From an uncultured Gammaproteobacteria bacterium (GTDB lineage Bacteria; Pseudomonadota; Gammaproteobacteria; Steroidobacterales; JBCCMA01): a DNA stretch of 64,000 bases. How positions within the stretch are numbered: the stretch's first letter is position 1; each line of letters begins with the position of its first letter. Location: the NCBI GenBank assembly GCA_964639265.1, contig CAZXCL010000003.1, positions 733 through 64,732 of the forward strand, written 5' to 3'. This document shows, piece after piece, positions 1 to 64,000 of this stretch. Below the pieces are notes generated by a model. That model had not been told where the DNA came from. It did not search any database and saw only the letters and a program-made list of their open reading frames with translations. A program made the position numbers and the translations under genes.

Positions 1-975
1 TTGGGCGTAAAGCGTACCGAAGGGCTGATCGACAAAGTGGACGTGCGCGGTCAGGACGGACACGTAACGGCGGTGCATCTGCAGGGCGGCGGCAAAATCG
101 AGGGCGATTTCTTTATCGACTGTTCGGGTGCCCGCGGGCTTCTTATTCAGCAGAAGCTCGGCACGGGCTACGAAGACTGGAGCCACTGGCTGCCCTGCGA
201 TCGGGCCATGGCGGTGCCCTCGAAGCGTTTCGACGAAACCGCACCCTATACGCGTTCCATCGCGCGCCGCGCCGGCTGGCAGTGGCGAATTCCGCTGCAG
301 CATCGCAATGGTAACGGGCTGGTCTACAGCAGCGCCCACATAAGCGATGACGAGGCGCGTGAGTCGCTGATGTCGAATCTGGATTCCGAAGCGCTTGGTG
401 ATCCGCGCATCATCCGTTTTCGCACGGGCCGTACGCGTAAGCAGTGGCATCGAAACGTGGTTGCTGTGGGATTGTCGAGCGGATTCCTGGAGCCGCTGGA
501 ATCGACGAGCATCTACCTTATTCAGTCAGCGATCGTTCGTCTTATCCATCTGTTCCCGCACGGCGGTGTTACGCCCGAACTGATCAGTGAGTACAACCGG
601 CAATCGCAGGAGGAGTTTGAGCTGATTCGCGACTTCATTATCCTGCACTACTATCTCAACGAGCGTGACGACAGCCAGTTCTGGCGCGACGTGCGTCAGG
701 CCGACGTGCCGGATCGCCTGTTGCAGAAGATAGATCTGTTCCGCGCGAACGGCACGCTGACCAAAGACAATCTGGATATCTTCCTTGAACCCTCGTGGCT
801 GCAGGTCATGCTGGGGCAGGGCGTGGTGCCACAGGACTATCATCCCCTGGCCAATTCGCTCACCGACGAGCAGCTGATCGACAAACTGCGCAACACGAAG
901 GCCACCAAGCAACAGCCCATGGACAAGCTGCCGAGCCATGATGCGTTTCTCGAGATGTTCTGCAAGGCGAGCTAG
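1..975 (+). CDS. Tryptophan halogenase-family flavoprotein, 5'-truncated by the window edge
   Basis: The frame is open from base 1 to the stop at 973-975. Motifs FFIDCSGARGLL, GWQWRIPLQHRNGNGLVYSS and SSGFLEPLESTSI are mirrored in the complete paralog at 982..2475. Confidence 0.8.
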   Translation: MGVKRTEGLIDKVDVRGQDGHVTAVHLQGGGKIEGDFFIDCSGARGLLIQQKLGTGYEDWSHWLPCDRAMAVPSKRFDETAPYTRSIARRAGWQWRIPLQHRNGNGLVYSSAHISDDEARESLMSNLDSEALGDPRIIRFRTGRTRKQWHRNVVAVGLSSGFLEPLESTSIYLIQSAIVRLIHLFPHGGVTPELISEYNRQSQEEFELIRDFIILHYYLNERDDSQFWRDVRQADVPDRLLQKIDLFRANGTLTKDNLDIFLEPSWLQVMLGQGVVPQDYHPLANSLTDEQLIDKLRNTKATKQQPMDKLPSHDAFLEMFCKAS

Positions 976-981
976 CCTGTC

Positions 982-2475
982 GTGACCTGCCGCATCGTGA
1001 TTCTCGGCGGCGGTACCGCCGGCTGGATGGCCGCCAATCTGATGGTGCGGCGCTGGGCGCCCGAGCAGGCGTCCATTACGTTGGTTGAATCGCCCGACAT
1101 CGGCATTGTTGGGGTGGGCGAAGGCTCAACCCCGACACTCAAACGTTTTTTCGAACTGGTGGATATCGCCGACGCGGACTGGATGCCGCGCTGCGAGGCC
1201 ACCTACAAGGTCAGTATTCGTTTTGAGGGCTGGAGTCCGCAGTCGGGGATTGCCTCCTACGCGCATCCGTTTGTCTCGCAAGTCGACAGCCACATTCAAA
1301 ACGCGTTTTTCACCAACTGCATGACGCGTCGTCTGGGGCTTGACGTACACACCCAGCCCGACGATTTTTTTCTCAACGGAGTCCTGGCGCAAAACGCCTG
1401 TGGACCGCAAACGCCGGAGAATTTTCCATTCGTGGTGGAGTATGGCTACCACTTTAATGCTGGGCTTCTGGGTAGCTATCTCGGTGAGGTAGCCGTGGAA
1501 CGCGGCGTCGTGCACCTGCCGGCCAGGATCGTCGAGGTCGCGCGTGCGCCCAACGGCAACATTGAAGCGCTGATCGATGAAGACGGTCGGCGCATCGCCG
1601 GCGATTTTTTCGTCGACTGCAGCGGCTTTGCCAGCGTGTTGATGGGCAAGACGCTTGGCGTGGGCTTCCGCTCGTTTGCCGACAATCTGTTTAACGATGC
1701 CGCGGTGGTGATGCCCACCGATACTGACGGTGCGCTGCAGCCTGAAACAGTGTCGATTGCCATGCGCCACGGTTGGCGCTGGCGGATTCCGCTCACCAGC
1801 CGCTACGGCAACGGCTATGTCTACAGCTCATCGTTTGTCGAGGCCGACGCTGCCGAGACCGAGCTGCGCGAGGCGTTGGGCACGCTTGACGACGATACGC
1901 AGGCGCGGCATCTGAAGATGCGCGTGGGCCAGCTCGAAAAGCACTGGTCCGGCAACTGTCTGGGATTGGGTCTGTCGCAGGGCTTCATCGAGCCTTTGGA
2001 GGCCACCGCGCTTCTGCTGGTGCAGGTCACTGTGGAGCTGTTCATGCAGCATTTCGAAAACGGCGAGTATGCTGATCGCGAGGCCGACACGTTCAATCGC
2101 AAGATCGACGAACGCTTTGAACGCGTGCGTGACTACGTCGTGGCGCACTACAAGCTCAACACACGCGACGACACCGATTACTGGCGCGCCAATCGCGACA
2201 ACATGGTGCTGTCCGACTCGCTGCGCCATCTGCTTGATACCTGGTATCGCTGTCGTGACCTTAGCGAGGAAATTGCGCGTCAGAAGCTCGAATCGCACTT
2301 TGGCACCCTGTCGTGGCACTGTCTGTTGGCCGGGTACGGGGCGTTTCCGCCGTTGGCGCAAAAGCAGCCGGGTCGGGGCGATCACTACAAGGAAAAAAAC
2401 GTGGCGGCATTTCTTGCCGGTTGCGCTCTGAATTTTGATGCCCATCGCGCCAATCTCAGCGCGTTGGAAAACTAA
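982..2475 (+). CDS. Tryptophan halogenase-family FAD-dependent protein
   Basis: GTG start 7 nt after the upstream stop. N-terminal dinucleotide fold IVILGGGTAGWMAA, then FFVDCSGFASVL, GWRWRIPLTSRYGNGYVYSS and SQGFIEPLEATAL. 497 aa is the typical family length. Confidence 0.85.
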   Translation: MTCRIVILGGGTAGWMAANLMVRRWAPEQASITLVESPDIGIVGVGEGSTPTLKRFFELVDIADADWMPRCEATYKVSIRFEGWSPQSGIASYAHPFVSQVDSHIQNAFFTNCMTRRLGLDVHTQPDDFFLNGVLAQNACGPQTPENFPFVVEYGYHFNAGLLGSYLGEVAVERGVVHLPARIVEVARAPNGNIEALIDEDGRRIAGDFFVDCSGFASVLMGKTLGVGFRSFADNLFNDAAVVMPTDTDGALQPETVSIAMRHGWRWRIPLTSRYGNGYVYSSSFVEADAAETELREALGTLDDDTQARHLKMRVGQLEKHWSGNCLGLGLSQGFIEPLEATALLLVQVTVELFMQHFENGEYADREADTFNRKIDERFERVRDYVVAHYKLNTRDDTDYWRANRDNMVLSDSLRHLLDTWYRCRDLSEEIARQKLESHFGTLSWHCLLAGYGAFPPLAQKQPGRGDHYKEKNVAAFLAGCALNFDAHRANLSALEN

Positions 2476-3221
2476 CCCGGTACGACGCTCGCAAAGCAGT
2501 TGAGCGTCAGGCGGCCGCGCCGAAAATCCGTCGACAGCTTTTCCGGCGCCGTGATATGACCGGTATGCGGCACTTCGCCTGAATAGCAGATCAGGCGATT
2601 GAAGCGCGGGGGAATGACCGCGAGCTGCTCGGCCAGTTCGTTGGACTCGGTGATGTAACGTGGTGGCTCGCGAAAGTCGCGGCAGTGCTCGGCCAGCAGA
2701 GCCGTCGTCGCCACCGGGTCGCGCATTTCCATGGCCAGTGCGTGCTCGATCACATCCGGTTTTTTCCAGCGATAAAAGGCCGTGCCGCCGAGTTGCTCGT
2801 CGTCGAACAAATAGACCATGGCCGCAAATTTGCGTCGGCCCATGGTGTCGCGAGGATCCGTGTGACACAGCCGCTGAAAATTGCCGAGCCTCTCGGGCGG
2901 CAGGGTCACCATCGACAGGCCCGTGGCGATGTGGGCACCGCCGCGCAGGAAGCCGAACTGCGACCCCATGCGGCGCAGAAGATAGCGGTGGTAGTCGCGC
3001 AGCACCGTGTCGTCGAGAATCAGGTTGAGTCCCGGGTAGCCGGCTTCGGGCACGAAAAACTGCCCGGCGTGAGCGCAAGCATGGTCGATCAGGGCGTGCG
3101 GATCGACCAAAAAGTCATCGACGATCACCACCTTTTCGGCCGCGCTGATGGCGATCGTCTCCATCGGCGCATCGGCGTTGATTTTGATGGTCGGCAGCGG
3201 TTCTGGCGATTGAGCGGTCAT
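2472..3221 (-). CDS. Hypothetical protein, 2OG-Fe(II) oxygenase-like (HxD...H), of the kind usually found next to halogenase-family genes
   Basis: I prefer the internal ATG at 3221 (MTAQSPEPL) over the track start at 3311. CHTDP (HxD) and a later VPHTGH could form a facial triad. Its end overlaps the stop of 982..2475 by 4 nt, convergently. The family assignment is from memory and unverified. Confidence 0.55.
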   Translation of the reverse strand: MTAQSPEPLPTIKINADAPMETIAISAAEKVVIVDDFLVDPHALIDHACAHAGQFFVPEAGYPGLNLILDDTVLRDYHRYLLRRMGSQFGFLRGGAHIATGLSMVTLPPERLGNFQRLCHTDPRDTMGRRKFAAMVYLFDDEQLGGTAFYRWKKPDVIEHALAMEMRDPVATTALLAEHCRDFREPPRYITESNELAEQLAVIPPRFNRLICYSGEVPHTGHITAPEKLSTDFRRGRLTLNCFASVVPG

Positions 3222-3363
3222 GTCTTGGAAGTCGCGTTGAGTGGTTGCGACACTGCACGCTCTCAACGCTAAAAACAAGCGCTCGCCAGTCAAGCGCCTG
3301 CATTTGACCATGCGTCACGGCGAGAGGTTAAATGATGGGACACTCGGTCGCGAGGACGCTCTT

Positions 3364-4389
3364 ATGATTGGCCACATTTTCCGCTTGCCGGTGCTCGCAC
3401 TGTGGCTGGTTGGCGCTTCGGCGTGCGCGACACCGCCGCTCGATCAAGGCTGGCGCGAGGCCGTGATCAGTGTGACCGACGTGAGTGACTGGACGCGCTT
3501 TTATGTGGACACGCTGGGTTGGGAGGTGCGCGCGCAGGGCCGGGTTCCACGCAGCACGCTGGACGCATGGCAACTACCCGAGGCGGCCAGTGCTCGATTC
3601 GCCGTGGTGGCCAATCCGGGCACCGATCGGGGCTACGTTCGCATCATCGATTTTAATGGCGTCGAGCAAAAGCGCATACGTCCGCACGCCCAGGCCTGGG
3701 AGACCGGCGGTATCTACAACATGAACGTGCGCGTGGCCGATATCGCAGCGATTGAAAGGGCCGTCACGGACGCTGGGTGGCAGGCGCCGGCCGCGCCGGT
3801 CAATTTTCAGTTCGGCCCGTTTGACGTGTGGGAATGGATTCCGCGCCATCCTGACGGTGTGCGGGTGGCGTTTGCCGAGCGCGTAGCGCCGCCGCTCGAG
3901 GGGTGGCCGCATCTGGTGGTGTCGTCGCGCACCTTTAACTCCACGCAGATTGTCGCGGACATGGAGCGTGCCATGGCGTTTTATGAAGGCGTGCTGGGAT
4001 TCAAGACCTATCTTGAGCATCAGGGCGCCAGCGAGGCCCCGGCGGATCATGTACTGGGTTTATCACGTGAGGCGATGACGCAAGTTGTGCGTGACGTGCG
4101 CATTGTAAGTCCAGACGGCGACAACGACGGCTCGGTGGAGCTGCTGATGTTTAAGGGCTATACCGGCCGGGATTTTTCGTCGCGGGCCGTACCGCCGAAC
4201 CTGGGCAATTTGATGTTGCGCTATCCGGTCTCAGACTTGTCAGCCCTTGAGAAGCGTCTGCGGGACGCCGACGTTGCGCTCGCGGTCGCGCCAGTGATGA
4301 CGCACATTGAGCCGTATGGAAAGGTTCGTCTGCTGGCCGTGCGTGCGCCCGACGGTGCGTGGCTGGAGTTTTTCGAGGCGCTCGAGTAA
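3364..4389 (+). CDS. Exported tandem VOC (glyoxalase/dioxygenase-fold) protein
   Basis: The start is taken at ATG 3364, giving the signal-like N-terminus MIGHIFRLPVLALWLVGASAC. Two VOC-like halves follow (VTDVSDWTRFYVDTLGWEV and VADMERAMAFYEGVLGFK). Confidence 0.6.
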   Translation: MIGHIFRLPVLALWLVGASACATPPLDQGWREAVISVTDVSDWTRFYVDTLGWEVRAQGRVPRSTLDAWQLPEAASARFAVVANPGTDRGYVRIIDFNGVEQKRIRPHAQAWETGGIYNMNVRVADIAAIERAVTDAGWQAPAAPVNFQFGPFDVWEWIPRHPDGVRVAFAERVAPPLEGWPHLVVSSRTFNSTQIVADMERAMAFYEGVLGFKTYLEHQGASEAPADHVLGLSREAMTQVVRDVRIVSPDGDNDGSVELLMFKGYTGRDFSSRAVPPNLGNLMLRYPVSDLSALEKRLRDADVALAVAPVMTHIEPYGKVRLLAVRAPDGAWLEFFEALE

Positions 4390-4407
4390 CGCCGTTCGTG
4401 CCTCGTC

Positions 4408-5244
4408 ATGACAGCTGAACCGGACAAACACTCGCTCGAGGTCGCGGTGCCCGAGGCAGGCGGCAACGCCATTGATCTGCTGCAGGCTGCGACGAATCTG
4501 CCGCGTCAGCGCATCAAGCACGCGATGGCCTGCGGGGCGGTGTGGCTGTCGTCGCAGGGCCGTCGAGCGGTTCGTCTGCGTCGAGCGACGCGCGCTCTGC
4601 AGCGCGGCGATGCCCTGCATATTCACTATGATCCAGCCGTACTGTCGCAGCAGCCGCCGACGCCTGTGCTGGTGGACGATGCAGGCCCGTATTCGGTCTG
4701 GATCAAGCCCTCGGGGATGCGTTCACAGGGGTCGAAATGGGGCGATCACTGCACCATCATGCGCTGGGCAGAAAAACACCTTGAGCCACAGCGAAATGCC
4801 TTCACGGTGCACCGTCTGGACATGCCCGCATCCGGGCTGATCGTCGTGGCGCATTCAAAAACCGCGGCGGCCAATCTGTCACAGCAGTTCAAAAACCGCA
4901 CGGTGACCAAGCGCTATCGTGCTCGGGTGAAGGGTGACTGCCGATCGCTCGTCGAGCCTGTGACCGTGTCGACGCCGATCGACGGCAAGCAGGCGCGCAG
5001 TCACATTCGCTGCGTTGTCGAAGACAGTGGCACGCTCGAGTCTGTCGTTGAGGTGCGCATCGAGACAGGACGCAAGCACCAGATTCGGCGCCATCTGGCG
5101 GAGCTTGGGTTCCCGATTGTTGGTGATCGCCTCTACGGTGACGCGCAAGACGCTGACCCGGACTTGCAACTAACGGCCGTGCACCTGGCATTTGACCACC
5201 CGGACAGCAACGTCCGAGTGGTCTACGAGGTGCCTGGCGCCTGA
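4408..5244 (+). CDS. RluA-family pseudouridine synthase
   Basis: Catalytic motif HRLDMPASGLIVVAHS and the C-terminal GRKHQIRRHLAELGFPIVGDRLYG. Confidence 0.85.
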   Translation: MTAEPDKHSLEVAVPEAGGNAIDLLQAATNLPRQRIKHAMACGAVWLSSQGRRAVRLRRATRALQRGDALHIHYDPAVLSQQPPTPVLVDDAGPYSVWIKPSGMRSQGSKWGDHCTIMRWAEKHLEPQRNAFTVHRLDMPASGLIVVAHSKTAAANLSQQFKNRTVTKRYRARVKGDCRSLVEPVTVSTPIDGKQARSHIRCVVEDSGTLESVVEVRIETGRKHQIRRHLAELGFPIVGDRLYGDAQDADPDLQLTAVHLAFDHPDSNVRVVYEVPGA

Positions 5245-5245
5245 A

Positions 5246-7117
5246 TCACTCGCAGCTGGCGAGGGCGCTGGGTCCCGGCGGGCTGAAAAATGCCAGGCGC
5301 AGGATGCCCAGATCGGAGAAGTTGACCACGCCGTCGCCGTTCAGATCAGCCAGCGCATCGGTCGTGAAAAAGACGGTGCGCAAGTATCCCAGGTCGCTGA
5401 AGTTGACGACGCAGTCGTTGTTAAAGTCAGCGTCGCAGGCGTTTCCGAAGCCGTCGGCGTCTGCGTCAATCTGTTCAGCGTTGGGGGCCAGTGTGCAGTT
5501 GTCGCTGCTATCGGCGATGCCATCACTGTCGGTGTCAGCCGCTTCGACCAGCACGCGAATGTAGTCGCCGGGACTGCCGGCAAAAAGCTCAACGGATAGC
5601 GTATCGCCGCTGAACGTCGCGTCGTCGCCCGACTCCAGACCGCGAAGACCCGGGTTCAGGTACAGCGCGGAGGGATTGCCAAGCTCGGCATCTGTGTCGG
5701 TAAGCGTGCCAACCGTCGACAGGATGCCAATGATGTTGCCCGGGAAGGTAACGCTGCCGACGATGTCCCGGCTAGCTCCAGGATCGAACGACACGTAGTA
5801 GCTCGAAACCGGAGTCCCCGCCGGGACCACAGTATCGACCGGTTCGTCGAGTGTGATATCCGAGGCGATCGTCACGCCCTGTGCTTCTTCGAAGGCCAGC
5901 AGGTCATTGCTCTGAAAGTTGTCGTTGCCGACCGAACCGATGGGATCGCAGATCTGCTGAAAAATGCCGCCTTCGCTTGCGGCGGTGCCGCCGGTCACTG
6001 CGCCGCTGAGCGTTGTGTCCTCCGGCGCGCAGATGTTTACGCCAAAACTCGGTGAAGCCGAGCCGAGAATCACGCGAATGGAATCGCCAGGGCTGTTGGC
6101 CGAGAAATCGACGGTCAGATTCGCACCGTCAACCGACACGCTGTCGGTGCTTTCAAGACCAAGGAGCCCCGGGTTCAGATACGTGGCCGACGCGTTGCCG
6201 AGGAACTCACTGGCCTGCAGCTCATTGCGGGTGGTGATGACGCCGATGATGTCGTCGGGGAAGGTCAGGGTTGCTTCCACCGTGTTGGTGGGGCCCGGAT
6301 CAAAGACGACATAGAAACTTGAGACGATCTCGCCAGCCGCAATGACCGTTGTGGTGTCGAGCTCAAGCGGCGCAGTGAGCTCGACCGCCTGCTGCTCTTC
6401 AAACGCAAACAAGTCGAACGAATCGAAATTGTCGCTGCCGACCGGACCGATTGGATCGCAGATCTGACGGAACTGGGCGCCGTTGGCGAAAACTGAGCCC
6501 CCGGTGATGGTGCCTTCGATGGTCTGCTCGTCACTGCTGCACGTGTTGATGCCGGAAACCGGGTCGACGCCGGTGACGACGCGAATGGCGTCGCCGGGCT
6601 GCACAGCACGCAGGTCGAAGTTGACCGTGGTGCCGCTGATGCTGACCGTGTCAGTCGACTCCAGCGACTGATTGCCAATGGCGTAGTCGGTGGCCGGATC
6701 GCCCAGCAGGTCGTCGGTTTCGTTGAAGCGCGGCGTGCTCGTAATCACCCCTAGCACCGGTTCATCGAAGGTCACCGAGCCAACCACGGTGCGTGTGACC
6801 AGCGGGTCGTAAATGATGTAGTGACTGGAGACAACCGAACCTGGACCCAGCACGTTGCTGTCCAGATCGGCGGCGGCCAGGTCCATGATCAGCAGCTCGC
6901 TGAGCGTGACGTCCTGGGATTCGTTGAACGCGCGAACATTGTTGTCGTCGTATGGATCGTTCCCCAGTACGGCTGGCGCAGGAATCTCGAGGAACACGCC
7001 GCCCTCGTCAAACGACTGACCCCCGGTCAATTCGCCGGATACGATATCTGCCAAAGCGGTCGATGACAGAAGAACAAGAACAATGCACGCTACGGTGCTC
7101 AACTGGCGTTGGCTCAT
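5246..7117 (-). CDS. Secreted protein with three about 170-aa internal repeats and a C-terminal TSP3/dockerin-like Ca-binding module
   Basis: Start at ATG 7117 behind AAGGAA, with signal peptide MSQRQLSTVACIVLVLLSSTALA. Three repeats each end in PGDxIRV. The C-terminus reads DTDSDGIADSSDNC...DADADGFGNACD...NGDGVVNFSDLGILRLAFF. Confidence 0.75.
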   Translation of the reverse strand: MSQRQLSTVACIVLVLLSSTALADIVSGELTGGQSFDEGGVFLEIPAPAVLGNDPYDDNNVRAFNESQDVTLSELLIMDLAAADLDSNVLGPGSVVSSHYIIYDPLVTRTVVGSVTFDEPVLGVITSTPRFNETDDLLGDPATDYAIGNQSLESTDTVSISGTTVNFDLRAVQPGDAIRVVTGVDPVSGINTCSSDEQTIEGTITGGSVFANGAQFRQICDPIGPVGSDNFDSFDLFAFEEQQAVELTAPLELDTTTVIAAGEIVSSFYVVFDPGPTNTVEATLTFPDDIIGVITTRNELQASEFLGNASATYLNPGLLGLESTDSVSVDGANLTVDFSANSPGDSIRVILGSASPSFGVNICAPEDTTLSGAVTGGTAASEGGIFQQICDPIGSVGNDNFQSNDLLAFEEAQGVTIASDITLDEPVDTVVPAGTPVSSYYVSFDPGASRDIVGSVTFPGNIIGILSTVGTLTDTDAELGNPSALYLNPGLRGLESGDDATFSGDTLSVELFAGSPGDYIRVLVEAADTDSDGIADSSDNCTLAPNAEQIDADADGFGNACDADFNNDCVVNFSDLGYLRTVFFTTDALADLNGDGVVNFSDLGILRLAFFSPPGPSALASCE

Positions 7118-7179
7118 AAGGTTGGTTCCTTTCTTGTTGTTTTTCCAAGCACACCAACTATACACTCCGCGCGTGCAGC

Positions 7180-7785
7180 ATGAAGCGATACGCGATGTGC
7201 ATTATGTTTATGGAGTCAGCAACTTTGCCTTCAGGCGTTATTCATATCTTCGGTGCCTCCGGGTCCGGTACCACGACACTTGGTGCAGCGCTCGCTAACC
7301 GTCTGGGGTTGCTGCACCTCGATGCGGATGATTTCTACTGGCGCAAAACCGAGCCGCCCTTCCAGGTAAAGGTGCCGCCCTCGGAGCGAGTGGCGGCGAT
7401 TCGTGCGCGTCTTGAGGGTGTCGATCGCGCTGTGCTGTCCGGATCGCTATGTAGTTGGAGCGAGGGCCTCGCCGAGATGTTTGCGGTAGCCATTTTGGTG
7501 CGTCTTGATCCGGTCGTTCGGATGCAGCGCTTGCGAGATCGTGAGCGCGAGCGCAACGGCGTGCGTATCGAGCCCGGTGGCGATCTGCATCAGGATCATC
7601 TGGACTTTATGGCGTGGGCAGAAAAATACGACGAGGGCAGGGCCCCCCTGCGCACCCTGCATTTGCATCGCCAATGGATGTCCTCGCTACGCTGCCCGAC
7701 CGTCGAGGTCAGTTCGCTGGAGCCAGTTCCGCGGGTGGTCCAACAGGTCGAGCGCGAGCTTGCGCAGCTTGGTCTCAACCTCTAG
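7180..7785 (+). CDS. P-loop NTPase, adenylate-kinase/FlaR-like
   Basis: Walker A motif IFGASGSGTTTLG followed by LHLDADDFYW. The exact start is uncertain, with several in-frame ATGs between 7180 and 7210. Confidence 0.6.
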   Translation: MKRYAMCIMFMESATLPSGVIHIFGASGSGTTTLGAALANRLGLLHLDADDFYWRKTEPPFQVKVPPSERVAAIRARLEGVDRAVLSGSLCSWSEGLAEMFAVAILVRLDPVVRMQRLRDRERERNGVRIEPGGDLHQDHLDFMAWAEKYDEGRAPLRTLHLHRQWMSSLRCPTVEVSSLEPVPRVVQQVERELAQLGLNL

Positions 7786-8168
7786 CGCGGCGCCGGCAAC
7801 GCAAAACTCTGTCTGGCGGCTTCTGTCTCCAGCTCATCCGGGGTGTACCAGGGCTTGAGTGCTGTCGCCGATGTCAGAGCCGGATGCTGTTTGAGAAAGC
7901 TCTCGAAATTCGTGGTGGACGTCCGATACATGCTTTGTGCAACGAGGCTCATGAATGCTACCGTCGTGGTCACGTTAAACTTGTCGGACGCGCCCGCATT
8001 GGCGGCCAGCTGACGAATAGCATTCGACAGTCTGTACAGTGCGGTCACAAAGTCGTCGCGCTCGAGCATCAAATACGCGGCCCGCAAATGCTGCGTATGG
8101 TCGAACTGAGCCGCATCCAGCTGTCCGGACTCCAGCCGGTGGAGGAAAAGAGCGTCATCCTGGTCCAC
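7782..8168 (-). CDS. Hypothetical protein
   Basis: 128-aa ORF with plausible composition. It converges on 7180..7785 with a 4-nt overlap. I recognise no motif. Confidence 0.4.
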   Translation of the reverse strand: MDQDDALFLHRLESGQLDAAQFDHTQHLRAAYLMLERDDFVTALYRLSNAIRQLAANAGASDKFNVTTTVAFMSLVAQSMYRTSTTNFESFLKQHPALTSATALKPWYTPDELETEAARQSFALPAPR

Positions 8169-8270
8169 GTTTTGTCTCCGCCATGGGTCGTCGAGCAGGA
8201 GAACTTACCAAAAACAAGCGCCTCGTTCGATTTGCTAAAGTAGGGACTCCAAAGCCTGTGGCAACCTCGC

Positions 8271-8711
8271 ATGAATGAGAAGGCAGACACCGATCCCTAC
8301 GCGCCCCCCGGCGTCAATCTGAGTACGCCGCCGCCGGATCAGCAGCCCAATCCGCACGATGTGGAGAAGCAGATCTTCGGCCTCGCGATTAGTGGTTTGA
8401 TCATGGCCTACTTTGGCGCGTGGTTGTTGGTGGTGTGCGGTGTGTTGGTGTTCGCCGATGCGTGGCTTGCCGGCATCTACCGCTGGCCAGGTAAGAAGGG
8501 CTTTTTGAATATCTCGCCCATGGCATGGGGCATATGCACGCATCTACTTTTCATTGTGGTCTTCCCGCTGTACATGATTGCGCGGCCAAGGCTGAAGACC
8601 AGACCGGGAAATCAGCGCCTGTATCTTGCGCTGATCATCGCCGGGATTCTTAATGCCATCGCGCTGTTGATCCAGGCGATCTATCCGGAATTCGCACTCA
8701 CCCCGGGCTAA
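8271..8711 (+). CDS. Hypothetical integral membrane protein
   Basis: Pro-rich N-terminus followed by about four hydrophobic helices (GLAISGLIMAYFGAWLLVVCGVLVF, ICTHLLFIVVFPLYMI, LYLALIIAGILNAIALLI). Confidence 0.5.
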   Translation: MNEKADTDPYAPPGVNLSTPPPDQQPNPHDVEKQIFGLAISGLIMAYFGAWLLVVCGVLVFADAWLAGIYRWPGKKGFLNISPMAWGICTHLLFIVVFPLYMIARPRLKTRPGNQRLYLALIIAGILNAIALLIQAIYPEFALTPG

Positions 8712-8827
8712 TCGCTTCGATCGGCTTTTTCCCGGTCCTTGCGCATGGCAAGCAGCAGGAAGAACACAAAGCCGCCCACGACGGTGCCGACAATAAGCAC
8801 CATGCTGGCAAGCGCGGCGCCGCTCAT
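8708..8827 (-). CDS. 39-aa single-pass membrane protein, translationally coupled to the NSS transporter (possible small subunit)
   Basis: Not in the ORF track because it is too short. My manual reverse translation gives MSGAALASMVLIVGTVVGGFVFFLLLAMRKDREKADRSD. Its ATG (8827-8825) overlaps the transporter stop TGA (8826-8824) as ATGA. Confidence 0.5.
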   Translation of the reverse strand: MSGAALASMVLIVGTVVGGFVFFLLLAMRKDREKADRSD

Positions 8828-10335
8828 GACCGCCGCTCCGCGAAGCGCTTGTAGAGGAAGCCGTTAAGCGCAATGCCGATGATCAGGACCAGGGCCCACT
8901 GCGTGACGACGCTGGCGTTGCTGTAAACATCAAACAGACTCCAGTTGCCGTTCTCGTCAAACCACGGATTCGCGCTGTAGCCACGCGACATCCACCAGAT
9001 CACCAGCACAAGGGCAAGCACGACGTTGAGCGTGGTGCAGGCCGCGAAGTAGCTATCGGGCACTCGGAAATCCGAGTCCTTGTCGATAATGGCGTGCTTG
9101 AACTTCAGCAAGCCTTCCTTGAACGCGGCCAAAAGGAAAAACAGGCCCGACAGAATAAGACCAATGCCCCACACCCAGTCCTGGTTCGAAAAGAAATCCA
9201 GGCTCCAGGCTGACGGGAAACCGAACAGCACGATGAAAACCCCAGCGCGAACCGCGGCGCTGTTACGTGTGAGCCCAAGGTCGCAGAGGTTGCGAATAAA
9301 CAGCTCGACCATGGGCAATAGTGAGCTGAACGCCGCCAGCACAAAGGCAAGAAAGAACACAACGGCCAGATAGTGCCCGCCCGGCAGACTGTCAAACAGG
9401 CGCGGAATGACCGAAAAAGTGAGCGCCTGGTTGCCGCTTTGCAGGTAGGTGATGGCCTGCGCGTCGGTGGCCGCCAGCGCAAACACCGACGGCAGGATCG
9501 CCATCGCCGCCACGATGGACGCCGTGTTGTTACCAAACGCTCCAATAAAGATGTTCAACGTGACATCTTCTCGCGCCCGCGAGTAGGACGAGATGGTCAT
9601 CATCAGTCCCCAGCCAGCGCCGGTGGACCAGGCGGATTGCGATAGCGCTTCAATCCAGATTTTCGGATTACTGAAGTGGGCCGGATCGATGCGGAACAGA
9701 TATTCGAGGCCCTTGATGCCGTTGTCCATATTCAGCGCCACGCCCATGACAATAAACAGCAGCACAAACAGACTCGGGATGAGAATGCGGTTGGCGCGCT
9801 CCAGACCGTTCTGGATGCCGCGCGTCAGCACAAGGATGGCGACCGCTACGACCAGCGCATAGAGCACCACAGTCAGCATGTTGCCGTTGGACGTAGCGTT
9901 CCAGTGCTGGGACAAAAAATCCGGATTCTGGGCGAGTGTATCGCTCAGTGTGGTCGCGCTGCCGGTGGCGGCCCACGCGTTTTTGATTGAGAAGCCCAGG
10001 TATTGCAGCCCCCAGCCGGTCACGACCGAGTAGTAAAAGCAGATACCGAGCGTACACACGGTGATAAAGAAACCGACCCACGTATAGCGCTTGCCCAGCG
10101 TGTTGCCAAACGCGCCAATCACACCCTGTTGGTGCTTTTTGCCAAGCCCGAACTCAATCAAAAGAATCGGGATCGACCAGACCAGCAAAAAAAGAATCCA
10201 CAGCAGCAGAAACGAGCCGCCGTATTCGCCAGCCAGGCGCGGGAAGCGCCACAGATTGCCCGCACCAATGGCCATGCCCAATGACGCGAGGATGATGCCC
10301 CAGCGACTGCTAAAGCGTTCTTGTTGTTGTTGCAT
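8824..10335 (-). CDS. Sodium-dependent transporter, NSS (SNF) family
   Basis: N-terminal signature RWGIILASLGMAIGAGNLWRFP, about 12 hydrophobic segments, 503 aa. Confidence 0.85.
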   Translation of the reverse strand: MQQQQERFSSRWGIILASLGMAIGAGNLWRFPRLAGEYGGSFLLLWILFLLVWSIPILLIEFGLGKKHQQGVIGAFGNTLGKRYTWVGFFITVCTLGICFYYSVVTGWGLQYLGFSIKNAWAATGSATTLSDTLAQNPDFLSQHWNATSNGNMLTVVLYALVVAVAILVLTRGIQNGLERANRILIPSLFVLLFIVMGVALNMDNGIKGLEYLFRIDPAHFSNPKIWIEALSQSAWSTGAGWGLMMTISSYSRAREDVTLNIFIGAFGNNTASIVAAMAILPSVFALAATDAQAITYLQSGNQALTFSVIPRLFDSLPGGHYLAVVFFLAFVLAAFSSLLPMVELFIRNLCDLGLTRNSAAVRAGVFIVLFGFPSAWSLDFFSNQDWVWGIGLILSGLFFLLAAFKEGLLKFKHAIIDKDSDFRVPDSYFAACTTLNVVLALVLVIWWMSRGYSANPWFDENGNWSLFDVYSNASVVTQWALVLIIGIALNGFLYKRFAERRS

Positions 10336-10374
10336 GTGCGCTAGCTTAGCGCAGCCCGGCGGCGAACGGGAAAA

Positions 10375-11736
10375 TCAGCGCTCGCCGTTGAGGTAGCGAT
10401 CCAGCTCAACGTGAAAATGGCGCAGGCGTTGCTCCTGTTCTCCCCACAGCGGTCCATCAAAACCCATCGAGCGCGAGCCTTCCTGGACGACGGGCAAAAG
10501 CTCCGAATCCTGATCAAGCACCAGACCGAGATTGGGTGGCTCGCCCAGCGGCACGTACTCGGTGTCGGGGCGGTCTTCGCCGGTCAGGTCGATGCCCTCG
10601 GGTATGCCCATCCAGGCCGGTGCCTTGTAGTCGGGATCTTCGGCGTGACGGTAGAGCGTCATCGTGTCGTAGTAAAAGCGCTCCGGATCCGTGGCGTGGG
10701 GCATGAAGCGCATCAGGAAAGCTCCCTCCGGATGCAGGCCAATCTGCACGTTCGGGAAAATACCGGTGGCCCAGCTGTCGGTCAGTTGACCGTCGCTCAG
10801 GGCGCTGTAGTCCAGGCCGATGCGCTCGGCGCGGGCGCGTTTGGCATTTTGAATAGCGCGGCGTACGCCGGCCGCATCGCCCACGTAATCGTCGGCCTGC
10901 ATGCCGGCGTCGCCCATCATGAACTTCAGGCCTTCGTTGACGGAATTCTGATCGGGGAATCGCGGGCTGACCTGTGCCAGTGGCACAATCATGCGACTCG
11001 CTCCATAGGGGTAGAGGTCGTACTGCACGTTCAGATCGCCCATGACACCCTGCGTTTCCGGATGCACGGCGTGCAGATGATAGCTCTCATAAAAGGCGTC
11101 AACGCCGGTTTTCCAATTGGCGCCCCATTCGCTAACGACGTGACGCACCACGTTCATCTTGTCCAGATTGTAGGCTTCGAGGTAGCCCTCGGGCAGGCCG
11201 ATACGATCCTTGAGCGGTGCGCAGTTCGGGTCCATGTTGACGAAAATGATGCCGGCAAGCGTTTCGCACCGAATCTCCTTGAGCCCGGGCCGGTGCGCGA
11301 TGACTTCCGGCCGAAACGTCTCCTGATCGGTGATCGTGCCGAGCGATCCGTCCAGGCCGAAGTTCCAGGAATGGAACGAGCAGGTGAAGCTGGCGGCCGA
11401 ACCGCAGGGGTTGTGCACCAGGCGATTGCCGCGGTGCGGGCAGACATTGAAAAACGCCTTTACCGACTGGTCTTCCTGACGCACCACCAGAATCTGTTCG
11501 TGGCGAATGGTGTAGACCAGATAGTCGCCGGCTTCAGGGATGTCGGATTCAACACCGGCGATTTGCCACACTTTGGTCCACAGCTGCGCCCACTCGCGCG
11601 CCATGAAGTCGCGATCAAAATAGCGTTCCTTACTGAAACGCTCGGTGCCGTTGTCGACATAGGGAACCTTCGCTTCCAGCGAGGTATCGGGGGCGTGTGG
11701 GTTGATCACGGCTTGCGCCACGGTGCTTTTGGCCAT
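10375..11736 (-). CDS. Rieske-type aromatic-ring-hydroxylating oxygenase, alpha subunit
   Basis: Rieske 2Fe-2S ligands CPHRGNRLV...CSFHSWNF, then mononuclear-iron region motifs (YESYHLHAVHP). No beta subunit gene is adjacent. Confidence 0.85.
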   Translation of the reverse strand: MAKSTVAQAVINPHAPDTSLEAKVPYVDNGTERFSKERYFDRDFMAREWAQLWTKVWQIAGVESDIPEAGDYLVYTIRHEQILVVRQEDQSVKAFFNVCPHRGNRLVHNPCGSAASFTCSFHSWNFGLDGSLGTITDQETFRPEVIAHRPGLKEIRCETLAGIIFVNMDPNCAPLKDRIGLPEGYLEAYNLDKMNVVRHVVSEWGANWKTGVDAFYESYHLHAVHPETQGVMGDLNVQYDLYPYGASRMIVPLAQVSPRFPDQNSVNEGLKFMMGDAGMQADDYVGDAAGVRRAIQNAKRARAERIGLDYSALSDGQLTDSWATGIFPNVQIGLHPEGAFLMRFMPHATDPERFYYDTMTLYRHAEDPDYKAPAWMGIPEGIDLTGEDRPDTEYVPLGEPPNLGLVLDQDSELLPVVQEGSRSMGFDGPLWGEQEQRLRHFHVELDRYLNGER

Positions 11737-11774
11737 GGACCTCTCCTGTAACGTTGGGTCAGTTTGTTCGATGC

Positions 11775-12671
11775 TTAAGAATAATTGAGCTTGAATTCAT
11801 CGGGAACACCGCCTGGCCAGGTGTCTCCCCACTGGTTGTTGCCGCCGTCCACCGTAATCACTTCGCCGGTGATGAACTTGCCGCTTGGGGCGGTGACGTA
11901 GGCGCAGGCCTGAGCGATGTCGAACACGTCACCGAGTGTGCGCATGGGATTGGAATCGGCGAAGCGATGCGCAGCGCGGCCCGGATAAACGTTGAGTCCT
12001 TCGGTCGAGATGGCGCCGGGGGAAACGCAGTTCACTCGAATGCCAAGCGGTGCCCATTCGGTGGACACCGATTTGGTCAGATAGATCACGCCGGCGCGCG
12101 CGGCGCAGGTGTGGGCAACTTGCGGCATGCCACGCTGCACGTTGGCCACGATGTTGACGATGCTGCCTTGCGTATCGTCATCGCGCCAGCGGCGGGCGGC
12201 CGCCTGCATCATGTACCAGGTGCCGTTCAGATTGGTGTCGATAACGGCGTTCCAGCCTTTCACCGAGTAGTCGAGCGCGTCCTGCGGAAACTGACCGCCG
12301 GCGTTGTTGATCAGGATGTCAGCCTGACCGTGATGTTTCCACACGTGCTCCATCAGCCGCGCCACGTCATCGGGGTCGCGAATGGTCATGGCCATCGCGC
12401 CCACGTTGGCCCCGAGCAAAGACTTCATACGATCGCGGGCCGATTCGACCTTCTCTGCGCTGCGCGAGCAGATCATGACGTTGGCGCCCAGGCGAGCGTA
12501 GAGGTAGGCGATGCCCTTGCCGATGCCTGAGCCGCCGCCGGAAACGATGACCGTTTTGCCGGCAAAAAGATCGTCGCGATAGACGAGCGGGTAGTCGGCG
12601 AGTTCCTCATCGCTCATGCCCCATTCGGGGTCGCCCTCGGGCGTCACAATACTTGTGGCGTGTTTGCTCAT
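11775..12671 (-). CDS. SDR-family oxidoreductase
   Basis: Start at ATG 12671 (MSKHATS). Cofactor motif VIVSGGGSGIGKGIA. It lies 38 nt downstream of the Rieske gene on the same strand. Confidence 0.8.
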   Translation of the reverse strand: MSKHATSIVTPEGDPEWGMSDEELADYPLVYRDDLFAGKTVIVSGGGSGIGKGIAYLYARLGANVMICSRSAEKVESARDRMKSLLGANVGAMAMTIRDPDDVARLMEHVWKHHGQADILINNAGGQFPQDALDYSVKGWNAVIDTNLNGTWYMMQAAARRWRDDDTQGSIVNIVANVQRGMPQVAHTCAARAGVIYLTKSVSTEWAPLGIRVNCVSPGAISTEGLNVYPGRAAHRFADSNPMRTLGDVFDIAQACAYVTAPSGKFITGEVITVDGGNNQWGDTWPGGVPDEFKLNYS

Positions 12672-12758
12672 ATGGCTATTTCCTGACCATGCACGGGCGG
12701 ATTTGCGGGGGCCGCGTAGATTCCAGATTAAAAAGTATAGAGTTCCGGGGCCGTAAAA

Positions 12759-12778
12759 GAAACAGTCAAGATTGTTTT
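12759..12778. promoter_or_regulatory. Palindromic operator candidate, site 1 of 3 (GAAACAGTCAAGATTGTTTT)
   Basis: 17 of 20 matches to the ideal palindrome AAAACAGTCATGACTGTTTT. It sits in the divergent gap between the SDR/Rieske operon (-) and the GST gene (+). Near-identical sites occur at 21336 and 38885. Confidence 0.55.
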
Positions 12779-12831
12779 TTTTAGTCACAAATGCGGTACA
12801 TTATGTTTGATTGCACTGACCAGGTAGAGAC

Positions 12832-13743
12832 ATGAAGTCATTGATTCTGCATCATTTTGATGCATCTCCGTTTGCCGAGAAGATACGGGTGGCGCTGGGC
12901 ATGAAGAACCTGCCGTGGCATTCCGTGCAGATTCCGATGGTGATGCCCAAGCCCGAGTTGATGCCGCTGACCGGTGGCTACCGAAAAACGCCTGTTCTGC
13001 AAATCGGGGCAGAGGTCTACTGTGATACGAGCCTGATTCTCGAGGAGCTCGAGGCCCGTTTTCCAACGCCACCACTCATCGACCAACACAACGTCGGCAC
13101 CGCCGCCGCTCTGGCCCGCTGGTCCGACACGAGTTTTTTTGAGCCCGGCGCGGGTCTGTCGATGGGCCTGAACCAGGGCTTGCCCGACGATATCCTCAGC
13201 GATCGCAAGGACTTCTTCAATTTCATGGATTTCGATCGTCTGAGCGATGATATCCCGCATCTCTACGACCAGTTTCTGGCGCAGGTTGCGCGGGTTGAGG
13301 ATCAATTGTCGGACGGTCGCCTGTTCTGGCGAGGTCTGGACCCGGCGGTTGAGGACATTCTCGCCTACTTCCCAATCTGGATGGCGCGTGCAAACGTACC
13401 GGGGATGGAAGAGCGTCTGGCATCGTTCGCCCGTGTCGGCGCCTGGTCACAGCGCATTGCTGATTTCGGGCATGGCACGCCCAATCCGCTGACGGCCGCG
13501 TCGGCACTAGCGCTGGCCCGAGACGAGGAACCTGAAGCAGGCCACGGAGTTACGGCCACCTGTTCCGAGCTGGCAATGGGCGATGCGGTGACGGTCACCC
13601 CCACCGACTACGGTGCGGTACCCGTGGCTGGCGAGCTTCTCACGCTCAATCACCGCCGTATCACGATTCGTCGTCACAGCGATGAAACTGGGGTACTTAA
13701 CACCCATTTCCCCCGGAGCGGCTATCGTGTCACCCAAAGATGA
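12832..13743 (+). CDS. Glutathione S-transferase-family protein with a C-terminal extension
   Basis: GST N-terminal thioredoxin-like region (HHFDASPFAEKIRVALGMKNLPW...TPVLQIG..YCDTSLILEELE). Confidence 0.7.
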   Translation: MKSLILHHFDASPFAEKIRVALGMKNLPWHSVQIPMVMPKPELMPLTGGYRKTPVLQIGAEVYCDTSLILEELEARFPTPPLIDQHNVGTAAALARWSDTSFFEPGAGLSMGLNQGLPDDILSDRKDFFNFMDFDRLSDDIPHLYDQFLAQVARVEDQLSDGRLFWRGLDPAVEDILAYFPIWMARANVPGMEERLASFARVGAWSQRIADFGHGTPNPLTAASALALARDEEPEAGHGVTATCSELAMGDAVTVTPTDYGAVPVAGELLTLNHRRITIRRHSDETGVLNTHFPRSGYRVTQR

Positions 13744-13766
13744 CACGCAATGTGTTCGTCTTCCCT

Positions 13767-13795
13767 TTATCGTTGGTCTACACTTTTCACATAAT
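13767..13795 (+). promoter_or_regulatory. Possible sigma70-type promoter of the CHAT/MBL/patatin operon
   Basis: TTATCG, 17 nt spacer, CATAAT, in the AT-richer gap upstream of 13867. The -35 is weak. This is pattern matching only. Confidence 0.2.
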
Positions 13796-13866
13796 TTGAC
13801 GATTGTGACAGCGCGCGCATCTTGCGTGAGCGCAGGTGGACAGACCAAACGATAATAAGGATCTGC

Positions 13867-16194
13867 GTGTCCAGAAGGATCAACAGCCGCGGTGCCCGGC
13901 CAAGCGTCGGCTGGCTCTGGCGAAACCTGTTCGGGTTGATCGTGCTGCTGCAGGTGGCTTGCTCATCCCTGAGCCCACCGGATATCCCGGTGCCGGTGCT
14001 GACTGGCACATCACAGCAAGCTGCGCAGGAGACGCTGGCGACGCTGGGCCTTTCCACGCAGATCCTGCCACTCGATGAGTTGGATTTGAAACAGCGGTTT
14101 GGGCCGAGCCGTAGCGCGTGGCCGCCGCCTGACACGGTCGTCACCCAGCAACCGGCCGACGGCAGTCTTGCCGCAGGCTCGGTCGTTGTCCTGCAGGTCG
14201 CACGCTACCGTCGCATTGAGCCGCCAATGATCGTCCCCGTAGTCATTCCCGAAGGAACGATACCCGACGTCAGGGCTCTACCGCTGGATGCTGCGCAGCG
14301 CGCACTGCAGCGGGCGGATTTCGGCGTTCGTCTTCTTTCGGTGGGGCCAGACCAGTTACGTGCGCGCTTTGGCGAACGGCCGGGGCGCTGGCCGGTGCCC
14401 AACTCGGTTGTCGGGCAACGTCCGGCCGGCGGGACGATCGAAGACCTGGGCGAAACCGTGGACATCGACGTTGCCCGCTGGTCGCCGATGGATCTTGCAA
14501 CCGGGGGTGTCGCCGGGAACACGCTGGCCCGGGCCCGCCGTCAGCTTGAGGCGGCGGGCTACAGGGTTGAGGTCATCGAGCGATCGCCCGTCAATGCGCC
14601 AAACGCCAGACACGGCGACGTGCTTGCAACGCAGCTGATTGGCCGCGACAACGGGCGCAATGTCATGCAACTGACCGTCGCCAATGCCAACGGACGCAAC
14701 GTGACGCCGCCCCCGCCGCCAGACACCGACAGCGATGGGGTCCCTGATCCTGATGATGCGTGTCCACAAACTCCGGCGAATACCACGGTCGACGGGCGCG
14801 GCTGTCAGCAGGTGACAACGCCGCTCGACAGCGACGGCGATGGCGTACCCGATGACAGGGATCTGTGTCCGGACTCGCCGCCCGGAAGCTTTGGCGCTCC
14901 ACAGGGCTGCACCTTGACGCAGCGCGTTAATCGTCTGCCGGACGGTCTTTACGCCTTTAATCGCCAGACGGTCATGCAGGTTGGCCGCCCTGAACCCTAT
15001 CGCATCGTGTTGGTGCTCGATCCGCGTGGATCGGCAACCCCCGGTGACATCGAGGCGCAGGTGTTGAGCCAGCTGCCAGATGGTGATCGCCCGCCGTCGC
15101 GCGAGGTGAACGCGTTGAGTGACGAGACGGACGACTGCACTGCGCCGGTGATCTGCTTTCGTGAAAAGTACTACGAGCGCATGCGTGTGGATTTGCGCGT
15201 TGATCAAAAAGGCTGGGAAATCCGGCCGGACAATCCGGTGGCGATACGCGGTGTGGTCAGTGATCAGGTGACGCGCTGGAGCTGGACGGTGGTCCCGGCG
15301 TGCGACGGCGGCGGACTGCTCAACGGCGAGTGTCGCCCGGCGGCTCTGACGCTGGATGCCTATGCCATGTTTGACGACACAAGCTACGGACCGATCATGG
15401 TGTTCAACGAGCAGATCACCGTAGAGGTGTCTGCGGACGAACGCGTGGCGTCATTTTTTGAGCGCAACCGCACGCTGATCTTCGGCACGATTATTTTTGC
15501 CGTGTTGCTGGCGCTGGCGACGTGGTGGCTGGCGCGGCGCCGGCACAACACAGCCCGGCCTTTGCCGGAGTTCGAGGCCGTCAGCGTGCTGTTTATCGGT
15601 GCCAATCCGCGCGGCACCAGCCGCATTCGCCTGGATGAGGAGGTGCGCGGCATTGATCAGTCGATTCGTCTTGGCGAGCGACGCGATGCGTTTACTCTGC
15701 ATCAGCACTGGGCAGCCCGCGTCAGCGATCTCGACGATGCGCTCATGCGCTTTAGACCCAATATCGTTCACATCAGTGCGCACGGCACAGACCGCGGTGA
15801 ACTACTTCTCGAGGGCGGAGAGGGCGACGATGGCAAGGTCAGCGCCGCGCAGCTTGAAAAACTCTTCGCTATTCTTAGTGATGACATTCGCCTCGTTGTG
15901 CTGAACGCGTGTTTCTCCGAAGAGCAGGCGCGCCTGATCGTCAATCACGTGGACTGCGTCGTGGGGATGTCGGATGCGGTCAACGATCAGGTGGCGCAGC
16001 GTTTTGCCGAATCGTTCTACCTCGCGCTGGCCAACGGGCGCAGCGTGCAGATAGCGTTTGAGCTTGCCAGTGCCGAGGTGCAGGGCAAGGGGCAGGACGC
16101 CGTGCCGCGTCTGCTGGCGCTGCGCAGTGATCCCAGGCGTGTGGAGTTTGCACGACGATCGCCGGCACGCCATATCGAAGGAGTGAATATCTGA
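13867..16194 (+). CDS. Transmembrane receptor-like protein: signal/anchor, 3 PASTA-like repeats, TSP3 repeats, a periplasmic domain, a TM helix and a cytoplasmic CHAT (caspase-like) module
   Basis: I prefer GTG 13867, 5 nt after AAGGA, over the track's TTG at 13822. The N-terminus is RNLFGLIVLLQVACSS. PASTA-like units end in TVVTQQPADGSLAAGSVVVLQVA, SVVGQRPAGGTIEDLGETVDIDVA and GDVLATQ..MQLTVA. TSP3 repeats are DTDSDGVPDPDDACP and DSDGDGVPDDRDLCP. The TM helix is LIFGTIIFAVLLALATWWLARRR (about 15474-15542). The CHAT dyad context is NIVHISAHG (His 15781-15783) and LVVLNACFS (Cys 15910-15912). Confidence 0.7.
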   Translation: MSRRINSRGARPSVGWLWRNLFGLIVLLQVACSSLSPPDIPVPVLTGTSQQAAQETLATLGLSTQILPLDELDLKQRFGPSRSAWPPPDTVVTQQPADGSLAAGSVVVLQVARYRRIEPPMIVPVVIPEGTIPDVRALPLDAAQRALQRADFGVRLLSVGPDQLRARFGERPGRWPVPNSVVGQRPAGGTIEDLGETVDIDVARWSPMDLATGGVAGNTLARARRQLEAAGYRVEVIERSPVNAPNARHGDVLATQLIGRDNGRNVMQLTVANANGRNVTPPPPPDTDSDGVPDPDDACPQTPANTTVDGRGCQQVTTPLDSDGDGVPDDRDLCPDSPPGSFGAPQGCTLTQRVNRLPDGLYAFNRQTVMQVGRPEPYRIVLVLDPRGSATPGDIEAQVLSQLPDGDRPPSREVNALSDETDDCTAPVICFREKYYERMRVDLRVDQKGWEIRPDNPVAIRGVVSDQVTRWSWTVVPACDGGGLLNGECRPAALTLDAYAMFDDTSYGPIMVFNEQITVEVSADERVASFFERNRTLIFGTIIFAVLLALATWWLARRRHNTARPLPEFEAVSVLFIGANPRGTSRIRLDEEVRGIDQSIRLGERRDAFTLHQHWAARVSDLDDALMRFRPNIVHISAHGTDRGELLLEGGEGDDGKVSAAQLEKLFAILSDDIRLVVLNACFSEEQARLIVNHVDCVVGMSDAVNDQVAQRFAESFYLALANGRSVQIAFELASAEVQGKGQDAVPRLLALRSDPRRVEFARRSPARHIEGVNI

Positions 16195-18875
16195 TGGATA
16201 CGACGGACGAGATGAGCGAGGGCGAACGCGTCGCGGCCTTCCTGATGGGCAGCGGACCACGCCATCGCAGCAGTGCCCCGGAGCCGGCGCTATTGCCGCA
16301 TCTGGCGGCCTACTTGTGTCACGACTTCAGTATCGAAAAAGTCTTGCAAACCGCGCGTGATCTGGGGCTTTACGGCGGCGCGCCGCCGCCCTGGCCGGCG
16401 TTGTTCTACAGCACGCTCACGGCCGCCTGCACACGACCCGAGCTGGTGGCGCATCTGCGAGAGTTTTCCGGCATCCCCGAGATGCTTCTGCGCGTCGGCA
16501 GTCTGCCGCAGTCCCCGGCACAGGCCGACACCGCGGCGTGGCTGGAGCAATGCTGGGATGAACCCGATGCGATGGGCAGTGATTTTCCATCTTATGCGGG
16601 CGCAGCTCAGGTGCTGTGCGCTCAGCCGTCCGACATGATTGCCACCACGCTTGACGACGCGCGACTCGACCCGGCGCAGCTCGATCCGGAGTCTGTGCGC
16701 TGCTTGCTGGTAGCGATGCGCCAGATTGGTCGGGCGCCGGAGAACAGCTGGATCCGGCGGGCGCTGGATTCAGGCGCTGGCCAGCATCAGCGCTGGACGC
16801 GTCTGGCCCACGTGTTGCCGGATCTGCCCGCCGCCGAGCGCGCGCGCTATGCCGATGAACTGGCCTCGGCTGAGCTCGACGACCGCTATCCGCCGGACTA
16901 CCGGGCCATGGTTGTGTCGCGTATTGCGCCGTTCGTTTCGTCGCGCCGAGCGTTTCATTATCGAGCGCTGACTGCTGAGATGGACCCGGTGTGGGTCGAG
17001 CAGATTGACGGGCTGCTCGGTGCCGGCTGGCCAGAGACGCTCTGGGCTGACGTCATGCGCGCCCATCCCGAACACGACATGTTTCGCAACGTCGTGCGTC
17101 CTCACGAAACCACCGAAATGGCGCCGTATGAGATCGAAAATCGCTACGGCGCGGCCCAGATGGCGATGAATCCCGGTGAGCCGGCCACGCGCGGCGGTGC
17201 AGGTGAGGAAACCAGCGCGCCGCCACCGCAGCCCGTACCCGTCGATCCTGCTGCGCCGGCCACGCCCCGCGCGCTGCAGGCCAACGTGATGCTGGATGAC
17301 GATATGCAGGAGGTCAGCGCGTTTGTTGCCAATGCCCCGCACGTGGTGGATGTGTCGATCGGGCGCGGCGCCAGCGTGGTGGCGGATGTGGCGTTTGATG
17401 AAACCGTGTTTGATGAGACCGATGCAAAGTGGCTCAAGCTGCCGGTCTGGCTGCACTACGATGGCCAGACGCAGAAAGACGTTTTGCGCGTGCCGCGCGA
17501 TGCCGCTCGCAATTCCAAAGAGGTCAGCTTCAACATCCGGGCGCCGGCGACGGGTCGGGTCAAGGCGCGGCTCTACGTGATGCGACCGGGCGGCGGCTTG
17601 CTGCTGCAGAGCGCCGTCTTGCTCGGTGACGTAGTGGCCGATGCGGCCACTGCCGTGGGTCATTCGCCAGGTCTCGAACTCAATGTGGACGTGCATGCGG
17701 GCGAACTGAACGATCCGCTGTCTTCGCCCACCGGAGGCGTGGTTGATGGCAGCGAGCGCGACGGTCAGGTCATCGGTGATGACGCGATGGTCGATCTGGA
17801 TGTCTCGAGCCTGCACGGTTATCTGTCGAAGCTGGTTGTGGAAATCGAAACGGCCGCCGACCGCCGCAAGTACGATGACAAGGCCATCGACGAGGCGCTG
17901 GCCTCGCTGGCGATCGCAGGACAAGCCCTTCGCGCACGCTTTGCCGGTGCGCTTGGTCCGCTCATGGATAAACCGGTGATTCAGGTGCTCTCGCCGCGCG
18001 CCGGCGATCTGCTGCCCCTTGAGCTGGTGTACGACGGCGATCCGCTGGCCTCGGATTCCACGGTCTGCCCAAACTGGCGTGAGGCTGTGCGTGCGAACGA
18101 CTGCAGCGGCTGCCCGGCGGCCGACGGCTCGCCGCACGTATGTCCGCGCCGTTTCTGGGGTGTGCAGAAAGTCATAGAGCGGCGCAGCGCCGGCGGCGGC
18201 CAGGGTTTTCAGGTGGGAGCGCATCCCACCAGCGGCCGACCTGCGTTGCGACCGATTGCCGGGGCTGCCGTGGGTGCGTCCGGGCGCGTGGAAGAACAGG
18301 ATGTTGCCAAAGTGCGCGACAAGGTTGCCAGCGCCTTTGGTGTCGATACCCAGCAGGCGGTCGACTGGGACAGCTGGCGCGTGCTTGTAAACGATCACAC
18401 GCCCGAACTTCTGGTTGCGATGCCCCACGATCACTACATCGCCAACGAGCTGAGCTCGGCACTGATGATGGGCGAACCCGAAGACGCCGATTTCGCGCCA
18501 CCGGCCACGGCGTTGGTCTCTGGCAGCGTCCGCAAGGACGTGGTGCACACCGAAAACGCGCTGCCCGGACCCATCGTATTTCTGCTTGGCTGCAACACCT
18601 TGTTCAAGGAAGGTCAGATCGTCAGTTTCGCCGATGAGTTTCGCGACAACGGTGCAGCGCTGACCATCGCCACGATGGGCAAGCTCGTGGTCGAGCAGGC
18701 GCCCGAGGCGGCCGATGTGTTGCTGGATGTGCTCGCGCAGCGACCCGACGGCATCGATACACTCGGCCAGGTGTTGCTCAAGGCGCGGCGCGAATTACTT
18801 GCCAACGGCATGATCATGGCGTTGTTGCTGGTCGCCAACGGCGATGCGAACTGGCAACTGCCAGCCCAGGAGTAA
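16194..18875 (+). CDS. Large cytoplasmic CHAT-domain protein with an unassigned about 560-aa N-terminal region
   Basis: Its ATG overlaps the upstream TGA (16192-16196). The C-terminal third reads like CHAT: VIQVLSPRAGDLLPLELVYDG, LLVAMPHDH (His 18426-18428 or 18432-18434) and IVFLLGCNT (Cys 18591-18593). A Cys cluster C-x11-C-x2-C-x9-C lies at 18066-18143. Confidence 0.6.
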   Translation: MDTTDEMSEGERVAAFLMGSGPRHRSSAPEPALLPHLAAYLCHDFSIEKVLQTARDLGLYGGAPPPWPALFYSTLTAACTRPELVAHLREFSGIPEMLLRVGSLPQSPAQADTAAWLEQCWDEPDAMGSDFPSYAGAAQVLCAQPSDMIATTLDDARLDPAQLDPESVRCLLVAMRQIGRAPENSWIRRALDSGAGQHQRWTRLAHVLPDLPAAERARYADELASAELDDRYPPDYRAMVVSRIAPFVSSRRAFHYRALTAEMDPVWVEQIDGLLGAGWPETLWADVMRAHPEHDMFRNVVRPHETTEMAPYEIENRYGAAQMAMNPGEPATRGGAGEETSAPPPQPVPVDPAAPATPRALQANVMLDDDMQEVSAFVANAPHVVDVSIGRGASVVADVAFDETVFDETDAKWLKLPVWLHYDGQTQKDVLRVPRDAARNSKEVSFNIRAPATGRVKARLYVMRPGGGLLLQSAVLLGDVVADAATAVGHSPGLELNVDVHAGELNDPLSSPTGGVVDGSERDGQVIGDDAMVDLDVSSLHGYLSKLVVEIETAADRRKYDDKAIDEALASLAIAGQALRARFAGALGPLMDKPVIQVLSPRAGDLLPLELVYDGDPLASDSTVCPNWREAVRANDCSGCPAADGSPHVCPRRFWGVQKVIERRSAGGGQGFQVGAHPTSGRPALRPIAGAAVGASGRVEEQDVAKVRDKVASAFGVDTQQAVDWDSWRVLVNDHTPELLVAMPHDHYIANELSSALMMGEPEDADFAPPATALVSGSVRKDVVHTENALPGPIVFLLGCNTLFKEGQIVSFADEFRDNGAALTIATMGKLVVEQAPEAADVLLDVLAQRPDGIDTLGQVLLKARRELLANGMIMALLLVANGDANWQLPAQE

Positions 18876-18880
18876 AACCA

Positions 18881-19972
18881 ATGAAGATCTACCAACTTGA
18901 AATGTTGCCCGCCGCGGAGGGCGACGCGCTGCTTCTGACCTACGGTGACAGCGAACACCCGCGACATGTGCTGATCGATGGCGGTCGGCGCTCCACCTAT
19001 CCGCTCTTGCGTGAGCGCATTCTGGAAATCCCGCTAAACGAAGACGGCAAGCGCTACTTCGAGCTTCTGATTGTTTCGCACATCGATGCTGACCACATTG
19101 AGGGCATCATCGGTTTGCTCCAGGACGACGAGCTTGAGTGCGAATTCGGCGATATCTGGTTCAACGACTTTCAGCATCTCGAGCCGCTGGTTGCCGGTGA
19201 AATGCCGACGCATCTGGGTGCCAAGCAGGGCGAGTTTCTGGGTGCCCTGCTGCATCATCTGGATTTGCCCTGGAACGAGCATTTCCAGGGCGGCGCTGTC
19301 GTCATGCCGCCCGAGCCGCACCCGCTGCCGCGTATTGAGCTTGCCGATGGACTCACCCTTACGCTGGTATCACCGAGCATCGAGTCGCTGATCAAGCTGC
19401 GCAAGAAATGGAACAAGGTCATCGAGGCGGCGGGGTTTGTGCCTGGCAACCGCGAGGCCGCGCTGACGCAGTTTGGCGACAAGGCCTGGACACGGTTGTT
19501 GACCCATCTTGGCACCGATCGCAAGCGGCCGACCAACGATCACAGTGAGGCCAACGGGTCGAGTATTGGGGTGGTTGCTGAGTACGAGGGACATCGACTG
19601 CTTTTGTCGGGTGATGCCTGGCACAAAGTCCTTCATCCAGCGCTCGTTCGCTGGCGCGATGAGCACGAGCCGGATGCCGAGCGAGTAAAACTCGATGCCT
19701 TCAAGCTGCCGCATCACGGCAGCAAGAACAACATCAACGACAAGCTGATGGCCGTTATCGACTGCCCGCGCTATCTGGTCTCCACCAGCGGATCGCGGTT
19801 TCGTCATCCCGATGTGCCGGCCATCGAGACGATCATGGACCACCATCACGGCGATGAAAAACCCGAGCTGTGGTTCAACTACACTTCTAAACACAACGAC
19901 TTCTGGGCCAACGAGGCTCGCGTGGTCACCCGCTACGGCGATGACGCCGTGTTCAGGCTAAACATCGACTAG
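18881..19972 (+). CDS. MBL-fold metallo-hydrolase (ComEC-C-terminal-like)
   Basis: AGGAG lies 10 nt upstream. Motifs are HxDxDH (SHIDADHIEG, 19079-19096), a later LLLSGDAW, KLPHHGSKNN and STSGSRFRHPD. Confidence 0.75.
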   Translation: MKIYQLEMLPAAEGDALLLTYGDSEHPRHVLIDGGRRSTYPLLRERILEIPLNEDGKRYFELLIVSHIDADHIEGIIGLLQDDELECEFGDIWFNDFQHLEPLVAGEMPTHLGAKQGEFLGALLHHLDLPWNEHFQGGAVVMPPEPHPLPRIELADGLTLTLVSPSIESLIKLRKKWNKVIEAAGFVPGNREAALTQFGDKAWTRLLTHLGTDRKRPTNDHSEANGSSIGVVAEYEGHRLLLSGDAWHKVLHPALVRWRDEHEPDAERVKLDAFKLPHHGSKNNINDKLMAVIDCPRYLVSTSGSRFRHPDVPAIETIMDHHHGDEKPELWFNYTSKHNDFWANEARVVTRYGDDAVFRLNID

Positions 19973-19985
19973 AGGATCAACGGAC

Positions 19986-20993
19986 ATGACGATCAAGGTA
20001 AACGGCGAAGACAAGCGGTTGGGACTGGCGCTTTCGGGCGGCGGATTTCGGGCGGCTGCATTTCATCTGGGCGTGTTTCGCAAGCTCGAAGCGCTGGGGC
20101 TTTTGTGGAAGGTGGATCTTCTGACCTGCGTGAGCGGCGGCAGTATTGCGGGTGGCTTTCTGGCGCTCAACTGGGGCAAGGACGATGCGCTTGATCGGCT
20201 CGAGGCCTATCTCAAGACCAAATCCATTGCCGTGTCGTCCGTGCTTGGCGGCATCTTCAACCCGTTTGAGACGCGGCTCGAAAGGCTGGCTGCCACGTAT
20301 GACAAGCATCTGTTCCATGACGCCAGGCTCGAGGATCTGAGCGGCGGGCCGCGGATTTATTTCAACGCGACCAACCTCGCCACGGGCAACATGTTTTTCT
20401 TTGTGGCCGGCGAGAACAAACCCACCGAGCTGGGCGAATGGCAGCTTGGCCAGAACGCAGGCGGCACCTTCCCGCTGAGTCATGCCGTAGCAGCCTCATC
20501 AGCGTTCCCGCCGGTGTTTCCACCGTTGCGCATCGATCAGGATCAGTTTGATGGGGACGTGGACTTCGTCACGCTGACTGACGGCGGTGTGTACGACAAC
20601 CTCGGCGTTAATCCGGTGTTTCGAAAACGCAACGCGCTGGATTTTGTGATCGTCAGCGATGCGGGCAAGCCGTTTGCCATTGATGAGACGCCGACGGAAA
20701 AAGGCGCCATCGTGCTCAAGGAGGCGCTCGGTATCCTCATGGAGCAGGTGCGCGGGCTGCAGTTTCAGCGACTGGCGCTGTCGCATGAGGCGGGCCACGG
20801 TCCCAAGCCTTTGTGGTTTTCAATCAACAGCGTCGAGGGCGAGCAGCAGCCGGGTGATGCCACCTTTGCCTCCAGCGTCGGCACAAATCTCAAAAAGCTC
20901 AATGACGCGGAGATGGAGGTGCTGGGCCGCCACGGCGGTGCCCTGCTTGAGCATCGCATGCGCGAATATGCGCCGGAGATGCTTGGCGGCTGA
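19986..20993 (+). CDS. Patatin-like phospholipase
   Basis: GAGGA RBS. Oxyanion motif LSGGGFRAAAF (20037-20051), nucleophile elbow CVSGGS (Ser 20133-20135) and catalytic Asp motif LTDGGVYDNLG (Asp 20580-20582). Confidence 0.85.
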   Translation: MTIKVNGEDKRLGLALSGGGFRAAAFHLGVFRKLEALGLLWKVDLLTCVSGGSIAGGFLALNWGKDDALDRLEAYLKTKSIAVSSVLGGIFNPFETRLERLAATYDKHLFHDARLEDLSGGPRIYFNATNLATGNMFFFVAGENKPTELGEWQLGQNAGGTFPLSHAVAASSAFPPVFPPLRIDQDQFDGDVDFVTLTDGGVYDNLGVNPVFRKRNALDFVIVSDAGKPFAIDETPTEKGAIVLKEALGILMEQVRGLQFQRLALSHEAGHGPKPLWFSINSVEGEQQPGDATFASSVGTNLKKLNDAEMEVLGRHGGALLEHRMREYAPEMLGG

Positions 20994-21320
20994 TCAGCCT
21001 GATGATTCGACGCTTACTTCGACAACGCCCTCGTCGCTGACCCGGGTCGGATAGACCGACAGATCGCCGCGCGCGAGCTGGCCGTTGGGCTTGCCCGTGC
21101 GCACGTCAAACATGGCGCCGTGCAGCGGACAGATCAGTCGAAAACGCCGCAGGCGCGCACCTTCGAACGTGGCTTTGGCGTGCGTGCACTCATTGGAGAC
21201 GGCGTGAAATTCCTCGCCGATCCTGCACAGTACAATCGGGGTGCCCGCCGCTGTGGTGCACAAAACACCGGACTCGGGCATTTCGTTGGCGGGAATAACA
21301 GGCTCAAAAGTGGCGCTCAC
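20994..21320 (-). CDS. Rieske [2Fe-2S] ferredoxin component of an oxygenase system
   Basis: 108 aa with CTHAKATF...CPLHGAMFD. GTG start behind AAGGA. Its stop abuts the patatin gene stop with zero intergenic bases. Confidence 0.85.
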   Translation of the reverse strand: MSATFEPVIPANEMPESGVLCTTAAGTPIVLCRIGEEFHAVSNECTHAKATFEGARLRRFRLICPLHGAMFDVRTGKPNGQLARGDLSVYPTRVSDEGVVEVSVESSG

Positions 21321-21335
21321 GGGGCATCCTTAAAA

Positions 21336-21355
21336 AAAACAGTCATGATTGTTTT
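21336..21355. promoter_or_regulatory. Palindromic operator candidate, site 2 of 3 (AAAACAGTCATGATTGTTTT)
   Basis: 19 of 20 matches to the ideal palindrome. It lies 16 nt upstream of the ferredoxin start (-) and 57 nt upstream of the ABM start (+). Confidence 0.6.
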
Positions 21356-21371
21356 ATTCTCAAAAACGCGA

Positions 21372-21380
21372 TGCTACCAT
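21372..21380 (+). promoter_or_regulatory. Extended -10-like element TGCTACCAT
   Basis: It lies 16 nt downstream of operator site 2 and 32 nt upstream of GTG 21412. An identical 9-mer sits in the same relative position at 38919-38927. Confidence 0.4.
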
Positions 21381-21411
21381 CTTTCGCAGCGTGTAATTCG
21401 AGGAGTGTGCT

Positions 21412-21705
21412 GTGCTGACGTTTCTTTCAAGAATGACCGTCAAGGCGGAAAAAGAAGCCGAATATCTGGATCTGGTGGCCAAGCTAACCGAAGCGGTGCG
21501 CGCCAACGAACCCGATACGCTGCAATATCAGTTTTATAAGCTGCGCGATCAGCCGCTGGGCTACGCTGTCTTTGAGTCGTTTACCAGCGAAGAGGCGGAA
21601 AAAGCGCATCTGGATACGCCGCATTTTCATAAATACGCGCCGCCGATGATCGAGTGTCTCGATGGCGAGTACGTACGCGAATATCTCGACGATCTGCCCG
21701 GCTGA
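21412..21705 (+). CDS. ABM-domain (antibiotic-biosynthesis-monooxygenase-like) protein
   Basis: 97 aa with GAGGAG RBS and GTG start. The sequence YQFYKLRDQPLGYAVFESFTSEEAEKAHLDTPHF is a typical ABM/YgiN-like pattern. Confidence 0.7.
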   Translation: MLTFLSRMTVKAEKEAEYLDLVAKLTEAVRANEPDTLQYQFYKLRDQPLGYAVFESFTSEEAEKAHLDTPHFHKYAPPMIECLDGEYVREYLDDLPG

Positions 21706-21711
21706 CTGGTC

Positions 21712-23379
21712 GTGCATTCTCCGGGCGACGATTTAAGAACCAGCCGCATTCGCGCTACCACTCTGGGCGACTTGTTGTTGACGGCGGCCGACTCGGTGCC
21801 CGAACACACGGCGGTCGTGTTTCCCGAGCAGCGTCTGACCTATGCGCAGCTCACCGAGGCATCGCTCAAGGTCGCACGCAGCCTGCATGCGCTGGGCGTG
21901 GGGCGTGGTGATCACGTTGGCCTGCTGCTGCCGACCTGCGCGGAGTTTCTGGAAGCCATGTTTGGCGCGAGCCTGCTTGGCGCCGTGGTGGTGCCGATCA
22001 ATGCGCGCTTTCGTCCAATGGAAATTGCCTACGTAACCGGCAACGCTGATCTCAAGGCCATCGTCACAACCAACAAGTTTGTGGACGTGGTCGACTTTTG
22101 CGGTCGGCTGCACGAAGCGCTGCCGGGCTTGAAAGAAGCACGCGATGCAACCTCGCTGTCGCTGCCCGATTTTCCGCAGCTCAACGCGGTTGTGTCGCTG
22201 TCCGGCGACGCAGTGGCCGGCCTCGTGGATCGCCCTGCGTTTGATGCGCTGGCCGCGAGCATCGATGAAGACGAGGTGCATCTGCGGCGACTGCAAACCC
22301 GTCTGGGATCCACTGCCCTGATTCTTTATACCTCGGGCACCACCTCGAACCCCAAGGGCTGCATGATCAGTCACGAGTCGATGGTGCGCAGTTCCATCGC
22401 GCTCGGTCGTCGGTACGAAGTGGGACCCAAAGACAGCTTCTGGTCGCCACTGCCGCTGTTTCACATCGCGGCGATTCTGCCACTGGTGTCTATTTTTGAT
22501 CAGGGCGGCACGTATATTACGGCCGAACATTTCAACGCCGGCGAGGCGCTGAAGATGCTCGAGCAGGAGAAGGCCACGCTGACGTATCCGTGCTTCTGGA
22601 CGATCATGGGCGATCTGGTGCAACACCCGGATTTTGCCAGCACGGACCTGAGCAATATCCGTCTGATGAACGCCAACTTTGCGGTTCAGCCGGCCGCGGT
22701 GGGCGAGACAATGGAGTCAACGCTGCCCGACATTTGCTATGTCGGCACCTTTGGTATGACGGAGACCGCCGGCACCGTGACAACCGGGCGCATAGGCGAT
22801 AGCAAAACCCATCGCTATACGCGCCTGGGTACGCCCTTGCCGGGTCTTGAGGTCCGCATTCTCAATCCCGAAACCGGCGAGGAAGCGGCGACCGGCGAGA
22901 AGGGTGAATGTCTGATTCGCGGTTACAGCACGTTCGATCGCTACTACAAAGCGCCGGAGAAAACCGCCGAAGCCCTGGACGACGAGGGCTGGTTCCACTC
23001 AGGCGACATCTGCTCGATCGATGACGACGGTCAGCTTATGTTCCACGGCCGACTGAAAGACATGCTGAAAGTTGGCGGCGAAAACGTGGCCGCGGCGGAA
23101 ATTGAATCGTGTCTGCAGCAGCACGAGGCCGTGACACTGGCGCAGGTGGTCGGTGTGCCCGATCCGCGCTACCAGGAGGTTGCCGCGGCGTTTATCCAGT
23201 TCAAGGAAGGCATGAGCGCCGATGAGCAAGCCCTCATCGCCCACTGCAAGGAGCGCATGGCCAGCTTCAAAGTGCCGCGCTATGTGCGCACGGTCACTGA
23301 ATGGCCCATGTCGTCCACCAAGATTCAGAAATTCCGTCTTGCCGACCAGCTCATCGAAGAGCTGGGTCTTGGTGAGTGA
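21712..23379 (+). CDS. AMP-dependent acyl-CoA synthetase/ligase
   Basis: AMP-binding signature LYTSGTTSNPKGCMISH, then GMTET, GWFHSGD and LKDMLKVGGENV. Confidence 0.9.
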   Translation: MHSPGDDLRTSRIRATTLGDLLLTAADSVPEHTAVVFPEQRLTYAQLTEASLKVARSLHALGVGRGDHVGLLLPTCAEFLEAMFGASLLGAVVVPINARFRPMEIAYVTGNADLKAIVTTNKFVDVVDFCGRLHEALPGLKEARDATSLSLPDFPQLNAVVSLSGDAVAGLVDRPAFDALAASIDEDEVHLRRLQTRLGSTALILYTSGTTSNPKGCMISHESMVRSSIALGRRYEVGPKDSFWSPLPLFHIAAILPLVSIFDQGGTYITAEHFNAGEALKMLEQEKATLTYPCFWTIMGDLVQHPDFASTDLSNIRLMNANFAVQPAAVGETMESTLPDICYVGTFGMTETAGTVTTGRIGDSKTHRYTRLGTPLPGLEVRILNPETGEEAATGEKGECLIRGYSTFDRYYKAPEKTAEALDDEGWFHSGDICSIDDDGQLMFHGRLKDMLKVGGENVAAAEIESCLQQHEAVTLAQVVGVPDPRYQEVAAAFIQFKEGMSADEQALIAHCKERMASFKVPRYVRTVTEWPMSSTKIQKFRLADQLIEELGLGE

Positions 23380-23418
23380 CGGCGTCGAATAGTCAAGCGC
23401 AACCGGAGGAGACCGAGC

Positions 23419-23706
23419 ATGGTGTTTATCGCACTTCTCAAAGTAAAAAAAGACAAAGTAGAGCAGTTTGAGGCTGCGCAGAAAGAGCTGTCCGAACTCA
23501 CGCACAAGCACGAGCCGGATACCTACGTCTACGATCTGATCAAGCAGAAAGACGATCCACTGACCTACATCTGCTACGCCCGCTTCAAGGACCAGGCCGC
23601 ATTTGATCATCACATGCAGACCGAGTTTCACGATCGTCTGGTGCCGCCCATCCTCGACAGTCTTGCCGAAGAAATGGAGCTGACGTTCTACGAGCACGTC
23701 GCCTGA
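23419..23706 (+). CDS. ABM-domain protein, paralog of 21412..21705
   Basis: 95 aa with GGAGGAG RBS. Contains YDLIKQKDDPLTYICYARFKDQAAFDHHMQTEF. Confidence 0.7.
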   Translation: MVFIALLKVKKDKVEQFEAAQKELSELTHKHEPDTYVYDLIKQKDDPLTYICYARFKDQAAFDHHMQTEFHDRLVPPILDSLAEEMELTFYEHVA

Positions 23707-23716
23707 CATCTGCCTA

Positions 23717-24919
23717 ATGGATCAGGCGACCAACGACCGCATTCTTGCGGGCATGAAATACGAGAATGATCGCGACGCGCCGCCGCCGGGGTTTCCGCGT
23801 TTGCCTCGTATTCCTGCAGGTCGCTATCTTGATCCGGAGTTTCTGCGGCTTGAGCGCGACGCGATGTGGCGTTCGTCCTGGCTCTACGCGCTGCATATTG
23901 ATGAGCTGCCGGACAAGGGCAGCTATCGATTGTGGGAGCGCACCGGTTCGCCGATCCTCATCGTCAATGCCGGGGATGGCGAATACCGCGCGTTCTACAA
24001 CACGTGCGCGCATCGTGGCGCGCCGCTGGTGCAAAACGCGAGCGGCTGCAAGAAGTTGCTGGTGTGCCCGTATCACGCGTGGAGCTACGACCTTGAAGGG
24101 CGTCTGAAAGCCGTCCGCGACCCGCGTGACTTCCCGGATTTCGATATGAGCCGCTACGGCCTGACCCGGGTGCGTTGCGAACGCTTTGGTCCGTGGATAT
24201 TCATCAATGAGGATCCGCAAGCGGGCCCGCTTGCCAAGGCGGTTGCGCCGTTTGCTGATCACTGGTCATCGCTCGACCCGGACAATATGGCGCACATTCA
24301 TACCTCGAGTCATGAGGTGCCCTGCAATGTGAAAGTGCTGCTCGATGCGTTCATGGAGTCCTATCACATCGCATCTATTCACAAACAAACCGTGAACCGC
24401 TTCCTGAATCATCTGGGCACCTATATCGAGCTCTATGACGGCGGCAACATGCTTATGGTTACGCCGCAAAAACGCGAAGACTGGGAAGACCCCGGTGCCA
24501 AAGGCATGGCGCGAATACCGACGGCAACCATGGTGCAGCGCGTGCACAACCCCTCGTGTCATTTTTTTCCCAATCTGGTCGCGCCGGTCTCCGACAGCGG
24601 TGTGCCGTTCCTGACCTTCTGGCCCAAAGACGACAACACCATGGTCATCGACAGCCACTGGTTTGGTCCGCGCGCATCGCAAGATCATCCGAACTGGAAG
24701 ATCCGGGTCGACAACTGGGAACGGATTCTCGATGAGGATCTGCAGTTTGCCGGCGACATTCAAAAGTCCATGGAGTCGGGCGGTTTCAAGGGTCTGGCGC
24801 TGTCGTATCAGGAGCGTCGAATCTATTTCTGGCACGAAGAGGTGGACCGCCGCATCGGTCCAGATCGGGTCCCACAGACCCTGCGCATCAAGCCGCTGCT
24901 CGACGATTACGTGCGCTAG
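23717..24919 (+). CDS. Rieske-type oxygenase, alpha subunit
   Basis: CAHRGAPLV...CPYHAWSYD, then MESYHIASIH. No beta subunit gene is present. Confidence 0.85.
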   Translation: MDQATNDRILAGMKYENDRDAPPPGFPRLPRIPAGRYLDPEFLRLERDAMWRSSWLYALHIDELPDKGSYRLWERTGSPILIVNAGDGEYRAFYNTCAHRGAPLVQNASGCKKLLVCPYHAWSYDLEGRLKAVRDPRDFPDFDMSRYGLTRVRCERFGPWIFINEDPQAGPLAKAVAPFADHWSSLDPDNMAHIHTSSHEVPCNVKVLLDAFMESYHIASIHKQTVNRFLNHLGTYIELYDGGNMLMVTPQKREDWEDPGAKGMARIPTATMVQRVHNPSCHFFPNLVAPVSDSGVPFLTFWPKDDNTMVIDSHWFGPRASQDHPNWKIRVDNWERILDEDLQFAGDIQKSMESGGFKGLALSYQERRIYFWHEEVDRRIGPDRVPQTLRIKPLLDDYVR

Positions 24920-24946
24920 GGCGCCTGGCCCCGTTACACTGCGTTC

Positions 24947-26365
24947 ATGACTCGCGGTATTCATTCATTGGGCAGCTACCTGCCACGCCTACGTCTGGCG
25001 CGCGAAACGATCGCGGCGCAAACGGGCTGGCTGGAGCCGGCCATGGCCAAACGCGCCGGCGGTCATCGCACGGTGGCCAATTGGGACGAGGATGCGCTGA
25101 CCATGGCCACGGCGGCGGCGCGTCGCGCGCTGCCGGCCGACGCCTCGGTCGATGCGTTGACGTTTGCCAGCACTACGGCGCCGTTTCTGGATCGCTCGAA
25201 TGCCGGATTGATGGGTGATGCGCTGGGTCTGCCAGCGGACGTCGAACGCAATGACGCCAGTGGCAGTCAGCGCGCAGCAACCGGCGCACTGCGACGTGCA
25301 CTGGACACCGCGGGCGGCACCGAACTGATTGCGGCCGGCGATCGACGTGTAGCGCGCGTCGCGAGCGAGGCCGAGCTGCGTTTTGGTGATGGGGCGGCGG
25401 CCGTGTTGGTCGGTCCTGGCGCTGGTCTGGCCGAGTATCTGGGCGGCGCCAGTGTTCATCAGGATGTGGTGCATCAATATCGAACGGCGGAGCGCGACAC
25501 CGACTACGTGCTCGAAGATCGATGGGTGCGCGACGTGGCAATTGCCGATGTCGTGGCACCAACGATGCGCAAGGCCGCCGAGGCCTGTGCGGTTGCGTTG
25601 AGCGACATTCGGCATCTGATATTGCCGATACCGTTGCGACATGCCAGACAGGTTTGTCGTGAACTCAAACTCGATCCCGCCGTGCTGGTGAATGACCTCG
25701 CGGCAGACATCGGCGAGACCGGCGTGGGGCACGCACTGCTGCAGCTAAATTTCGCGTTGGCCACCGCGCAGCCGGGAGACGTGGTTGCCCTGGCGGGAGT
25801 GGGGCAGGGCTGCGATGCGATTTTTCTGCGCGTGACCGATGCCATCGACAGTGCCCGGCCGACGCCTGCGCTTGGCGAACAGATCAACAGTGGCGTCGAG
25901 CTTGACGCCTATCTGAAGCTGCCCGCATTTTCCGATCAGCTCGTTCTGGATCGTGGTCTGCGCGCCGAGGCGGACAAGCGCACGGCGCTGTCGGTGCACG
26001 CGCGGCGTCGCGCCGAGATCAATTCGATGATGGGCAGTCAGTGCACAAGGTGCGAGACGCCGCATTTCCCGCGTGCGCTGATATGCGTGTCCTGCGGCAG
26101 CGATCAGATGCGCGACTACGGCTTTGCGCAGCGTCGTGCGCACCTCAAGACGTTTACCGAAGACTGGCAGGCCTACACGCCCGCGCCGCCTCTGTGCTAC
26201 GGCAACGTGGCGTTCGAAGGTGGTGGCAACGCGTTTTTGACGATCACCGACGTGTCGCCGGGCCAGCTCAAGGTAGGTACCGAGCTTACGATGGCGTTTC
26301 GCCTCAAGGACATTGATAAGCGTCGCGGGTTTCGACGCTATTTTTTCAAGGGCGTGCCGGTGTGA
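24947..26365 (+). CDS. HMG-CoA-synthase/KAS-III-like domain fused to a DUF35 zinc-ribbon/OB-fold domain
   Basis: The N-terminus IHSLGSYLPRLRL...NWDEDALTMATAAARRAL is HMGCS-like. The expected nucleophile position reads GSQRAATGAL (Gln codon 25268-25270) rather than Cys. The C-terminus CTRCETPHFPRALICVSCGS plus an OB fold (about 26039-26365) is DUF35-like. Confidence 0.65.
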   Translation: MTRGIHSLGSYLPRLRLARETIAAQTGWLEPAMAKRAGGHRTVANWDEDALTMATAAARRALPADASVDALTFASTTAPFLDRSNAGLMGDALGLPADVERNDASGSQRAATGALRRALDTAGGTELIAAGDRRVARVASEAELRFGDGAAAVLVGPGAGLAEYLGGASVHQDVVHQYRTAERDTDYVLEDRWVRDVAIADVVAPTMRKAAEACAVALSDIRHLILPIPLRHARQVCRELKLDPAVLVNDLAADIGETGVGHALLQLNFALATAQPGDVVALAGVGQGCDAIFLRVTDAIDSARPTPALGEQINSGVELDAYLKLPAFSDQLVLDRGLRAEADKRTALSVHARRRAEINSMMGSQCTRCETPHFPRALICVSCGSDQMRDYGFAQRRAHLKTFTEDWQAYTPAPPLCYGNVAFEGGGNAFLTITDVSPGQLKVGTELTMAFRLKDIDKRRGFRRYFFKGVPV

Positions 26366-27570
26366 GCCGAGGCATTCGCGACAAGGTCGTGATCATCGGT
26401 ATGGGCTGCACGCGATTCGGCGAACGTTGGGATTGCGGCTATGACGATCTGATCGTTGAGGCAACCGGCGAGGCGTTTGCTGACGCCGGCATCGAGCGCG
26501 CTGATATTGACGCCGCCTGGATGGGCGTATTTTTCGATGAACAGTCGCTTGGCAAATCGGCACTGCCGCTGTCGATGACGCTACGCTTGTCGCACATCCC
26601 GGTAACCCGTGTTGAAAACCTCTGTGCGACCGGCACCGAAGCGCTGCGCGGTGCCGCGTATGCCGTGGCGGCGGGTGCCGCGGATATTGCGCTGGCCGTC
26701 GGCGTGGAAAAACTCAAGGACACCGGCTACGCCGGATTGCCCGAGCGCACTTATGGCTCGTTTGAAGATCAGGTCATGCCCGCGTTTACGGCGCCGGGTG
26801 CGTTTGCTCAACTTGCCGCTGCCTACGCGCACAAACACAAGGTGTCGGCCGAGGACTTCAAACAGGCAATCGGGCGCGTTTCATGGAAGAGTCATCAGAA
26901 CGGGAGCAAGAATGACCGTGCGCACTTGCGCAGCACACCGACGATGGAACAGATCGTTGACGCGCCCATGGTGGCCTCTCCGCTTGGTATTTACGATTGC
27001 TGTGGCGTCAGCGACGGTGCCGCGTGTGCAATTGTGACCACGCCGGAGATCGCGCGCGAACGAGGCCTGCTCGGCCCTGAAAATGCATTGGTGTCGATCA
27101 AGTCTTTGCAGCTGGCGGCGAGCGACGGCACCGAGATGTCCCATGCCTCATGGGATGGCACTCACACATTGACAACCGGCGCTGCGGCGGCGCGCGCCTA
27201 CGACGAGGCGCAGATCAAAGAGCCGCTCAAAGAGCTCGACCTGACCGAAGTGCACGACTGTTTTTCAGTTACCGAGCTGGTGCTGATGGAAGACCTGATG
27301 CTGTCCGAGCGGGGCAACGCCTGGCGCGACGTGCTGGACGGTCGATTCGACATTGATGGCGCGTTGCCCTGTCAGGTGGACGGCGGCCTGAAGTGTTTTG
27401 GTCATCCGATTGGCGCATCGGGCCTTCGCATGGTGTACGAGATCTACACGCAGCTGCTGGGTCGTGCCGGTGATCGGCAGTTGTCCTCGCCATCTCTGGG
27501 ATTGACGCAGAACCTTGGCGGTATCCCGAATCGCAACGTTGCCGCGATCGGCATCTTCGGTCTGCTTTAA
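26362..27570 (+). CDS. SCP-x/nonspecific lipid-transfer-type thiolase
   Basis: GTG start overlaps the upstream stop (GTGTGA). VVIIGMGCTRFGE, active-site Cys context VENLCATGTEALR (Cys 26623-26625), and C-terminal GHPIGASGLRM. Confidence 0.85.
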   Translation: MSRGIRDKVVIIGMGCTRFGERWDCGYDDLIVEATGEAFADAGIERADIDAAWMGVFFDEQSLGKSALPLSMTLRLSHIPVTRVENLCATGTEALRGAAYAVAAGAADIALAVGVEKLKDTGYAGLPERTYGSFEDQVMPAFTAPGAFAQLAAAYAHKHKVSAEDFKQAIGRVSWKSHQNGSKNDRAHLRSTPTMEQIVDAPMVASPLGIYDCCGVSDGAACAIVTTPEIARERGLLGPENALVSIKSLQLAASDGTEMSHASWDGTHTLTTGAAAARAYDEAQIKEPLKELDLTEVHDCFSVTELVLMEDLMLSERGNAWRDVLDGRFDIDGALPCQVDGGLKCFGHPIGASGLRMVYEIYTQLLGRAGDRQLSSPSLGLTQNLGGIPNRNVAAIGIFGLL

Positions 27571-27663
27571 GTTCGGTCGCGACCGCGATACACCACTCGA
27601 CGACTTCAATGTAGACTGCAAATCCAGCGATTTACTTCGGTAATAGAATAAAACGAATCTAAT

Positions 27664-28653
27664 ATGCCTCACGTTCAGTCTATTGGTGCGCTGATCGCGC
27701 TTGTTTTTGGTCTCGCTTTCACTCCGCTTGCCTACGGCGACAATCATCCGGCCAGGACGGCTGAGGATGTTGAAGTGATCCGCAGTGGCGGCATCAACAT
27801 GTGGCGTTATCGCGATGAAAACGGCGATATGGTTGTGGTTGATCGCCCGCCGCCGCAGTTTTTCAACACCCGCGAAGATGAGCAGGTCGCCGAAGAGGCG
27901 GCCGAGGAAATCCTTGAAACACCTGCGGCGCCGGAAATGGTCGCGCCGCCGCCGGTACCTGTGCCTGCGCAGGCTTCTCTTGTACTGCGCGCATTGTGGC
28001 TTTTGACGGCACTGTTGCTTCTGGGTGCGGTCGCCGTTTGGCTTATGCCCCTGTGGCGCCGGTGGCGCGGCGAGACGCCTGTGGATCGGGCCTGTCGTTT
28101 GGCGGACTGGCCCGTGTTTCGCGATTTGAAGATTCCCGGTGTGGGTGGCCGCTACGTGATTGCCGAACGTGTGGTACGCACGCCTGCAGGTCTCGTCGTG
28201 GTTGCGCTGAGCAAACTACGTGGCGAGTTGCGCGGCAAAGCCAGCGCGGATCAATGGGTGTGCGGGACGACGCCCGTCGCGAATCCTCTGAAGCCGGTGG
28301 ATCAGGCCGTGGAATTTTTGCAGGCCATCGTGCCCGAGGTGCCGGTTATGGGCCGGGTCGTGGATCAGGGCAGTCCCAGCTTTGCTGCGGGCAAGCCCGA
28401 TGCGCTGATCCGGATCAAGGAACTGGAGGCCGCATTGCAGGCGTTTGAGATGCCGGGCCCGTCAACGCGTACGCTTGACGGCTCGTGGCGTTCGTTGATG
28501 AAACTGCCGCGCAGCAATCAGGCATCCGTTCGGCCAATGGGCGCAGGTCCGGTGGGTTGGGTTCGCCGTCATCCGCATCAGGCCTTGTCTGCTGCACTTG
28601 GTTCGCTGGCTCTGGTGATGGCGATCACACTTGTGATCGTGCAGTTGCTGTAG
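27664..28653 (+). CDS. Membrane protein: signal peptide, DUF4124-like motif, TM helix, NERD-like domain, C-terminal TM helix
   Basis: MWRYRDENGDMVVVDRPP is DUF4124-like. The TM helix is LRALWLLTALLLLGAVAVWLMPLW. The NERD-like core is VFRDLKIPGVGGRYVIAERVVRTPAGLVVVALSKLRGELRGKASADQW...NPLKPV. The terminal helix is ALGSLALVMAITLVIVQLL. Confidence 0.5.
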   Translation: MPHVQSIGALIALVFGLAFTPLAYGDNHPARTAEDVEVIRSGGINMWRYRDENGDMVVVDRPPPQFFNTREDEQVAEEAAEEILETPAAPEMVAPPPVPVPAQASLVLRALWLLTALLLLGAVAVWLMPLWRRWRGETPVDRACRLADWPVFRDLKIPGVGGRYVIAERVVRTPAGLVVVALSKLRGELRGKASADQWVCGTTPVANPLKPVDQAVEFLQAIVPEVPVMGRVVDQGSPSFAAGKPDALIRIKELEAALQAFEMPGPSTRTLDGSWRSLMKLPRSNQASVRPMGAGPVGWVRRHPHQALSAALGSLALVMAITLVIVQLL

Positions 28654-28681
28654 CGTCGGCATCACTTAGCGGGGAGTTTCC

Positions 28682-29182
28682 ATGGGATTGAAGCTGTTTG
28701 TACGACTGATGCTGCTGGTGTTAGTGCTGGCCATGGCCGGGCCGTTTTTTATCAAGGGGCCGGACGGTGAGCCCATGCTCACGATGAGCGATGTGAAGCG
28801 CACGGCGGCTCGCACCGGCGATAGTTTGAAAACCCAGTGGCGGCGCCTCAAAGGCGATGTGGGTCGCGCGGCGGGCAATGAAAACGCCGGCAAGGTGAAG
28901 ATGTATCGCTGGCAGGATGCACAGGGTCAATGGCATTTCAGCAATGAAGTGCCCGAGGGAGCGGTCGTTGAAGAAATCTATGTGGATCCGGATGCAAGCC
29001 GCATGGACCCTGTGCCCGTCCGGCGGCGGTCCTCGGGTTCGCAAGGCTCCGAGCCCGTGGTTGCCCCCGGATTTGTGTCACCGCTGCGTGCGAAAGAGGT
29101 GATCGATGAGGCGACCGGCGTACGCGATGAGATGGAAGCTCGCAACGAGCAAATGAAGAAGCGGCTTGACGAGATCAGATAA
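28682..29182 (+). CDS. DUF4124-domain protein (N-terminal anchor)
   Basis: N-terminal helix LFVRLMLLVLVLAMAGPFFI and the motif MYRWQDAQGQWHFSNEVPEG. Confidence 0.55.
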   Translation: MGLKLFVRLMLLVLVLAMAGPFFIKGPDGEPMLTMSDVKRTAARTGDSLKTQWRRLKGDVGRAAGNENAGKVKMYRWQDAQGQWHFSNEVPEGAVVEEIYVDPDASRMDPVPVRRRSSGSQGSEPVVAPGFVSPLRAKEVIDEATGVRDEMEARNEQMKKRLDEIR

Positions 29183-29207
29183 GCGCGGCGAAGCGCTTAT
29201 TATTTAT
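29180..29207 (+). terminator. Rho-independent terminator candidate
   Basis: A 7-bp stem TAAGCGC/GCGCTTA with loop GGCGAA, followed by TTATTTAT. The stem starts at the stop codon. Confidence 0.4.
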
Positions 29208-29399
29208 CTGTTATTCCGCGTTGTCCCGGCGCCTCGTCGGTAGTGCAGTCTTGCGTCTCTCTGGAAACGTTCTTTTAAGTCGGCGTGCAAGCAAAATAAT
29301 CTCAAAATAACGCGGACGGCATTCCCTCGTAGTGCTGCGATAGACAACAGTGAAGCTCCTGTCCGACGTGAGTCGGTGTCATTCAAAGAGAGCTGAAAA

Positions 29400-32303
29400 A
29401 TGAAGCACTGTAACGAGTCTTCTATCCATTCATTCAAGTATTGTCGTCGTGCGTTCGTCGCCTGCGTGCTGATGGGCGCTGCGCGTTTATCCTGCGCGCA
29501 GCCGGACATCGCAGATCGTGACTATGAGCTTGCCGTACTTGATTCCGGCGCGCCTGGCGAGGTGACGTTTGCCTTGCCGCGCCGAGCTATCGCTGCGCAA
29601 GACCTGCTGCTGGTGTACAACGCCAGTCAGCCGGAGTCGGTCGCGATCAAGGACTGTTATCTCTCGCGACGCAACGTTCCCACGGCAAACGTCGTGGCAG
29701 TCAATGCACCGAGCAATGCGGAAATTTCGCAGCAGCAGGCGGATCTGATTCGCGATGCGCTGGACACCGCGCTTGTGGGGCGCGACGACATTCAGGCAAT
29801 TGCCATTGCCTGGCGAACGCCATGGCGTGTGGATGTGCCGTCGTTTGGATCGATCCAGAAACGTTCCATCACAACCTATCTGGGTCGTCTGACTGAGACG
29901 GACAACCTTTTGTACGACAGTGCGACGACGCGGCCATGGTCCGACCACGGCATCCGTCCGGTGATGGCTATAACGCCACAAATTGATGCCTCGCTGCCAG
30001 CACCGGGTGTGGTGTGCGACGAATCGGGCGTGATCGCTCGTGGTGTTCAGGCCGACGGCACTTTGCCCGATGGCAACGGCTATTTGCTCAGAACCTCAGA
30101 TGTGTTGCGCAGTATTCGCTATCAGGATTTCATCGATACGGTGGATCAATTTGATGACGCACTCGTGCAGCTTGACTATCGCGATCTTCAAAGTGGTCCG
30201 AACGACGTGGTCATCAACAGCACGAACATTACGACGTTTGAACAACTCGAGGCTACCGGCGACTTTATCAGCGGCGAAACCGATGTGATGTTCCACTTCA
30301 CTGGCCTTGCGACCGTACCAGGGATCGCATCGAACAGTTTTCTGCCGGGCTCATTTGCAGACCATCTGACGTCGGGTGCCGGAGCGATTACGTTTCGCGG
30401 CGGTGAGTTTTTCGGTTGTTCCCCTGAGCCTTGCGATCCGCCGCTGTATTCGAGTACCCAAATGTCCGCATTGAACTGGCTCGAGAACGGCGCGACCGCA
30501 AGCTTTGGCAACGTAGCGGAGCCGTTTGCCACAACAACGCGTTTTCCCAACTCGCGCCCTCTGATCGAAAGCTACCTGTACGGCAGCACGCTACTGGAGG
30601 CAGTGGCCAAGTCGGTGTTTGATCCTATCGTTGGCCTTGCGATCGGCGAGCCGTTGGCGAGGGCCTTTTCGTGGCGCGATGCCACGGTTGGAAACCAGCC
30701 CGCGCTCGAAACTGCGGCCTTGCGTCCGGGCAAGGTGTACTCGGTTTGGTCGGGAGATGATGCGTCGAGCACACTGACGCGCTCGCGCTCGAACCTGATT
30801 GTCGACGGGCCGACCGTTACCACCGTTCGGGGGACGGCTGGTTCCGGATATGTGCTTCTGCACGAGGAGCCGGACCCGTTCTTTGGCGCGGAGTTTGCGC
30901 GCGAGGCGTTTCTGACATGCAGTCTGCAAGCGCCAGGCGGAGCAGTCTGGTGCGATAGTGAAAATCGATTGTGGTATCGCGCTGACGGTGAAGAACGTCA
31001 GCTGATCGCCCAAAGTGTCGCGACGCGCAACGTAGACATCGAAGGCAATACGCTATTCTGGCTTGGAACAACAGCGACTGCGGGGTCCTACGAGCTCTAC
31101 AGCTTGGAACTCGGCAACTCGGCGCCGGTCCTTCTCAGCGAGGTTGCCGCCGACGTACCCGTCAATCTCGTCGCCTCTGATGCGCTCATTGTCTGGTCCA
31201 ATACCATCAGCCTGTCCTTCCCGGAAATCATGGTCTTTGATCGGATGACGGATCAGGTGTTCGTCCAACCAACGGGTGACGTTCTGCCCTGGCTTGGCAA
31301 TCAGGTCGCCGCGGTCGGTGATTCCATTGCATTTGTTGGTCAGGATGCGGTGTCAGGCGAAACCGGCATCTTCAAGACACAGGCAGGTCAGATACCGACG
31401 CTTTTCGAAGCCGCGCCGACATCGACTACGGATCTGCACATGAATCCCGATTGGATGGTCTGGCGTGTGGGTGGCGATGTGTTCGTCAATGATCACGTCG
31501 GGTCCGCCGTAACCGAGCAGATACCCAACCCGTGGGCGCTTGACGGTGATGCCGCGTGGCTCGATCTCAATGGCGGTGTACTCAGCGTAGTGCAGAACTC
31601 AGGCACAGGACCCAGACTGTGGCTTCAGGAGCTGGCGACAGAGGCGACACTGCTGCTGCCCCAGTCGCATGCATTGCGACTGAAAGGCTTGCAAAAGAAC
31701 GCCGCCACCGGGTCGCTTCAGGCAAAATATGACCTGACAGACTATCGTCCCGACGGCGCTGATCTGGAAGCGATCGAGTTCAGTCCGTTTGAGGTGGCCC
31801 TGGCCTACGATGTTTCGGCTGCTACCGCGCTGCACCCATCGGTGAGCGACTTTAGCGTAACAAGCGGTGAGTCACGTGCGCTCTACGTGCGGCCAACGGA
31901 TGCGTTTTTGCGCCTTGGGCGGTATGAATATGACGTGCTTCCAAGCGACGGCGCCGACCCGGCTACGAGCGGGTTGTCCGTCTCGGTCCGGCCCATTGGC
32001 GATGTCAATGGTGATGGCGCCGTCAACTTCCTGGACTACAGCGCCTGGACCGACGCGTTCCTGTCAGTTCGTGGTGACGCTAACTATAATGTTGCTGCTG
32101 ATTTCGACAACAGCGGCAGCGTCAACTTTCTGGATGTCAGGCCGATCATCGATCACTTTCTGGATCCCGATGCTGCTCACGTCGCCTTGGTCAAATGGGA
32201 TTCCGACGGGTTCAAACCGGGCCAGAGCTTGGCGGTTGAAGTCAGAATGACGGCGAATCAAGGCGCACAGCTCAAGAAGGCGATTGCTCTAAGCGCTGAG
32301 TAG
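29400..32303 (+). CDS. Large secreted protein (967 aa) with a C-terminal dockerin-like repeat pair
   Basis: Signal-like region RRAFVACVLMGAARLSCA. The N-terminal stretch LLLVYNASQPESVAIKDCYLSRRNVPTANVV recalls the TIGR03790-type conserved hypothetical family (from memory, unverified). Near the C-terminus is GDVNGDGAVNFLDYSAW...DFDNSGSVNFLDVRPII. Confidence 0.6.
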   Translation: MKHCNESSIHSFKYCRRAFVACVLMGAARLSCAQPDIADRDYELAVLDSGAPGEVTFALPRRAIAAQDLLLVYNASQPESVAIKDCYLSRRNVPTANVVAVNAPSNAEISQQQADLIRDALDTALVGRDDIQAIAIAWRTPWRVDVPSFGSIQKRSITTYLGRLTETDNLLYDSATTRPWSDHGIRPVMAITPQIDASLPAPGVVCDESGVIARGVQADGTLPDGNGYLLRTSDVLRSIRYQDFIDTVDQFDDALVQLDYRDLQSGPNDVVINSTNITTFEQLEATGDFISGETDVMFHFTGLATVPGIASNSFLPGSFADHLTSGAGAITFRGGEFFGCSPEPCDPPLYSSTQMSALNWLENGATASFGNVAEPFATTTRFPNSRPLIESYLYGSTLLEAVAKSVFDPIVGLAIGEPLARAFSWRDATVGNQPALETAALRPGKVYSVWSGDDASSTLTRSRSNLIVDGPTVTTVRGTAGSGYVLLHEEPDPFFGAEFAREAFLTCSLQAPGGAVWCDSENRLWYRADGEERQLIAQSVATRNVDIEGNTLFWLGTTATAGSYELYSLELGNSAPVLLSEVAADVPVNLVASDALIVWSNTISLSFPEIMVFDRMTDQVFVQPTGDVLPWLGNQVAAVGDSIAFVGQDAVSGETGIFKTQAGQIPTLFEAAPTSTTDLHMNPDWMVWRVGGDVFVNDHVGSAVTEQIPNPWALDGDAAWLDLNGGVLSVVQNSGTGPRLWLQELATEATLLLPQSHALRLKGLQKNAATGSLQAKYDLTDYRPDGADLEAIEFSPFEVALAYDVSAATALHPSVSDFSVTSGESRALYVRPTDAFLRLGRYEYDVLPSDGADPATSGLSVSVRPIGDVNGDGAVNFLDYSAWTDAFLSVRGDANYNVAADFDNSGSVNFLDVRPIIDHFLDPDAAHVALVKWDSDGFKPGQSLAVEVRMTANQGAQLKKAIALSAE

Positions 32304-32321
32304 GTCTCAGGTCAGACGCAG

Positions 32322-32361
32322 AAAAAGAAACGCCCGACGCAATGCGTCGGGCGTTTTTTTG
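32322..32361. terminator. Bidirectional rho-independent terminator
   Basis: A 10-bp GC stem CGCCCGACGC/GCGTCGGGCG (32331-32353) with a 3-nt loop. It is flanked by AAAAAGAAA on the left and TTTTTTT on the right, between convergent genes. Confidence 0.7.
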
Positions 32362-32387
32362 CAAACGATGCCCCCAGGCGTCGCGCG

Positions 32388-33305
32388 CTATTGAAACGGA
32401 TCGGGCACGATCACCACGGGTTGTTCCGTATCGGGGCGTGCGGGAAAAATCGATTCGCAAACAAAGCCTGAATGAGGCTCGCACACGTCTTCGTTCATGA
32501 CGGGCAGGTCTGGCGGCATCATGAAGGTAAACTGAGGTTCGCTGCCCTGTAGCTCCAGGATGTGTGGGCGGGCGTAGAAGTCCGGACGCGCAATGGTCGC
32601 GACCATGGCAGAGGTGTTGCGTCTGTCCATGAAGTCAAACGTGCTGTCGACTGTCTGTGGCGCGTACTGAGCGGCTGTACCAAAGAAAATGCCGACGCGA
32701 TCAATGCCGCTGGGGTCGTTATCGATGGGGCCAGAGAACGGCATTTGGGTAAACGCGAAACCTGCGTTCTGCGGCATGTATCCAAAGCTGATCGTGATGA
32801 TGTTATTGAAATCCGTTTCGTCTGGAAACAGACGGAACGTGCCGTCGGTGTAGATGCCCAGATCATCACCGCCCATGCCGTCCCAGTCACCGCTAACAGG
32901 AATCGTATTGCCGCCCCAGCCGGTGAAGGTTGGCAGTGAGTAGGTAGTGGTATTGTTGAAGATGAAGGTGCCGTTCACGTTCCACTGGATGGTGAACACG
33001 CCATCCTTGTAGACGGCCAGATCGTCAAAGCCATCATTGTTGTAGTCCCCAACGTTGGGCTGCCAACCTACGCCGCCCAGGCCGCTGATTGACGTCGTGC
33101 CGTCATACCAGTCCGCTTTGCCCGAAGCTTCGTTGGTTCGATAAAACAGCTCGCGCTGCGTACCGCTGCCGAGCAGATCGGCGACGAGCACACATGAATC
33201 GGGTCCGCATAAGCCATGACTGGCGGCAAAAACGGGCAGGGATACGACAGCGGCTGCGGCCGCAGCGAGGCCTCCGCCAAGGTGGATTTTATTGAGATAT
33301 TTCAT
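32388..33305 (-). CDS. Secreted FG-GAP/VCBS-like repeat protein
   Basis: Signal peptide MKYLNKIHLGGGLAAAAAAVVSLPVFA. Repeats GDYNNDGFDDLAVYKDGVF and GDWDGMGGDDLGIYTDGTF. Confidence 0.65.
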   Translation of the reverse strand: MKYLNKIHLGGGLAAAAAAVVSLPVFAASHGLCGPDSCVLVADLLGSGTQRELFYRTNEASGKADWYDGTTSISGLGGVGWQPNVGDYNNDGFDDLAVYKDGVFTIQWNVNGTFIFNNTTTYSLPTFTGWGGNTIPVSGDWDGMGGDDLGIYTDGTFRLFPDETDFNNIITISFGYMPQNAGFAFTQMPFSGPIDNDPSGIDRVGIFFGTAAQYAPQTVDSTFDFMDRRNTSAMVATIARPDFYARPHILELQGSEPQFTFMMPPDLPVMNEDVCEPHSGFVCESIFPARPDTEQPVVIVPDPFQ

Positions 33306-33694
33306 TGCAACGATGCCTTTGTAATTGACGGTTCTTGTTTGGCGCTTTTGGCGTTGAGCGCCGTAACGCTACCTTGGACAATCACCTATTGCCAAACAAC
33401 CGAAAATTGCTCCCCGCGCGTTATCTTGACGTTATTTCTGCCGACGTGGCTCAAAAACGGCGCAGATTCGGCGAATATCGGCGGGAGTGCCGTCAAAGCC
33501 GCCGCTGTGGTTATACATAATGCAGCCTGATCAACGCGAGAATGTCGTGGAAATCTGTCCGCCTCAAGCCTTACACTTGCGAGCATCGGCAGGGGAAGCC
33601 TGTAAAAAGGGTCAGGCGCACGCGCACCTGAGCGGGGTCGGTGTGGCCAGTGATTAAACCGAGTCCAGAAAGATGAGCCTCTCCACGAAATCGT

Positions 33695-36600
33695 ATGTCG
33701 ACTAATCCTATCCTTGCTGCTCCCTTTGAACTGGCCGGTTTTGTTGTCGATCCGGCGACCGGCACGTTGACCCGTGACCGTGAGCAGAAGCAACTGCAGC
33801 CCAAGGTCATGCAGTTGCTGGTGTGCCTGGCGGAGCATCACGGGCAGATTGTCAGCAAGGAATTTTTGCTCGAGAACGTTTGGCGCGGCACCTTTGTCGT
33901 CGACGGTGCGTTGCGCCGCTGCGTGTTTCTGCTGCGCAAGGCGCTGAGCGATCCGGCGCGAGACGAATCGGTGCTGGAGACGCTCCCACGGCGTGGCTAT
34001 CGACTGACCGTCGCCCCGGCGCCGATCGACGCGAATGCGCAGACAGAGCCGGCCGCATCGCAGTCGGAAGAGACGCCGTTTGAGGGCGAGGCCTATCGAG
34101 GTCTGCAGGTTTTCGAGTCCAGCCACGCCGATCGGTTCTTTGGACGCGAGGCAGCCGTTGAGAGAGTGGTCAATGCGCTCGATGCGCAGGCCGCAAGCGG
34201 ACACGGCTTTTGCCTGATTTTGGGACCAAGCGGTAGCGGTAAGTCTTCGCTTGCCATGGCCGGCGTGCTGCCGGCGCTGATGACGCGCGATGCAGAGCAG
34301 CGCCTTGTGTGCGCCACGTTCAAACTCAGCGACAGCCCGGCCGATCCGATGATGCGCTTCGCGACCTGTCTGGCTGAGGCCGCCGACGATCATAATGCCA
34401 GCGAAGAAAGTGCAGCGGTGCTGGCGCGTCTGCTCAAAGATGACGATGAGGACGCAGCCGTTTCGGCAATCGTGGAGTTGTTTGCGACTCAGGATGACAA
34501 AGCCGGCAAACGCCTGCTGCTGGTGTTCGATCAGTTCGAGGAGCTGCTTTCCGACGATACCGACGTCGCGCTTAGAGAGCGTTTTTTGCGCGTGCTGTAT
34601 CCGCTGGTGCGCAGCGGCAATGTGTGGCTCCTTGCAACCATGCGCAGCGAGTTTTATCCGCAATTTGTAGCGCTTGAAACGCTGCGCTTTATGCGTGGCG
34701 ACCACGGTCAGGTGGATCTGAACTTTCCGGGTGCGGCAGAAATCACAGACATCGTACGCAAGCCCGCGAAGCTCGCGGGGCTGACGTTTGACACAGATGA
34801 TCAAAGCCGGCGCCTCGATCAGATCATTATTGATGATGCGACGGCGCAGGCCAACAGTCTGCCTCTGCTGCAGTTTGTGCTGCGCGAGCTGGAGCTCAAG
34901 AGTACGGATCGCGTTTTGCGTACAGCAGACTACGAGGCTCTGGGCAGCATGGCGGGCTGTCTGTCGGAGCACGCCGATCGCGTCTTCGATGGCCTTTCCG
35001 ACGAAGCGCAGGGCGCTCTGCCCGAGGTGCTCGAGCGTATGGTCAGTGCTGATCCGCGCAACGCCGGCCGCGTGCTGAAGCGTACGGTGGCGCTCAGCGA
35101 GTTTGATAGTAACGCTGGCGCGCGCGAATTGATCGATGCGTTCATCGACGCCAGGCTCATTACGACGTTTATCGACAAGGTCGCCAGCGAGCCCGCGGCG
35201 CAGTTTGCCCACGAGGCGGTGCTCGCGAACTGGGAGACCGGACGTGACTGGGTGCAGGCTAACTATGCCGAGATCCGGTTTCGTACCTGGATTAATGATC
35301 TCGCAACCCGCTGGCATGACGATGATCGTGCGAAGCACTATCTTCTGAATGACGGCAAATCTCTGGTCGAAGCACGCCGACTGGTTGACGCGCACGTGGG
35401 GCTCGCACCAGCGACGCCAGATTTCGTGGCTGCCTCGCATCTTCGTGCCTCCATCCGCGATGTCATCCGCGGCGCGGTTACTCTTTCGCTTGCAGCGCTT
35501 ACGGTGCTGGCTCTGTTTATGTGGCGCAGCGCCGAGAACAGCCGCGAGGTCGCCGAGGCCTCGACGCGACGGGCCGAGGCGACCAGTGATCTGGTGCTCT
35601 CAGTATTCGATGAAGCCGACCCGGGTATCTCGAAGGATCGACAGCTCTCAGCACTCGGTGTACTCGACCGCGCGCGCGAACGCATGGGCGATCAGTTGAG
35701 CACGGCGGAGCCCGTCGATCAGGTGTCGATGCTCAGCAAACTCGGTCAGACCTACCATCTGATGGGCCAGACAGACGTGGCCAGTGAGCTGCTCGGCAAT
35801 GCCGAGACCTTGCTGCCTTCCATCGAACAACGCTATCCCGCAGTGGCGGCCGAACTGCTGATCGAGCTGGCCAGTCTGCGCAAAAAACAGCAGGCGCTTG
35901 CCGACAGCGATGCGTATATCGAGCGCGCCTTGTCGCTTGCGCGGCGCGCTGACGCCCCGTTGCTGATTGCCCATGCCTTGAATCAGCAGGGCTTGCTCGC
36001 GCAGACGCGCGGTGATCACAACGAAGCGATCGCGCTGTTTGCGCAGGCCAATGATGTTCTCGACACGGCACCGTCGACACCCGCCGTTATCCGGCTGGCG
36101 CCAAGCATTGTGGCCAACCTGGGTAGCTCGCGGATGAGCCTCGGTGATTATCCGGCCGCCGATGACGCGTTCCGTCTGGCGATTGACCTGCGCCGGGAAC
36201 ACGGTCTCGATGACACCGCCTACCAGTCCGATTTGCTTTCGAATCGTGGCACGCTGGCGCATTTTCAAAAGCAGTATGCGCGGGCCGTCGACTTTTTCTC
36301 CCAGGCCATCGAGCTGCGCTCGCGCCTGCACGGGCCGGAGCATCCGCGCAATGCAACCTATTTTGTCAATCTGGCGTCGGCGCAGATGAAGCTCGAGCAG
36401 TTTGTGCAAGCGCGAGAGAGTGCACGCGCCGGCCTAGAGATTGCCGCCGCCGGTGGTCATCTCGGTGACGATGTGCCGGCGCTATTGCATGCCAACTTTG
36501 TCATGGCCAGCTGGCTTTCTGATCAGGACGTGGACGCGCAGCAGAGGCGTGCCGCGGACGCGCAAATCGGCGTGCTGGCGCGACTCTACGGTGAGGATGC

Positions 36601-36817
36601 GAGCATCACCCATGCGGTATCCGTCGCGCTGCTGGGTCTGCGTCTGCATCAACGGCTGGAGGCGGGGGGATCGGAGACCGCATCGCTCTGTGAGCAGTTC
36701 GTTTTGGCGGCCGCCAAGTTGCCGCAAAAAGAAGGCCCGGAGTCACCATTGCAGGCAAAAGCCGCGTCGCAGCTCGACCGCTGCGACGCGCTGGGAAAAA
36801 CACCCTCGTTGCAATGA
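33695..36817 (+). CDS. Membrane-tethered regulator: OmpR/CadC-type winged-helix domain, STAND-like P-loop NTPase, TM helix and TPR region
   Basis: The wHTH reads LQPKVMQLLVCLAEHHGQIVSKEFLLENVW...LETLPRRGYRL. Walker A is LILGPSGSGKSSLAMAG and Walker B is RLLLVFDQFEEL. The TM helix is AVTLSLAALTVLALFMW. The C-terminal 400 aa has TPR-like periodicity (YHLMGQTDVASELL, QQGLLAQTRGDHNEAIALF, RGTLAHFQKQYARAVDFF). Confidence 0.75.
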   Translation: MSTNPILAAPFELAGFVVDPATGTLTRDREQKQLQPKVMQLLVCLAEHHGQIVSKEFLLENVWRGTFVVDGALRRCVFLLRKALSDPARDESVLETLPRRGYRLTVAPAPIDANAQTEPAASQSEETPFEGEAYRGLQVFESSHADRFFGREAAVERVVNALDAQAASGHGFCLILGPSGSGKSSLAMAGVLPALMTRDAEQRLVCATFKLSDSPADPMMRFATCLAEAADDHNASEESAAVLARLLKDDDEDAAVSAIVELFATQDDKAGKRLLLVFDQFEELLSDDTDVALRERFLRVLYPLVRSGNVWLLATMRSEFYPQFVALETLRFMRGDHGQVDLNFPGAAEITDIVRKPAKLAGLTFDTDDQSRRLDQIIIDDATAQANSLPLLQFVLRELELKSTDRVLRTADYEALGSMAGCLSEHADRVFDGLSDEAQGALPEVLERMVSADPRNAGRVLKRTVALSEFDSNAGARELIDAFIDARLITTFIDKVASEPAAQFAHEAVLANWETGRDWVQANYAEIRFRTWINDLATRWHDDDRAKHYLLNDGKSLVEARRLVDAHVGLAPATPDFVAASHLRASIRDVIRGAVTLSLAALTVLALFMWRSAENSREVAEASTRRAEATSDLVLSVFDEADPGISKDRQLSALGVLDRARERMGDQLSTAEPVDQVSMLSKLGQTYHLMGQTDVASELLGNAETLLPSIEQRYPAVAAELLIELASLRKKQQALADSDAYIERALSLARRADAPLLIAHALNQQGLLAQTRGDHNEAIALFAQANDVLDTAPSTPAVIRLAPSIVANLGSSRMSLGDYPAADDAFRLAIDLRREHGLDDTAYQSDLLSNRGTLAHFQKQYARAVDFFSQAIELRSRLHGPEHPRNATYFVNLASAQMKLEQFVQARESARAGLEIAAAGGHLGDDVPALLHANFVMASWLSDQDVDAQQRRAADAQIGVLARLYGEDASITHAVSVALLGLRLHQRLEAGGSETASLCEQFVLAAAKLPQKEGPESPLQAKAASQLDRCDALGKTPSLQ

Positions 36818-36973
36818 GCCGTGTGCCGGGCAAATCCAGATGCCGCGGCGAACAGGCGGGAATGGGGTGCGGGCCCAAAAGTGCAACATCCCAGGGGTAT
36901 TTGGCCGGGTAGTTGTTGCAGCGCCACGCTACCAAGCGATCGCCGCCAACGTGTTATCCGGGTGTTATTTTCG

Positions 36974-37576
36974 CTAGACGTCGAGTCGTTTGAGGCGCTT
37001 GATACGCTCGCGTTCCTGCCGCGCGGCTTCCTCATCAGGCGGCTCAAACGCCATCGACAGCGACACCGAGGCGGGTTTGGTGGAGCCCAGGTCGCCCAGT
37101 TCGCTCGTTATCTCAAACGAGCTGGGATTAAGTACGCGGGATAAAAACTGCACGAGCCGGGCCGACAGTCGCCCGCTCAACGGCTCTACGCGGGCCACAA
37201 ACCAATTGAACAGTGTCTGGGCATCTTTCGCAGAATCCGACGGATGCTCATTGATGTAGGCGAGTTTTTCACGATAGGCGCGCAGCTCCGCCGTCAGCAC
37301 GCCCGACGCCGTTAGCAAACGCAGGCCGGACCAGTGGCGCTGTTCGCCGTAGTCATTGTCGAGAAAGTCCTTCAGTCCGGTGGCCATGTCGTCGCATGCA
37401 TTGCTGATGCTTTCTTTGAACAGGTTCCATTCGTTCTCGCCGATGATCACGGTTTGATCGGCATCGGTCATCTGCACCTGGTAGCGGCGTTCAATCAAAC
37501 GGATGTCTTTTTTCAGGCCTTTGAGATCGGCGGCGATCCTGTGCGCCTCGGATTGCAGCCATTTGTCCTTAGCCAT
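36974..37576 (-). CDS. Hypothetical protein (200 aa, helical and charged)
   Basis: Start at ATG 37576 behind GGGAGG (MAKDKWLQSEAH...). The longer track ORF (to 37855) would overlap the acyl-CoA dehydrogenase gene. Confidence 0.45.
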   Translation of the reverse strand: MAKDKWLQSEAHRIAADLKGLKKDIRLIERRYQVQMTDADQTVIIGENEWNLFKESISNACDDMATGLKDFLDNDYGEQRHWSGLRLLTASGVLTAELRAYREKLAYINEHPSDSAKDAQTLFNWFVARVEPLSGRLSARLVQFLSRVLNPSSFEITSELGDLGSTKPASVSLSMAFEPPDEEAARQERERIKRLKRLDV

Positions 37577-37655
37577 GTGCCTCCCTTGCCGGCGTCCTCG
37601 CCGCATAGCCTGTGATCCACAGGCAGTATAGCGGTGTGGCGCCGCGGCCGCAGGC

Positions 37656-38819
37656 TCAGGTGGCGCGTTGGTTGAAGCGTCTTCCCACAAGGGCTGAAGC
37701 GATATTGGTTTTTTGCACGTCAATAGTGCCGCCGGCCAGGCCCCAGCCAAAGCTGTCGCGTACGCGCTGTTCCATACCGTATTCGCTTGCGTAGCCATAG
37801 CCACCCATGACCTGCATGGCGTTAACGCACACCGTGCGAACAATTTCATTGGCAAAACACTTGGCCGTGCTGCTTTCCAAAATTGAGGGCATACCGATGG
37901 AGGCGTTGTGAACGGCCCGGTAAATAAGAAGACGCGCGGCTTCGACCTGCATGGTCATCTCTGCCAGGCGCAGCTGAATGGCCTGAAAATCCACAATGGG
38001 TTTGCCAAACTGCTTGCGTTCCTGCACGTAGGCCGTGGCCTGTTCCAGCGCACCGGCGGCAAGACCCAGAGACATGGTCGCGTTACCGCAGCGCTCAAGA
38101 TCGAACGCCTCCATAAGCTTCTTGAAGCCACCGGCGGCCACGATCTGGTGGCCCGTCGGCAGGCGTACGTTGTCAAAGTAAACATCGCAGTGCCCCACGC
38201 CGCGCCAGCCCATGAGCCCCTCATGTTTACCGAACGAAACGCCCGGTGTGTCGCGTGGCACATAGACCGCACCGATGCCTTTGGCGCCGGGCTCTTCGGC
38301 CATGCGGCAATAGACCACGAACCCATCGGCATGCGCACCGCCACTGGTCCAGCGTTTTTGCCCGTTAAGCACCAATTCGTCACCGTCCGCCTCGGCTTTT
38401 GTGGTCAGATCGGTGAGCGCCGTCCCGGCGTTGGGTTCGGACATGCAAACCGCTACTTGAACGTCGCCTGTGCACACCGACGGCAGGACCCGCTGGCGCA
38501 GATCTTCCGGGGCAAAATGCTCGATGGCCTTGATCGGGCCGACGCAGGCCTCGAAGACTGGAAATGCCGCAGCCGTTGAGATGCGTGCGAACTGCTCCAG
38601 CACAATGATGGCATCGAGGTTGGACAGGCCAAGTCCGCCGTATTGTTCAGCGACGTTAATGCCAAGGAAGCCCTGCTCGGCAAGCTCATGCCGGATGGCC
38701 TGCGACGGCGGCTCGTTGGTGCGCTCGCAGGCCTCGGCAACGGCGGCCATGCGTTCGTCGGCAAAGCGGCGTGCGGCGTCGCGCAGCTGTTGCTGCTGAT
38801 CGGTAAGCTGGAAATCCAT
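37656..38819 (-). CDS. Acyl-CoA dehydrogenase
   Basis: MDFQLTDQQQQLRDAARRFA, CMSEPNAGT, QKRWTSGG and C-terminal MGGYGYASEYGMEQRVRDS. An alternative start lies at 38849. Confidence 0.9.
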   Translation of the reverse strand: MDFQLTDQQQQLRDAARRFADERMAAVAEACERTNEPPSQAIRHELAEQGFLGINVAEQYGGLGLSNLDAIIVLEQFARISTAAAFPVFEACVGPIKAIEHFAPEDLRQRVLPSVCTGDVQVAVCMSEPNAGTALTDLTTKAEADGDELVLNGQKRWTSGGAHADGFVVYCRMAEEPGAKGIGAVYVPRDTPGVSFGKHEGLMGWRGVGHCDVYFDNVRLPTGHQIVAAGGFKKLMEAFDLERCGNATMSLGLAAGALEQATAYVQERKQFGKPIVDFQAIQLRLAEMTMQVEAARLLIYRAVHNASIGMPSILESSTAKCFANEIVRTVCVNAMQVMGGYGYASEYGMEQRVRDSFGWGLAGGTIDVQKTNIASALVGRRFNQRAT

Positions 38820-38884
38820 GAACGTCCTCGGCGTTGGTGCAGGTTGCAAGCCGCATTATCGCTCGCTTTTCGCGATTAGAAAAG

Positions 38885-38904
38885 AAAACAAGCATGACTG
38901 TTTT
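38885..38904. promoter_or_regulatory. Palindromic operator candidate, site 3 of 3 (AAAACAAGCATGACTGTTTT)
   Basis: 18 of 20 matches to the ideal palindrome. It sits in the divergent gap between the acyl-CoA dehydrogenase (-) and the SDR/Rieske/E1-E2 operon (+). Confidence 0.55.
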
Positions 38905-38918
38905 TTTTCTTGAGCCAA

Positions 38919-38927
38919 TGCTACCAT
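38919..38927 (+). promoter_or_regulatory. Extended -10-like element TGCTACCAT
   Basis: Identical to 21372-21380. It lies 14 nt downstream of operator site 3 and 46 nt upstream of the start at 38973. Confidence 0.4.
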
Positions 38928-38972
38928 TTCGGCCGGTTTCGCTGACGAATCGGCTGCGAAGGACACAACGTT

Positions 38973-39764
38973 TTGACGAGCTCGACGACCCCCCGAGTCG
39001 CCGTGGTGCTGGGCGCCTCTGAAGCCGGCAGCATGGGTGCGCGCGCGGCGCAGCGGCTCAGGACCGATGGGTACACGGTTGTGATTGCCGCCCGGCGCGA
39101 GCAGCAGACCGCGCACCTTGCGGCCGAGCTCGGCGTTGACTGGCTTGGCTGCGACATCACCATAGAGCGCGAGGTCGAGACACTGGCTCACAAAATTGTG
39201 GCGCGCCATGGTCGGCTGGACTGCGCCATCAATATGGCCGGGCAGGCCGTCATGGGCGATATCGGCACGACCACGGAAGACAATCTGCGCCGTGCCGTGG
39301 ACGTGCATCTGATTGGCCCGTTTTTCTTTTTCAAGCACATGGCCGCGGTCATGCATGACGGCGGCGCGATGATCACGACCTCGTCACTGACCGCATCCAG
39401 GGTGATCAACAATCATGCCGCCTATGTTGCGGCCAAAGCCGGCGCCGATCATTTGATGCGCATCGCGGCGGTTGAATACGGGGGCCGCGGAATCAGAGTG
39501 AACGCCGTGGCACCAGGCTTTACCGGCGACACGCCCATGTCACGGGATTTCGTTAAGCTCGAGGGCCTTGTCGAGTTGTTTGAATCGAGAATACCGCTGG
39601 CCCGCCTGAACACTGCTGAAGACGTCGCGCATGTGGTGGCCTGGCTGTGCGATCCGGCGACGTTTGTCAGCGGCGAAGTGATCCAGGTCAACGGCGGCAA
39701 TGCGCTGACCGGACTGCCGGCAAAAAGAGATTTCAGCGCGCTTGTGAAAGCACACAAAAGTTAA
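38973..39764 (+). CDS. SDR-family oxidoreductase
   Basis: TTG start per the ORF track. VAVVLGASEAGSMGARAA, catalytic YVAAKAG and NAVAPGF. Confidence 0.75.
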   Translation: MTSSTTPRVAVVLGASEAGSMGARAAQRLRTDGYTVVIAARREQQTAHLAAELGVDWLGCDITIEREVETLAHKIVARHGRLDCAINMAGQAVMGDIGTTTEDNLRRAVDVHLIGPFFFFKHMAAVMHDGGAMITTSSLTASRVINNHAAYVAAKAGADHLMRIAAVEYGGRGIRVNAVAPGFTGDTPMSRDFVKLEGLVELFESRIPLARLNTAEDVAHVVAWLCDPATFVSGEVIQVNGGNALTGLPAKRDFSALVKAHKS

Positions 39765-39818
39765 GGCACGATAGGGGCTCACCAGCCCGGCCACGCATAT
39801 TTTTAACGGAGAACGACG

Positions 39819-40580
39819 ATGGATTTGGGATTGCGCGACAAGCGAGCAATTATCACCGGCGGCACGAAAGGCATCGGGCGACGTATTCTGGAGCTTCTGA
39901 TCAGCGAAGGCTGCACCGTGGCCACCTGTTCGCGCTCCATCGAGGACGTGGAAGACACGATTGAAAAGTGCTCTACCCGCAAAGCCGAGGTTGTCGGCGA
40001 CGTGTGCGACATCAGCGACAAGGATGAATATGCGGCCTGGATCGACAAGATGGTCGAGAAAATGGACGGCGTGGATATCTTCATTCCCAACGTCAGCGCT
40101 GGCGGCGGCATGGACAGTGAGAAAAACTGGTGGAAAAACTTTGAGACGGATGTCCTTGGAACCGTGCGCGGCTGTGAGGCCGTGGCTCCGCACATGAAAG
40201 AAGGCGGTGGCGGTGCGATTACGATTATGGGCACCACGGCCGCGATCGAGACCTTCGGCGTGCCGCAGGCGTTCAACGCCATGAAAGCGGCGCTGATTAC
40301 CTACGCCAAGCAGCTGTCGCAGTTTCACGGTCACGACGGTCTGCGTGTCAACGTGGTCTCACCGGGGCCGATCGAATTTCCAGGCGGCACCTGGGAGATG
40401 CTCAAGGACACGATGCCCAAGTGGTATCAGAAAGTGCTGCGCGACCATCCGACCCAGCGCCTGGGCACGCCCGAAGAGGTGGCTAAATGCGTGGTCTTCA
40501 TGTCCAGCCCGGCCGCGGGTTGGGTCAACGGCAGCAACCTGGTCGTGGACGGTGGCTTCACCAAGCGAGTGCAGTTCTAG
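39819..40580 (+). CDS. SDR-family oxidoreductase
   Basis: AIITGGTKGIGRRI and NVVSPGPI. The usual YxxxK position reads FNAMKAA. Confidence 0.75.
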   Translation: MDLGLRDKRAIITGGTKGIGRRILELLISEGCTVATCSRSIEDVEDTIEKCSTRKAEVVGDVCDISDKDEYAAWIDKMVEKMDGVDIFIPNVSAGGGMDSEKNWWKNFETDVLGTVRGCEAVAPHMKEGGGGAITIMGTTAAIETFGVPQAFNAMKAALITYAKQLSQFHGHDGLRVNVVSPGPIEFPGGTWEMLKDTMPKWYQKVLRDHPTQRLGTPEEVAKCVVFMSSPAAGWVNGSNLVVDGGFTKRVQF

Positions 40581-40585
40581 GACAC

Positions 40586-41914
40586 ATGAGCGAACGCACC
40601 TACAAGCACGTCGAGCGCGTCACCGAGCCCGTGCCCGGCGGCACGCCGATCGAGCATCGGCCGCCCGGCGATCTGGGCTATGACAAGATTCCGAAAGAGC
40701 GTTACACGTCCACCGAGTACATGGAGCTTGAGTGGCGCCATATGTGGTCCAAGGTCTGGCTGCTTGCCGGTTTCGAGCGCGACATGCCGGAGCCAGGCGA
40801 CTATATCTGTACGGAGATTGGCCGTGAGTCAGTCATCCTCGTGCGACAGAAAAACGGCGACGTGCGCGCGTTTTTTAATGTCTGCATGCATCGCGGCAAT
40901 CGCCTGGTCGACGAGGGTATGGATCAGGTTGAGACATTCAAATGCGGCTACCACGGCTGGGAGTACGGACTGAACGGTCGTTTCGTAAACATCCCCGATC
41001 GCGAGCTGTTTCCTCAGGGCGCGCCGTGCGCCGGACTGGTCGAGCTGCCGTGCGCGGTGTGGAATTCGATGGTCTGGTTCAGCCTCGACAAGGATGCGAT
41101 GCCGTTTGATGAATACATGGCGCCGCTCAAAAACCACTTTGAGCCTTATCATTTTGAGCGCATGACGCTGATTCGCGATGTCACCGTTGAGTGGGACTGC
41201 AACTGGAAGGCGTCGGTCGATGCATTCAACGAGACTTACCATGTCGCAGCTACCCATCCGCAGCTACTGTGGTATCTCAATGAGATGGACGTGCAAATCG
41301 ATTGCTACGATCGCCATTCACGCTATCTGGTGCCTTTCGGCATGACCAGCCCGCATATCAAGAAAATTCCCGAGATCCCGCCGCCGCTGAAGTTCATGTT
41401 AACCGAGGCCGGTCTCGATCCGGCCTCCTATGAGGGTCCGGTCGACGGCATTCGCAAGACAGTGCAGGAACACATTCGCGCCACGGCGGCCGAGGAGGGG
41501 CGCGACTACAGCGAACTCAACGACGATCAGCTCACCGACGATTACAACTACCTGGTGTTTCCGAATCTGACCTTCAACACCCACGCCGATCATCTGATGC
41601 TGTTTCGCCATCGCCCGCATCCGAGCGACCCGAACAAGATGTTCTTTGATACCTGGACGCTCAAGTACATCGTCGACGAGGACGAGATGCCCGAATACCG
41701 TCCGCGGCACAAGCACTATGCCTCCGGCGAAAAGTATCTGGGCATGGTCATCGACCAGGACGGCGGCAATTTGCCGCGCGTACAGCAGGGCATGAACAGT
41801 GCGGCCTACGATGGCTTGTGGCTGGGCGATCTTGAAGTTCGACTGCGGCATTTTCACAAGACGCTTACCGATTATATTGACCGCGGCGCAGCGCGCAGCA
41901 AAGGCAGCTCATGA
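40586..41914 (+). CDS. Rieske-type oxygenase, alpha subunit
   Basis: Start at ATG 40586 (MSERTYKH), 6 nt after the SDR stop. CMHRGNRLV...CGYHGWEY and NETYHVAATHP. About 40 percent similar by eye to 10375..11736. Confidence 0.85.
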   Translation: MSERTYKHVERVTEPVPGGTPIEHRPPGDLGYDKIPKERYTSTEYMELEWRHMWSKVWLLAGFERDMPEPGDYICTEIGRESVILVRQKNGDVRAFFNVCMHRGNRLVDEGMDQVETFKCGYHGWEYGLNGRFVNIPDRELFPQGAPCAGLVELPCAVWNSMVWFSLDKDAMPFDEYMAPLKNHFEPYHFERMTLIRDVTVEWDCNWKASVDAFNETYHVAATHPQLLWYLNEMDVQIDCYDRHSRYLVPFGMTSPHIKKIPEIPPPLKFMLTEAGLDPASYEGPVDGIRKTVQEHIRATAAEEGRDYSELNDDQLTDDYNYLVFPNLTFNTHADHLMLFRHRPHPSDPNKMFFDTWTLKYIVDEDEMPEYRPRHKHYASGEKYLGMVIDQDGGNLPRVQQGMNSAAYDGLWLGDLEVRLRHFHKTLTDYIDRGAARSKGSS

Positions 41915-42876
41915 GATTGCAACCCGATGACGTGCGACGCATCTATCGCCAGATGCGATTGATCCGAGAATTTGAAGAGCGTTTGCATCTGGAAATCCAG
42001 ACCGGTGAGATCGCTGGTTTTACCCACTTGTACAGCGGCCAGGAGGCCGTGGCCGTGGGTGTGTGCGACCCGCTGACCGACGACGACTACATCGTATCGA
42101 CCCATCGAGGCCACGGTCACTGCATTGCCAAGGGCTGCGATCCGGTTGGCATGATGAAAGAGATTTACGGTCGGGCGGAGGGTTTGTGCAAGGGCAAGGG
42201 TGGCTCGATGCACATTGCGGATTTCGATGTCGGCATGCTCGGCGCCAACGGTATTGTGGGTGGTGGCCCGCCCATCGCCGTTGGTGCAGCGCTCGGTGCC
42301 AGTCTCGACGGCAACGGCCGCGTGTCGGTGGCGTTTGGCGGTGACGGTTCGTCCAACCAGGGGACAGTGTTCGAAGCGATGAACATGGCCGTGGTGCTGA
42401 AGCTGCCCGTGCTGTTCGTATTTGAAAACAACGGCTACGGCGAGCACACCGGGGCGGATTACGCCGTAGGCGCGGTCGACGTGCGTACGCGCAGCGAAGG
42501 CTTTGGCATGCTGGCGCTTGAGGGCGACGGCAACGACGTGTTCGACGTGCTCGCCAAAATGGACGAGGCGCTGGCCCATGCACGCGGCGGCAACGGACCG
42601 GTTGCGCTGGACCTGAAAACCCTGCGCTACTTTGGCCACTTTGAGGGCGATCCGCAGCGCTACCGCGCCCCGGGTGAGGTAGAGAATGCCCGCGAACAAA
42701 ACGACTGCCTGCTGCGTTTCCGCGACCGCGTGCGCCAGGCCGGTGATATGGATGCGCAGTTTGATCAGATCGATCGCGAAGTGCTTGAGCTGATCGAAGA
42801 TGCGGTTCAGCAAGCCAAAAACGCTGCGCCGCCCGAGGCCGCCGACGTGCTGACTGACGTGTACGCGTCGTACTAG
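41911..42876 (+). CDS. 2-oxoacid (acetoin/pyruvate-type) dehydrogenase E1 alpha subunit, TPP-dependent
   Basis: ATGA overlap with the Rieske gene stop. YRQMRLIREFEE, STHRGHGHCIAKG and GGDGSSNQG...FENNGYG. Confidence 0.9.
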   Translation: MRLQPDDVRRIYRQMRLIREFEERLHLEIQTGEIAGFTHLYSGQEAVAVGVCDPLTDDDYIVSTHRGHGHCIAKGCDPVGMMKEIYGRAEGLCKGKGGSMHIADFDVGMLGANGIVGGGPPIAVGAALGASLDGNGRVSVAFGGDGSSNQGTVFEAMNMAVVLKLPVLFVFENNGYGEHTGADYAVGAVDVRTRSEGFGMLALEGDGNDVFDVLAKMDEALAHARGGNGPVALDLKTLRYFGHFEGDPQRYRAPGEVENAREQNDCLLRFRDRVRQAGDMDAQFDQIDREVLELIEDAVQQAKNAAPPEAADVLTDVYASY

Positions 42877-42886
42877 GGGGCGAATC

Positions 42887-43900
42887 ATGGCTATCAAGAA
42901 TATTCGTCAGGCCATCAACGAAACACTGCACGATGAAATGGCGCGCGATGAAAACGTCATCGTGCTCGGTGAGGATGTTTCAGGAGGTGCCGGTACGCCG
43001 TCGGGCAAGCGCGAGGTTATCGGCGGTATCTGGGGCACCACCGGCGGCCTGTTGCCGAAATTCGGTGAGCATCGTGTCATCGATACCCCCATCAGCGAGT
43101 CGGCCATCATTGGTACCGCGGCTGGCGCGAGTCTGGTTGGCAAACGGGCCGTCGCTGAGTTGATGTTCGCCGATTTTGTGGGGGTGTGTTTCGATCAGCT
43201 CACGAACCAGATTGCCAAATTCCGCTACATGTTTGGTGGCAAGGCAAAGTGCCCGATTACCGTACGTCTGATTTACGGTGCCGGCATGAATTCAGCGGCA
43301 CAGCACTCGCAGGCGATCTATTCACTGCTGACGGCTATCCCGGGTCTCAAAGTCGTGACGCCGAGCAATGCTGCGGATGCCAAGGGTTTGTTGACCACGG
43401 CCATTCGCGATGACGACCCGGTCATGTTTTTCGAACACAAAGCGTTGTACACCAAAAAATGCGAAGTGCCTGACGGCGAGTATCTGCTGCCGTTTGGTCA
43501 GGCGCGTCTGGTGCGTCAGGGAGATGACGCCACGGTGGTGGCGATCGGGCGTATGGTGCATTTCGCAGAAAAAGCGCTGGACGGCCTGGCCGAAGAGGGC
43601 ATCGGTTGCGATCTGATCGATCCTCGCACGCTCAGCCCGCTGGACGAAGACACGATTCTCGACAGTGTGGAACAAACCGGACGTCTGATCGTAATTGACG
43701 AGTCGCCGCCGCGCTGCTCGCTCGCCGCCGATATCGCGGCGATTGTTTCGAGCAAGGCTTTCAGCTCGCTGCGCGCGCCGATTGAGATGGTCACCGCGCC
43801 GCACACGCCGGTGCCGTTCGCGCGCGAGCTCGAGCGTGCCTACGTGCCGGGCCCCGACAAGATTGCCGCGGCCGTACGTCGTGCGGTGGCGTGGCAATGA
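42887..43900 (+). CDS. 2-oxoacid dehydrogenase E1 beta subunit
   Basis: NETLHDEMARDENVIVLGEDV, RVIDTPISESAIIGTAAGAS and the transketolase C-terminal-like tail. Confidence 0.9.
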   Translation: MAIKNIRQAINETLHDEMARDENVIVLGEDVSGGAGTPSGKREVIGGIWGTTGGLLPKFGEHRVIDTPISESAIIGTAAGASLVGKRAVAELMFADFVGVCFDQLTNQIAKFRYMFGGKAKCPITVRLIYGAGMNSAAQHSQAIYSLLTAIPGLKVVTPSNAADAKGLLTTAIRDDDPVMFFEHKALYTKKCEVPDGEYLLPFGQARLVRQGDDATVVAIGRMVHFAEKALDGLAEEGIGCDLIDPRTLSPLDEDTILDSVEQTGRLIVIDESPPRCSLAADIAAIVSSKAFSSLRAPIEMVTAPHTPVPFARELERAYVPGPDKIAAAVRRAVAWQ

Positions 43901-45282
43901 GCAGCCTGCGCGCCTTCACCATGCCCAAGTGGGGCATCGAGATGGTGGAGGGCATTGTGTCTGACTGGCAGGTTGCCGACGGCGACGCGTTTGCCAAGGG
44001 CGACGTGCTCGTCGGCATCGAGACCGACAAGATCGTCAACGAAGTGGAAGCCGAGTACGACGCGGTGTGTCTGCGCCGGCTCGCCGAAGAAGGCGATACG
44101 TTGGCCGTCGGCGAGCTGCTGGCTGTGTTTGGCGATGCGGACACCTCGCAAGAAGACGTCGATGCGTTTATCCACGATTTCGTACCGGCCGGCGGCGATA
44201 CGGCACCAGACGGCGCGGATCCGGAGCCAGAGAAAAAACAACCGAGTGCGCCACAACCGCAAAAGGCCGATCCGGTCGCCGTACCGGAAGGTGTGCGGGT
44301 CAGCAGCGCTGCGTTGTCCGCGGCCGGGGAGCTTGGGGTGGACCTGGCCGAGGTGGACGGCAGCGGGCGCGCTGGGCGCATTCAGCGCCAGGATGTGCAA
44401 CGCGCGGCCATGCCAGGCTACGCGGCGCCGGGCCAGCCGGTGAGCAACGCTGTGGACCTCGCGCCGGGTTCGGTTTCGGCGACCGACATCGCGCGACGCC
44501 TTGCCAGGCGCGATGGTGTGGATCTCGAGACCGTTGAGGGCAGCGGCCGCGGTGGGCGGATTCGCAGTCGTGACCTGCCGCGGCACGACAATGCCGCCGC
44601 GGCGGCAGGGCGCGAGGTACCGTTTTCCAACATGCGCAAGCAGATCGCGCGGCGTCTGACGGCGTCCTACCAGGAAATACCGCACTATAACGTGCAGATT
44701 GACGTGTTCGTGGACGCACTCCTTGCCGCGCGCAAGGCCTTTAACGCGGCCGGTGGGCGCAAGACGTCGATCAACGACTGGCTGGTGCGCGCTGTCGCGT
44801 TGTCGCTCATCGAGCATCCCGATATCAACATCAACGTGCACGATGAGAGCATCGCCTATTTTGATGAGGCCAACGTGGCAATTGCGGTGGCCATCGACGG
44901 CGGCTTGATCACACCGGTGCTCCAGCAAGCGCAGAGACTTTCGGTTGATCAGATCAGTTTGAAGGTTGCCGATCTGGCCCAGCGTGCCCGTGACGGCCAG
45001 CTGGTGCAGGAAGACATGAACGGCGGCTCGTTCACAATGTCCAATCTGGGCATGTTCGGCGTCAGTCGTTTCACAGCAATCATCAATCCGCCGCAGGGCG
45101 CCATACTGGCCGTGGGGAGTGCGCGTCCGGTGCCGACCGAGCGTGATGGCCGGATCGTGTTCGGGCAGCAGATGACGCTTACGCTGGGATGCGATCACCG
45201 CGCTATTGATGGCGCCATGGCGGGTCGTTTCCTCTCGACATTGCGAGATCACCTTGAACAGCCCGAGTCCTTGCTTGGTTAG
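43897..45282 (+). CDS. Dihydrolipoamide acyltransferase E2 with one lipoyl domain and two peripheral-subunit-binding domains
   Basis: ATGA overlap with the E1 beta stop. Lipoyl-lysine context VGIETDKIVNEVEA. Two PSBD-like units (ELGVDLAEVDGSGRAGRIQRQDV and RDGVDLETVEGSGRGGRIRSRDL). Catalytic motif CDHRAIDGA. Confidence 0.9.
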   Translation: MSSLRAFTMPKWGIEMVEGIVSDWQVADGDAFAKGDVLVGIETDKIVNEVEAEYDAVCLRRLAEEGDTLAVGELLAVFGDADTSQEDVDAFIHDFVPAGGDTAPDGADPEPEKKQPSAPQPQKADPVAVPEGVRVSSAALSAAGELGVDLAEVDGSGRAGRIQRQDVQRAAMPGYAAPGQPVSNAVDLAPGSVSATDIARRLARRDGVDLETVEGSGRGGRIRSRDLPRHDNAAAAAGREVPFSNMRKQIARRLTASYQEIPHYNVQIDVFVDALLAARKAFNAAGGRKTSINDWLVRAVALSLIEHPDININVHDESIAYFDEANVAIAVAIDGGLITPVLQQAQRLSVDQISLKVADLAQRARDGQLVQEDMNGGSFTMSNLGMFGVSRFTAIINPPQGAILAVGSARPVPTERDGRIVFGQQMTLTLGCDHRAIDGAMAGRFLSTLRDHLEQPESLLG

Positions 45283-46036
45283 TCAGGACGAGCCTGCGCG
45301 CTGTGACGTGCTGCTGGTGTGCGGCGGTCTTTATCATGACTTCGACTATGTGCGCCTGGAACTCCTGCAGCGTTTGGCGCAGTGGCCGCACGTGCGCGTG
45401 CACGTTGCTGGGGACTACTCTGACATAGATGCTCTCGGGCGCGCACAGGCCATTGTTTCGTACACGACCAATGTTATTCCGAGTGATGCGCAGCAGGCGG
45501 CGCTGTCAGCGTTTATGGCGCGCGGTGGTCGCTGGTTCGCCCTGCATGGCACGAACGCCATGGTCGACATTGACGAACAAGGCTACGCAAGCTGCCCGCC
45601 GGTGGCGCCGGCGTTCATGGATATGCTCGGCAGCCGTTTTCTTGCGCATCCGCCCAAAGGGGAGTTCGAGGTGCATAACGCCAGGCCCGAGGATCCGCTG
45701 GTAGCGGGCATTGAGACGTTCACCGTGGACGATGAGCTCTATCTGATTGAAGAGCGTGCAGAATTTGAGACCCTGCTCTATGCCAATTTCAGCGGCAAGG
45801 CGATGCGTGGTTTCAAGCAGCGCGATTTTTTTGAATCGGTGCGCCGGCCCATCTTGTATCGGCACAGGACCGGAGGCGGTGAAGTGCTGTATCTGAATCT
45901 GGGTCACTGTCGCGGCCATTACGACATGCAGCCGCTTATGAATTGGTATCCTGAGGTGGAAAAAGGGTCGTGGGCGTCGCCGGTTTTTCTGGATCTGGTA
46001 ACGCGCGGCCTGGTCTGGATAACGGAGACGCGCTAG
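45275..46036 (+). CDS. ThuA-like (class-I glutamine-amidotransferase-fold) protein, cytoplasmic
   Basis: LLVCGGLYHDFDYVR...RGGRWFALHGTN...FLAHPPKGEFEV...VDDELYLIE. There is no in-frame ATG after the E2 stop, so TTG 45275 is assumed and the start is uncertain. Confidence 0.6.
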   Translation: MVSQDEPARCDVLLVCGGLYHDFDYVRLELLQRLAQWPHVRVHVAGDYSDIDALGRAQAIVSYTTNVIPSDAQQAALSAFMARGGRWFALHGTNAMVDIDEQGYASCPPVAPAFMDMLGSRFLAHPPKGEFEVHNARPEDPLVAGIETFTVDDELYLIEERAEFETLLYANFSGKAMRGFKQRDFFESVRRPILYRHRTGGGEVLYLNLGHCRGHYDMQPLMNWYPEVEKGSWASPVFLDLVTRGLVWITETR

Positions 46037-46558
46037 GTGAGTAGAACACTCGGCAATATCGTGCAGTTCAGCTATGTGGTCACGGACCTTGATGCGGCGA
46101 TCAATCACTGGGCGTCCATCATGGAAGTGGGGCCGTTTTTCGTGCTCGAACATGTGCCCTACAGCACCTGTCTATACCGCGGTGAGCCCACCGACATTGA
46201 TATGGACGTGGCGCTGGCCTACAGCGACCGCGTGCAGATTGAACTGGTGCTCCAGCGCAACAGCGCGCCCTCAATTTTTCGTGATTTTCTCAAGCAGCAC
46301 GGCGAAGGCCTGCATCATGTTGGCGTCATCAGTGAAGATCTCGACGCAGACCTTGCGCACTTCGCACAGAAATCCGTTCAGCCTGTCCAGCACGGCGAAG
46401 CCGAAAACGGAACACGTTTTGCCTATCTCGATACGGCCCTGATACCCGGCACGATGCTGGAGTTGTTCGAGCTGCCGCCGCCGATCCTGCGCGCTTTCGA
46501 AAAAATGCGCGGCGTATGTGAGGTCTGGGACCCGCTTAACGATCCGCCGCGCAAATAG
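46037..46558 (+). CDS. VOC-family (glyoxalase/dioxygenase-fold) protein
   Basis: GTG start immediately after the upstream TAG. VQFSYVVTDLDAAINHWASIMEVGPFF and GEGLHHVGVISEDLD. Confidence 0.7.
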   Translation: MSRTLGNIVQFSYVVTDLDAAINHWASIMEVGPFFVLEHVPYSTCLYRGEPTDIDMDVALAYSDRVQIELVLQRNSAPSIFRDFLKQHGEGLHHVGVISEDLDADLAHFAQKSVQPVQHGEAENGTRFAYLDTALIPGTMLELFELPPPILRAFEKMRGVCEVWDPLNDPPRK

Positions 46559-46563
46559 CGCAT

Positions 46564-47622
46564 TTAGTTGCCGCAGCCATTCGGTGGCGCGGCAGGGCCT
46601 GGAGCGTTGAAAAAGCCCAGTCGCATCGCGCCAAGATCGACGAAGTTGACGACGCCATCATCATTGCTGTCGGCATCGGCGTCATCTGAGAAAAACACCG
46701 AGCGCAGTATGCCCAGATCAACGAAATTGACCTCGCAGTCGTTGTTCAGATCCATGTCGCAGGCATTGCCGAAGCCGTCGCCATTGCTGTCGCGCTGATC
46801 GGCGTTGGAGGCTTCGATGCAGTTGTCGCTGCTGTCATCGACGCCGTCGCCATCGCTGTCGGTGGCATCGTCGGTCAGGCCCGCCGCATAGAGTATGCCT
46901 CCTACCACGTGGGCCATGAACTCGGGCTCGCTGTAGGCCGCAGAGCGGTGCCCGCCCCCGGTGTACCAGGAGCGGCCGCCGTCAAACTCGTGGAACCAGG
47001 CGATCGGGTGATCGGCACCCATGTTGCCGCCGTTGTAGGTGGTCTCATCAAGCGTGGCCAGTACGTTAACGCTGGCGCGCGGATTGGTGCGAAAGTTGTA
47101 CCACTCGTCGGTGCGTATCCATGTCAGGGGCAGCGTGTCAGTGGACGGATGGTCGGCGATTTCGACGTTGATGGTCGCCTCCTGAATGCTCGGATGCGAA
47201 TCGAACCAGGCACCAATCAGATCACCGTACCAGGGCCAGTCGTATTCGGTGTCACTGGCCGAGTGAATGCCTGCGTAGCCGTTGCCCGCACGGATATAGT
47301 CTTCAAAAGCGGCCTGTTGCGTCGCGTTGAGGATATCGCCCGACGTGAGCATGAAGACGACGGCGTTGTACTGGCTCAGAGTCGTGGCATTGAAGACCGA
47401 TGCATCTTCACTCGTATCCACCACGATGTTTTGGGCTTCAAGCGCGTTGGTGATCGCGCTGCGGGCAGTGTTGATCGAGCCGTGACGAAACCCCGCCGTT
47501 TTGGAAAAAAGCAGCACGCGTGGTGCGCCAGCTTGTGCCTCAGCCGCGATGGCCGGAGCAGCGAACGAGGCGGCTGCGCATAGTGCGAAACATGCCAGTG
47601 CGCTAAGCAGAGTGTGCTTCAT
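46564..47622 (-). CDS. Secreted ThuA-domain protein with a C-terminal TSP3/dockerin-like module
   Basis: Start at ATG 47622 (MKHTLLSALACFALCAAASFAAPAIA). ThuA-like region RVLLFSKTAGFRHGSI...GNGYAGIHSASD...FDSHPSIQEATI. The C-terminal 98 aa is paralogous to the tail of 5246..7117. Confidence 0.75.
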   Translation of the reverse strand: MKHTLLSALACFALCAAASFAAPAIAAEAQAGAPRVLLFSKTAGFRHGSINTARSAITNALEAQNIVVDTSEDASVFNATTLSQYNAVVFMLTSGDILNATQQAAFEDYIRAGNGYAGIHSASDTEYDWPWYGDLIGAWFDSHPSIQEATINVEIADHPSTDTLPLTWIRTDEWYNFRTNPRASVNVLATLDETTYNGGNMGADHPIAWFHEFDGGRSWYTGGGHRSAAYSEPEFMAHVVGGILYAAGLTDDATDSDGDGVDDSSDNCIEASNADQRDSNGDGFGNACDMDLNNDCEVNFVDLGILRSVFFSDDADADSNDDGVVNFVDLGAMRLGFFNAPGPAAPPNGCGN

Positions 47623-47723
47623 CTTGAATCCCCCGAAGTGGTTATGCGTCACGACGCTAGCACGGCCTCTGCGGAGGAAACAGTGTCGGAAAATGGCGAC
47701 AGGTTATGTCGCTGACGGGCGTG

Positions 47724-49409
47724 TCAGCCGCTTCGGACCTGCATGAAACACGCCCCGGCGGGCGCGAGTGTCAGACGGTTCTGGCTGACGCTGGCGCCCG
47801 TGAGGCCGTGGCCGTCGAGTGCGCGAAGCTGCCAGTCTTGTGGCAAATCAATCTGCACGGGCTGTGTTCCGAAGTTGAACGTGCACAGGAGTCGCTCGCC
47901 GTCGAGCTCGCGTACAAAGCACAGCGCTGAGGCGGGTGCCTCAATGAACTGAATCGTCCCATGCATCAGACACGGTTGATTGCCACGCCATTCCACGAAC
48001 TGACGGAAAGCGTTGAGCACGGAGGAAGGGTCGCTTTCCTGCACCTCAACGGCCCGTGCGCGATGTTCCTTCGGGATAGGCAGCCAGGGTGCGCGGGTGC
48101 TAAAGCCGGCGTTGGCGTCATCGTTTTGCCACGGCATAGGTGTGCGACAACCGTCGCGGCCCTTGAACATGGGCCAAAAGTTGATGCCGTAGGGGTCCTG
48201 CACCTGTTCCGGAGCAATGTCGACCTCAGTTAGGCCGAGCTCTTCGCCTTCATAGGTACACACCGTGCCACGCAGCGACAGCAAGAAGGCATTGAAGAGT
48301 TTGGCCATGGCATCATGGTTTTGGTCGGCGGCCCAGCGCGACACGACGCGTCGCACGTCGTGATTGCCGGTGGACCAGCACGGCCAGCAGTCACCTTCGA
48401 TTGCCTCCAGACTTTCCACCGCATCGCGAATATGCTCAACGCTGAAGTCGTCAACCAGCAGTTCAAAGTTGTACGCCAGATGCAGCCGCTTGTCGCCGCT
48501 GGTGTAGTCGGCCATTGCCTGCATCGTGTCCTCAGCAGAAATTTCACCAAGTGTCACCACACCCGGATACTCATCAATCAGCGCGCGCAGCTTTTCCATG
48601 AACTCCAGGTTTTCCGGGCGCGTGTTGTCATAGATGTGACGCTGATAGGCATACGGATTGTCGGTGCGAAAACCACGTCCGCGACGCTCGCGCGCTGGCT
48701 TGGGCGGGTTATCACGAAGCTGCGCGTCGTGGAAGCAGAAATTAACGGCATCCAGGCGCAGTCCGTCGACACCGCGTTTGAGCCAGAATTCCACCTCTTC
48801 GAGCATGCGTTGCTGCACGTCCGCGCAGTGAAAATTCAGGTCCGGCTGGCTGCTGAGAAAATTGTGCAGATAGTACTGCTCGCGTCGCGACTCCCATTGC
48901 CAGGCGCTGCCGCCAAAAATTGACAGCCAGTTGTTGGGCGGCGAACCGTCTTCCTGCGGATCGGCCCACACGTACCAGTCGGCCTTGGGGTTGTCCCGGC
49001 TACTGCGCGACTCGGCAAACCACTCGTGCTCGTCCGAAGTGTGGCTTAGAACCTGATCAACGATGATCCGCAGGCCGCTTTCATGTGCCTTGTGTATGAG
49101 TTCGGAAAAATCATCATGATTGCCGAACAGTGGATCGATGGCCCGATAGTCACTGACGTCGTAGCCAAAGTCCTTCATTGGCGATTTGAAAAACGGCGAA
49201 ATCCAGATGCCGTCTACGCCAAGGCGGCGAACATAGTCGAGCTTCTGAATAATGCCGCGCAGATCGCCGACGCCGTCGCCGTCGCTGTCCATAAAGCTGC
49301 GTGGATAAATCTGGTAGAGCACGGCGCCTCGCCACCAGGGTGGTTGTGCCGTTTCAGTGACGGGATGTTCGGCGGTGCGCAGGGCGCCCGGTGCGCTTGG
49401 CGGTGTCAT
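47724..49409 (-). CDS. GH13 alpha-glucosidase (oligo-1,6-glucosidase type)
   Basis: WWRGAVLYQIYPRSFMDSDGDGVGDLRGI, GIWISPFF, DQVLSHTS, GLRLDAVN, GEIS and TGNHD conserved regions. Confidence 0.9.
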   Translation of the reverse strand: MTPPSAPGALRTAEHPVTETAQPPWWRGAVLYQIYPRSFMDSDGDGVGDLRGIIQKLDYVRRLGVDGIWISPFFKSPMKDFGYDVSDYRAIDPLFGNHDDFSELIHKAHESGLRIIVDQVLSHTSDEHEWFAESRSSRDNPKADWYVWADPQEDGSPPNNWLSIFGGSAWQWESRREQYYLHNFLSSQPDLNFHCADVQQRMLEEVEFWLKRGVDGLRLDAVNFCFHDAQLRDNPPKPARERRGRGFRTDNPYAYQRHIYDNTRPENLEFMEKLRALIDEYPGVVTLGEISAEDTMQAMADYTSGDKRLHLAYNFELLVDDFSVEHIRDAVESLEAIEGDCWPCWSTGNHDVRRVVSRWAADQNHDAMAKLFNAFLLSLRGTVCTYEGEELGLTEVDIAPEQVQDPYGINFWPMFKGRDGCRTPMPWQNDDANAGFSTRAPWLPIPKEHRARAVEVQESDPSSVLNAFRQFVEWRGNQPCLMHGTIQFIEAPASALCFVRELDGERLLCTFNFGTQPVQIDLPQDWQLRALDGHGLTGASVSQNRLTLAPAGACFMQVRSG

Positions 49410-49475
49410 GTTCTCGTATGCGTCTCGATTTCGTTATTGCCAAAAAGTAATCGCTTGCTAAGGGTCCGACAACCA

Positions 49476-49510
49476 ATGCATACGATTACATGCAATGCAT
49501 ACGTTTTCAT
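49476..49510. promoter_or_regulatory. Two tandem LacI-family-type operator candidates in the divergent GH13/GH97 promoter region
   Basis: ATGCATACGATTACAT (49476-49491) and ATGCATACGTTTTCAT (49495-49510). Each is an imperfect CG-centred 16-bp palindrome (5/8 and 6/8 half-site agreement). They share the 11-bp direct repeat CAATGCATACG. Confidence 0.3.
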
Positions 49511-49575
49511 TCGACTGCAGTACACATCAACGTGCAAAGTGCGCATGAAACTCATTGTTTAAGGATAAGAAAAAG

Positions 49576-51627
49576 ATGACACGGAGCTCGGGCATGCGCG
49601 TTCTTATGACAAACGCAGCGTGGCTTTTCTGCGCTGTGGTGGCAGGCGCCGAAGCGGACACGTCTGTGGTGCTGAGCTCTCCTGATGGTCGGGTGAGTGC
49701 GCAGATTGCACTCGATGATCTCGGTCGACCGCACTATTGGGTGCGACATGATGATGACGTGGTAGTAGATGCCTCGCGACTGGGTCTGCGCTTCGCTGCC
49801 CGCCCGGGGTTTGATCGCGGATTGAAAATGGCTGGCAGCAAGCGTCGTGAGAGTCGCGAGGTCTGGACTCAGCCGTGGGGCGAGCGCTATCGCGTCGTTG
49901 ATGAGCACAACGAAGTGCTGGTGTCCCTGATCAGCGACGATAAGCGTCAGCTCAATCTGCGCTTTCGTGTGTTCAACGATGGGGTGGGTTTTCGCTACGA
50001 AGTGCCCGCGCAAGAGGCCTATGGCGACGTCAGCATCGTGGACGAGCTGACCGAGTTTCGATTCCCTGATCAGCCCAAGGCCTGGTGGATACCGGCGCGC
50101 GGCTGGAATCGCTACGAGTATCTATATAAAGAGACCGGCCTGGATGCGATAGATCGGGTGCATACGCCGTTTACCCTGCGCTACGCAAACGGCCTGCACG
50201 TCTCGATTCACGAGGCGGCGTTGGTGGACTACGCGGCCATGGTGCTTGACCAGAAACGTGACGGCTTGTTCAAGGCTGATCTGACGCCGTGGTCGGACGG
50301 CGTGCGAGTGCGCACAGCGACGCCGTTTAAATCTTCGTGGCGAACGGTGCAGGTGGCGCGCGATGCGCCGGGCCTGATCAATTCCGATCTGATTCTCAAT
50401 CTCAATGAGCCCAATGCGCTGGGCGATGTGTCCTGGGTGGAGCCTGGCAAATACGTCGGCATCTGGTGGGCGATGCACATCCGCACGCGCACGTGGGGCT
50501 CAGGCGACAAACATGGCGCCACAACGCAGGAGACGAAACAGTATATTGACTTCGCTGCGAAGCATGGCTTCAGCGGTGTGCTGGTAGAGGGATGGAATCT
50601 CGGCTGGGACGGCGACTGGTTTCACAACGGCGACGTGTTTGATTTCACGCGCGCCTACCCGGATTTCGATCTCAAGGCCGTTACTGACTACGCGCGCTCA
50701 AAAAACGTACGCTTGATAGGCCATCACGAAACCTCGGGCAACGTCACCAACTACGAAAATCAGATGGCGGCTGCGCTGGATTTGTACGCCGAGCACGGCG
50801 TGCGCGAGATCAAGACCGGCTATGTCGCGGATGGTGGCGGCATCAAGCGCGTCGATGACAATGGGCTGGCGCACTTCGAGTGGCATGACGGCCAGTTCAT
50901 GGTCGAGCATTATCTGCACTCCGTGATAGAAGCGGCCAAACGCAGGATCAGCATCAATCCCCATGAGCCGATCAAGGACACGGGACTGCGGCGAACCTAT
51001 CCGAACTGGATGACGCGCGAGGGCGCTCGCGGCATGGAATACAGCGCGTGGGGCCAACCGCCCAACCCGCCCGAGCACACGGTCGTACTGCCCTATACGC
51101 GACTGCTGTCGGGGCCGATGGACTTCACGCCCGGCATTTTTGACCTGACTTTCCAGGGGCCGGAATCCAAACAGCGCGTCGAGAGTACGCTGGCACGGCA
51201 GCTGGCATTGTATGTGGTGATCTACAGTCCGCTGCAGATGGCCGCCGATCTGCCGGAGAACTACGAGAAGCGCCCGGCGGCATTTCAGTTCATCAAGGAT
51301 GTGCCGGTCGACTGGCACGAGAGTCGTGCTCTGGCCGGTGAGATTGGCGAGTATGTGGTCATGGCGCGGCGCGAGCGCGATGGTGATGACTGGTACCTGG
51401 GGGCGATCAACGACGCCGAGCCGCGGGACCTCGACATCGCGCTGGATTTTTTGTCTGCGGAGCGGGAGTACGAAGCTCAGATCTACCGTGATGGTGCGCA
51501 GGCGCATTACCTGAACTCGCCCTACGATATTGAAATCGAGACGCGCCGCGTTAGCGCGGGCGATACGCTGGCGCTGTCTCTTGCCGGTGGTGGTGGCACG
51601 GCCATCCGATTCGTGGCGCGCCCTTGA
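49576..51627 (+). CDS. GH97 glycoside hydrolase (alpha-glucosidase-like), secreted
   Basis: ATG 49576 lies 10 nt after AAGGA. Signal-like region MRVLMTNAAWLFCAVVAGAEA. DFAAKHGFSGVLVEGWNLGWDG and LIGHHETSGNVTNYE. The length fits GH97. Confidence 0.75.
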   Translation: MTRSSGMRVLMTNAAWLFCAVVAGAEADTSVVLSSPDGRVSAQIALDDLGRPHYWVRHDDDVVVDASRLGLRFAARPGFDRGLKMAGSKRRESREVWTQPWGERYRVVDEHNEVLVSLISDDKRQLNLRFRVFNDGVGFRYEVPAQEAYGDVSIVDELTEFRFPDQPKAWWIPARGWNRYEYLYKETGLDAIDRVHTPFTLRYANGLHVSIHEAALVDYAAMVLDQKRDGLFKADLTPWSDGVRVRTATPFKSSWRTVQVARDAPGLINSDLILNLNEPNALGDVSWVEPGKYVGIWWAMHIRTRTWGSGDKHGATTQETKQYIDFAAKHGFSGVLVEGWNLGWDGDWFHNGDVFDFTRAYPDFDLKAVTDYARSKNVRLIGHHETSGNVTNYENQMAAALDLYAEHGVREIKTGYVADGGGIKRVDDNGLAHFEWHDGQFMVEHYLHSVIEAAKRRISINPHEPIKDTGLRRTYPNWMTREGARGMEYSAWGQPPNPPEHTVVLPYTRLLSGPMDFTPGIFDLTFQGPESKQRVESTLARQLALYVVIYSPLQMAADLPENYEKRPAAFQFIKDVPVDWHESRALAGEIGEYVVMARRERDGDDWYLGAINDAEPRDLDIALDFLSAEREYEAQIYRDGAQAHYLNSPYDIEIETRRVSAGDTLALSLAGGGGTAIRFVARP

Positions 51628-51640
51628 TGGTAAGAGCAGC

Positions 51641-53143
51641 ATGACACAACAAAAACCGACCTTAAGCTTTTGGCAAATCTGGAACATGAGTTTCGGCTTT
51701 CTGGGGATCCAGTTTGGCTTTGCGCTGCAGAACGCCAATGTCAGCCGTATTTTTCAGACCCTCGGTGCCTCCATCGACGATTTGCCAATACTGTGGGTCG
51801 CGGCGCCTGCAACGGGGCTGATCGTGCAGCCGATCATCGGCTATTTCAGCGATCGCACGTGGAATTCACTTGGCAGGCGTCGACCGTATTTTCTGTTTGG
51901 CGCGATCCTCGCGTCCGCGGCGCTGTTTGTGATGCCCAATTCCCCCACGCTGTGGGTGGCCGCCGGCATGCTGTGGATCATGGATGCCAGCATCAACGTC
52001 TCCATGGAGCCGTTTCGCGCGTTTGTTGGCGACATGCTGCCGCGTCGCCAGCGTCCCACCGGCTTTGCCATGCAGAGCTTTTTTATTGGCATCGGCGCGA
52101 TCATCGCCTCGGCGTTGCCGTGGATGCTGGCGAACTGGTTTGGCGTCAGTAACGACGCGCCGGCCGGTGAGATTCCGCAGTCGGTACGTCTGGCGTTTTA
52201 TCTTGGCGGCGCCGTGTTCCTGCTGGCGGTGTTGTACACGGTGTTGACCACGCGCGAGTACTCGCCTGAACAGCTCGCGGCCTATGACGGCGAGCCTGCA
52301 GATTCTGACGAATCGATCAGCCATCATCGCAGCAAGAATGCCTATCTAAGTGGTGGACTGGTCTTTGTCGCGCTGGGCGCGGCGCTGGCTGCATGGGTGG
52401 GGTCCATGGGACTCGACAAGCAGCTGTTTGTGCTTGCCGGTGGCCTTGGCGCGTTTGGACTAATGCAACTGGCGGCCGGTCTGTTGCAGGGTGCGGGCAA
52501 GGTCGACAATGCCGCCTACCGTATTACCCACGATCTGTTTCACATGCCGCGTGTGATGCGTCAGCTTGCGTGGGTGCAGTTCTTTTCCTGGTTTGCCTTG
52601 TTCGCAATGTGGATTTACGGCACCTCCGCTGTCACCAGTCATCACTATGGTGCGCTGGAGGCCACGGCCGCAGGCTACAACGAAGGTGCCGACTGGGTCG
52701 GCGTGTTGTTTGCGGTCTATAACGGGTTTGCGGCCATTGCGGCGATCGCGATTCCGCTTCTCGTGCGACGTCTTGGCTGCCGTGTGTCGCATTTGATCCA
52801 TCTAACGCTGGGCGGCATCGGTTTGCTCAGTTTCTACTTTATCTCCGAGCCGCGGCTGCTGATGATTCCCATGATTGGTGTCGGCATTGCGTGGGCGTCG
52901 ATCCTGTCACTGCCCTACGTGCTGTTGGCCGGCGCGCTGCCGGCGCGCAAGATGGGCGTGTACATGGGTATTTTCAATTTCTTTATCGTCATTCCGCAGC
53001 TTGTGGCGGCCAGTGTTCTGGCGCTGGTGCTGCGCGAGCTGTTCGCCGGTCGGGCGATCTTTGGTCTGGTGATCGGCGGCGTGCTGATGATCGTGGCCGG
53101 ACTTACAACCATGTTGGTGGATGCACAGGCGGAACCGCAATGA
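51641..53143 (+). CDS. MFS/GPH-type sugar (maltose/maltodextrin-like) transporter
   Basis: Start at ATG 51641 (MTQQKPTLSFWQIW). 12 hydrophobic segments and the motif SLGRRRPYFLFG. Confidence 0.8.
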   Translation: MTQQKPTLSFWQIWNMSFGFLGIQFGFALQNANVSRIFQTLGASIDDLPILWVAAPATGLIVQPIIGYFSDRTWNSLGRRRPYFLFGAILASAALFVMPNSPTLWVAAGMLWIMDASINVSMEPFRAFVGDMLPRRQRPTGFAMQSFFIGIGAIIASALPWMLANWFGVSNDAPAGEIPQSVRLAFYLGGAVFLLAVLYTVLTTREYSPEQLAAYDGEPADSDESISHHRSKNAYLSGGLVFVALGAALAAWVGSMGLDKQLFVLAGGLGAFGLMQLAAGLLQGAGKVDNAAYRITHDLFHMPRVMRQLAWVQFFSWFALFAMWIYGTSAVTSHHYGALEATAAGYNEGADWVGVLFAVYNGFAAIAAIAIPLLVRRLGCRVSHLIHLTLGGIGLLSFYFISEPRLLMIPMIGVGIAWASILSLPYVLLAGALPARKMGVYMGIFNFFIVIPQLVAASVLALVLRELFAGRAIFGLVIGGVLMIVAGLTTMLVDAQAEPQ

Positions 53144-54846
53144 TGCGCAAATATCTGAACCCCGTTTCAAGTGGACTGCTCGCCGTGTGTATGCTCAGCG
53201 GCTGCGCCACGACGTTGAATACCGCGCCCGCAGACACCGGTGCACAGTACTACGGCACGCTCGAGCCGTTTGCGGCCAACGCGGTTTACTTTGTGGTCAC
53301 CGATCGCTTCGCCGACGGTGATCCTGGCAACAATTACCCGCAGCAGGGCGGCGATGATCAGCGCCGCACCTTTGACCGACCGATCGTTGACCTGGAAGGA
53401 CGCTCGGGCAACATCGGCTATCTGGGCGGCGACTTCAAAGGCATCGCGCAGTACGGCGACTACATTCGCGAGATGGGATTTGGCGCGCTGTGGCTCACGC
53501 CCATTGTTAGCAACCCGGACGAAGCGTTTACAGGCGGTTCAAAACTTGGTGAGGCGTTTTTCGCCGATCAGGGCAAGACGGGTTATCACGGTTACTGGGG
53601 CGTCAATTTCTACGAACAAGACGAGCATCTGGTGTCGCCGGGATTCGAGTTTGCCGATCTTACGCGTACGCTGCGCGACGAGTTTGGATTGCTGACCGTA
53701 CTGGATATCGTGTGCAACCACGGTTCCCCGTCCTACAGTATGCCCAGCGACCAGCCGATGTACGGTGAGATCTACGACGGCGACGGTCGGCTGGTGGCCG
53801 ATCATCAGAATCTGCATCCCACGCAGCTGCGTGACGACGAACCCCTGCATGCCTTTTTCCATCACGAGCCCGACCTGGCTGAGCTGTCGAACAACGACGA
53901 GACCAATCCGGCCGTGCTGGATTACTACGTCGATGCGTATCTGAAATGGATCGATCAGGGCGCGGCGGCGTTTCGTATCGACACGATCCGGCACATGCCG
54001 CATGCCTACTGGAAGCAGTTCAGCGATCGCATACGCGAACGTCATCCCGGTTTTTTCATGTTTGGTGAAAGCTTCGACTACAACGCGCGCAAGATTGCCG
54101 AACACACCTATCCGAAAAACGGCGCGATCAGCGTGCTGGATTTTCCCGGCCGCAAGGCCATTTCCGAGCTGTTTGAACGCACCGATCTGGGCTACGACCA
54201 CCTGCTCGATTACCTTCATTTGACCGACGGTGTTTATCAAAACCCGTACGAGCTGATGACCTTCTATGACAATCACGACATGGCGCGCATGGCCGCGAGT
54301 GACGAAGGATTTATCGATGCGCACAACTGGTTGTTCACCAGTCGCGGCATCCCGGTGATTTACTACGGCTCTGAAATGGGCTTTCGGGCCGGGGCGCCCG
54401 AGCACGGCGGCAATCGCGATTTCTTTGGCAAGGAAAATCTGGACAAGGCCGAGAATCACGCTATTCGCCAGAATCTTATGAAGGTGGCGCGTCTGCGTCA
54501 GTCCCTGCCGGCTCTGCAGCGCGGGCTGCAGGTCAATCTGGATTTCGATCGCGATACGGCGGCGTTCTATCGCGTGTTGCAGCATGACGGTGTCGCGCAA
54601 ACGGTGCTGGTGTTGCTCAACAAGAGTGATCAGGCCAGGGACATGGAGGTGACGCGCGGGCTGTCAGCCGGGCAGTGGCGCGATGGGGCATCGGATGTGC
54701 CGTATGCCGTCAGCGATGCTGACACGCGCATCACGGCAACGATCCCGCCCCATGGCGTGCGAGTGTTCGTGCTGGATGCCGCCAATACGTCGGCCTACCT
54801 GGCCGGCAAGCTCGCAAAACTGCAGATCAAAGCGCAGCGGCCGTAG
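53140..54846 (+). CDS. GH13 alpha-amylase-family lipoprotein
   Basis: Its ATG overlaps the MFS stop. Lipobox LAVCMLSGC. GH13 regions DIVCNHG, AFRIDTIRHM, FGESFD and FYDNHDM. Confidence 0.9.
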   Translation: MMRKYLNPVSSGLLAVCMLSGCATTLNTAPADTGAQYYGTLEPFAANAVYFVVTDRFADGDPGNNYPQQGGDDQRRTFDRPIVDLEGRSGNIGYLGGDFKGIAQYGDYIREMGFGALWLTPIVSNPDEAFTGGSKLGEAFFADQGKTGYHGYWGVNFYEQDEHLVSPGFEFADLTRTLRDEFGLLTVLDIVCNHGSPSYSMPSDQPMYGEIYDGDGRLVADHQNLHPTQLRDDEPLHAFFHHEPDLAELSNNDETNPAVLDYYVDAYLKWIDQGAAAFRIDTIRHMPHAYWKQFSDRIRERHPGFFMFGESFDYNARKIAEHTYPKNGAISVLDFPGRKAISELFERTDLGYDHLLDYLHLTDGVYQNPYELMTFYDNHDMARMAASDEGFIDAHNWLFTSRGIPVIYYGSEMGFRAGAPEHGGNRDFFGKENLDKAENHAIRQNLMKVARLRQSLPALQRGLQVNLDFDRDTAAFYRVLQHDGVAQTVLVLLNKSDQARDMEVTRGLSAGQWRDGASDVPYAVSDADTRITATIPPHGVRVFVLDAANTSAYLAGKLAKLQIKAQRP

Positions 54847-54854
54847 CCTGAGAA

Positions 54855-55880
<1,026 letters not shown>

Positions 55881-56033
55881 GGCGCAAGAGTAAACGTGCT
55901 TTGGACGATGTGCCAACATTTGTCCCGCGCTGTCCCGCGTAACGATTTGTTTCTGTGTAGATTCATACCGGGTTTAACGAACGGCAGCCCGCAGGCTATA
56001 TTGGCGCCTCGCCCCTGATTCCATGGTGTCTGT

Positions 56034-57557
56034 TTGAACCCTTCGCCCGACTCGCCCGCGCTCGACCGCTGGCTCCTGCTGCCAGCGCTCGGCGTGGCGG
56101 TGCTGATCAGCGCAATGCTGATCGGCTATCCGGAGCAGGCTGGCGTGGTAACCCGCGGTGCAATGCAATGGGTGACGGCCCGGTTTGGCTGGCTGTTTTT
56201 GCTGACCGGACTTAGCAGCGTCGCGTTTGCGGCCTGGCTTGCGTTTGGGCGCTATTCGGACGTTTTGCTGGGGTCCGAGGGTGAGCCACCTGAGTTTTCG
56301 CTGCCAAGCTGGATCGCCATGATGTTCACCGCCGGTATCGGCGCCAGTCTGGTGGCCTGGGGCTTCGGAGAGCCCATGTTTTACCTCGCCACGCCGCCGT
56401 TTGGCATTGAGCCGAATTCCGATCTGGCGGTCGAATGGGCCCACGCCTATCCCCTGTTTCACTGGGGGCTCGTGCCGTGGGCGATGTATGCGATTCCGGC
56501 TGTGCCGGTGGCGTACTTGTTGTTTGTGAAGCGCCGCGAAGGACTGCGTGTGGGCGCGGTGTGCGCGCTGGCCTTGCCCGAGCGAATTCGGGCACCGGCA
56601 ACGCGCGCGATCGATCTTCTTATTGTTCTGGGCATTGTGGGCGGTGCGGCAACGTCGCTTGGGGTGGGTGTGCCGCTGGTCTCTGCCATGCTCGCACGCT
56701 TGTTTGATGTGCCCGACGCGCTTGGATTGAAGATACTGGTGCTGGTGGCCTGGACGCTGTTGTTTGGCACCAGCTGCTACCGCGGCCTGAAAGGTGGCAT
56801 CCGCGTGCTGGCCGACTTCAACATGGTGCTGGCCATTGTCATGATTGTGTTTGTTCTGTTGGTCGGGCCCACCGCGCTGATTGTCTCGCTCACGACCAAC
56901 AGCATCGGCATTGTTGTCGACAACTTTTTTCGCATGGCGCTGTACACCGATCCGGTAACGCAAAGCGGCTGGCCCCAGTCCTGGACCATTTTCTACTGGG
57001 CCTGGTGGCTTGCCTACGCACCCATGATGGGCTTGTTTTTCGGGCGCATCTCACGCGGCCGCACGGTGCGTCAGGTTGTGCTCGGCATCATTGGTTTCGG
57101 CATGCTCGGTACGTGCACTTACCTGGCTATCGCCGGTGGCTTCAGCCTCGGGCTGCATCTTGATGGCGTGGTACCAATTGCCGCGACGCTTGCCGATGAG
57201 GGCATGTCGGCCATGGTGGCGCAGATCATTGACGCTCTGCCGCTGGCGCCGTTCACGCTTGCTGCGTTTACCTTGCTCAGTGTCGTGTTTTACGCCACCT
57301 GTCTGGATTCGGCCGCGTATGTGCTTGCCGCCATCTGCACACGCCAGCTCCCTTCGAGTGCGGAGCCGGCGCGACCGCTGCGCCTGATCTGGGCCGCGGC
57401 ACTTGCCCTGATCGCCGGTGGCGTACTCAGCGTCGGCGGACTGGATACCGTGAAAACCGGCACGATCCTGTCGGCGCTGCCGCTGATTCCGGTTGTGGCG
57501 TTGATGTGCCTGGCGCTGATTATTCAGTTACGCCGCGATGCAAAAAATAGGCGATAA
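56034..57557 (+). CDS. BCCT-family (betaine/carnitine/choline-type) transporter
   Basis: Signature WTIFYWAWWLAYAPMMGLFFGRISRGRT and 12 hydrophobic segments. TTG start per the track, so the start is uncertain. Confidence 0.85.
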   Translation: MNPSPDSPALDRWLLLPALGVAVLISAMLIGYPEQAGVVTRGAMQWVTARFGWLFLLTGLSSVAFAAWLAFGRYSDVLLGSEGEPPEFSLPSWIAMMFTAGIGASLVAWGFGEPMFYLATPPFGIEPNSDLAVEWAHAYPLFHWGLVPWAMYAIPAVPVAYLLFVKRREGLRVGAVCALALPERIRAPATRAIDLLIVLGIVGGAATSLGVGVPLVSAMLARLFDVPDALGLKILVLVAWTLLFGTSCYRGLKGGIRVLADFNMVLAIVMIVFVLLVGPTALIVSLTTNSIGIVVDNFFRMALYTDPVTQSGWPQSWTIFYWAWWLAYAPMMGLFFGRISRGRTVRQVVLGIIGFGMLGTCTYLAIAGGFSLGLHLDGVVPIAATLADEGMSAMVAQIIDALPLAPFTLAAFTLLSVVFYATCLDSAAYVLAAICTRQLPSSAEPARPLRLIWAAALALIAGGVLSVGGLDTVKTGTILSALPLIPVVALMCLALIIQLRRDAKNRR

Positions 57558-57563
57558 TGCCGC

Positions 57564-58493
57564 ATGCCTGATATTCACGATCAACGCGCTCTGCGCAACG
57601 CGCTGGGGACGTTCGCCACGGGCGTGACGGTGGTCACGACGCTCGACGCCGACGGCAAACCCTGGGGCTTTACCGCCAACTCGTTTACCTCAGTGTCGCT
57701 CGACCCGCCGCTGGTGCTGTTTTGCCTGGCGCGCGAGGCCGGCAGTCTGCCGGTGTTCGAGGCGGCGTCGCATTTTGCGATCAACATTCTGGCCGATCAG
57801 CAGGCCGATACGTCCATGCTGTTTGCCTCCGGCGATCGTGAGAAGTTCGATCGGGTTGGCTGGCGCGCTGCCGACAGCGGTTGTCCGCTGCTTGATGATG
57901 TGGCGGCGTGGTTTGACTGCGACGTGCATAACGTTGTGGACGGCGGCGACCATCTGATTTTCATCGGGCGTGTGACCAACTTCGACTCACACAACGTCGC
58001 GCCGCTAGGTTACTGTCGCGGCGCCTACGTGCCGCTTGCCCTTGATCATCGCATGTTCCAGGCGACCGGTGCGGGCAACACCTTGAGCGTCAGTGTGATT
58101 GTGGAACACGACTGGTCGGTGTTGTTACGCAAAGATGCCGACACCGGCGAACTGAGTCTGCCTACGGCACCCAACCTCGGCGGCGCTGGAAAACCCGGCA
58201 GCTTGCTCAAGCTGCTGGCCGACGGCGGTGTCCACGAGCCGGCGATTTTTGTTTTTCGCGTGCTGGATGATGCCGTCGAACATCGAGTGATTTATCGCAC
58301 GGAGCTTGCCGCGCCCATGACGCCCGCTGACGCGTCCATGGCATTCTACTCGCTCGACTCACTGGACTGGGAAGCGCTGCGAGATTCGGTGACGCGGCAG
58401 ACGTTGGAGCGATATGCGCGTGAGCGCAGTGACGACTCGTTTGGGGTGTACGTGGGTGGTGGGCGTCATCCGTCGCGGCATGCGTTGCGGTGA
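57564..58493 (+). CDS. Flavin reductase-domain protein with an unassigned about 150-aa C-terminal extension
   Basis: ALGTFATGVTVVTTLDADGKPWGFTANSFTSVSLDPPLVLFCL is flavin-reductase-like. The C-terminal half has no motif I can name. Confidence 0.7.
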   Translation: MPDIHDQRALRNALGTFATGVTVVTTLDADGKPWGFTANSFTSVSLDPPLVLFCLAREAGSLPVFEAASHFAINILADQQADTSMLFASGDREKFDRVGWRAADSGCPLLDDVAAWFDCDVHNVVDGGDHLIFIGRVTNFDSHNVAPLGYCRGAYVPLALDHRMFQATGAGNTLSVSVIVEHDWSVLLRKDADTGELSLPTAPNLGGAGKPGSLLKLLADGGVHEPAIFVFRVLDDAVEHRVIYRTELAAPMTPADASMAFYSLDSLDWEALRDSVTRQTLERYARERSDDSFGVYVGGGRHPSRHALR

Positions 58494-58557
58494 GGGTTCG
58501 TTTTATATTTTACGATACTGTTCGTAATTGCTCTGTTCATTCAGGAAAGAGCAGCCC

Positions 58558-58893
58558 GTGACCAGACTCGCCGCGATCTTGCCTCTGATGCTTTGTGTAT
58601 TCGCCTGCACCACGACGGGCGCTCCTGAGTCCATACCAACTGAAGGGGAGACTGGCTCTTCGTCCAAGCCGCTTCCGAGAAACCCCGGCCGTTCCGCCGA
58701 AGGTGTTGTGCTGGGCATTGCGGCACCGTCCGCTACAGGCTCGAAAGACGAGTCAAATGAAATCATCTGTCGTAAAGAACCTATCCTTGGCAGCAACTTC
58801 AGAAAAAAACGCTGTCGATCTGCCGCTGAAATCGAAGCCGAAGAAGAAAACACACAATTTCTGCTTCGTGATTTCATCTTGCGCTCGCAGTGA
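58558..58893 (+). CDS. Small lipoprotein
   Basis: GTG 58558 behind AGGAAAGAG. Lipobox LPLMLCVFAC. The rest is low-complexity and charged. Confidence 0.45.
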   Translation: MTRLAAILPLMLCVFACTTTGAPESIPTEGETGSSSKPLPRNPGRSAEGVVLGIAAPSATGSKDESNEIICRKEPILGSNFRKKRCRSAAEIEAEEENTQFLLRDFILRSQ

Positions 58894-58971
58894 TGCATGC
58901 AGCTAGAGGAGGGAGGTTCTCCGACTAGTGGCATTTGCCTTGAATGGGAACCCTGCTACGGTGAAGTAGCA

Positions 58972-59187
58972 ATGGCGAAAGAAACCCTCAAAAAGTTGTT
59001 GGCCTTGCCTCTTGAGGAGCGGCTCAAGCTTTCACATCGCCTGTGGGAGAGCCTGCATTCAAGTGCGATAAATGATGCACCGTTGCCCGCTTCGGAACGT
59101 GAACTCCTCGAATCACGATTGGATGGCTACGATGCCCATCCCAACTCGGCATCCCCTACGCTGGACGCAACCCCACAAATCGTCTAG
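58972..59187 (+). CDS. Addiction-module antitoxin-like protein (TIGR02574-type), apparently orphan
   Basis: Start at ATG 58972. LLALPLEERLKLSHRLWESL is the hallmark N-terminus of that family (from memory). No toxin ORF follows. Confidence 0.45.
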   Translation: MAKETLKKLLALPLEERLKLSHRLWESLHSSAINDAPLPASERELLESRLDGYDAHPNSASPTLDATPQIV

Positions 59188-59247
59188 GTCTTGGCCAAAC
59201 GCAGCTGGACAGAATGTGTGGCGTATACGTTAGAAAGGAGCAGCGAA

Positions 59248-59274
59248 AGGCCGGCAGCAGAACGCTGCCGGCCT
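59248..59274. terminator. Strong hairpin, likely a bidirectional terminator
   Basis: An 11-bp stem AGGCCGGCAGC/GCTGCCGGCCT with a 5-nt loop between convergent genes. The minus-strand reading is followed by TTTCGCTGCTCCTTTC. Confidence 0.5.
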
Positions 59275-59295
59275 CATAATCAATCCGCACTCAGA

Positions 59296-61350
59296 TCACG
59301 GATTCCACTCCGCGCTGACATTCACGCCAGAATAAGTTCGATACGCCCGCACACCAATGTGCCAGGTGCCGGACTGCGGGTTGTTGAACGTGCAGGTTTC
59401 GCTGTTGCCGTTGCGGTACGGACGGCAGTTGTAACTACCCGTTGTCGGCGCCGCGCCACGACGCACGTAGAGGTCAGCATCGCCGCTGCCGCCGCTGATG
59501 CGGACGACCAGACTCGACATGCCCGAGGGCACGCTGATGGTGTAACGGTTCCAGTTGCCCTGCGACGCTGACTGGTTGTTACGGCTGAAGGTGCCGCCCG
59601 TCGGGCCGCCGCCGGTATCGAAGCTGCCCACGAGACGCACATTCGAGAACGTGGAGTAGGCGCGGACCATCACGTGGTAAGTGCCGGCTTGCACGTTTGA
59701 GATGTTGCAGGTCTCGTTGTTGCCGTTCAGATAAGGACGGCAGTTGTAGCTACCCGTGGTCGGCGGTGAACCAAAGCGCACGTAGAGATCGGCATCGCCG
59801 CTGCCACCGCTGATCGCAAACGACAGATTGCTGGCGCCAGCCGGCACGCTGAGCGTGTAGCGCAGCTCGGTGCCCGTGCTGCCGGAAAGCCCGGTTCTGG
59901 CCACGCCGTTTTGCAGTACATTGCCGCCACCCGGAGGGCCGCCTCCGCCGCTCACGGCCGCGACCGCTGCAGCGGCATCCACGAGACCGCTGCCGCACTG
60001 ACTGCACGACGACGGGAACGAGCGGGCCGTGCTCTTCAATGTGCTTTCGATTTCGTTGGGCGTCAGCGAGGGGTCTTCGGCCAGCATCAAAGCCGCCACA
60101 CCGGCCACATGCGGTGCGGCCATGCTGGTGCCCTGATAGAACGCGTAGTTGTCGGATCCGGGCGTTGAGCTGCCGGTGTTCAGAGTGGAGAGCACACCGT
60201 TCGAAGCACTGGCGCGAATGTCGCCGCCGGGTGCGGCGACGTCGACCACTGAACCGAAGTTGGAGAAATACGACCGACCGCCACTGCGATTGGTCGAGGC
60301 GACGGTCACCACACCGCTGCAGTTGGCCGGCGTCGCGCCCGAGGCGTTAACCGCCGAGTTACCGGCCGCCACGACGACCACAGCGCCGTTGCTGCGCGCC
60401 GAGTTAATCGCCGACTGACTGGTGGACGGGCAGCTGCCGCCGCCGCCCAGGCTCAGGTTGATGACCTTGGCCGGGTTGGCGTTGTTCGGCACGCCGCTGA
60501 CCGAGCCACCGGCTGCCCAGCGAATGCCGTCAGCAATATCCGAGGTGAAGCCGCCGCAGCGACCCAAAGCACGAATGGGCACCACTTTGGCGCCAAACGC
60601 CACGCCGGCAACGCCACTATTGTTGTTGGTGCGGGCCGCTACCGTTCCGGCCACGTGGGTGCCGTGCCAGCTGCTGCCGCGCGCGGGCTCACCCGGACCG
60701 CAGTCGCCGGCCAGCGTCCAGTCGCCCGGGTCGCGGGCATCGCTGTCGCGACCGTTGCCATCGCGCGCAGTAAACGTGCTGGATATCATGTCGTAGCCGG
60801 GCAGAAGATTGGCGTTGAGATCGACGTGCGGCCGGTAGCCGGTGTCGATCACAGCCACGACCACGCCGCTGCCGGTGGAGGTGTTCCACGCGGTGGGCAG
60901 GCGCATGCCGCCGGTGTTTTCGAAATAGTGCCACTGCTCGTTGTAGCGCGAGTCGTTGGGCGTCAGAAGTGGCTGCAGCAGCTGATCCGGCTCGGCGTAT
61001 TCGATGTTTGGATCGGTGGCCATTTGCGCCAGCATCTTGTTGAGGTCGTCCAGCGAGTGCCATTTGCCGAGCTTGAAAACATCGGCGCCGTTAAAGACGC
61101 TGCGGTGAAACTCGGTACGCAGTCCCGTGCTTTGGGCGACGGCCGAGGCTCGGACGCTCTTGTCCGCGGCTATGCTGCGACCCAGCGCGCTGTTGCTGAC
61201 CGCCTGCTCCTTGAATTTAACGATGATCTGATTGGTGTGCTGATAGGCCTTGGCGTCCTGCGATGAGCCGGCCGACGCGCCGACCGCCGTCAGGCCCAGC
61301 GCGGTGATCCCGGCCAACATCCCGACGCATCTGGATTTGATTCCCTGCAT
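59296..61350 (-). CDS. Secreted subtilisin-family (S8) serine protease with two C-terminal pre-peptidase (PPC) domains
   Basis: Asp motif VVAVIDTGY, His motif WHGTHVAGT and Ser motif GTSMAAPHVAG. Two repeats carry GGSGDADLYVR...SYNCRPY. A signal peptide is present. Confidence 0.9.
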   Translation of the reverse strand: MQGIKSRCVGMLAGITALGLTAVGASAGSSQDAKAYQHTNQIIVKFKEQAVSNSALGRSIAADKSVRASAVAQSTGLRTEFHRSVFNGADVFKLGKWHSLDDLNKMLAQMATDPNIEYAEPDQLLQPLLTPNDSRYNEQWHYFENTGGMRLPTAWNTSTGSGVVVAVIDTGYRPHVDLNANLLPGYDMISSTFTARDGNGRDSDARDPGDWTLAGDCGPGEPARGSSWHGTHVAGTVAARTNNNSGVAGVAFGAKVVPIRALGRCGGFTSDIADGIRWAAGGSVSGVPNNANPAKVINLSLGGGGSCPSTSQSAINSARSNGAVVVVAAGNSAVNASGATPANCSGVVTVASTNRSGGRSYFSNFGSVVDVAAPGGDIRASASNGVLSTLNTGSSTPGSDNYAFYQGTSMAAPHVAGVAALMLAEDPSLTPNEIESTLKSTARSFPSSCSQCGSGLVDAAAAVAAVSGGGGPPGGGNVLQNGVARTGLSGSTGTELRYTLSVPAGASNLSFAISGGSGDADLYVRFGSPPTTGSYNCRPYLNGNNETCNISNVQAGTYHVMVRAYSTFSNVRLVGSFDTGGGPTGGTFSRNNQSASQGNWNRYTISVPSGMSSLVVRISGGSGDADLYVRRGAAPTTGSYNCRPYRNGNSETCTFNNPQSGTWHIGVRAYRTYSGVNVSAEWNP

Positions 61351-61590
61351 GTGGATTCCCCTTTAGAAGTAAAACAAAAACGAAACCGGCTTTAGCGATT
61401 GTTATTGTTTTGTTTCTGAAGAAACCGGCCGACCGAACATACGCCTCGCGGGGCGCGCCTCGCAACCGCGGGTTAACCCGAGTAGACGGGCACTGGAAAA
61501 AGCCGCAGGCGGACGCTTTTGGGGGCGAATTGTGGGCTGTGATCTGCGATCATTGGCGCCTTTCATGACGCCCCCGGGGAGCAGATCAGC

Positions 61591-62466
61591 ATGGCCCAGA
61601 TTATCGACGGCAAGAAAAAAGCCCAGGCGTTGCGCGAGGATGTGGCGCGACGCACACAACAGCTCAAAGAAGCTAGCGGGATAGTGCCTGGCCTTGCCGT
61701 GGTGCTCGCCGGAGACGATCCGGCTTCCCAGGTTTATGTTCGCAATAAGGGCATTCAGGCGGTCGAGGCCGGATTCGAATCGTTTACGCATCGTCTTGCA
61801 GACAGCGTGAGCGAAGACGAGGTTTTGAGCCTCGTCGAGACTTTGAATCAGGATGACAAAGTGCACGGAATCCTCGTACAGCTGCCTCTGCCCAAGCATA
61901 TTGATGAACAAAAAGTCATTGATCGTATCAATCCGGATAAGGATGTCGACGGATTTCATGTCACCAATGCCGGACGCCTTGCGGTCGGGCTTGACGGTTT
62001 TGTGCCCTGCACGCCGCTCGGATGCAGCATGATGATTCGCGACTGCAGGGACGATCTGTCGGGTCTGCACGCCGTCGTGGTAGGCCGTTCCAATATTGTC
62101 GGCAAGCCGATGGCTGCGCTGCTGCTGCAGGCAAACTGTACGGTAACCATCGCGCACTCGCGTACGCGTGATCTGCCGGCCCTGTGTCGCGAGGCCGATA
62201 TCCTGGTCGCGGCGGTGGGGCGCCCGCATATGATCAAGGGAGACTGGATAAAGCCCGGCGCAATTGTGATTGATGTGGGGATCAACCGCGTGGAAAAAGA
62301 AGGCGGCGGCACGCGCCTGATCGGTGATGTGGATTACGACGCTGCGGCCGAACACGCCGGCTTTATTACGCCCGTGCCCGGCGGCGTGGGCCCCATGACC
62401 ATTGCTTGCTTGCTGAGCAATACGCTTTTGTCGGCAAGCCGCCATGCCGCGCGCTTGAGCGGCTAG
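61591..62466 (+). CDS. folD: Bifunctional methylenetetrahydrofolate dehydrogenase/cyclohydrolase
   Basis: MAQIIDGKK..., [49 protein letters not shown] and [11 protein letters not shown]. Confidence 0.95.
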
Positions 62467-62475
62467 TCGGCGAAA

Positions 62476-62513
62476 GGCGGGCCCGGTCAATGACCGAGCC
62501 CGCCTTGTTCTTT
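62476..62513. terminator. Bidirectional rho-independent terminator between folD and amtB
   Basis: Stem GGCGGGC(CCGGTC)/(GACCGA)GCCCGCC followed by TTGTTCTTT. AAA precedes it for the opposite strand. Confidence 0.6.
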
Positions 62514-62525
62514 CGCTACGGCGTC

Positions 62526-63806
62526 CTAGTCTGATGTCCGGGCAAATTCCGGATAGGCCTCCAGGCCGCATTCGCCGATGTCCACGCCGTTGTACTCTTC
62601 TTCTTCTGAAACGCGGATGCCAATCGTCTGTTTGAGCGCGAACCAGACGATGCCGCTGGTGATAAACGTCCAGCCAAAGATGCTGACCATTCCCAGAAGC
62701 TGTGCGCCAAGCTTGGCGCCCTCATTGCTGAGAGTAACCGCGAGCAATCCCCAGATACCCACGACGCCGTGTACGGAAATGGCGCCAACCGGATCGTCGA
62801 TCTTGAGTTTGTCGAGCATCACGATGGAGGGCACGACGAGCAAACCGCCAATGATGCCGATCAGCGTTGCGAGCAACGGCGCGGGAGTCAGCGGCTCGGC
62901 CGTGATGGCGACGAGGCCCGCCAGCGCGCCGTTGAGCGCCATGGTCAGATCTGCTTTGCCAAACCACGCCCGTGCCAGAAGCAGAGCGGCAATTAGACCG
63001 CCGGCGGCGGCCATGTTGGTGTTCACGAACACCAGCGCCACTGCGTTGGCATCGCCCACGTTCGACACCTTGAGCTGCGAGCCACCGTTAAAGCCGAACC
63101 AGCCCAACCACAGAATCAGCGTGCCGAGCGCAGCCAGGGGCATATTGGCACCTGGAATCGCATTGACGCTGCCGTCCTTGCCGTACTTGCCTTTGCGCGG
63201 GCCCAGCAAAAGTACGCCTGCCAACGCGGCGGAGGCGCCGCACAGGTGCACGACACCGGAGCCAGCGAAATCGAGGAAGCCGGCGGATTCCAGAAAGCCC
63301 GCACCCCATTTCCAGAAGCCCTGCACCGGGTAGATGAAGCCGGTGAGCACAATGCTGAACAAAAGAAACGACCACAGCTTCATGCGCTCGGCCACAGCGC
63401 CGGAGACGATGGACATGGCCGTAGCAACAAACACAACCTGGAAGAAAAAGTCGGACAGGTTTGAATAGTAGGAGTCACCGGACACGACGTCGCCGACCGC
63501 ATTGTCAGAGGACGACAGGAAGCCGCTGCCGATGGTCTTGAGACTTTCGAAAATGCCGCCTTCGAATGCGCCGGGATACATGATGCCGTAGCCGGTCAGC
63601 ATGTACATGATGCAGGCGATCGAAAACAAGCCCACGTTCTTGGTCAGAATTTCCGCCGTATTCTTGGCGCGCACCAGCCCGGCTTCGAGCATTGTAAAGC
63701 CGGCGGCCATCCACATGACCAGCGCGCCCATGACGAGAAAGTAAAAAGTGTCCAGCGCGTAGGCCAGCTCGGCGACCCGAGTGCTGACTGTTGTTAACTC
63801 TTCCAC
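62526..63806 (-). CDS. amtB: Ammonium transporter (Amt family)
   Basis: FTMLEAGLVRAKN, DFAGSGVVHLCGASAALAG and ISVHGVVGIWG. It lies immediately downstream of glnK. Confidence 0.9.
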   Translation of the reverse strand: MEELTTVSTRVAELAYALDTFYFLVMGALVMWMAAGFTMLEAGLVRAKNTAEILTKNVGLFSIACIMYMLTGYGIMYPGAFEGGIFESLKTIGSGFLSSSDNAVGDVVSGDSYYSNLSDFFFQVVFVATAMSIVSGAVAERMKLWSFLLFSIVLTGFIYPVQGFWKWGAGFLESAGFLDFAGSGVVHLCGASAALAGVLLLGPRKGKYGKDGSVNAIPGANMPLAALGTLILWLGWFGFNGGSQLKVSNVGDANAVALVFVNTNMAAAGGLIAALLLARAWFGKADLTMALNGALAGLVAITAEPLTPAPLLATLIGIIGGLLVVPSIVMLDKLKIDDPVGAISVHGVVGIWGLLAVTLSNEGAKLGAQLLGMVSIFGWTFITSGIVWFALKQTIGIRVSEEEEYNGVDIGECGLEAYPEFARTSD

Positions 63807-63823
63807 GTAAAATGCTCCTGTTA

Positions 63824-64000
<177 letters not shown>

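Follow-up and report, generated by a model that had tools for sequence, protein, structure and literature searches.

Three copies of a 20-bp palindrome as predicted operators of a CymR-related TetR-family repressor shared by three catabolic gene blocks

The 64-kb stretch of DNA analysed here (the window) carries three copies of a 20-bp palindrome, each situated at the head of a catabolic gene block. The three copies are real rather than chance matches, and the blocks that they connect form a genuine shared regulon. The palindromes most likely represent operators of one uncharacterised TetR-family repressor, distantly related to CymR and encoded outside the window, which would co-regulate all three blocks. 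The regulatory principle is of an ordinary, solid bacterial kind, with the regulator and the motif themselves being without earlier description in the literature searched.

Results

Three palindromic sites in divergent intergenic regions

The palindromes are located at positions 12759-12778 (operator 1; GAAACAGTCAAGATTGTTTT, with an A-tract to its left and a T-tract to its right), 21336-21355 (operator 2; AAAACAGTCATGATTGTTTT) and 38885-38904 (operator 3; AAAACAAGCATGACTGTTTT), no strand being assigned to these predicted operators. A sequence check placed all three exactly where the initial annotation had reported them. When both strands of the window were searched with the consensus at up to three mismatches, exactly 3 matches were obtained, compared with 0.00 in 100 dinucleotide-preserving shuffles. 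In a scan with a symmetrised matrix, the three sites scored 32-37 bits, as against less than 10 bits for the best position elsewhere in the 64 kb, so that a fourth copy is absent from the window, in agreement with the earlier search by eye. The palindrome spans 20 bp, or about 26 bp including the A/T tracts, and thus falls within the 15-30 bp range of TetR-type palindromic operators.

Gene orientations at all three sites bear out the earlier statement that each copy lies in a divergent intergenic region, with SDR1 (-) and a GST-like gene (+) flanking site 1, a Rieske ferredoxin gene (-) and an ABM gene (+) flanking site 2, and an acyl-CoA dehydrogenase (ACAD) gene (-) and an SDR gene (+) flanking site 3. 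Genes were assigned with Pfam and, for operons 1 and 2 and the ferredoxin, also with NCBIfam; loci from other genomes are designated by L numbers. Putative operon 1 (8824-12671, minus strand) comprises SDR1 (11775-12671), a Rieske oxygenase alpha subunit (10375-11736) and an SNF-family Na+ symporter (8824-10335), all on the minus strand and separated by gaps of 38-39 nt. The GST-like gene divergent from it (12832-13743, plus strand; Pfam GST_N_3) has orthologues that adjoin the site in L053, L082, L129 and L150. The Rieske-type [2Fe-2S] ferredoxin gene (20994-21320, minus strand; Pfam Rieske and NCBIfam ferredoxin-subunit models), whose orthologues adjoin the site in 6 loci, faces putative operon 2 (21412-27570, plus strand), which encodes, in this order, an ABM protein, an acyl-CoA ligase, a second ABM protein, a Rieske oxygenase alpha subunit, an HMGCS-like/DUF35 (zf-ChsH2) protein and an SCP-x-type thiolase; downstream of the site, L053, L082, L129 and L122 show these genes in the same order. 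At site 3, the ACAD gene (37656-38819, minus strand), with orthologues adjoining sites in L056, L105, L116, L158 and L122, is divergent from putative operon 3 (38973-46558, plus strand), which encodes two SDRs, a Rieske oxygenase alpha subunit, E1 alpha, E1 beta, an E2 acyltransferase, a ThuA-like protein and a VOC/glyoxalase protein. Together, the blocks contain three paralogous alpha-only, GbcA-like Rieske oxygenases and their ferredoxin, as well as E1/E2 components that are acetoin-dehydrogenase-like. No canonical steroid-ring degradation genes were found in the window.

None of the three blocks contains a candidate regulator, as noted before. The broader claim that the window holds no regulator gene was too strong: an unrelated LacI-family gene (54855-55919) and a wHTH-STAND-TPR gene (33695-36817) are present outside the blocks. 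Both were rejected as the cognate factor, because neither recurs beside the motif in other genomes.

Conserved geometry between palindrome and predicted promoters

The identical 9-mer TGCTACCAT was confirmed on the plus strand 16 nt after site 2 (21372-21380; hexamer TACCAT at 21375-21380) and 14 nt after site 3 (38919-38927; hexamer TACCAT at 38922-38927). Its earlier reading as an extended -10 of the plus-strand operons gains weight from orthologues in which the element is kept at the same place: TG-n-TAnnAT occurs 14-16 nt past the palindrome in the site 2 orthologues L053, L071, L082, L122, L129, L140 and L158, and the site 3 orthologue L105 has TGCTACCAT itself at an unchanged offset. The related element reported after site 1 fared less well. 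ATGCGGTACATT is indeed present at 12791-12802, but the TACATT that it contains (12797-12802, plus strand, 18 nt from the end of operator 1) is a weak -10-like candidate for the GST-like gene, and the best-kept -10 at this site is the hexamer TATACT on the minus strand (12734-12739, 19 nt from the end of operator 1), predicted to serve the SDR1-Rieske-SNF operon. TATACT recurs at equal distance from the orthologous sites in L053, L082 and L129; on the plus side of the same loci, TAnnnT at an offset of 17-18 constitutes weak evidence.

In the three spacers, a consensus promoter scan detected neither a two-hexamer promoter nor, at any of the three promoters, a canonical -35, so the -10 elements given here were called by comparative conservation. 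For 29 of 41 cases in the GC-rich loci among the matches listed, a near-consensus -10 hexamer begins 16-20 nt past the 20-mer, whereas the positions of such hexamers are evenly spread at the GC-poor chance matches. Relative to the predicted start, the operator centre lies at about -41.5 (sites 1 and 2) or -39.5 (site 3), and the start codon of the Rieske ferredoxin gene is only 15 nt away from operator 2. Judged from these positions, each predicted operator overlaps the putative promoter of the genes that it would regulate.

Conservation of the palindrome in other genomes

Reference genomes were scanned with AAACARKCAWGAYTGTTT, a pattern based on the three window sites, and this origin biases the motif statistics at its fixed positions. 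The scan returned at least 119 loci; among the matches listed, 72 have a GC content of at least 0.5 and 47 a lower one. Each locus comprised 8 kb, and homologues were counted within this stretch. The palindrome is found in many GC-rich Proteobacteria, including Steroidobacteraceae, Lysobacterales, marine Gammaproteobacteria, sphingomonads and Parvularculaceae, where some intergenic sites adjoin homologues of SDR, ThuA, Rieske oxygenase and E1/E2 genes and others adjoin homologues of ABM, CoA ligase, Rieske and thiolase genes. Homologues of the window's block genes are present in 45 of the 72 GC-rich but only 2 of the 47 GC-poor loci among the matches listed, and more than 20 of the listed loci carry the SDR-ThuA-Rieske-E1a-E1b-E2 unit directly 3' of the site. 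A scan of viral contigs, taken as a rough view of the background, gave 46 matches.

ORFs starting within 400 bp of a site were clustered for the loci listed and the window. The resulting groups contained SDRs (27 loci, window included), Rieske alpha subunits (10), TetR regulators (10), 2Fe-2S ferredoxins (9), the set of ABM, CoA ligase and Rieske ferredoxin (7-8), TonB receptors (6), GST-like proteins (4) and ACADs (4).

The palindrome also precedes orthologues of each of the three blocks. Orthologous sites were identified for operator 1 (L053:81, L082:6753 and L129:7815) and operator 3 (L105:1172), and operator 2 is kept in 7 orthologous spacers with diverged flanks. The footprinting in relatives that had been proposed beforehand thus showed that orthologous intergenic regions retain the palindrome, together with the -10, while the surrounding spacer diverges. 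Within the palindrome, the half-sites vary independently (positions 7 vs 14, odds ratio 1.19, p=0.79; A-C mismatches in 16/68), as expected for a protein-binding site and not for a hairpin.

Linkage of the site to one TetR subfamily

One TetR subfamily, with the recognition helix SRGA(M/Q)LHHF, is encoded within the 8 kb of the locus in 29 of the 72 GC-rich and 1 of the 47 GC-poor loci among the matches listed. The TetR gene is transcribed away from the site in 27 of 30 loci and, in 12, starts no more than 60 bp from it. Among the clusters of site-adjacent ORFs that were annotated, a part of the whole, TetR is the only recurrent DNA-binding family. In Tistlia, Bosea, Myxococcales and related loci, where no homologues of the window blocks were detected, it is the only recurrent site-adjacent gene family. 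The reverse test gave the same picture: all 4 long loci retrieved through TetR homologues, chosen without reference to the motif, contain exactly one strong site each, located in the gap between the SDR and ferredoxin genes at a distance of 1.3-1.8 kb from the TetR gene. The SDR-ThuA-Rieske-E1a-E1b-E2 unit follows 3' of the site in 3 of the 4, and L171 shows only SDR and Rieske genes. The metagenome-assembled genome SKYU01 combines the TetR gene, the site and SDR/Rieske genes on one contig (L067) with a site-headed operon of the block 2 type on another (L071). No strong site directly precedes the TetR gene in gammaproteobacterial loci, so self-regulation is not universal.

Within the window, neither a Pfam TetR_N match nor a tblastn match to the site-linked TetRs (cut-off 1e-5) was obtained. 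The earlier proposal that the regulator is encoded outside the blocks agrees with this result, and, as the 64 kb contain no TetR gene, the cognate regulator would have to be encoded beyond them, presumably elsewhere in the same genome. Motif conservation and linkage likewise support the initial proposal of a single dimeric regulator of the TetR, GntR or IclR type for the three blocks and narrow it to this TetR subfamily.

In public metagenomes, the regulator is represented by at least 1,468 protein clusters; for the Rieske oxygenase of the window, an exact-protein look-up matched metagenome contigs of 1.7-3.5 kb only. Site-linked TetRs scored far below the cut-offs of the NCBIfam models BetI, KstR, PsrA, FadR, AcuR, CurR, RutR and AcrR, and among solved structures they gave matches at the level of the HTH only, with TtgR and SmeT as the best. 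Searches of curated family models, solved structures and the full-text literature (using motif strings and the gene combination) yielded nothing describing the regulator or the motif.

Comparison with CymR and other regulators

The nearest characterised relative is CymR, whose reference sequence was confirmed by exact look-up and which has been studied with its operator CuO in Pseudomonas putida F1 and Burkholderia xenovorans LB400. The site-linked TetRs share 23-37% identity with CymR (E-values 3e-25 to 7e-8) and are accordingly relatives, not orthologues; a tblastn search of plasmids with CymR gave only matches below 60% identity. The CymR helix AGVSRGAQSHHF is nearly identical to AG(V/L)SRGA(M/Q)LHHF of the site-linked TetRs, and CuO (ACAAACAGAC-N6-GTCTGTTTGT) is a palindrome made up of the same AAACAG / CTGTTT half-sites (PMC5224996). 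CymR, moreover, is a single regulator of several catabolic operons, including a Rieske oxygenase, with an acid substrate as its inducer. However, the hexamers are 10 nt apart in CuO and 6 nt apart here (AAACAG-TCATGA-CTGTTT), so that the window sites are not CuO operators, and the target genes are not cym/cmt genes but encode alpha-only GbcA-like Rieske enzymes along with CoA-dependent enzymes and E1/E2.

Among solved structures, the best matches to the DNA-binding domain came from efflux repressors of the TtgR/SmeT/AcrR type (TtgR, 1e-10; SmeT, 4e-7). The SmeT operator GTTTACAAACAAACAAGCATGTATGTATAT contains AAACAAGCATG (PMC3128119), which equals the left half of operator 3, and it overlaps divergent promoters, both of which are repressed. 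Nevertheless, the similarity to TtgR and SmeT is confined to the N-terminal HTH domain, their targets are RND pumps rather than catabolic operons, and the SmeT operator is a 28-bp pseudopalindrome, as opposed to the cleaner 20-bp palindrome found here (about 26 bp with the A/T tracts).

In Actinobacteria, KstR and KstR2 of steroid catabolism each exemplify one TetR repressor that controls many dispersed catabolic operons by means of a palindrome common to their divergent promoter regions, and regulons of this type include Rieske oxygenases, ACADs, CoA ligases, thiolases and DUF35 proteins, as do the window blocks. The site-linked TetRs are not KstR-type proteins (NCBIfam NF033703, 19-31 bits against a cut-off of 280), and the KstR motifs, which we take to be TnnAACnnGTTnnA and AnCAAGnnCTTGnT, do not match the window palindrome.

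Discussion

We propose that one homodimeric TetR-family factor binds all three operators, each situated between two divergent transcription units. The bound protein would cover the -35 region, roughly from -52 to -30, because the promoter-proximal end of the operator is located 17-19 nt upstream of the -10 (16-20 nt across loci), and would most likely block RNA polymerase. An inducer, probably a pathway substrate or a CoA-thioester intermediate, would then release the repressor and switch on the three blocks together. The principle, in which a TetR repressor occupies a palindromic operator overlapping divergent promoters, is a textbook one, and characterised members of the family are overwhelmingly repressors.

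It is improbable, though worth weighing, that the sites serve activation, with a dimer of the same TetR or another protein centred near -41.5 recruiting RNA polymerase in a class II-like manner to promoters that lack a -35. The missing canonical -35 at all three promoters, the position of the operator centre (about -41.5 at sites 1 and 2, -39.5 at site 3) and the strikingly constant distance between operator and -10 in different genomes fit this idea. However, -10 elements of this near-consensus or extended type (TATAAT, TGnTAccAT) could work without a -35, and a spacing with 2-4 bp of variation (offsets 16-20) is loose for class II activation. The palindrome is presumably also unlike the CRP/FNR-type sequences TGTGA-N6-TCACA and TTGAT-N4-ATCAA. 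In L122 and L158, moreover, a TATACT located some 20 nt upstream of the operator fires toward it; an activator could not act from such a position, which suits repression alone. CymR is itself a repressor (PMC5224996).

Still less probable is the binding of a regulator from another family (GntR/FadR, IclR, LacI or CRP/FNR), with the TetR gene co-located in the catabolic cluster by coincidence. The LacI gene of the window, a LacI-like gene near the match in the Firmicute locus L052 and the core GTC-AT-GAC, which we take to resemble GntR/FadR-type operators loosely, speak for this possibility. Against it, TetR is alone in recurring as a DNA-binding family among the annotated site-adjacent ORFs, beside which the LacI and STAND regulators of the window do not reappear, and it still directly adjoins the site where the other genes are unrelated to the window. 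Its recognition helix, furthermore, corresponds to the one in CymR, a protein with the same half-site in its operator.

A structural or mobile repeat devoid of a regulatory role, such as a bidirectional intrinsic terminator or a REP/MITE-like element, is very unlikely: each site is an inverted repeat between an A-tract and a T-tract that could form a hairpin, and the RNA of site 1 has a folding energy of -11 kcal/mol (z=-3.6), but sites 2 and 3 fold weakly (-4.1 and -7.6 kcal/mol, z about -1.4), the hairpins are weak and AU-rich with arms free of compensatory variation, no Rfam match and no terminator in the three spacers were found, and the only three copies in the window are promoter-proximal and flanked on both sides by the 5' ends of divergently oriented genes, a place with no transcript to terminate. 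On these grounds, the reading as a terminator or hairpin was rejected.

Repression by a CymR-related TetR thus remains the preferred reading. In the ipf pathway of CoA-dependent aromatic acid catabolism, CoA ligation is followed by dioxygenation of the CoA thioester and cleavage by thiolase/DUF35 (PMC10004696). Block 2 resembles ipfABDEF of Sphingomonas sp. Ibu-2 in combining a CoA ligase, a Rieske oxygenase, an SCP-x-type thiolase and a DUF35-type protein; its oxygenase, however, is devoid of a beta subunit and its DUF35 is fused to an HMG-CoA-synthase-like domain, so the resemblance is an analogy of gene content only.

The palindrome joins three separate gene blocks to a conserved cluster in many soil, sediment and marine Proteobacteria and so defines, in a form open to testing, the regulon of an uncharacterised pathway of Rieske oxygenases and acyl-CoA enzymes. 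With the TetR subfamily, a candidate regulator is named as well, and knowing its ligand would disclose the substrate. As the regulators are related to CymR yet differ in operator spacing, they may lend themselves to orthogonal inducible switches. Tentatively, the motif and its TetR might constitute a widespread undescribed regulon of environmental Proteobacteria that marks a new catabolic pathway for an abundant substrate. Its cleavage could be carried out by alpha-only Rieske monooxygenases together with an SDR, a ThuA-like protein and acetoin-dehydrogenase-like E1/E2, and the CoA-ligase/Rieske/thiolase/DUF35 module could feed the same pathway. If so, the operator would offer a direct handle on that substrate through regulon mapping and a TetR-based biosensor.

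Palindrome copies and adjoining genes

The three copies of the 20-bp palindrome were located exactly where the initial annotation had placed them, each between divergent genes, which were annotated with Pfam and NCBIfam. Site 1 (12759-12778) separates the minus-strand gene SDR1 (11775-12671), followed by genes for a Rieske oxygenase alpha subunit (10375-11736) and an SNF-family symporter (8824-10335), from a plus-strand GST-like gene (12832-13743). Site 2 (21336-21355) lies between a minus-strand Rieske-type ferredoxin gene (20994-21320) and the plus-strand string of block 2 (21412-27570: ABM, acyl-CoA ligase, ABM, Rieske alpha, HMG-CoA-synthase-like/DUF35, SCP-x-type thiolase). Site 3 (38885-38904) lies between a minus-strand acyl-CoA dehydrogenase gene (37656-38819) and the plus-strand string of block 3 (38973-46558: SDR, SDR, Rieske alpha, E1 alpha, E1 beta, E2, ThuA-like, VOC). 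No enzyme of the three blocks scored high enough for any NCBIfam equivalog. All three Rieske proteins of the window are alpha-only and, by NCBIfam, distantly GbcA-like, and exact-protein look-up returned identical copies of a window Rieske protein only from metagenome contigs of 1.7-3.5 kb.

When both strands of the window were searched with AAAACAGTCATGACTGTTTT at ≤3 mismatches, the three sites were the only matches, compared with 0.00 matches in 100 dinucleotide-preserving shuffles. With a symmetrised matrix they scored 32-37 bits and the runner-up position in 64 kb scored <10 bits, in agreement with the claim that no further copy exists. The AAACAG and CTGTTT hexamers have centres 12 bp apart, a spacing that would be compatible with one TetR dimer on two successive major grooves. 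A structural element (hairpin or terminator) was rejected, because arm positions 7 and 14 show no correlated variation (odds ratio 1.19, p=0.79, A-C mismatches in 16/68), RNA hairpins at the three sites are weak, Rfam had no match in the window, and there is nothing to terminate where sites separate divergent 5' ends. On these sequence criteria, the palindrome is most likely a protein-binding site.

The statement that the window lacks a regulator gene stands for TetR, GntR and IclR genes, none of which was found within the 64 kb, but not for regulators at large: a LacI-family gene, which adjoins a GH13/GH97/MFS cluster, is present, as is one for a 1040-aa wHTH-STAND-TPR protein. The latter (33695-36817), located between blocks 2 and 3, carries an OmpR-type winged-helix DNA-binding domain, an nSTAND1 NTPase and TPR repeats, and does not recur beside the motif in other loci; a 684-aa ORF overlapping it on the opposite strand (33386-35440) is probably spurious.

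Occurrence in other genomes

Scanned against one genome per species, the pattern AAACARKCAWGAYTGTTT, which fits all three sites, yielded at least 119 loci; its 46 matches in viral contigs give a rough indication of background only. Among the loci listed, 47 have a GC content <0.5 (Firmicutes, archaea, Bacteroidota and others), have no neighbouring genes in common apart from three weak matches, and resemble chance matches. The other 72, with GC ≥0.5, are mostly from Proteobacteria, plus Myxococcales, and include Steroidobacteraceae, Lysobacterales/Xanthomonadales, unclassified marine Gammaproteobacteria, Halioglobus, Sphingomonas, Sphingobium, Erythrobacter, Parvularculaceae, Tistlia and Bosea. 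Among the matches listed, homologues of the window block genes were found at 45/72 GC-rich versus 2/47 GC-poor loci, and one TetR subfamily lay within the 8 kb covered per locus at 29/72 versus 1/47.

ORFs starting within 400 bp of a site in the loci listed were clustered. Site-adjacent SDRs, including both of those in the window, came from 27 clustered loci (window included), followed by Rieske alpha (10), TetR (10), 2Fe-2S ferredoxin (9), the ABM/CoA ligase/Rieske-ferredoxin set (7-8), TonB-dependent receptors (6), GST-like proteins (4), ACAD (4) and PQQ dehydrogenase (3). Comparative footprinting in relatives showed the palindrome and the -10 element to be retained in orthologous spacers whose flanks diverge freely. 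The MAG SKYU01 has both a TetR locus (L067) and, on a separate contig (L071), a block-2-type operon headed by a site, a dispersed arrangement matching that seen in the window. Two relatives, L122 (sites at 2388, 3638 and 5740) and L158 (5419 and 7584), hold three and two sites, respectively, within 2-3.5 kb, in compact superclusters of Rieske, ACAD, CoA-transferase-like, VOC, Rieske-ferredoxin, ABM and CoA-ligase genes; the three blocks of the window therefore look like a single locus that was scattered.

Linked TetR proteins

The site-linked TetRs are diverse (24-58% identity between lineages) and have in common the helix-turn-helix TTT..(I/V)A..AG(V/L)SRGA(M/Q)LHHF. Their genes point away from the site in 27/30 loci and start within 60 bp of it in 12. 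In Tistlia, Bosea, Myxococcales and related loci, where no homologues of the window block genes were detected, TetR directly adjoins the variant CAAACAGTCAAGACTGTTTG, so the motif is tied to the TetR and not to a particular enzyme. Copies of CAAACAGTCAAGACTGTTTG (L094:2149, L113:5122, L098:438, L060:216, L163:5845, L065:2451, L084:5) lie directly 5' of further CymR-like TetR genes in Tistlia, Bosea, Myxococcales and a deltaproteobacterial MAG; that of Actinosynnema is at the extreme contig end, with no TetR seen there. Secondary sites with 1-3 deviations occur upstream of the TetR genes in L093 and L150.

Queried with the L067 TetR, the database gave 1,468 cluster representatives at E≤1e-10, all generically named. 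As an independent test, 20-kb loci around four of these homologues, chosen from long contigs, were retrieved. All four showed the order Rieske-SDR, site, 2Fe-2S ferredoxin, minus-strand SDR, TetR and enoyl-CoA hydratase. Each has exactly one strong site, located 1.3-1.8 kb from TetR in the gap between SDR and ferredoxin; in three, ThuA and E1/E2 also lay beside Rieske-SDR.

The nearest characterised relative, judged by sequence comparison, is the cumate repressor CymR (query exactly matching a database entry of that name), with 23-37% identity, E-values as low as 3e-25 and a recognition helix that is nearly the same. Its operator, ACAAACAGAC-N6-GTCTGTTTGT (PMC5224996), has the same AAACAG half-site, but its hexamers are 10 nt apart and those here 6; given this spacing and the identity values, the site-linked TetRs are relatives of CymR, not orthologues. 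The best solved-structure matches, TtgR and SmeT, extend over the HTH only, and the SmeT operator has AAACAAGCATG in common with site 3 (PMC3128119). BetI, KstR, PsrA, FadR, AcuR and CurR were rejected as identities, no NCBIfam equivalog coming near its cut-off.

These data support the three palindromes as predicted operators of a shared regulon, which would be controlled by a TetR related to CymR whose gene would lie beyond the window. The proposed dimeric regulator, for which TetR was one of several types named, is thereby narrowed to the TetRs linked in other genomes, and its placement outside the blocks is upheld by a window free of TetR genes.

Promoter geometry and mode of regulation

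The 9-mer TGCTACCAT was confirmed 16 nt after site 2 and 14 nt after site 3, as was ATGCGGTACATT after site 1. The extended -10 proposed after site 2 is conserved: seven relatives of block 2 have TG-n-TA(c/a)(c/a)AT 14-16 nt past the palindrome. In SDR-led operons, TATAAT or TATACT begins 17-20 nt past the 20-mer. Among the GC-rich loci listed, 29/41 near-consensus -10 hexamers fall at offsets 16-20 (mode 19-20), whereas those of GC-poor matches are evenly spread. Around site 1 of the window, the predicted -10 elements are TATACT (12734-12739, minus strand) for the SDR1 operon and, for the GST-like gene, a weak TACATT (12797-12802); after sites 2 and 3, the predicted element is TACCAT (21375-21380 and 38922-38927).

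From the conserved -10 positions, the operator spans about -52 to -30, over the -35 position, and a promoter scan found no canonical -35 at the three window promoters. Most likely, the TetR would act as a repressor by covering the -35 region of the divergent promoters. That the sites serve activation instead is improbable: a little weight is left for it because the operator is centred at -41.5 with no -35, but L122 and L158 have a site ~20 nt downstream from a TATACT that is directed at it, and an operator so placed can only repress.

Other genes of the window

Four genes (13822-20993), encoding a CHAT-domain protein, an 893-aa protein without Pfam match, an MBL-fold protein (210 bits with the PADLOC LmuA/Avs1a-MBL models) and a patatin-like phospholipase, lie between the GST-like gene and the Rieske-ferredoxin gene, facing the 3' end of each. 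In the relatives L082, L129 and L053, no more than 1.4-2.4 kb separates sites 1 and 2, and the segment looks like a ~7 kb defence-island-like insertion that split one ancestral cluster. A BCCT betaine/carnitine/choline transporter gene and, after it, a gene for a 309-aa flavin-reductase-domain protein (56034-58493) have no motif copy upstream (top matrix score <10 bits, at 56832); because the regulon's Rieske oxygenases are GbcA-like, the latter protein could supply the electrons for which they lack a donor. A maltodextrin-type cluster (46564-55919: ThuA-like with TSP_3 repeat, GH13 alpha-amylase, GH97, MFS transporter, second GH13, LacI-family regulator) lies downstream of block 3 and appears unrelated to the palindrome regulon. 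Two adjacent tryptophan-halogenase-family paralogues are encoded at 1-2475 and 5246-7165, and thrombospondin type 3 (TSP_3) repeats occur in several proteins (5246-7165, 13822-16194, 46564-47652).

Relation to known systems

The regulator/operator system itself is of a well-known kind; neither the motif nor the gene combination was found in the literature searched. By analogy only, one TetR over dispersed catabolic operons resembles KstR-type logic, and block 2 is reminiscent of ipf, where CoA ligation is followed by Rieske oxygenation and then by thiolase/DUF35 cleavage (PMC10004696). The predicted regulon offers a way into the study of a catabolic gene cluster that is widespread but uncharacterised.

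Follow-up and report, generated by a model that had tools for sequence, protein, structure and literature searches.

What does a large protein with a caspase-like C-terminus do when its gene directly follows that of a membrane receptor with a caspase-like domain of its own? In the window (the whole stretch of 64,000 nt that was analysed), such a protein, B, is encoded within an operon whose genes are here called A to D (Table 1). A sequence-only reading of this DNA had taken B mainly as a relay for, or a substrate of, the receptor encoded by gene A. Comparison with related loci fits better with a different role, that of a nuclease activator: in the loci examined, the invariant partner of B is the downstream MBL-fold gene (gene C), a predicted nuclease gene, and not the receptor gene, which is missing from several loci.

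Operon and domain architecture of protein B

The product of gene A crosses the membrane once (helix at residues 557-571). Its cytoplasmic CHAT domain is canonical and short, with the motifs SAHG at 652 and LNAC at 694, and Pfam recognizes the protein readily (CHAT 7.8e-12, PASTA 1.1e-11, TSP_3 2e-4). The chat and SAVED_CHAT models of PADLOC match gene A in its CHAT part only, the latter over model positions 321-452; gene B has no such match. The start codon of gene A is uncertain. Its stop codon (TGA, 16192-16194) overlaps the ATG of gene B (16194-16196) by one base in the sequence TGATG, as befits the translational coupling proposed earlier, and a GGAG sequence lies ~10 nt upstream of the B start. 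Only 5 nt separate B from C, and 13 nt separate C from D. A scan of positions 13500-21800 for promoters and terminators gave nothing exceeding shuffled expectation. The locus is flanked by metabolic (catabolic) genes in conserved synteny rather than by a defence island.

Table 1. Genes of the operon and parts of protein B, in positions of the window
Feature	Position	Strand	Description
Gene A	13822..16194	+	Membrane receptor-like; extracytoplasmic PASTA and thrombospondin type-3 repeats, one TM helix, cytoplasmic CHAT
Gene B	16194..18875	+	ORF of 893 aa
B, N-terminal all-alpha domain	16194..17153	+	Residues 1-320 (AlphaFold2)
B, Ig-like beta-sandwich	17259..17696	+	Residues 356-501 (AlphaFold2; strands 360-501)
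B, helical hairpin	17811..17942	+	Residues 540-583, ahead of the protease-like domain (AlphaFold2)
B, divergent CHAT/separase-like caspase-fold domain	17961..18872	+	Residues 590-893; alpha/beta
B, candidate metal knuckle	18066..18143	+	Four ligands: Cys625, Cys637, Cys640, Cys650
Gene C	18881..19972	+	CanC/Avs1a/LmuA-type MBL-fold pro-nuclease homolog
Gene D	19986..20993	+	Patatin-like phospholipase (Pfam Patatin 1.9e-21)

The AlphaFold2 model of B begins with an all-helical domain (pLDDT 89.5 and pTM 0.90 when this segment is modelled alone) and continues with a beta-sandwich, in agreement with the helical N-terminus of about 330 aa and the beta-rich middle segment described before; residues 320-355 and 502-529 are disordered. 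The N-terminal domain is common to a subset of the family only, other members carrying different N-termini. Searched alone against the PDB with Foldseek, it has no match below E 0.1 and resembles generic ARM/HEAT/PPR-like solenoids. The sandwich is the first element of a core conserved throughout the family. Foldseek pairs it with 3idu, a CARDB domain, and with Ig-like domains of dextranases (probability 1.0), and its N-terminal edge carries a nearly invariant Arg359 (131/132 sequences). The hairpin that follows holds an invariant Gly576. Among viral structures, Foldseek matches B to Ig-like sandwiches only. Sec63/Brr2, at the top of the list for full-length B, was set aside as non-homologous, given an rmsd above 20 A; what is shared is a helical-plus-sandwich arrangement.

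The protease-like domain and its probable metal knuckle

B is read as a highly divergent caspase/CHAT-like protease whose activity is predicted. It belongs to no family in Pfam, NCBIfam or PADLOC; the best matches to these libraries, DUF6415 and CATASP (E about 0.05-0.09, in the helical hairpin), were judged to be noise. Searches of PDB chain sequences, with B as a single sequence and as a profile, found nothing. The assignment is therefore built from structural comparison, profile alignment by hhalign, low-confidence collinearity of motifs, and weak Peptidase_C25 matches in a few family members. At the level of the domain, the top Foldseek matches are all clan CD proteases, with probabilities of 0.95-1.0, including separase (5fby, probability 1.0 over 218 columns, rmsd 4.8), gingipain (4ief, 1.0), and Csx29 (8eex_B, 0.95). 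The E-values are modest (about 3e-3), and the AlphaFold2 model is poor near the putative dyad, at 745-777 and 802-810.

The predicted catalytic pair consists of His745 (18426-18428), within LLVAMPH745, and Cys800 (18591-18593), within IVFLLGC800. Both are preceded by a hydrophobic strand, which is the arrangement of clan CD, and the motif LPLE lies upstream at residues 607-610. In an alignment of 166 family sequences the dyad is conserved in 162/162 (His745) and 162/163 (Cys800). When the B family is aligned by hhalign with 8 canonical CHAT domains, a match of 65% (E 6e-5, 76 columns around the Cys) is obtained, compared with 0.1-0.2% for controls. This alignment sets Cys800 on the CHAT nucleophile and is confident only around the Cys; when it is extended, LPxE, His and Cys are collinear at low confidence. 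The Pfam CHAT model (PF12770), however, does not match B or 20 close homologs even at an E limit of 1. At an E limit of 0.01 it matches 7 of 47 distant members; the one match that was located, in P0026 (residues 84-368), is an N-terminal fusion, as most likely are the others, and in none of the 67 members scanned was CHAT located on the family core. The earlier description of "CHAT hallmarks in order" thus applies, at low confidence, to the collinear motifs and does not extend to a CHAT domain as Pfam defines it.

Both the likeness and the divergence can be seen in detail. B matches the caspase-hemoglobinase fold shared by separase, the Csx29/TPR-CHAT protein of Craspase, and SAVED-CHAT, and a C-terminal GD motif is collinear with the other motifs of CHAT domains. 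As in separase and Csx29, a helical N-terminus is followed by a C-terminal protease domain (whole-length Foldseek matches to 8eex_B, 9hma and 7nj1, TMq about 0.21-0.24). Unlike in canonical CHAT domains, the residue after the family's His is Asp, Asn, Thr, Gln or His rather than Gly, and the Cys is found within G-C-x-T rather than A-C.

A further difference is the cysteine cluster, which was confirmed at exactly the positions first given for it. Compared with canonical CHAT domains it is an extra segment, placed between the LPLE strand and a VIERR strand, where the aligned CHAT domains show a gap. Among the family sequences, 161/161 have Cys625 and 162/162 have Cys650. Candidate ligands number at least four in each of the 162 sequences spanning the insert: four Cys occur in 128 and five Cys in 5, and the other 29 are CCHC variants, in which a His located 2-6 residues past the second Cys replaces the third. 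Because four ligands are kept and a Cys-to-His exchange occurs at the third, zinc is favoured over disulfides, and the knuckle is a probable zinc site as judged from these alignments. Of the two functions previously suggested for the cluster, zinc binding or redox sensing, the first is thus strengthened; a disulfide-only or redox-switch role was downgraded, since the third ligand is His in 29 sequences. The metal would be structural. Lying directly after the first strand, the knuckle may occupy the position of the caspase L1 loop and border the substrate groove.

The B-core family and its partner genes

A profile search found at least 1,577 cluster representatives (50% identity) with the sandwich-hairpin-CHAT-like core, 930 of them scoring E 1e-30 or better. 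This family is large and unnamed. The source names of ten members were either missing or "hypothetical protein", and no description was found in the literature of the B-core family or of CHAT/CHASE2/FecR/PASTA operons. Since current domain libraries miss the core, systems built on it are invisible to standard annotation and defence-finding pipelines. Hosts of the sampled loci include Gammaproteobacteria, Acidimicrobiales/Acidimicrobiia, and Acidobacteriota MAGs, many of them environmental. The N-terminus varies from member to member and can be helical, HEAT, CHAT, caspase C14, subtilase/sedolisin, or a STAND NTPase; CHAT, C14 and sedolisin/subtilase fusions occur among P0026, P0138 and P0076, and L011 joins STAND to the core. 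Because this domain is swapped across the family, a swappable sensor or regulator fits better than a conserved inhibitory prodomain, which narrows the earlier suggestion that the N-terminus is a sensor, an adaptor or a prodomain.

The MBL gene lies directly 3' of the B gene in the window and in all fetched loci (L001-L020, 17 distinct; in L018 and L019 the gene is called from position and size only, its Pfam match being faint or none), and P0042 is a natural fusion of the two proteins. In the window, C is 36% identical to KaeCanC over its full length (E 3e-66), closer than to a second, unlabelled MBL nuclease in the sequence table of the same study (28%; PMC12799240). It also matches the PADLOC models LmuA (1e-62), Avs1a (3.5e-44) and RTasMBL (2e-42), and Avs1a of NCBIfam (2.6e-60). 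Its metal motifs are HIDADH (residue 67) and PHHGS (277), and its candidate gating-loop motifs are HLGA (111-114) and HLGTD (209-213). In the first loop, the Leu-Gly (G113) falls in the alignment on CanC G104, a site defined by mutation; the second loop has a conserved LG(D/T) motif that is not column-aligned with CanC G189. A patatin or Tle1-like lipase adjoins the B-MBL pair in most loci, and gene D is likely a second effector.

The receptor is less constant. CHAT(-CHASE2) and PASTA genes are found in or beside the operon in 6/8 close loci; they go with the B-MBL pair in the window, L001, L002, L006, L007 and L008. Gene A is absent from L004, in which the order GST-B-MBL-patatin-Rieske-ABM-CoA ligase is otherwise that of the window and the B proteins are 50% identical, and from several other loci. 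Many family members do have a second bona fide protease, fused or adjacent. However, none was found in L004, L011/L012 or L020, nor in L014 and L016, which were screened with custom HMMs only. In L004, L011 and L020, a protease that the nuclease might require could therefore only be the core. Some loci adjoin integrase, NERD/helicase or other caspase genes.

Possible functions of protein B

Pairs of a protease and a gated MBL nuclease are known from Canu (KaeCanABC), Hachiman (HamM), AVAST type 1 (Avs1a), Lamassu and DRT (Tuck et al., Science 2025, PMC12799240). In vitro, KaeCanC becomes a potent nuclease through the caspase complex CanAB (PMC12799240). On balance, B is probably the system-specific cysteine protease of a similar, Canu-kind protease/pro-nuclease module for cell suicide (defence-type), in which it switches on C. 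The architecture, the conservation, the obligate pairing and the fusion of B with the MBL protein, and the homology of C to CanC are observed; from these we infer all enzymatic steps, what triggers them and what A does. Once activated, B would use His745/Cys800 to cleave C in its two insertion loops, in or close to the conserved Leu-Gly motifs, and a gated proenzyme would thereby become an indiscriminate DNase; patatin D would serve as a second effector, aimed at the membrane. The input or regulatory part would be the variable N-terminal module (in B of the window, the 320-aa helical domain); where present, receptor A, with PASTA outside and CHAT inside, may provide an extra upstream input by activating B through proteolysis.

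The likeness to Canu lies in a caspase-fold protease gene that is followed directly by an MBL nuclease gene, here as read from the genes; in the presence in C of the HIDADH and PHH motifs of CanC, with a Leu-Gly that aligns with the CanC cut site G104; and in the Ig-like and helical-repeat domains and variable organization that B loci share with canu loci (PMC12799240). The proteases themselves differ. CanA, 389 aa long, is C14/MALT1-like and has its Ig domain at the C-terminus. B is of the CHAT/separase type; its Ig-like domain comes before the protease, and it has a four-ligand metal knuckle, a feature for which there is no report in CanA. No similarity between B and KaeCanA was found by BLASTP (best E 4.4), the 50 best Foldseek matches of B do not include MALT1, hhalign of the B family with KaeCanB gave a probability of 0.2%, and the operon contains no gene of CanB-like size or position. 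In addition, a lipase goes with B, as does, in many cases, a membrane CHAT/PASTA receptor. Since B is unlike CanA and CanB in sequence, it is the nuclease partner and the class of fold that carry the analogy to Canu. This dissimilarity counts against B as the activator, as do the modest Foldseek E-values and poorly modelled dyad surroundings, an hhalign match that is confident near the Cys only, the imperfect alignment of the second loop of C with CanC G189, and a location between metabolic genes outside a defence island. The second bona fide protease of many members could also be the real activator of the nuclease.

This last point leads to the proposal that B is chiefly a relay or adaptor. 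In this case the canonical protease (A, or a fused CHAT, C14 or subtilase domain) would be the key enzyme, and the B core its substrate or a pseudo-protease scaffold that holds or presents the nuclease and the lipase, like the pseudo-protease domain of separase; a cut in B, for example in the 320-355 linker or beside Arg359, would free the effectors. The coupling of A to B, the recurrence of CHAT(-CHASE2) and PASTA genes with the B-MBL pair in the close loci, the N-terminal protease fusions, and the combination of a disordered linker with a nearly invariant Arg at the core boundary are all consistent with such a role. Yet it is rather unlikely: the dyad is retained almost without exception, which is unexpected for a pseudo-enzyme, and several loci show no second protease. 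Thus, of the A-B protease cascade proposed earlier, the recurrent link to a canonical CHAT domain survives, but as an adjunct to a pair whose invariant element is the MBL gene. A relay role and nuclease activation are not mutually exclusive, since A may activate B and B then C. The cascade had been compared with SAVED-CHAT and PCaspase of type III-B CRISPR (Steens et al., doi 10.1101/2023.06.23.546230), which likewise has two co-encoded clan CD proteases. That analogy proved to be conceptual only. No SAVED domain, TPR match, CRISPR gene or cyclic-nucleotide signalling gene is present among the called genes of the operon and the examined neighbourhoods; here, the upstream protease is a PASTA membrane receptor, and the constant downstream element is an MBL nuclease rather than a C14 PCaspase.

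Two other explanations question either the purpose of the module or the fold itself. B, C and D, with or without A, might form a chromosomal, vertically inherited module for autolysis, development or envelope stress, in which a protease-controlled DNase and phospholipase respond to cell-wall signals through PASTA or CHASE2. The synteny shared with L004 despite only 50% identity of B, catabolic flanks with neither defence nor mobile genes, the extracytoplasmic nature of the PASTA and CHASE2 sensor domains, and the many environmental MAGs among the hosts would suit such a role. It is nevertheless improbable, given that the MBL family is so far known from the phage-defence systems Avs1, Lamassu, DRT, Hachiman and Canu, that integrase, NERD/helicase or other caspase genes lie beside some loci, and that the patchy spread of the family across phyla suggests horizontal transfer. 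Alternatively, the caspase likeness could mislead, with the C-terminal domain being a non-proteolytic Cys/His/Zn enzyme or binding module that is linked to the MBL protein by other chemistry, for instance a common part in metabolism or in the processing of nucleic acids. The lack of a match between the core and any curated protease model, the empty profile search of PDB sequences, and the weak Foldseek E-values would be explained in this way. The probability is very low, however: the top domain-level structural matches are without exception clan CD proteases, hhalign puts Cys800 on the CHAT nucleophile well above controls, both predicted catalytic residues follow a hydrophobic strand as in clan CD, and partner C is homologous to nucleases proven to be protease-gated.

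The recurrence of protease-gated MBL nucleases as executioners in bacterial immunity was shown only in 2025, and their caspase-linked branch, Canu, is a single characterized system (PMC12799240). With B as the predicted activator of C, the locus points to a second and much larger caspase-fold family of partners for MBL nucleases. The peptidoglycan-type sensor membrane proteins present in several genomes raise the possibility of envelope-triggered cascades that end in the destruction of DNA and membrane. A tentative extension, which is possible rather than probable, is that B cores are zinc-knuckle, CHAT-like "initiator" proteases in the middle of a multi-tier death pathway leading from an envelope sensor, fused protease or STAND module through the core to a DNase and a phospholipase. 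Here, a PASTA/CHASE2 sensor with a canonical CHAT domain, or a fused CHAT, caspase, subtilase or STAND module, would activate the core by proteolysis or oligomerization, and the core would then unlock two executioners, the gated DNase and the phospholipase. If true, this would be a bacterial counterpart of the pathway from death receptor to initiator caspase to caspase-activated DNase, triggered at the cell envelope instead of in the cytoplasm. The resemblance to CAD/ICAD of animal apoptosis, in which a caspase-family protease frees a latent DNase, is by analogy only; CAD has no kinship with MBL nucleases, and what sets it free is the cutting of a separate inhibitor, not the removal of gating loops. 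For experiments, the family offers several handles: an invariant dyad, a probable zinc site by the substrate groove, natural fusions of protease to nuclease, and natural fusions of the core to CHAT, caspase, subtilase and STAND modules.

Domain organization of protein B

The ORF encoding the 893-aa protein B is the second gene of a tight four-gene block, A-B-C-D, and is coupled to the upstream receptor gene, as the sequence-only reading had proposed. The A stop and B start overlap by one base within a TGATG junction, and a GGAG sequence lies ~10 nt 5' of the B start. Downstream, the intergenic gaps are 5 nt (B-C) and 13 nt (C-D). B has no match in Pfam, PADLOC or NCBIfam models, nor among PDB sequences in sequence and profile searches. 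Its domain layout (Table) is taken from an AlphaFold2 model built from 20 homologs (mean pLDDT 76.7).

Coordinates of genes, domains and motifs in the window and in related loci (L numbers)
Feature	Locus	Nucleotides	Strand	Residues	Description
Gene A	window	13822-16194	+		Pfam PASTA repeats, thrombospondin type-3 repeat, C-terminal CHAT (E 7.8e-12)
TM helix of A	window			557-571	single
Gene B	window	16194-18875	+		ORF, 893 aa
All-alpha domain of B	window			1-320	AlphaFold2
W-x-D-V-(F/M)-R-A-H-P-E + R-P-H-E-T-T	window	17046-17120		285-309	end of N-terminal domain of B
Linker of B	window			320-355	AlphaFold2; Pro/Ala-rich, disordered
Arg359 of B	window	17268-17270		359	in R-x-L-Q-A motif
Beta-sandwich of B	window			360-501	AlphaFold2
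Further disordered segment of B	window			502-529	AlphaFold2
Helical hairpin of B	window			540-583	AlphaFold2
Alpha/beta domain of B	window			590-893	AlphaFold2
Cys cluster of B	window	18066-18143			
His-to-Cys segment of B	window	18426-18593		745-800	S-A-L-M-x-G-E-P motif
Gene C	window	18881-19972	+		MBL-fold protein
Gene D	window	19986-20993	+		patatin-like phospholipase
Shared gene order	window	12832-23379			GST to CoA ligase
Shared gene order	L004	8966-17232			GST to CoA ligase
P0042 gene	L020	4664-9903			1300 aa
Split counterparts of A	L001	13798-17716			
Split counterparts of A	L002	14618-19532			
Split counterparts of A	L006	8002-11876			
Split counterparts of A	L008	5187-9100			
Small gene pair	L002	13790-14606			~155-158 aa + 108 aa
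Small gene pair	L005	13919-14733			~155-158 aa + 108 aa
Extra clan CD proteases	L018	1760-13351			
Extra clan CD proteases	L001	1138-5260			
Extra clan CD proteases	L005	6196-7224			
GIY-YIG-like gene	L009	12057-12407			116 aa, weak Pfam match

Modelled by itself, the N-terminal domain is predicted confidently (pLDDT 89.5, pTM 0.90); a Foldseek search of the PDB returned nothing below E 0.1 for it, only generic ARM/HEAT/PPR-like solenoids. Two strongly conserved motifs at its end directly precede the disordered linker. Arg359, present in 131 of 132 sequences, marks the exact border between this linker and the conserved core, and is retained even in members with a different N-terminal module; this Arg may serve as a processing site or as a structural anchor. 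The middle region, for which the sequence-only reading had proposed a Foldseek comparison, resembles CARDB and Ig-like domains in the PDB (probability 1.0). The top-ranked matches of B, Brr2/Sec63, were discounted (rmsd >20 Å).

The alpha/beta domain resembles clan CD proteases (Foldseek against the PDB), including separase 5fby (probability 1.0, 218 columns, rmsd 4.8 Å), gingipain RgpB 4ief (probability 1.0) and Csx29 8eex_B (0.95); human separase was matched too. When a profile of this domain from 164 sequences was run in hhalign against a set of eight canonical CHAT domains from the window and related loci, the match had a probability of 65% (E 6e-5, 76 columns), and Cys800 aligned with the CHAT nucleophile. 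The same query gave 0.1-0.2% against control alignments of MBL, patatin and Tle1 proteins. In a permissive alignment, of low confidence beyond the Cys region, LPWE, His and Cys of CHAT are collinear with LPLE607-610, His745 and Cys800, and the Cys cluster of B lies opposite a gap. Given these hhalign and Foldseek matches, the domain is accepted as a predicted divergent CHAT/separase-like caspase fold. The Pfam CHAT model did not detect the core in any of 67 family members scanned, a few of which gave weak Peptidase_C25 matches, and B is not classed as a Pfam CHAT member. The segment between His745 and Cys800 contains a conserved motif and is modelled at pLDDT <50; it may be ordered only upon activation or substrate binding.

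A large family with a conserved dyad and Cys cluster

A word-indexed search with B found only 20 close homologs (42-75% identity, all unnamed). Searching 1.84 billion cluster representatives with a profile yielded 1,577 proteins at E <=1e-3 and 930 at <=1e-30, most of the 1,577 aligning at profile positions ~350-906. The conserved unit of this large family is thus the core, consisting of the sandwich, hairpin and protease-like domain. The N-termini vary: a subset has the helical domain of B, some members have HEAT repeats, and others carry a canonical CHAT domain (P0026, residues 84-368), a C14 caspase (P0138), a pro-kumamolisin/subtilase (P0076), or a Zn-ribbon with a NACHT-type STAND NTPase (P0095). 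In an alignment of 166 family sequences the catalytic dyad is conserved (His745 in 162/162, Cys800 in 162/163), which, with the clan CD matches, bears out the caspase-like C-terminal domain of the sequence-only reading. Cys625 (161/161) and Cys650 (162/162) are invariant, and Phe654-Trp655, Glu662, Trp725, Trp728, Gly576 and Gly883 are invariant or nearly so. These proteins, predicted CHAT-like proteases with a probable zinc knuckle, are a very large, previously unnamed family.

The four-Cys cluster had been located exactly, and it is conserved: counting from the invariant first Cys through the invariant last one, all 162 sequences compared have at least four Cys, or three Cys and a His. Four are present in 128, mostly as C-x11-C-x2-3-C-x8-16-C, and five in another 5. 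The remaining 29 have three, and each of these has a His 2-6 residues past the second Cys. Exchange of Cys and His at one ligand position is a signature of metal sites and is unexpected for disulfides; this exchange makes a zinc site the likeliest reading of the cluster. The insert comes after the fold's first strand. The loop at this position in caspases, L1, lines the substrate groove, and by analogy with this topology the Cys insert would lie beside the groove.

The adjacent CanC-like MBL nuclease

In the window and in all fetched loci (L001-L020, 17 distinct), a gene of the MBL family lies directly 3' of the B-core gene, frequently overlapping it; in L018 and L019 it was identified by position and size alone. 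These loci comprise close homologs and variants in which a CHAT, STAND, C14 or subtilase module precedes the core, from MAGs of Gammaproteobacteria, Acidimicrobiales/Acidimicrobiia and Acidobacteriota. In L020 the two are naturally fused: P0042 joins a full-length B to an MBL nuclease domain, a ready-made construct for studying intramolecular activation. The patatin gene of this locus overlaps the start of the fusion gene.

C matches MBL models associated with defence: the PADLOC models LmuA (1e-62), Avs1a (3.5e-44) and RTasMBL (2e-42), and NCBIfam Avs1a at 2.6e-60, under the equivalog cut-off. MBL proteins of this kind are reported to be gated pro-nucleases, switched on by a partner protease that cuts two insertion loops; in "canu" loci, which have TPR and Ig-like domains in variable organisation, this protease belongs to the caspase family and its gene lies just 5' of the MBL gene (Tuck et al., Science 2025, PMC12799240). 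C is 36% identical over its full length to KaeCanC, the protease-activated nuclease of Canu (E 3e-66); its identity to a further, unlabelled MBL nuclease from the sequence table of that paper is only 28%. HIDADH and PHH(G/C)S are retained in the MBL proteins, and their Leu-Gly (G113 in C) aligns with the CanC site G104. The second insertion has a conserved LG(D/T), with no column-for-column alignment with CanC G189. B itself resembles neither CanA nor CanB in sequence.

Neighbouring genes and a proposed cascade

A lipase adjoins the B-MBL pair in most loci: a patatin in the window, L002, L004, L013, L014 and L020 (and ~3 kb upstream in L019), or a Tle1-like lipase in L005, L006 and L008. The proposed link to a second CHAT protein also holds, since a canonical CHAT protein and a PASTA-bearing partner are found in six of eight close loci. 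The window has both in one chain, A. In L006, L007 and L008, CHAT(-CHASE2) and PASTA genes lie in the same operon, 3' of the MBL gene; nearby CHAT-CHASE2 and FecR/PASTA genes on the opposite strand take their place in L001 and L002. The split version of A is a CHAT-CHASE2 membrane protein with a separate FecR/PASTA protein; a literature search found no account of such CHAT/CHASE2/PASTA sets. Since the set is absent from L004 and L005, A lies outside the minimal unit and would be an accessory input.

Observed here are the layout of B, its conservation across the family, the constant adjacency to the MBL gene with one fusion, and the homology of C to a proven protease-activated nuclease. The pathway that we infer, in which proteolysis by B, the substrate and where it is cut, zinc binding, the trigger and any A-to-B step are all predicted, would run as follows. 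Input would come through the variable N-terminal module, and the core may be activated by the membrane CHAT receptor, where present, or by a fused second protease. B would then unlock the pro-nuclease C, completing a two-step proteolytic cascade, and D would act as a second effector. Such a system would work by the same protease/gated-nuclease logic as Canu, Hachiman, AVAST and Lamassu, but with the predicted zinc-knuckle CHAT-like family; a lipase is also part of it, and CHAT receptors of the envelope-sensor type often are. The sequence-only reading was partly right: it recognised the caspase-like domain, the conserved and probably zinc-binding Cys cluster and the link to a second CHAT protein, but overlooked the nuclease, which is the decisive partner.

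The main alternative, in which the core would serve the other protease as substrate or scaffold, is less likely: the dyad is strictly conserved, and no other protease is seen in L004, L011 and L020, nor in L014 and L016 as screened by our own HMMs only. The metabolic flanks and conserved synteny of the window locus, which is not a typical defence island, lend some weight to a less probable role outside immunity, in regulated autolysis or envelope stress. Gene order is the same in the window and L004 (GST, B, MBL, patatin, Rieske on the minus strand, ABM, CoA ligase), even though identity between their B proteins is only 50%; gene A is missing from L004, where just 123 bp separate GST and B. 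Thus, the block seems to have been inherited vertically, and A to have been gained or lost.

Extra clan CD proteases (among them C14 caspases, a separate CHAT, a DUF4384 protein and a C14-BACON-FGE-sulfatase protein) crowd the core-MBL pair in L018, L001 and L005, which suggests multi-protease networks. In L002 and L005, a pair of small genes without Pfam match follows the MBL gene; the pair is not found in the window. In L009, a CHAT+core variant from an Acidimicrobiales MAG, a GIY-YIG-like gene lies directly 3' of the MBL gene.
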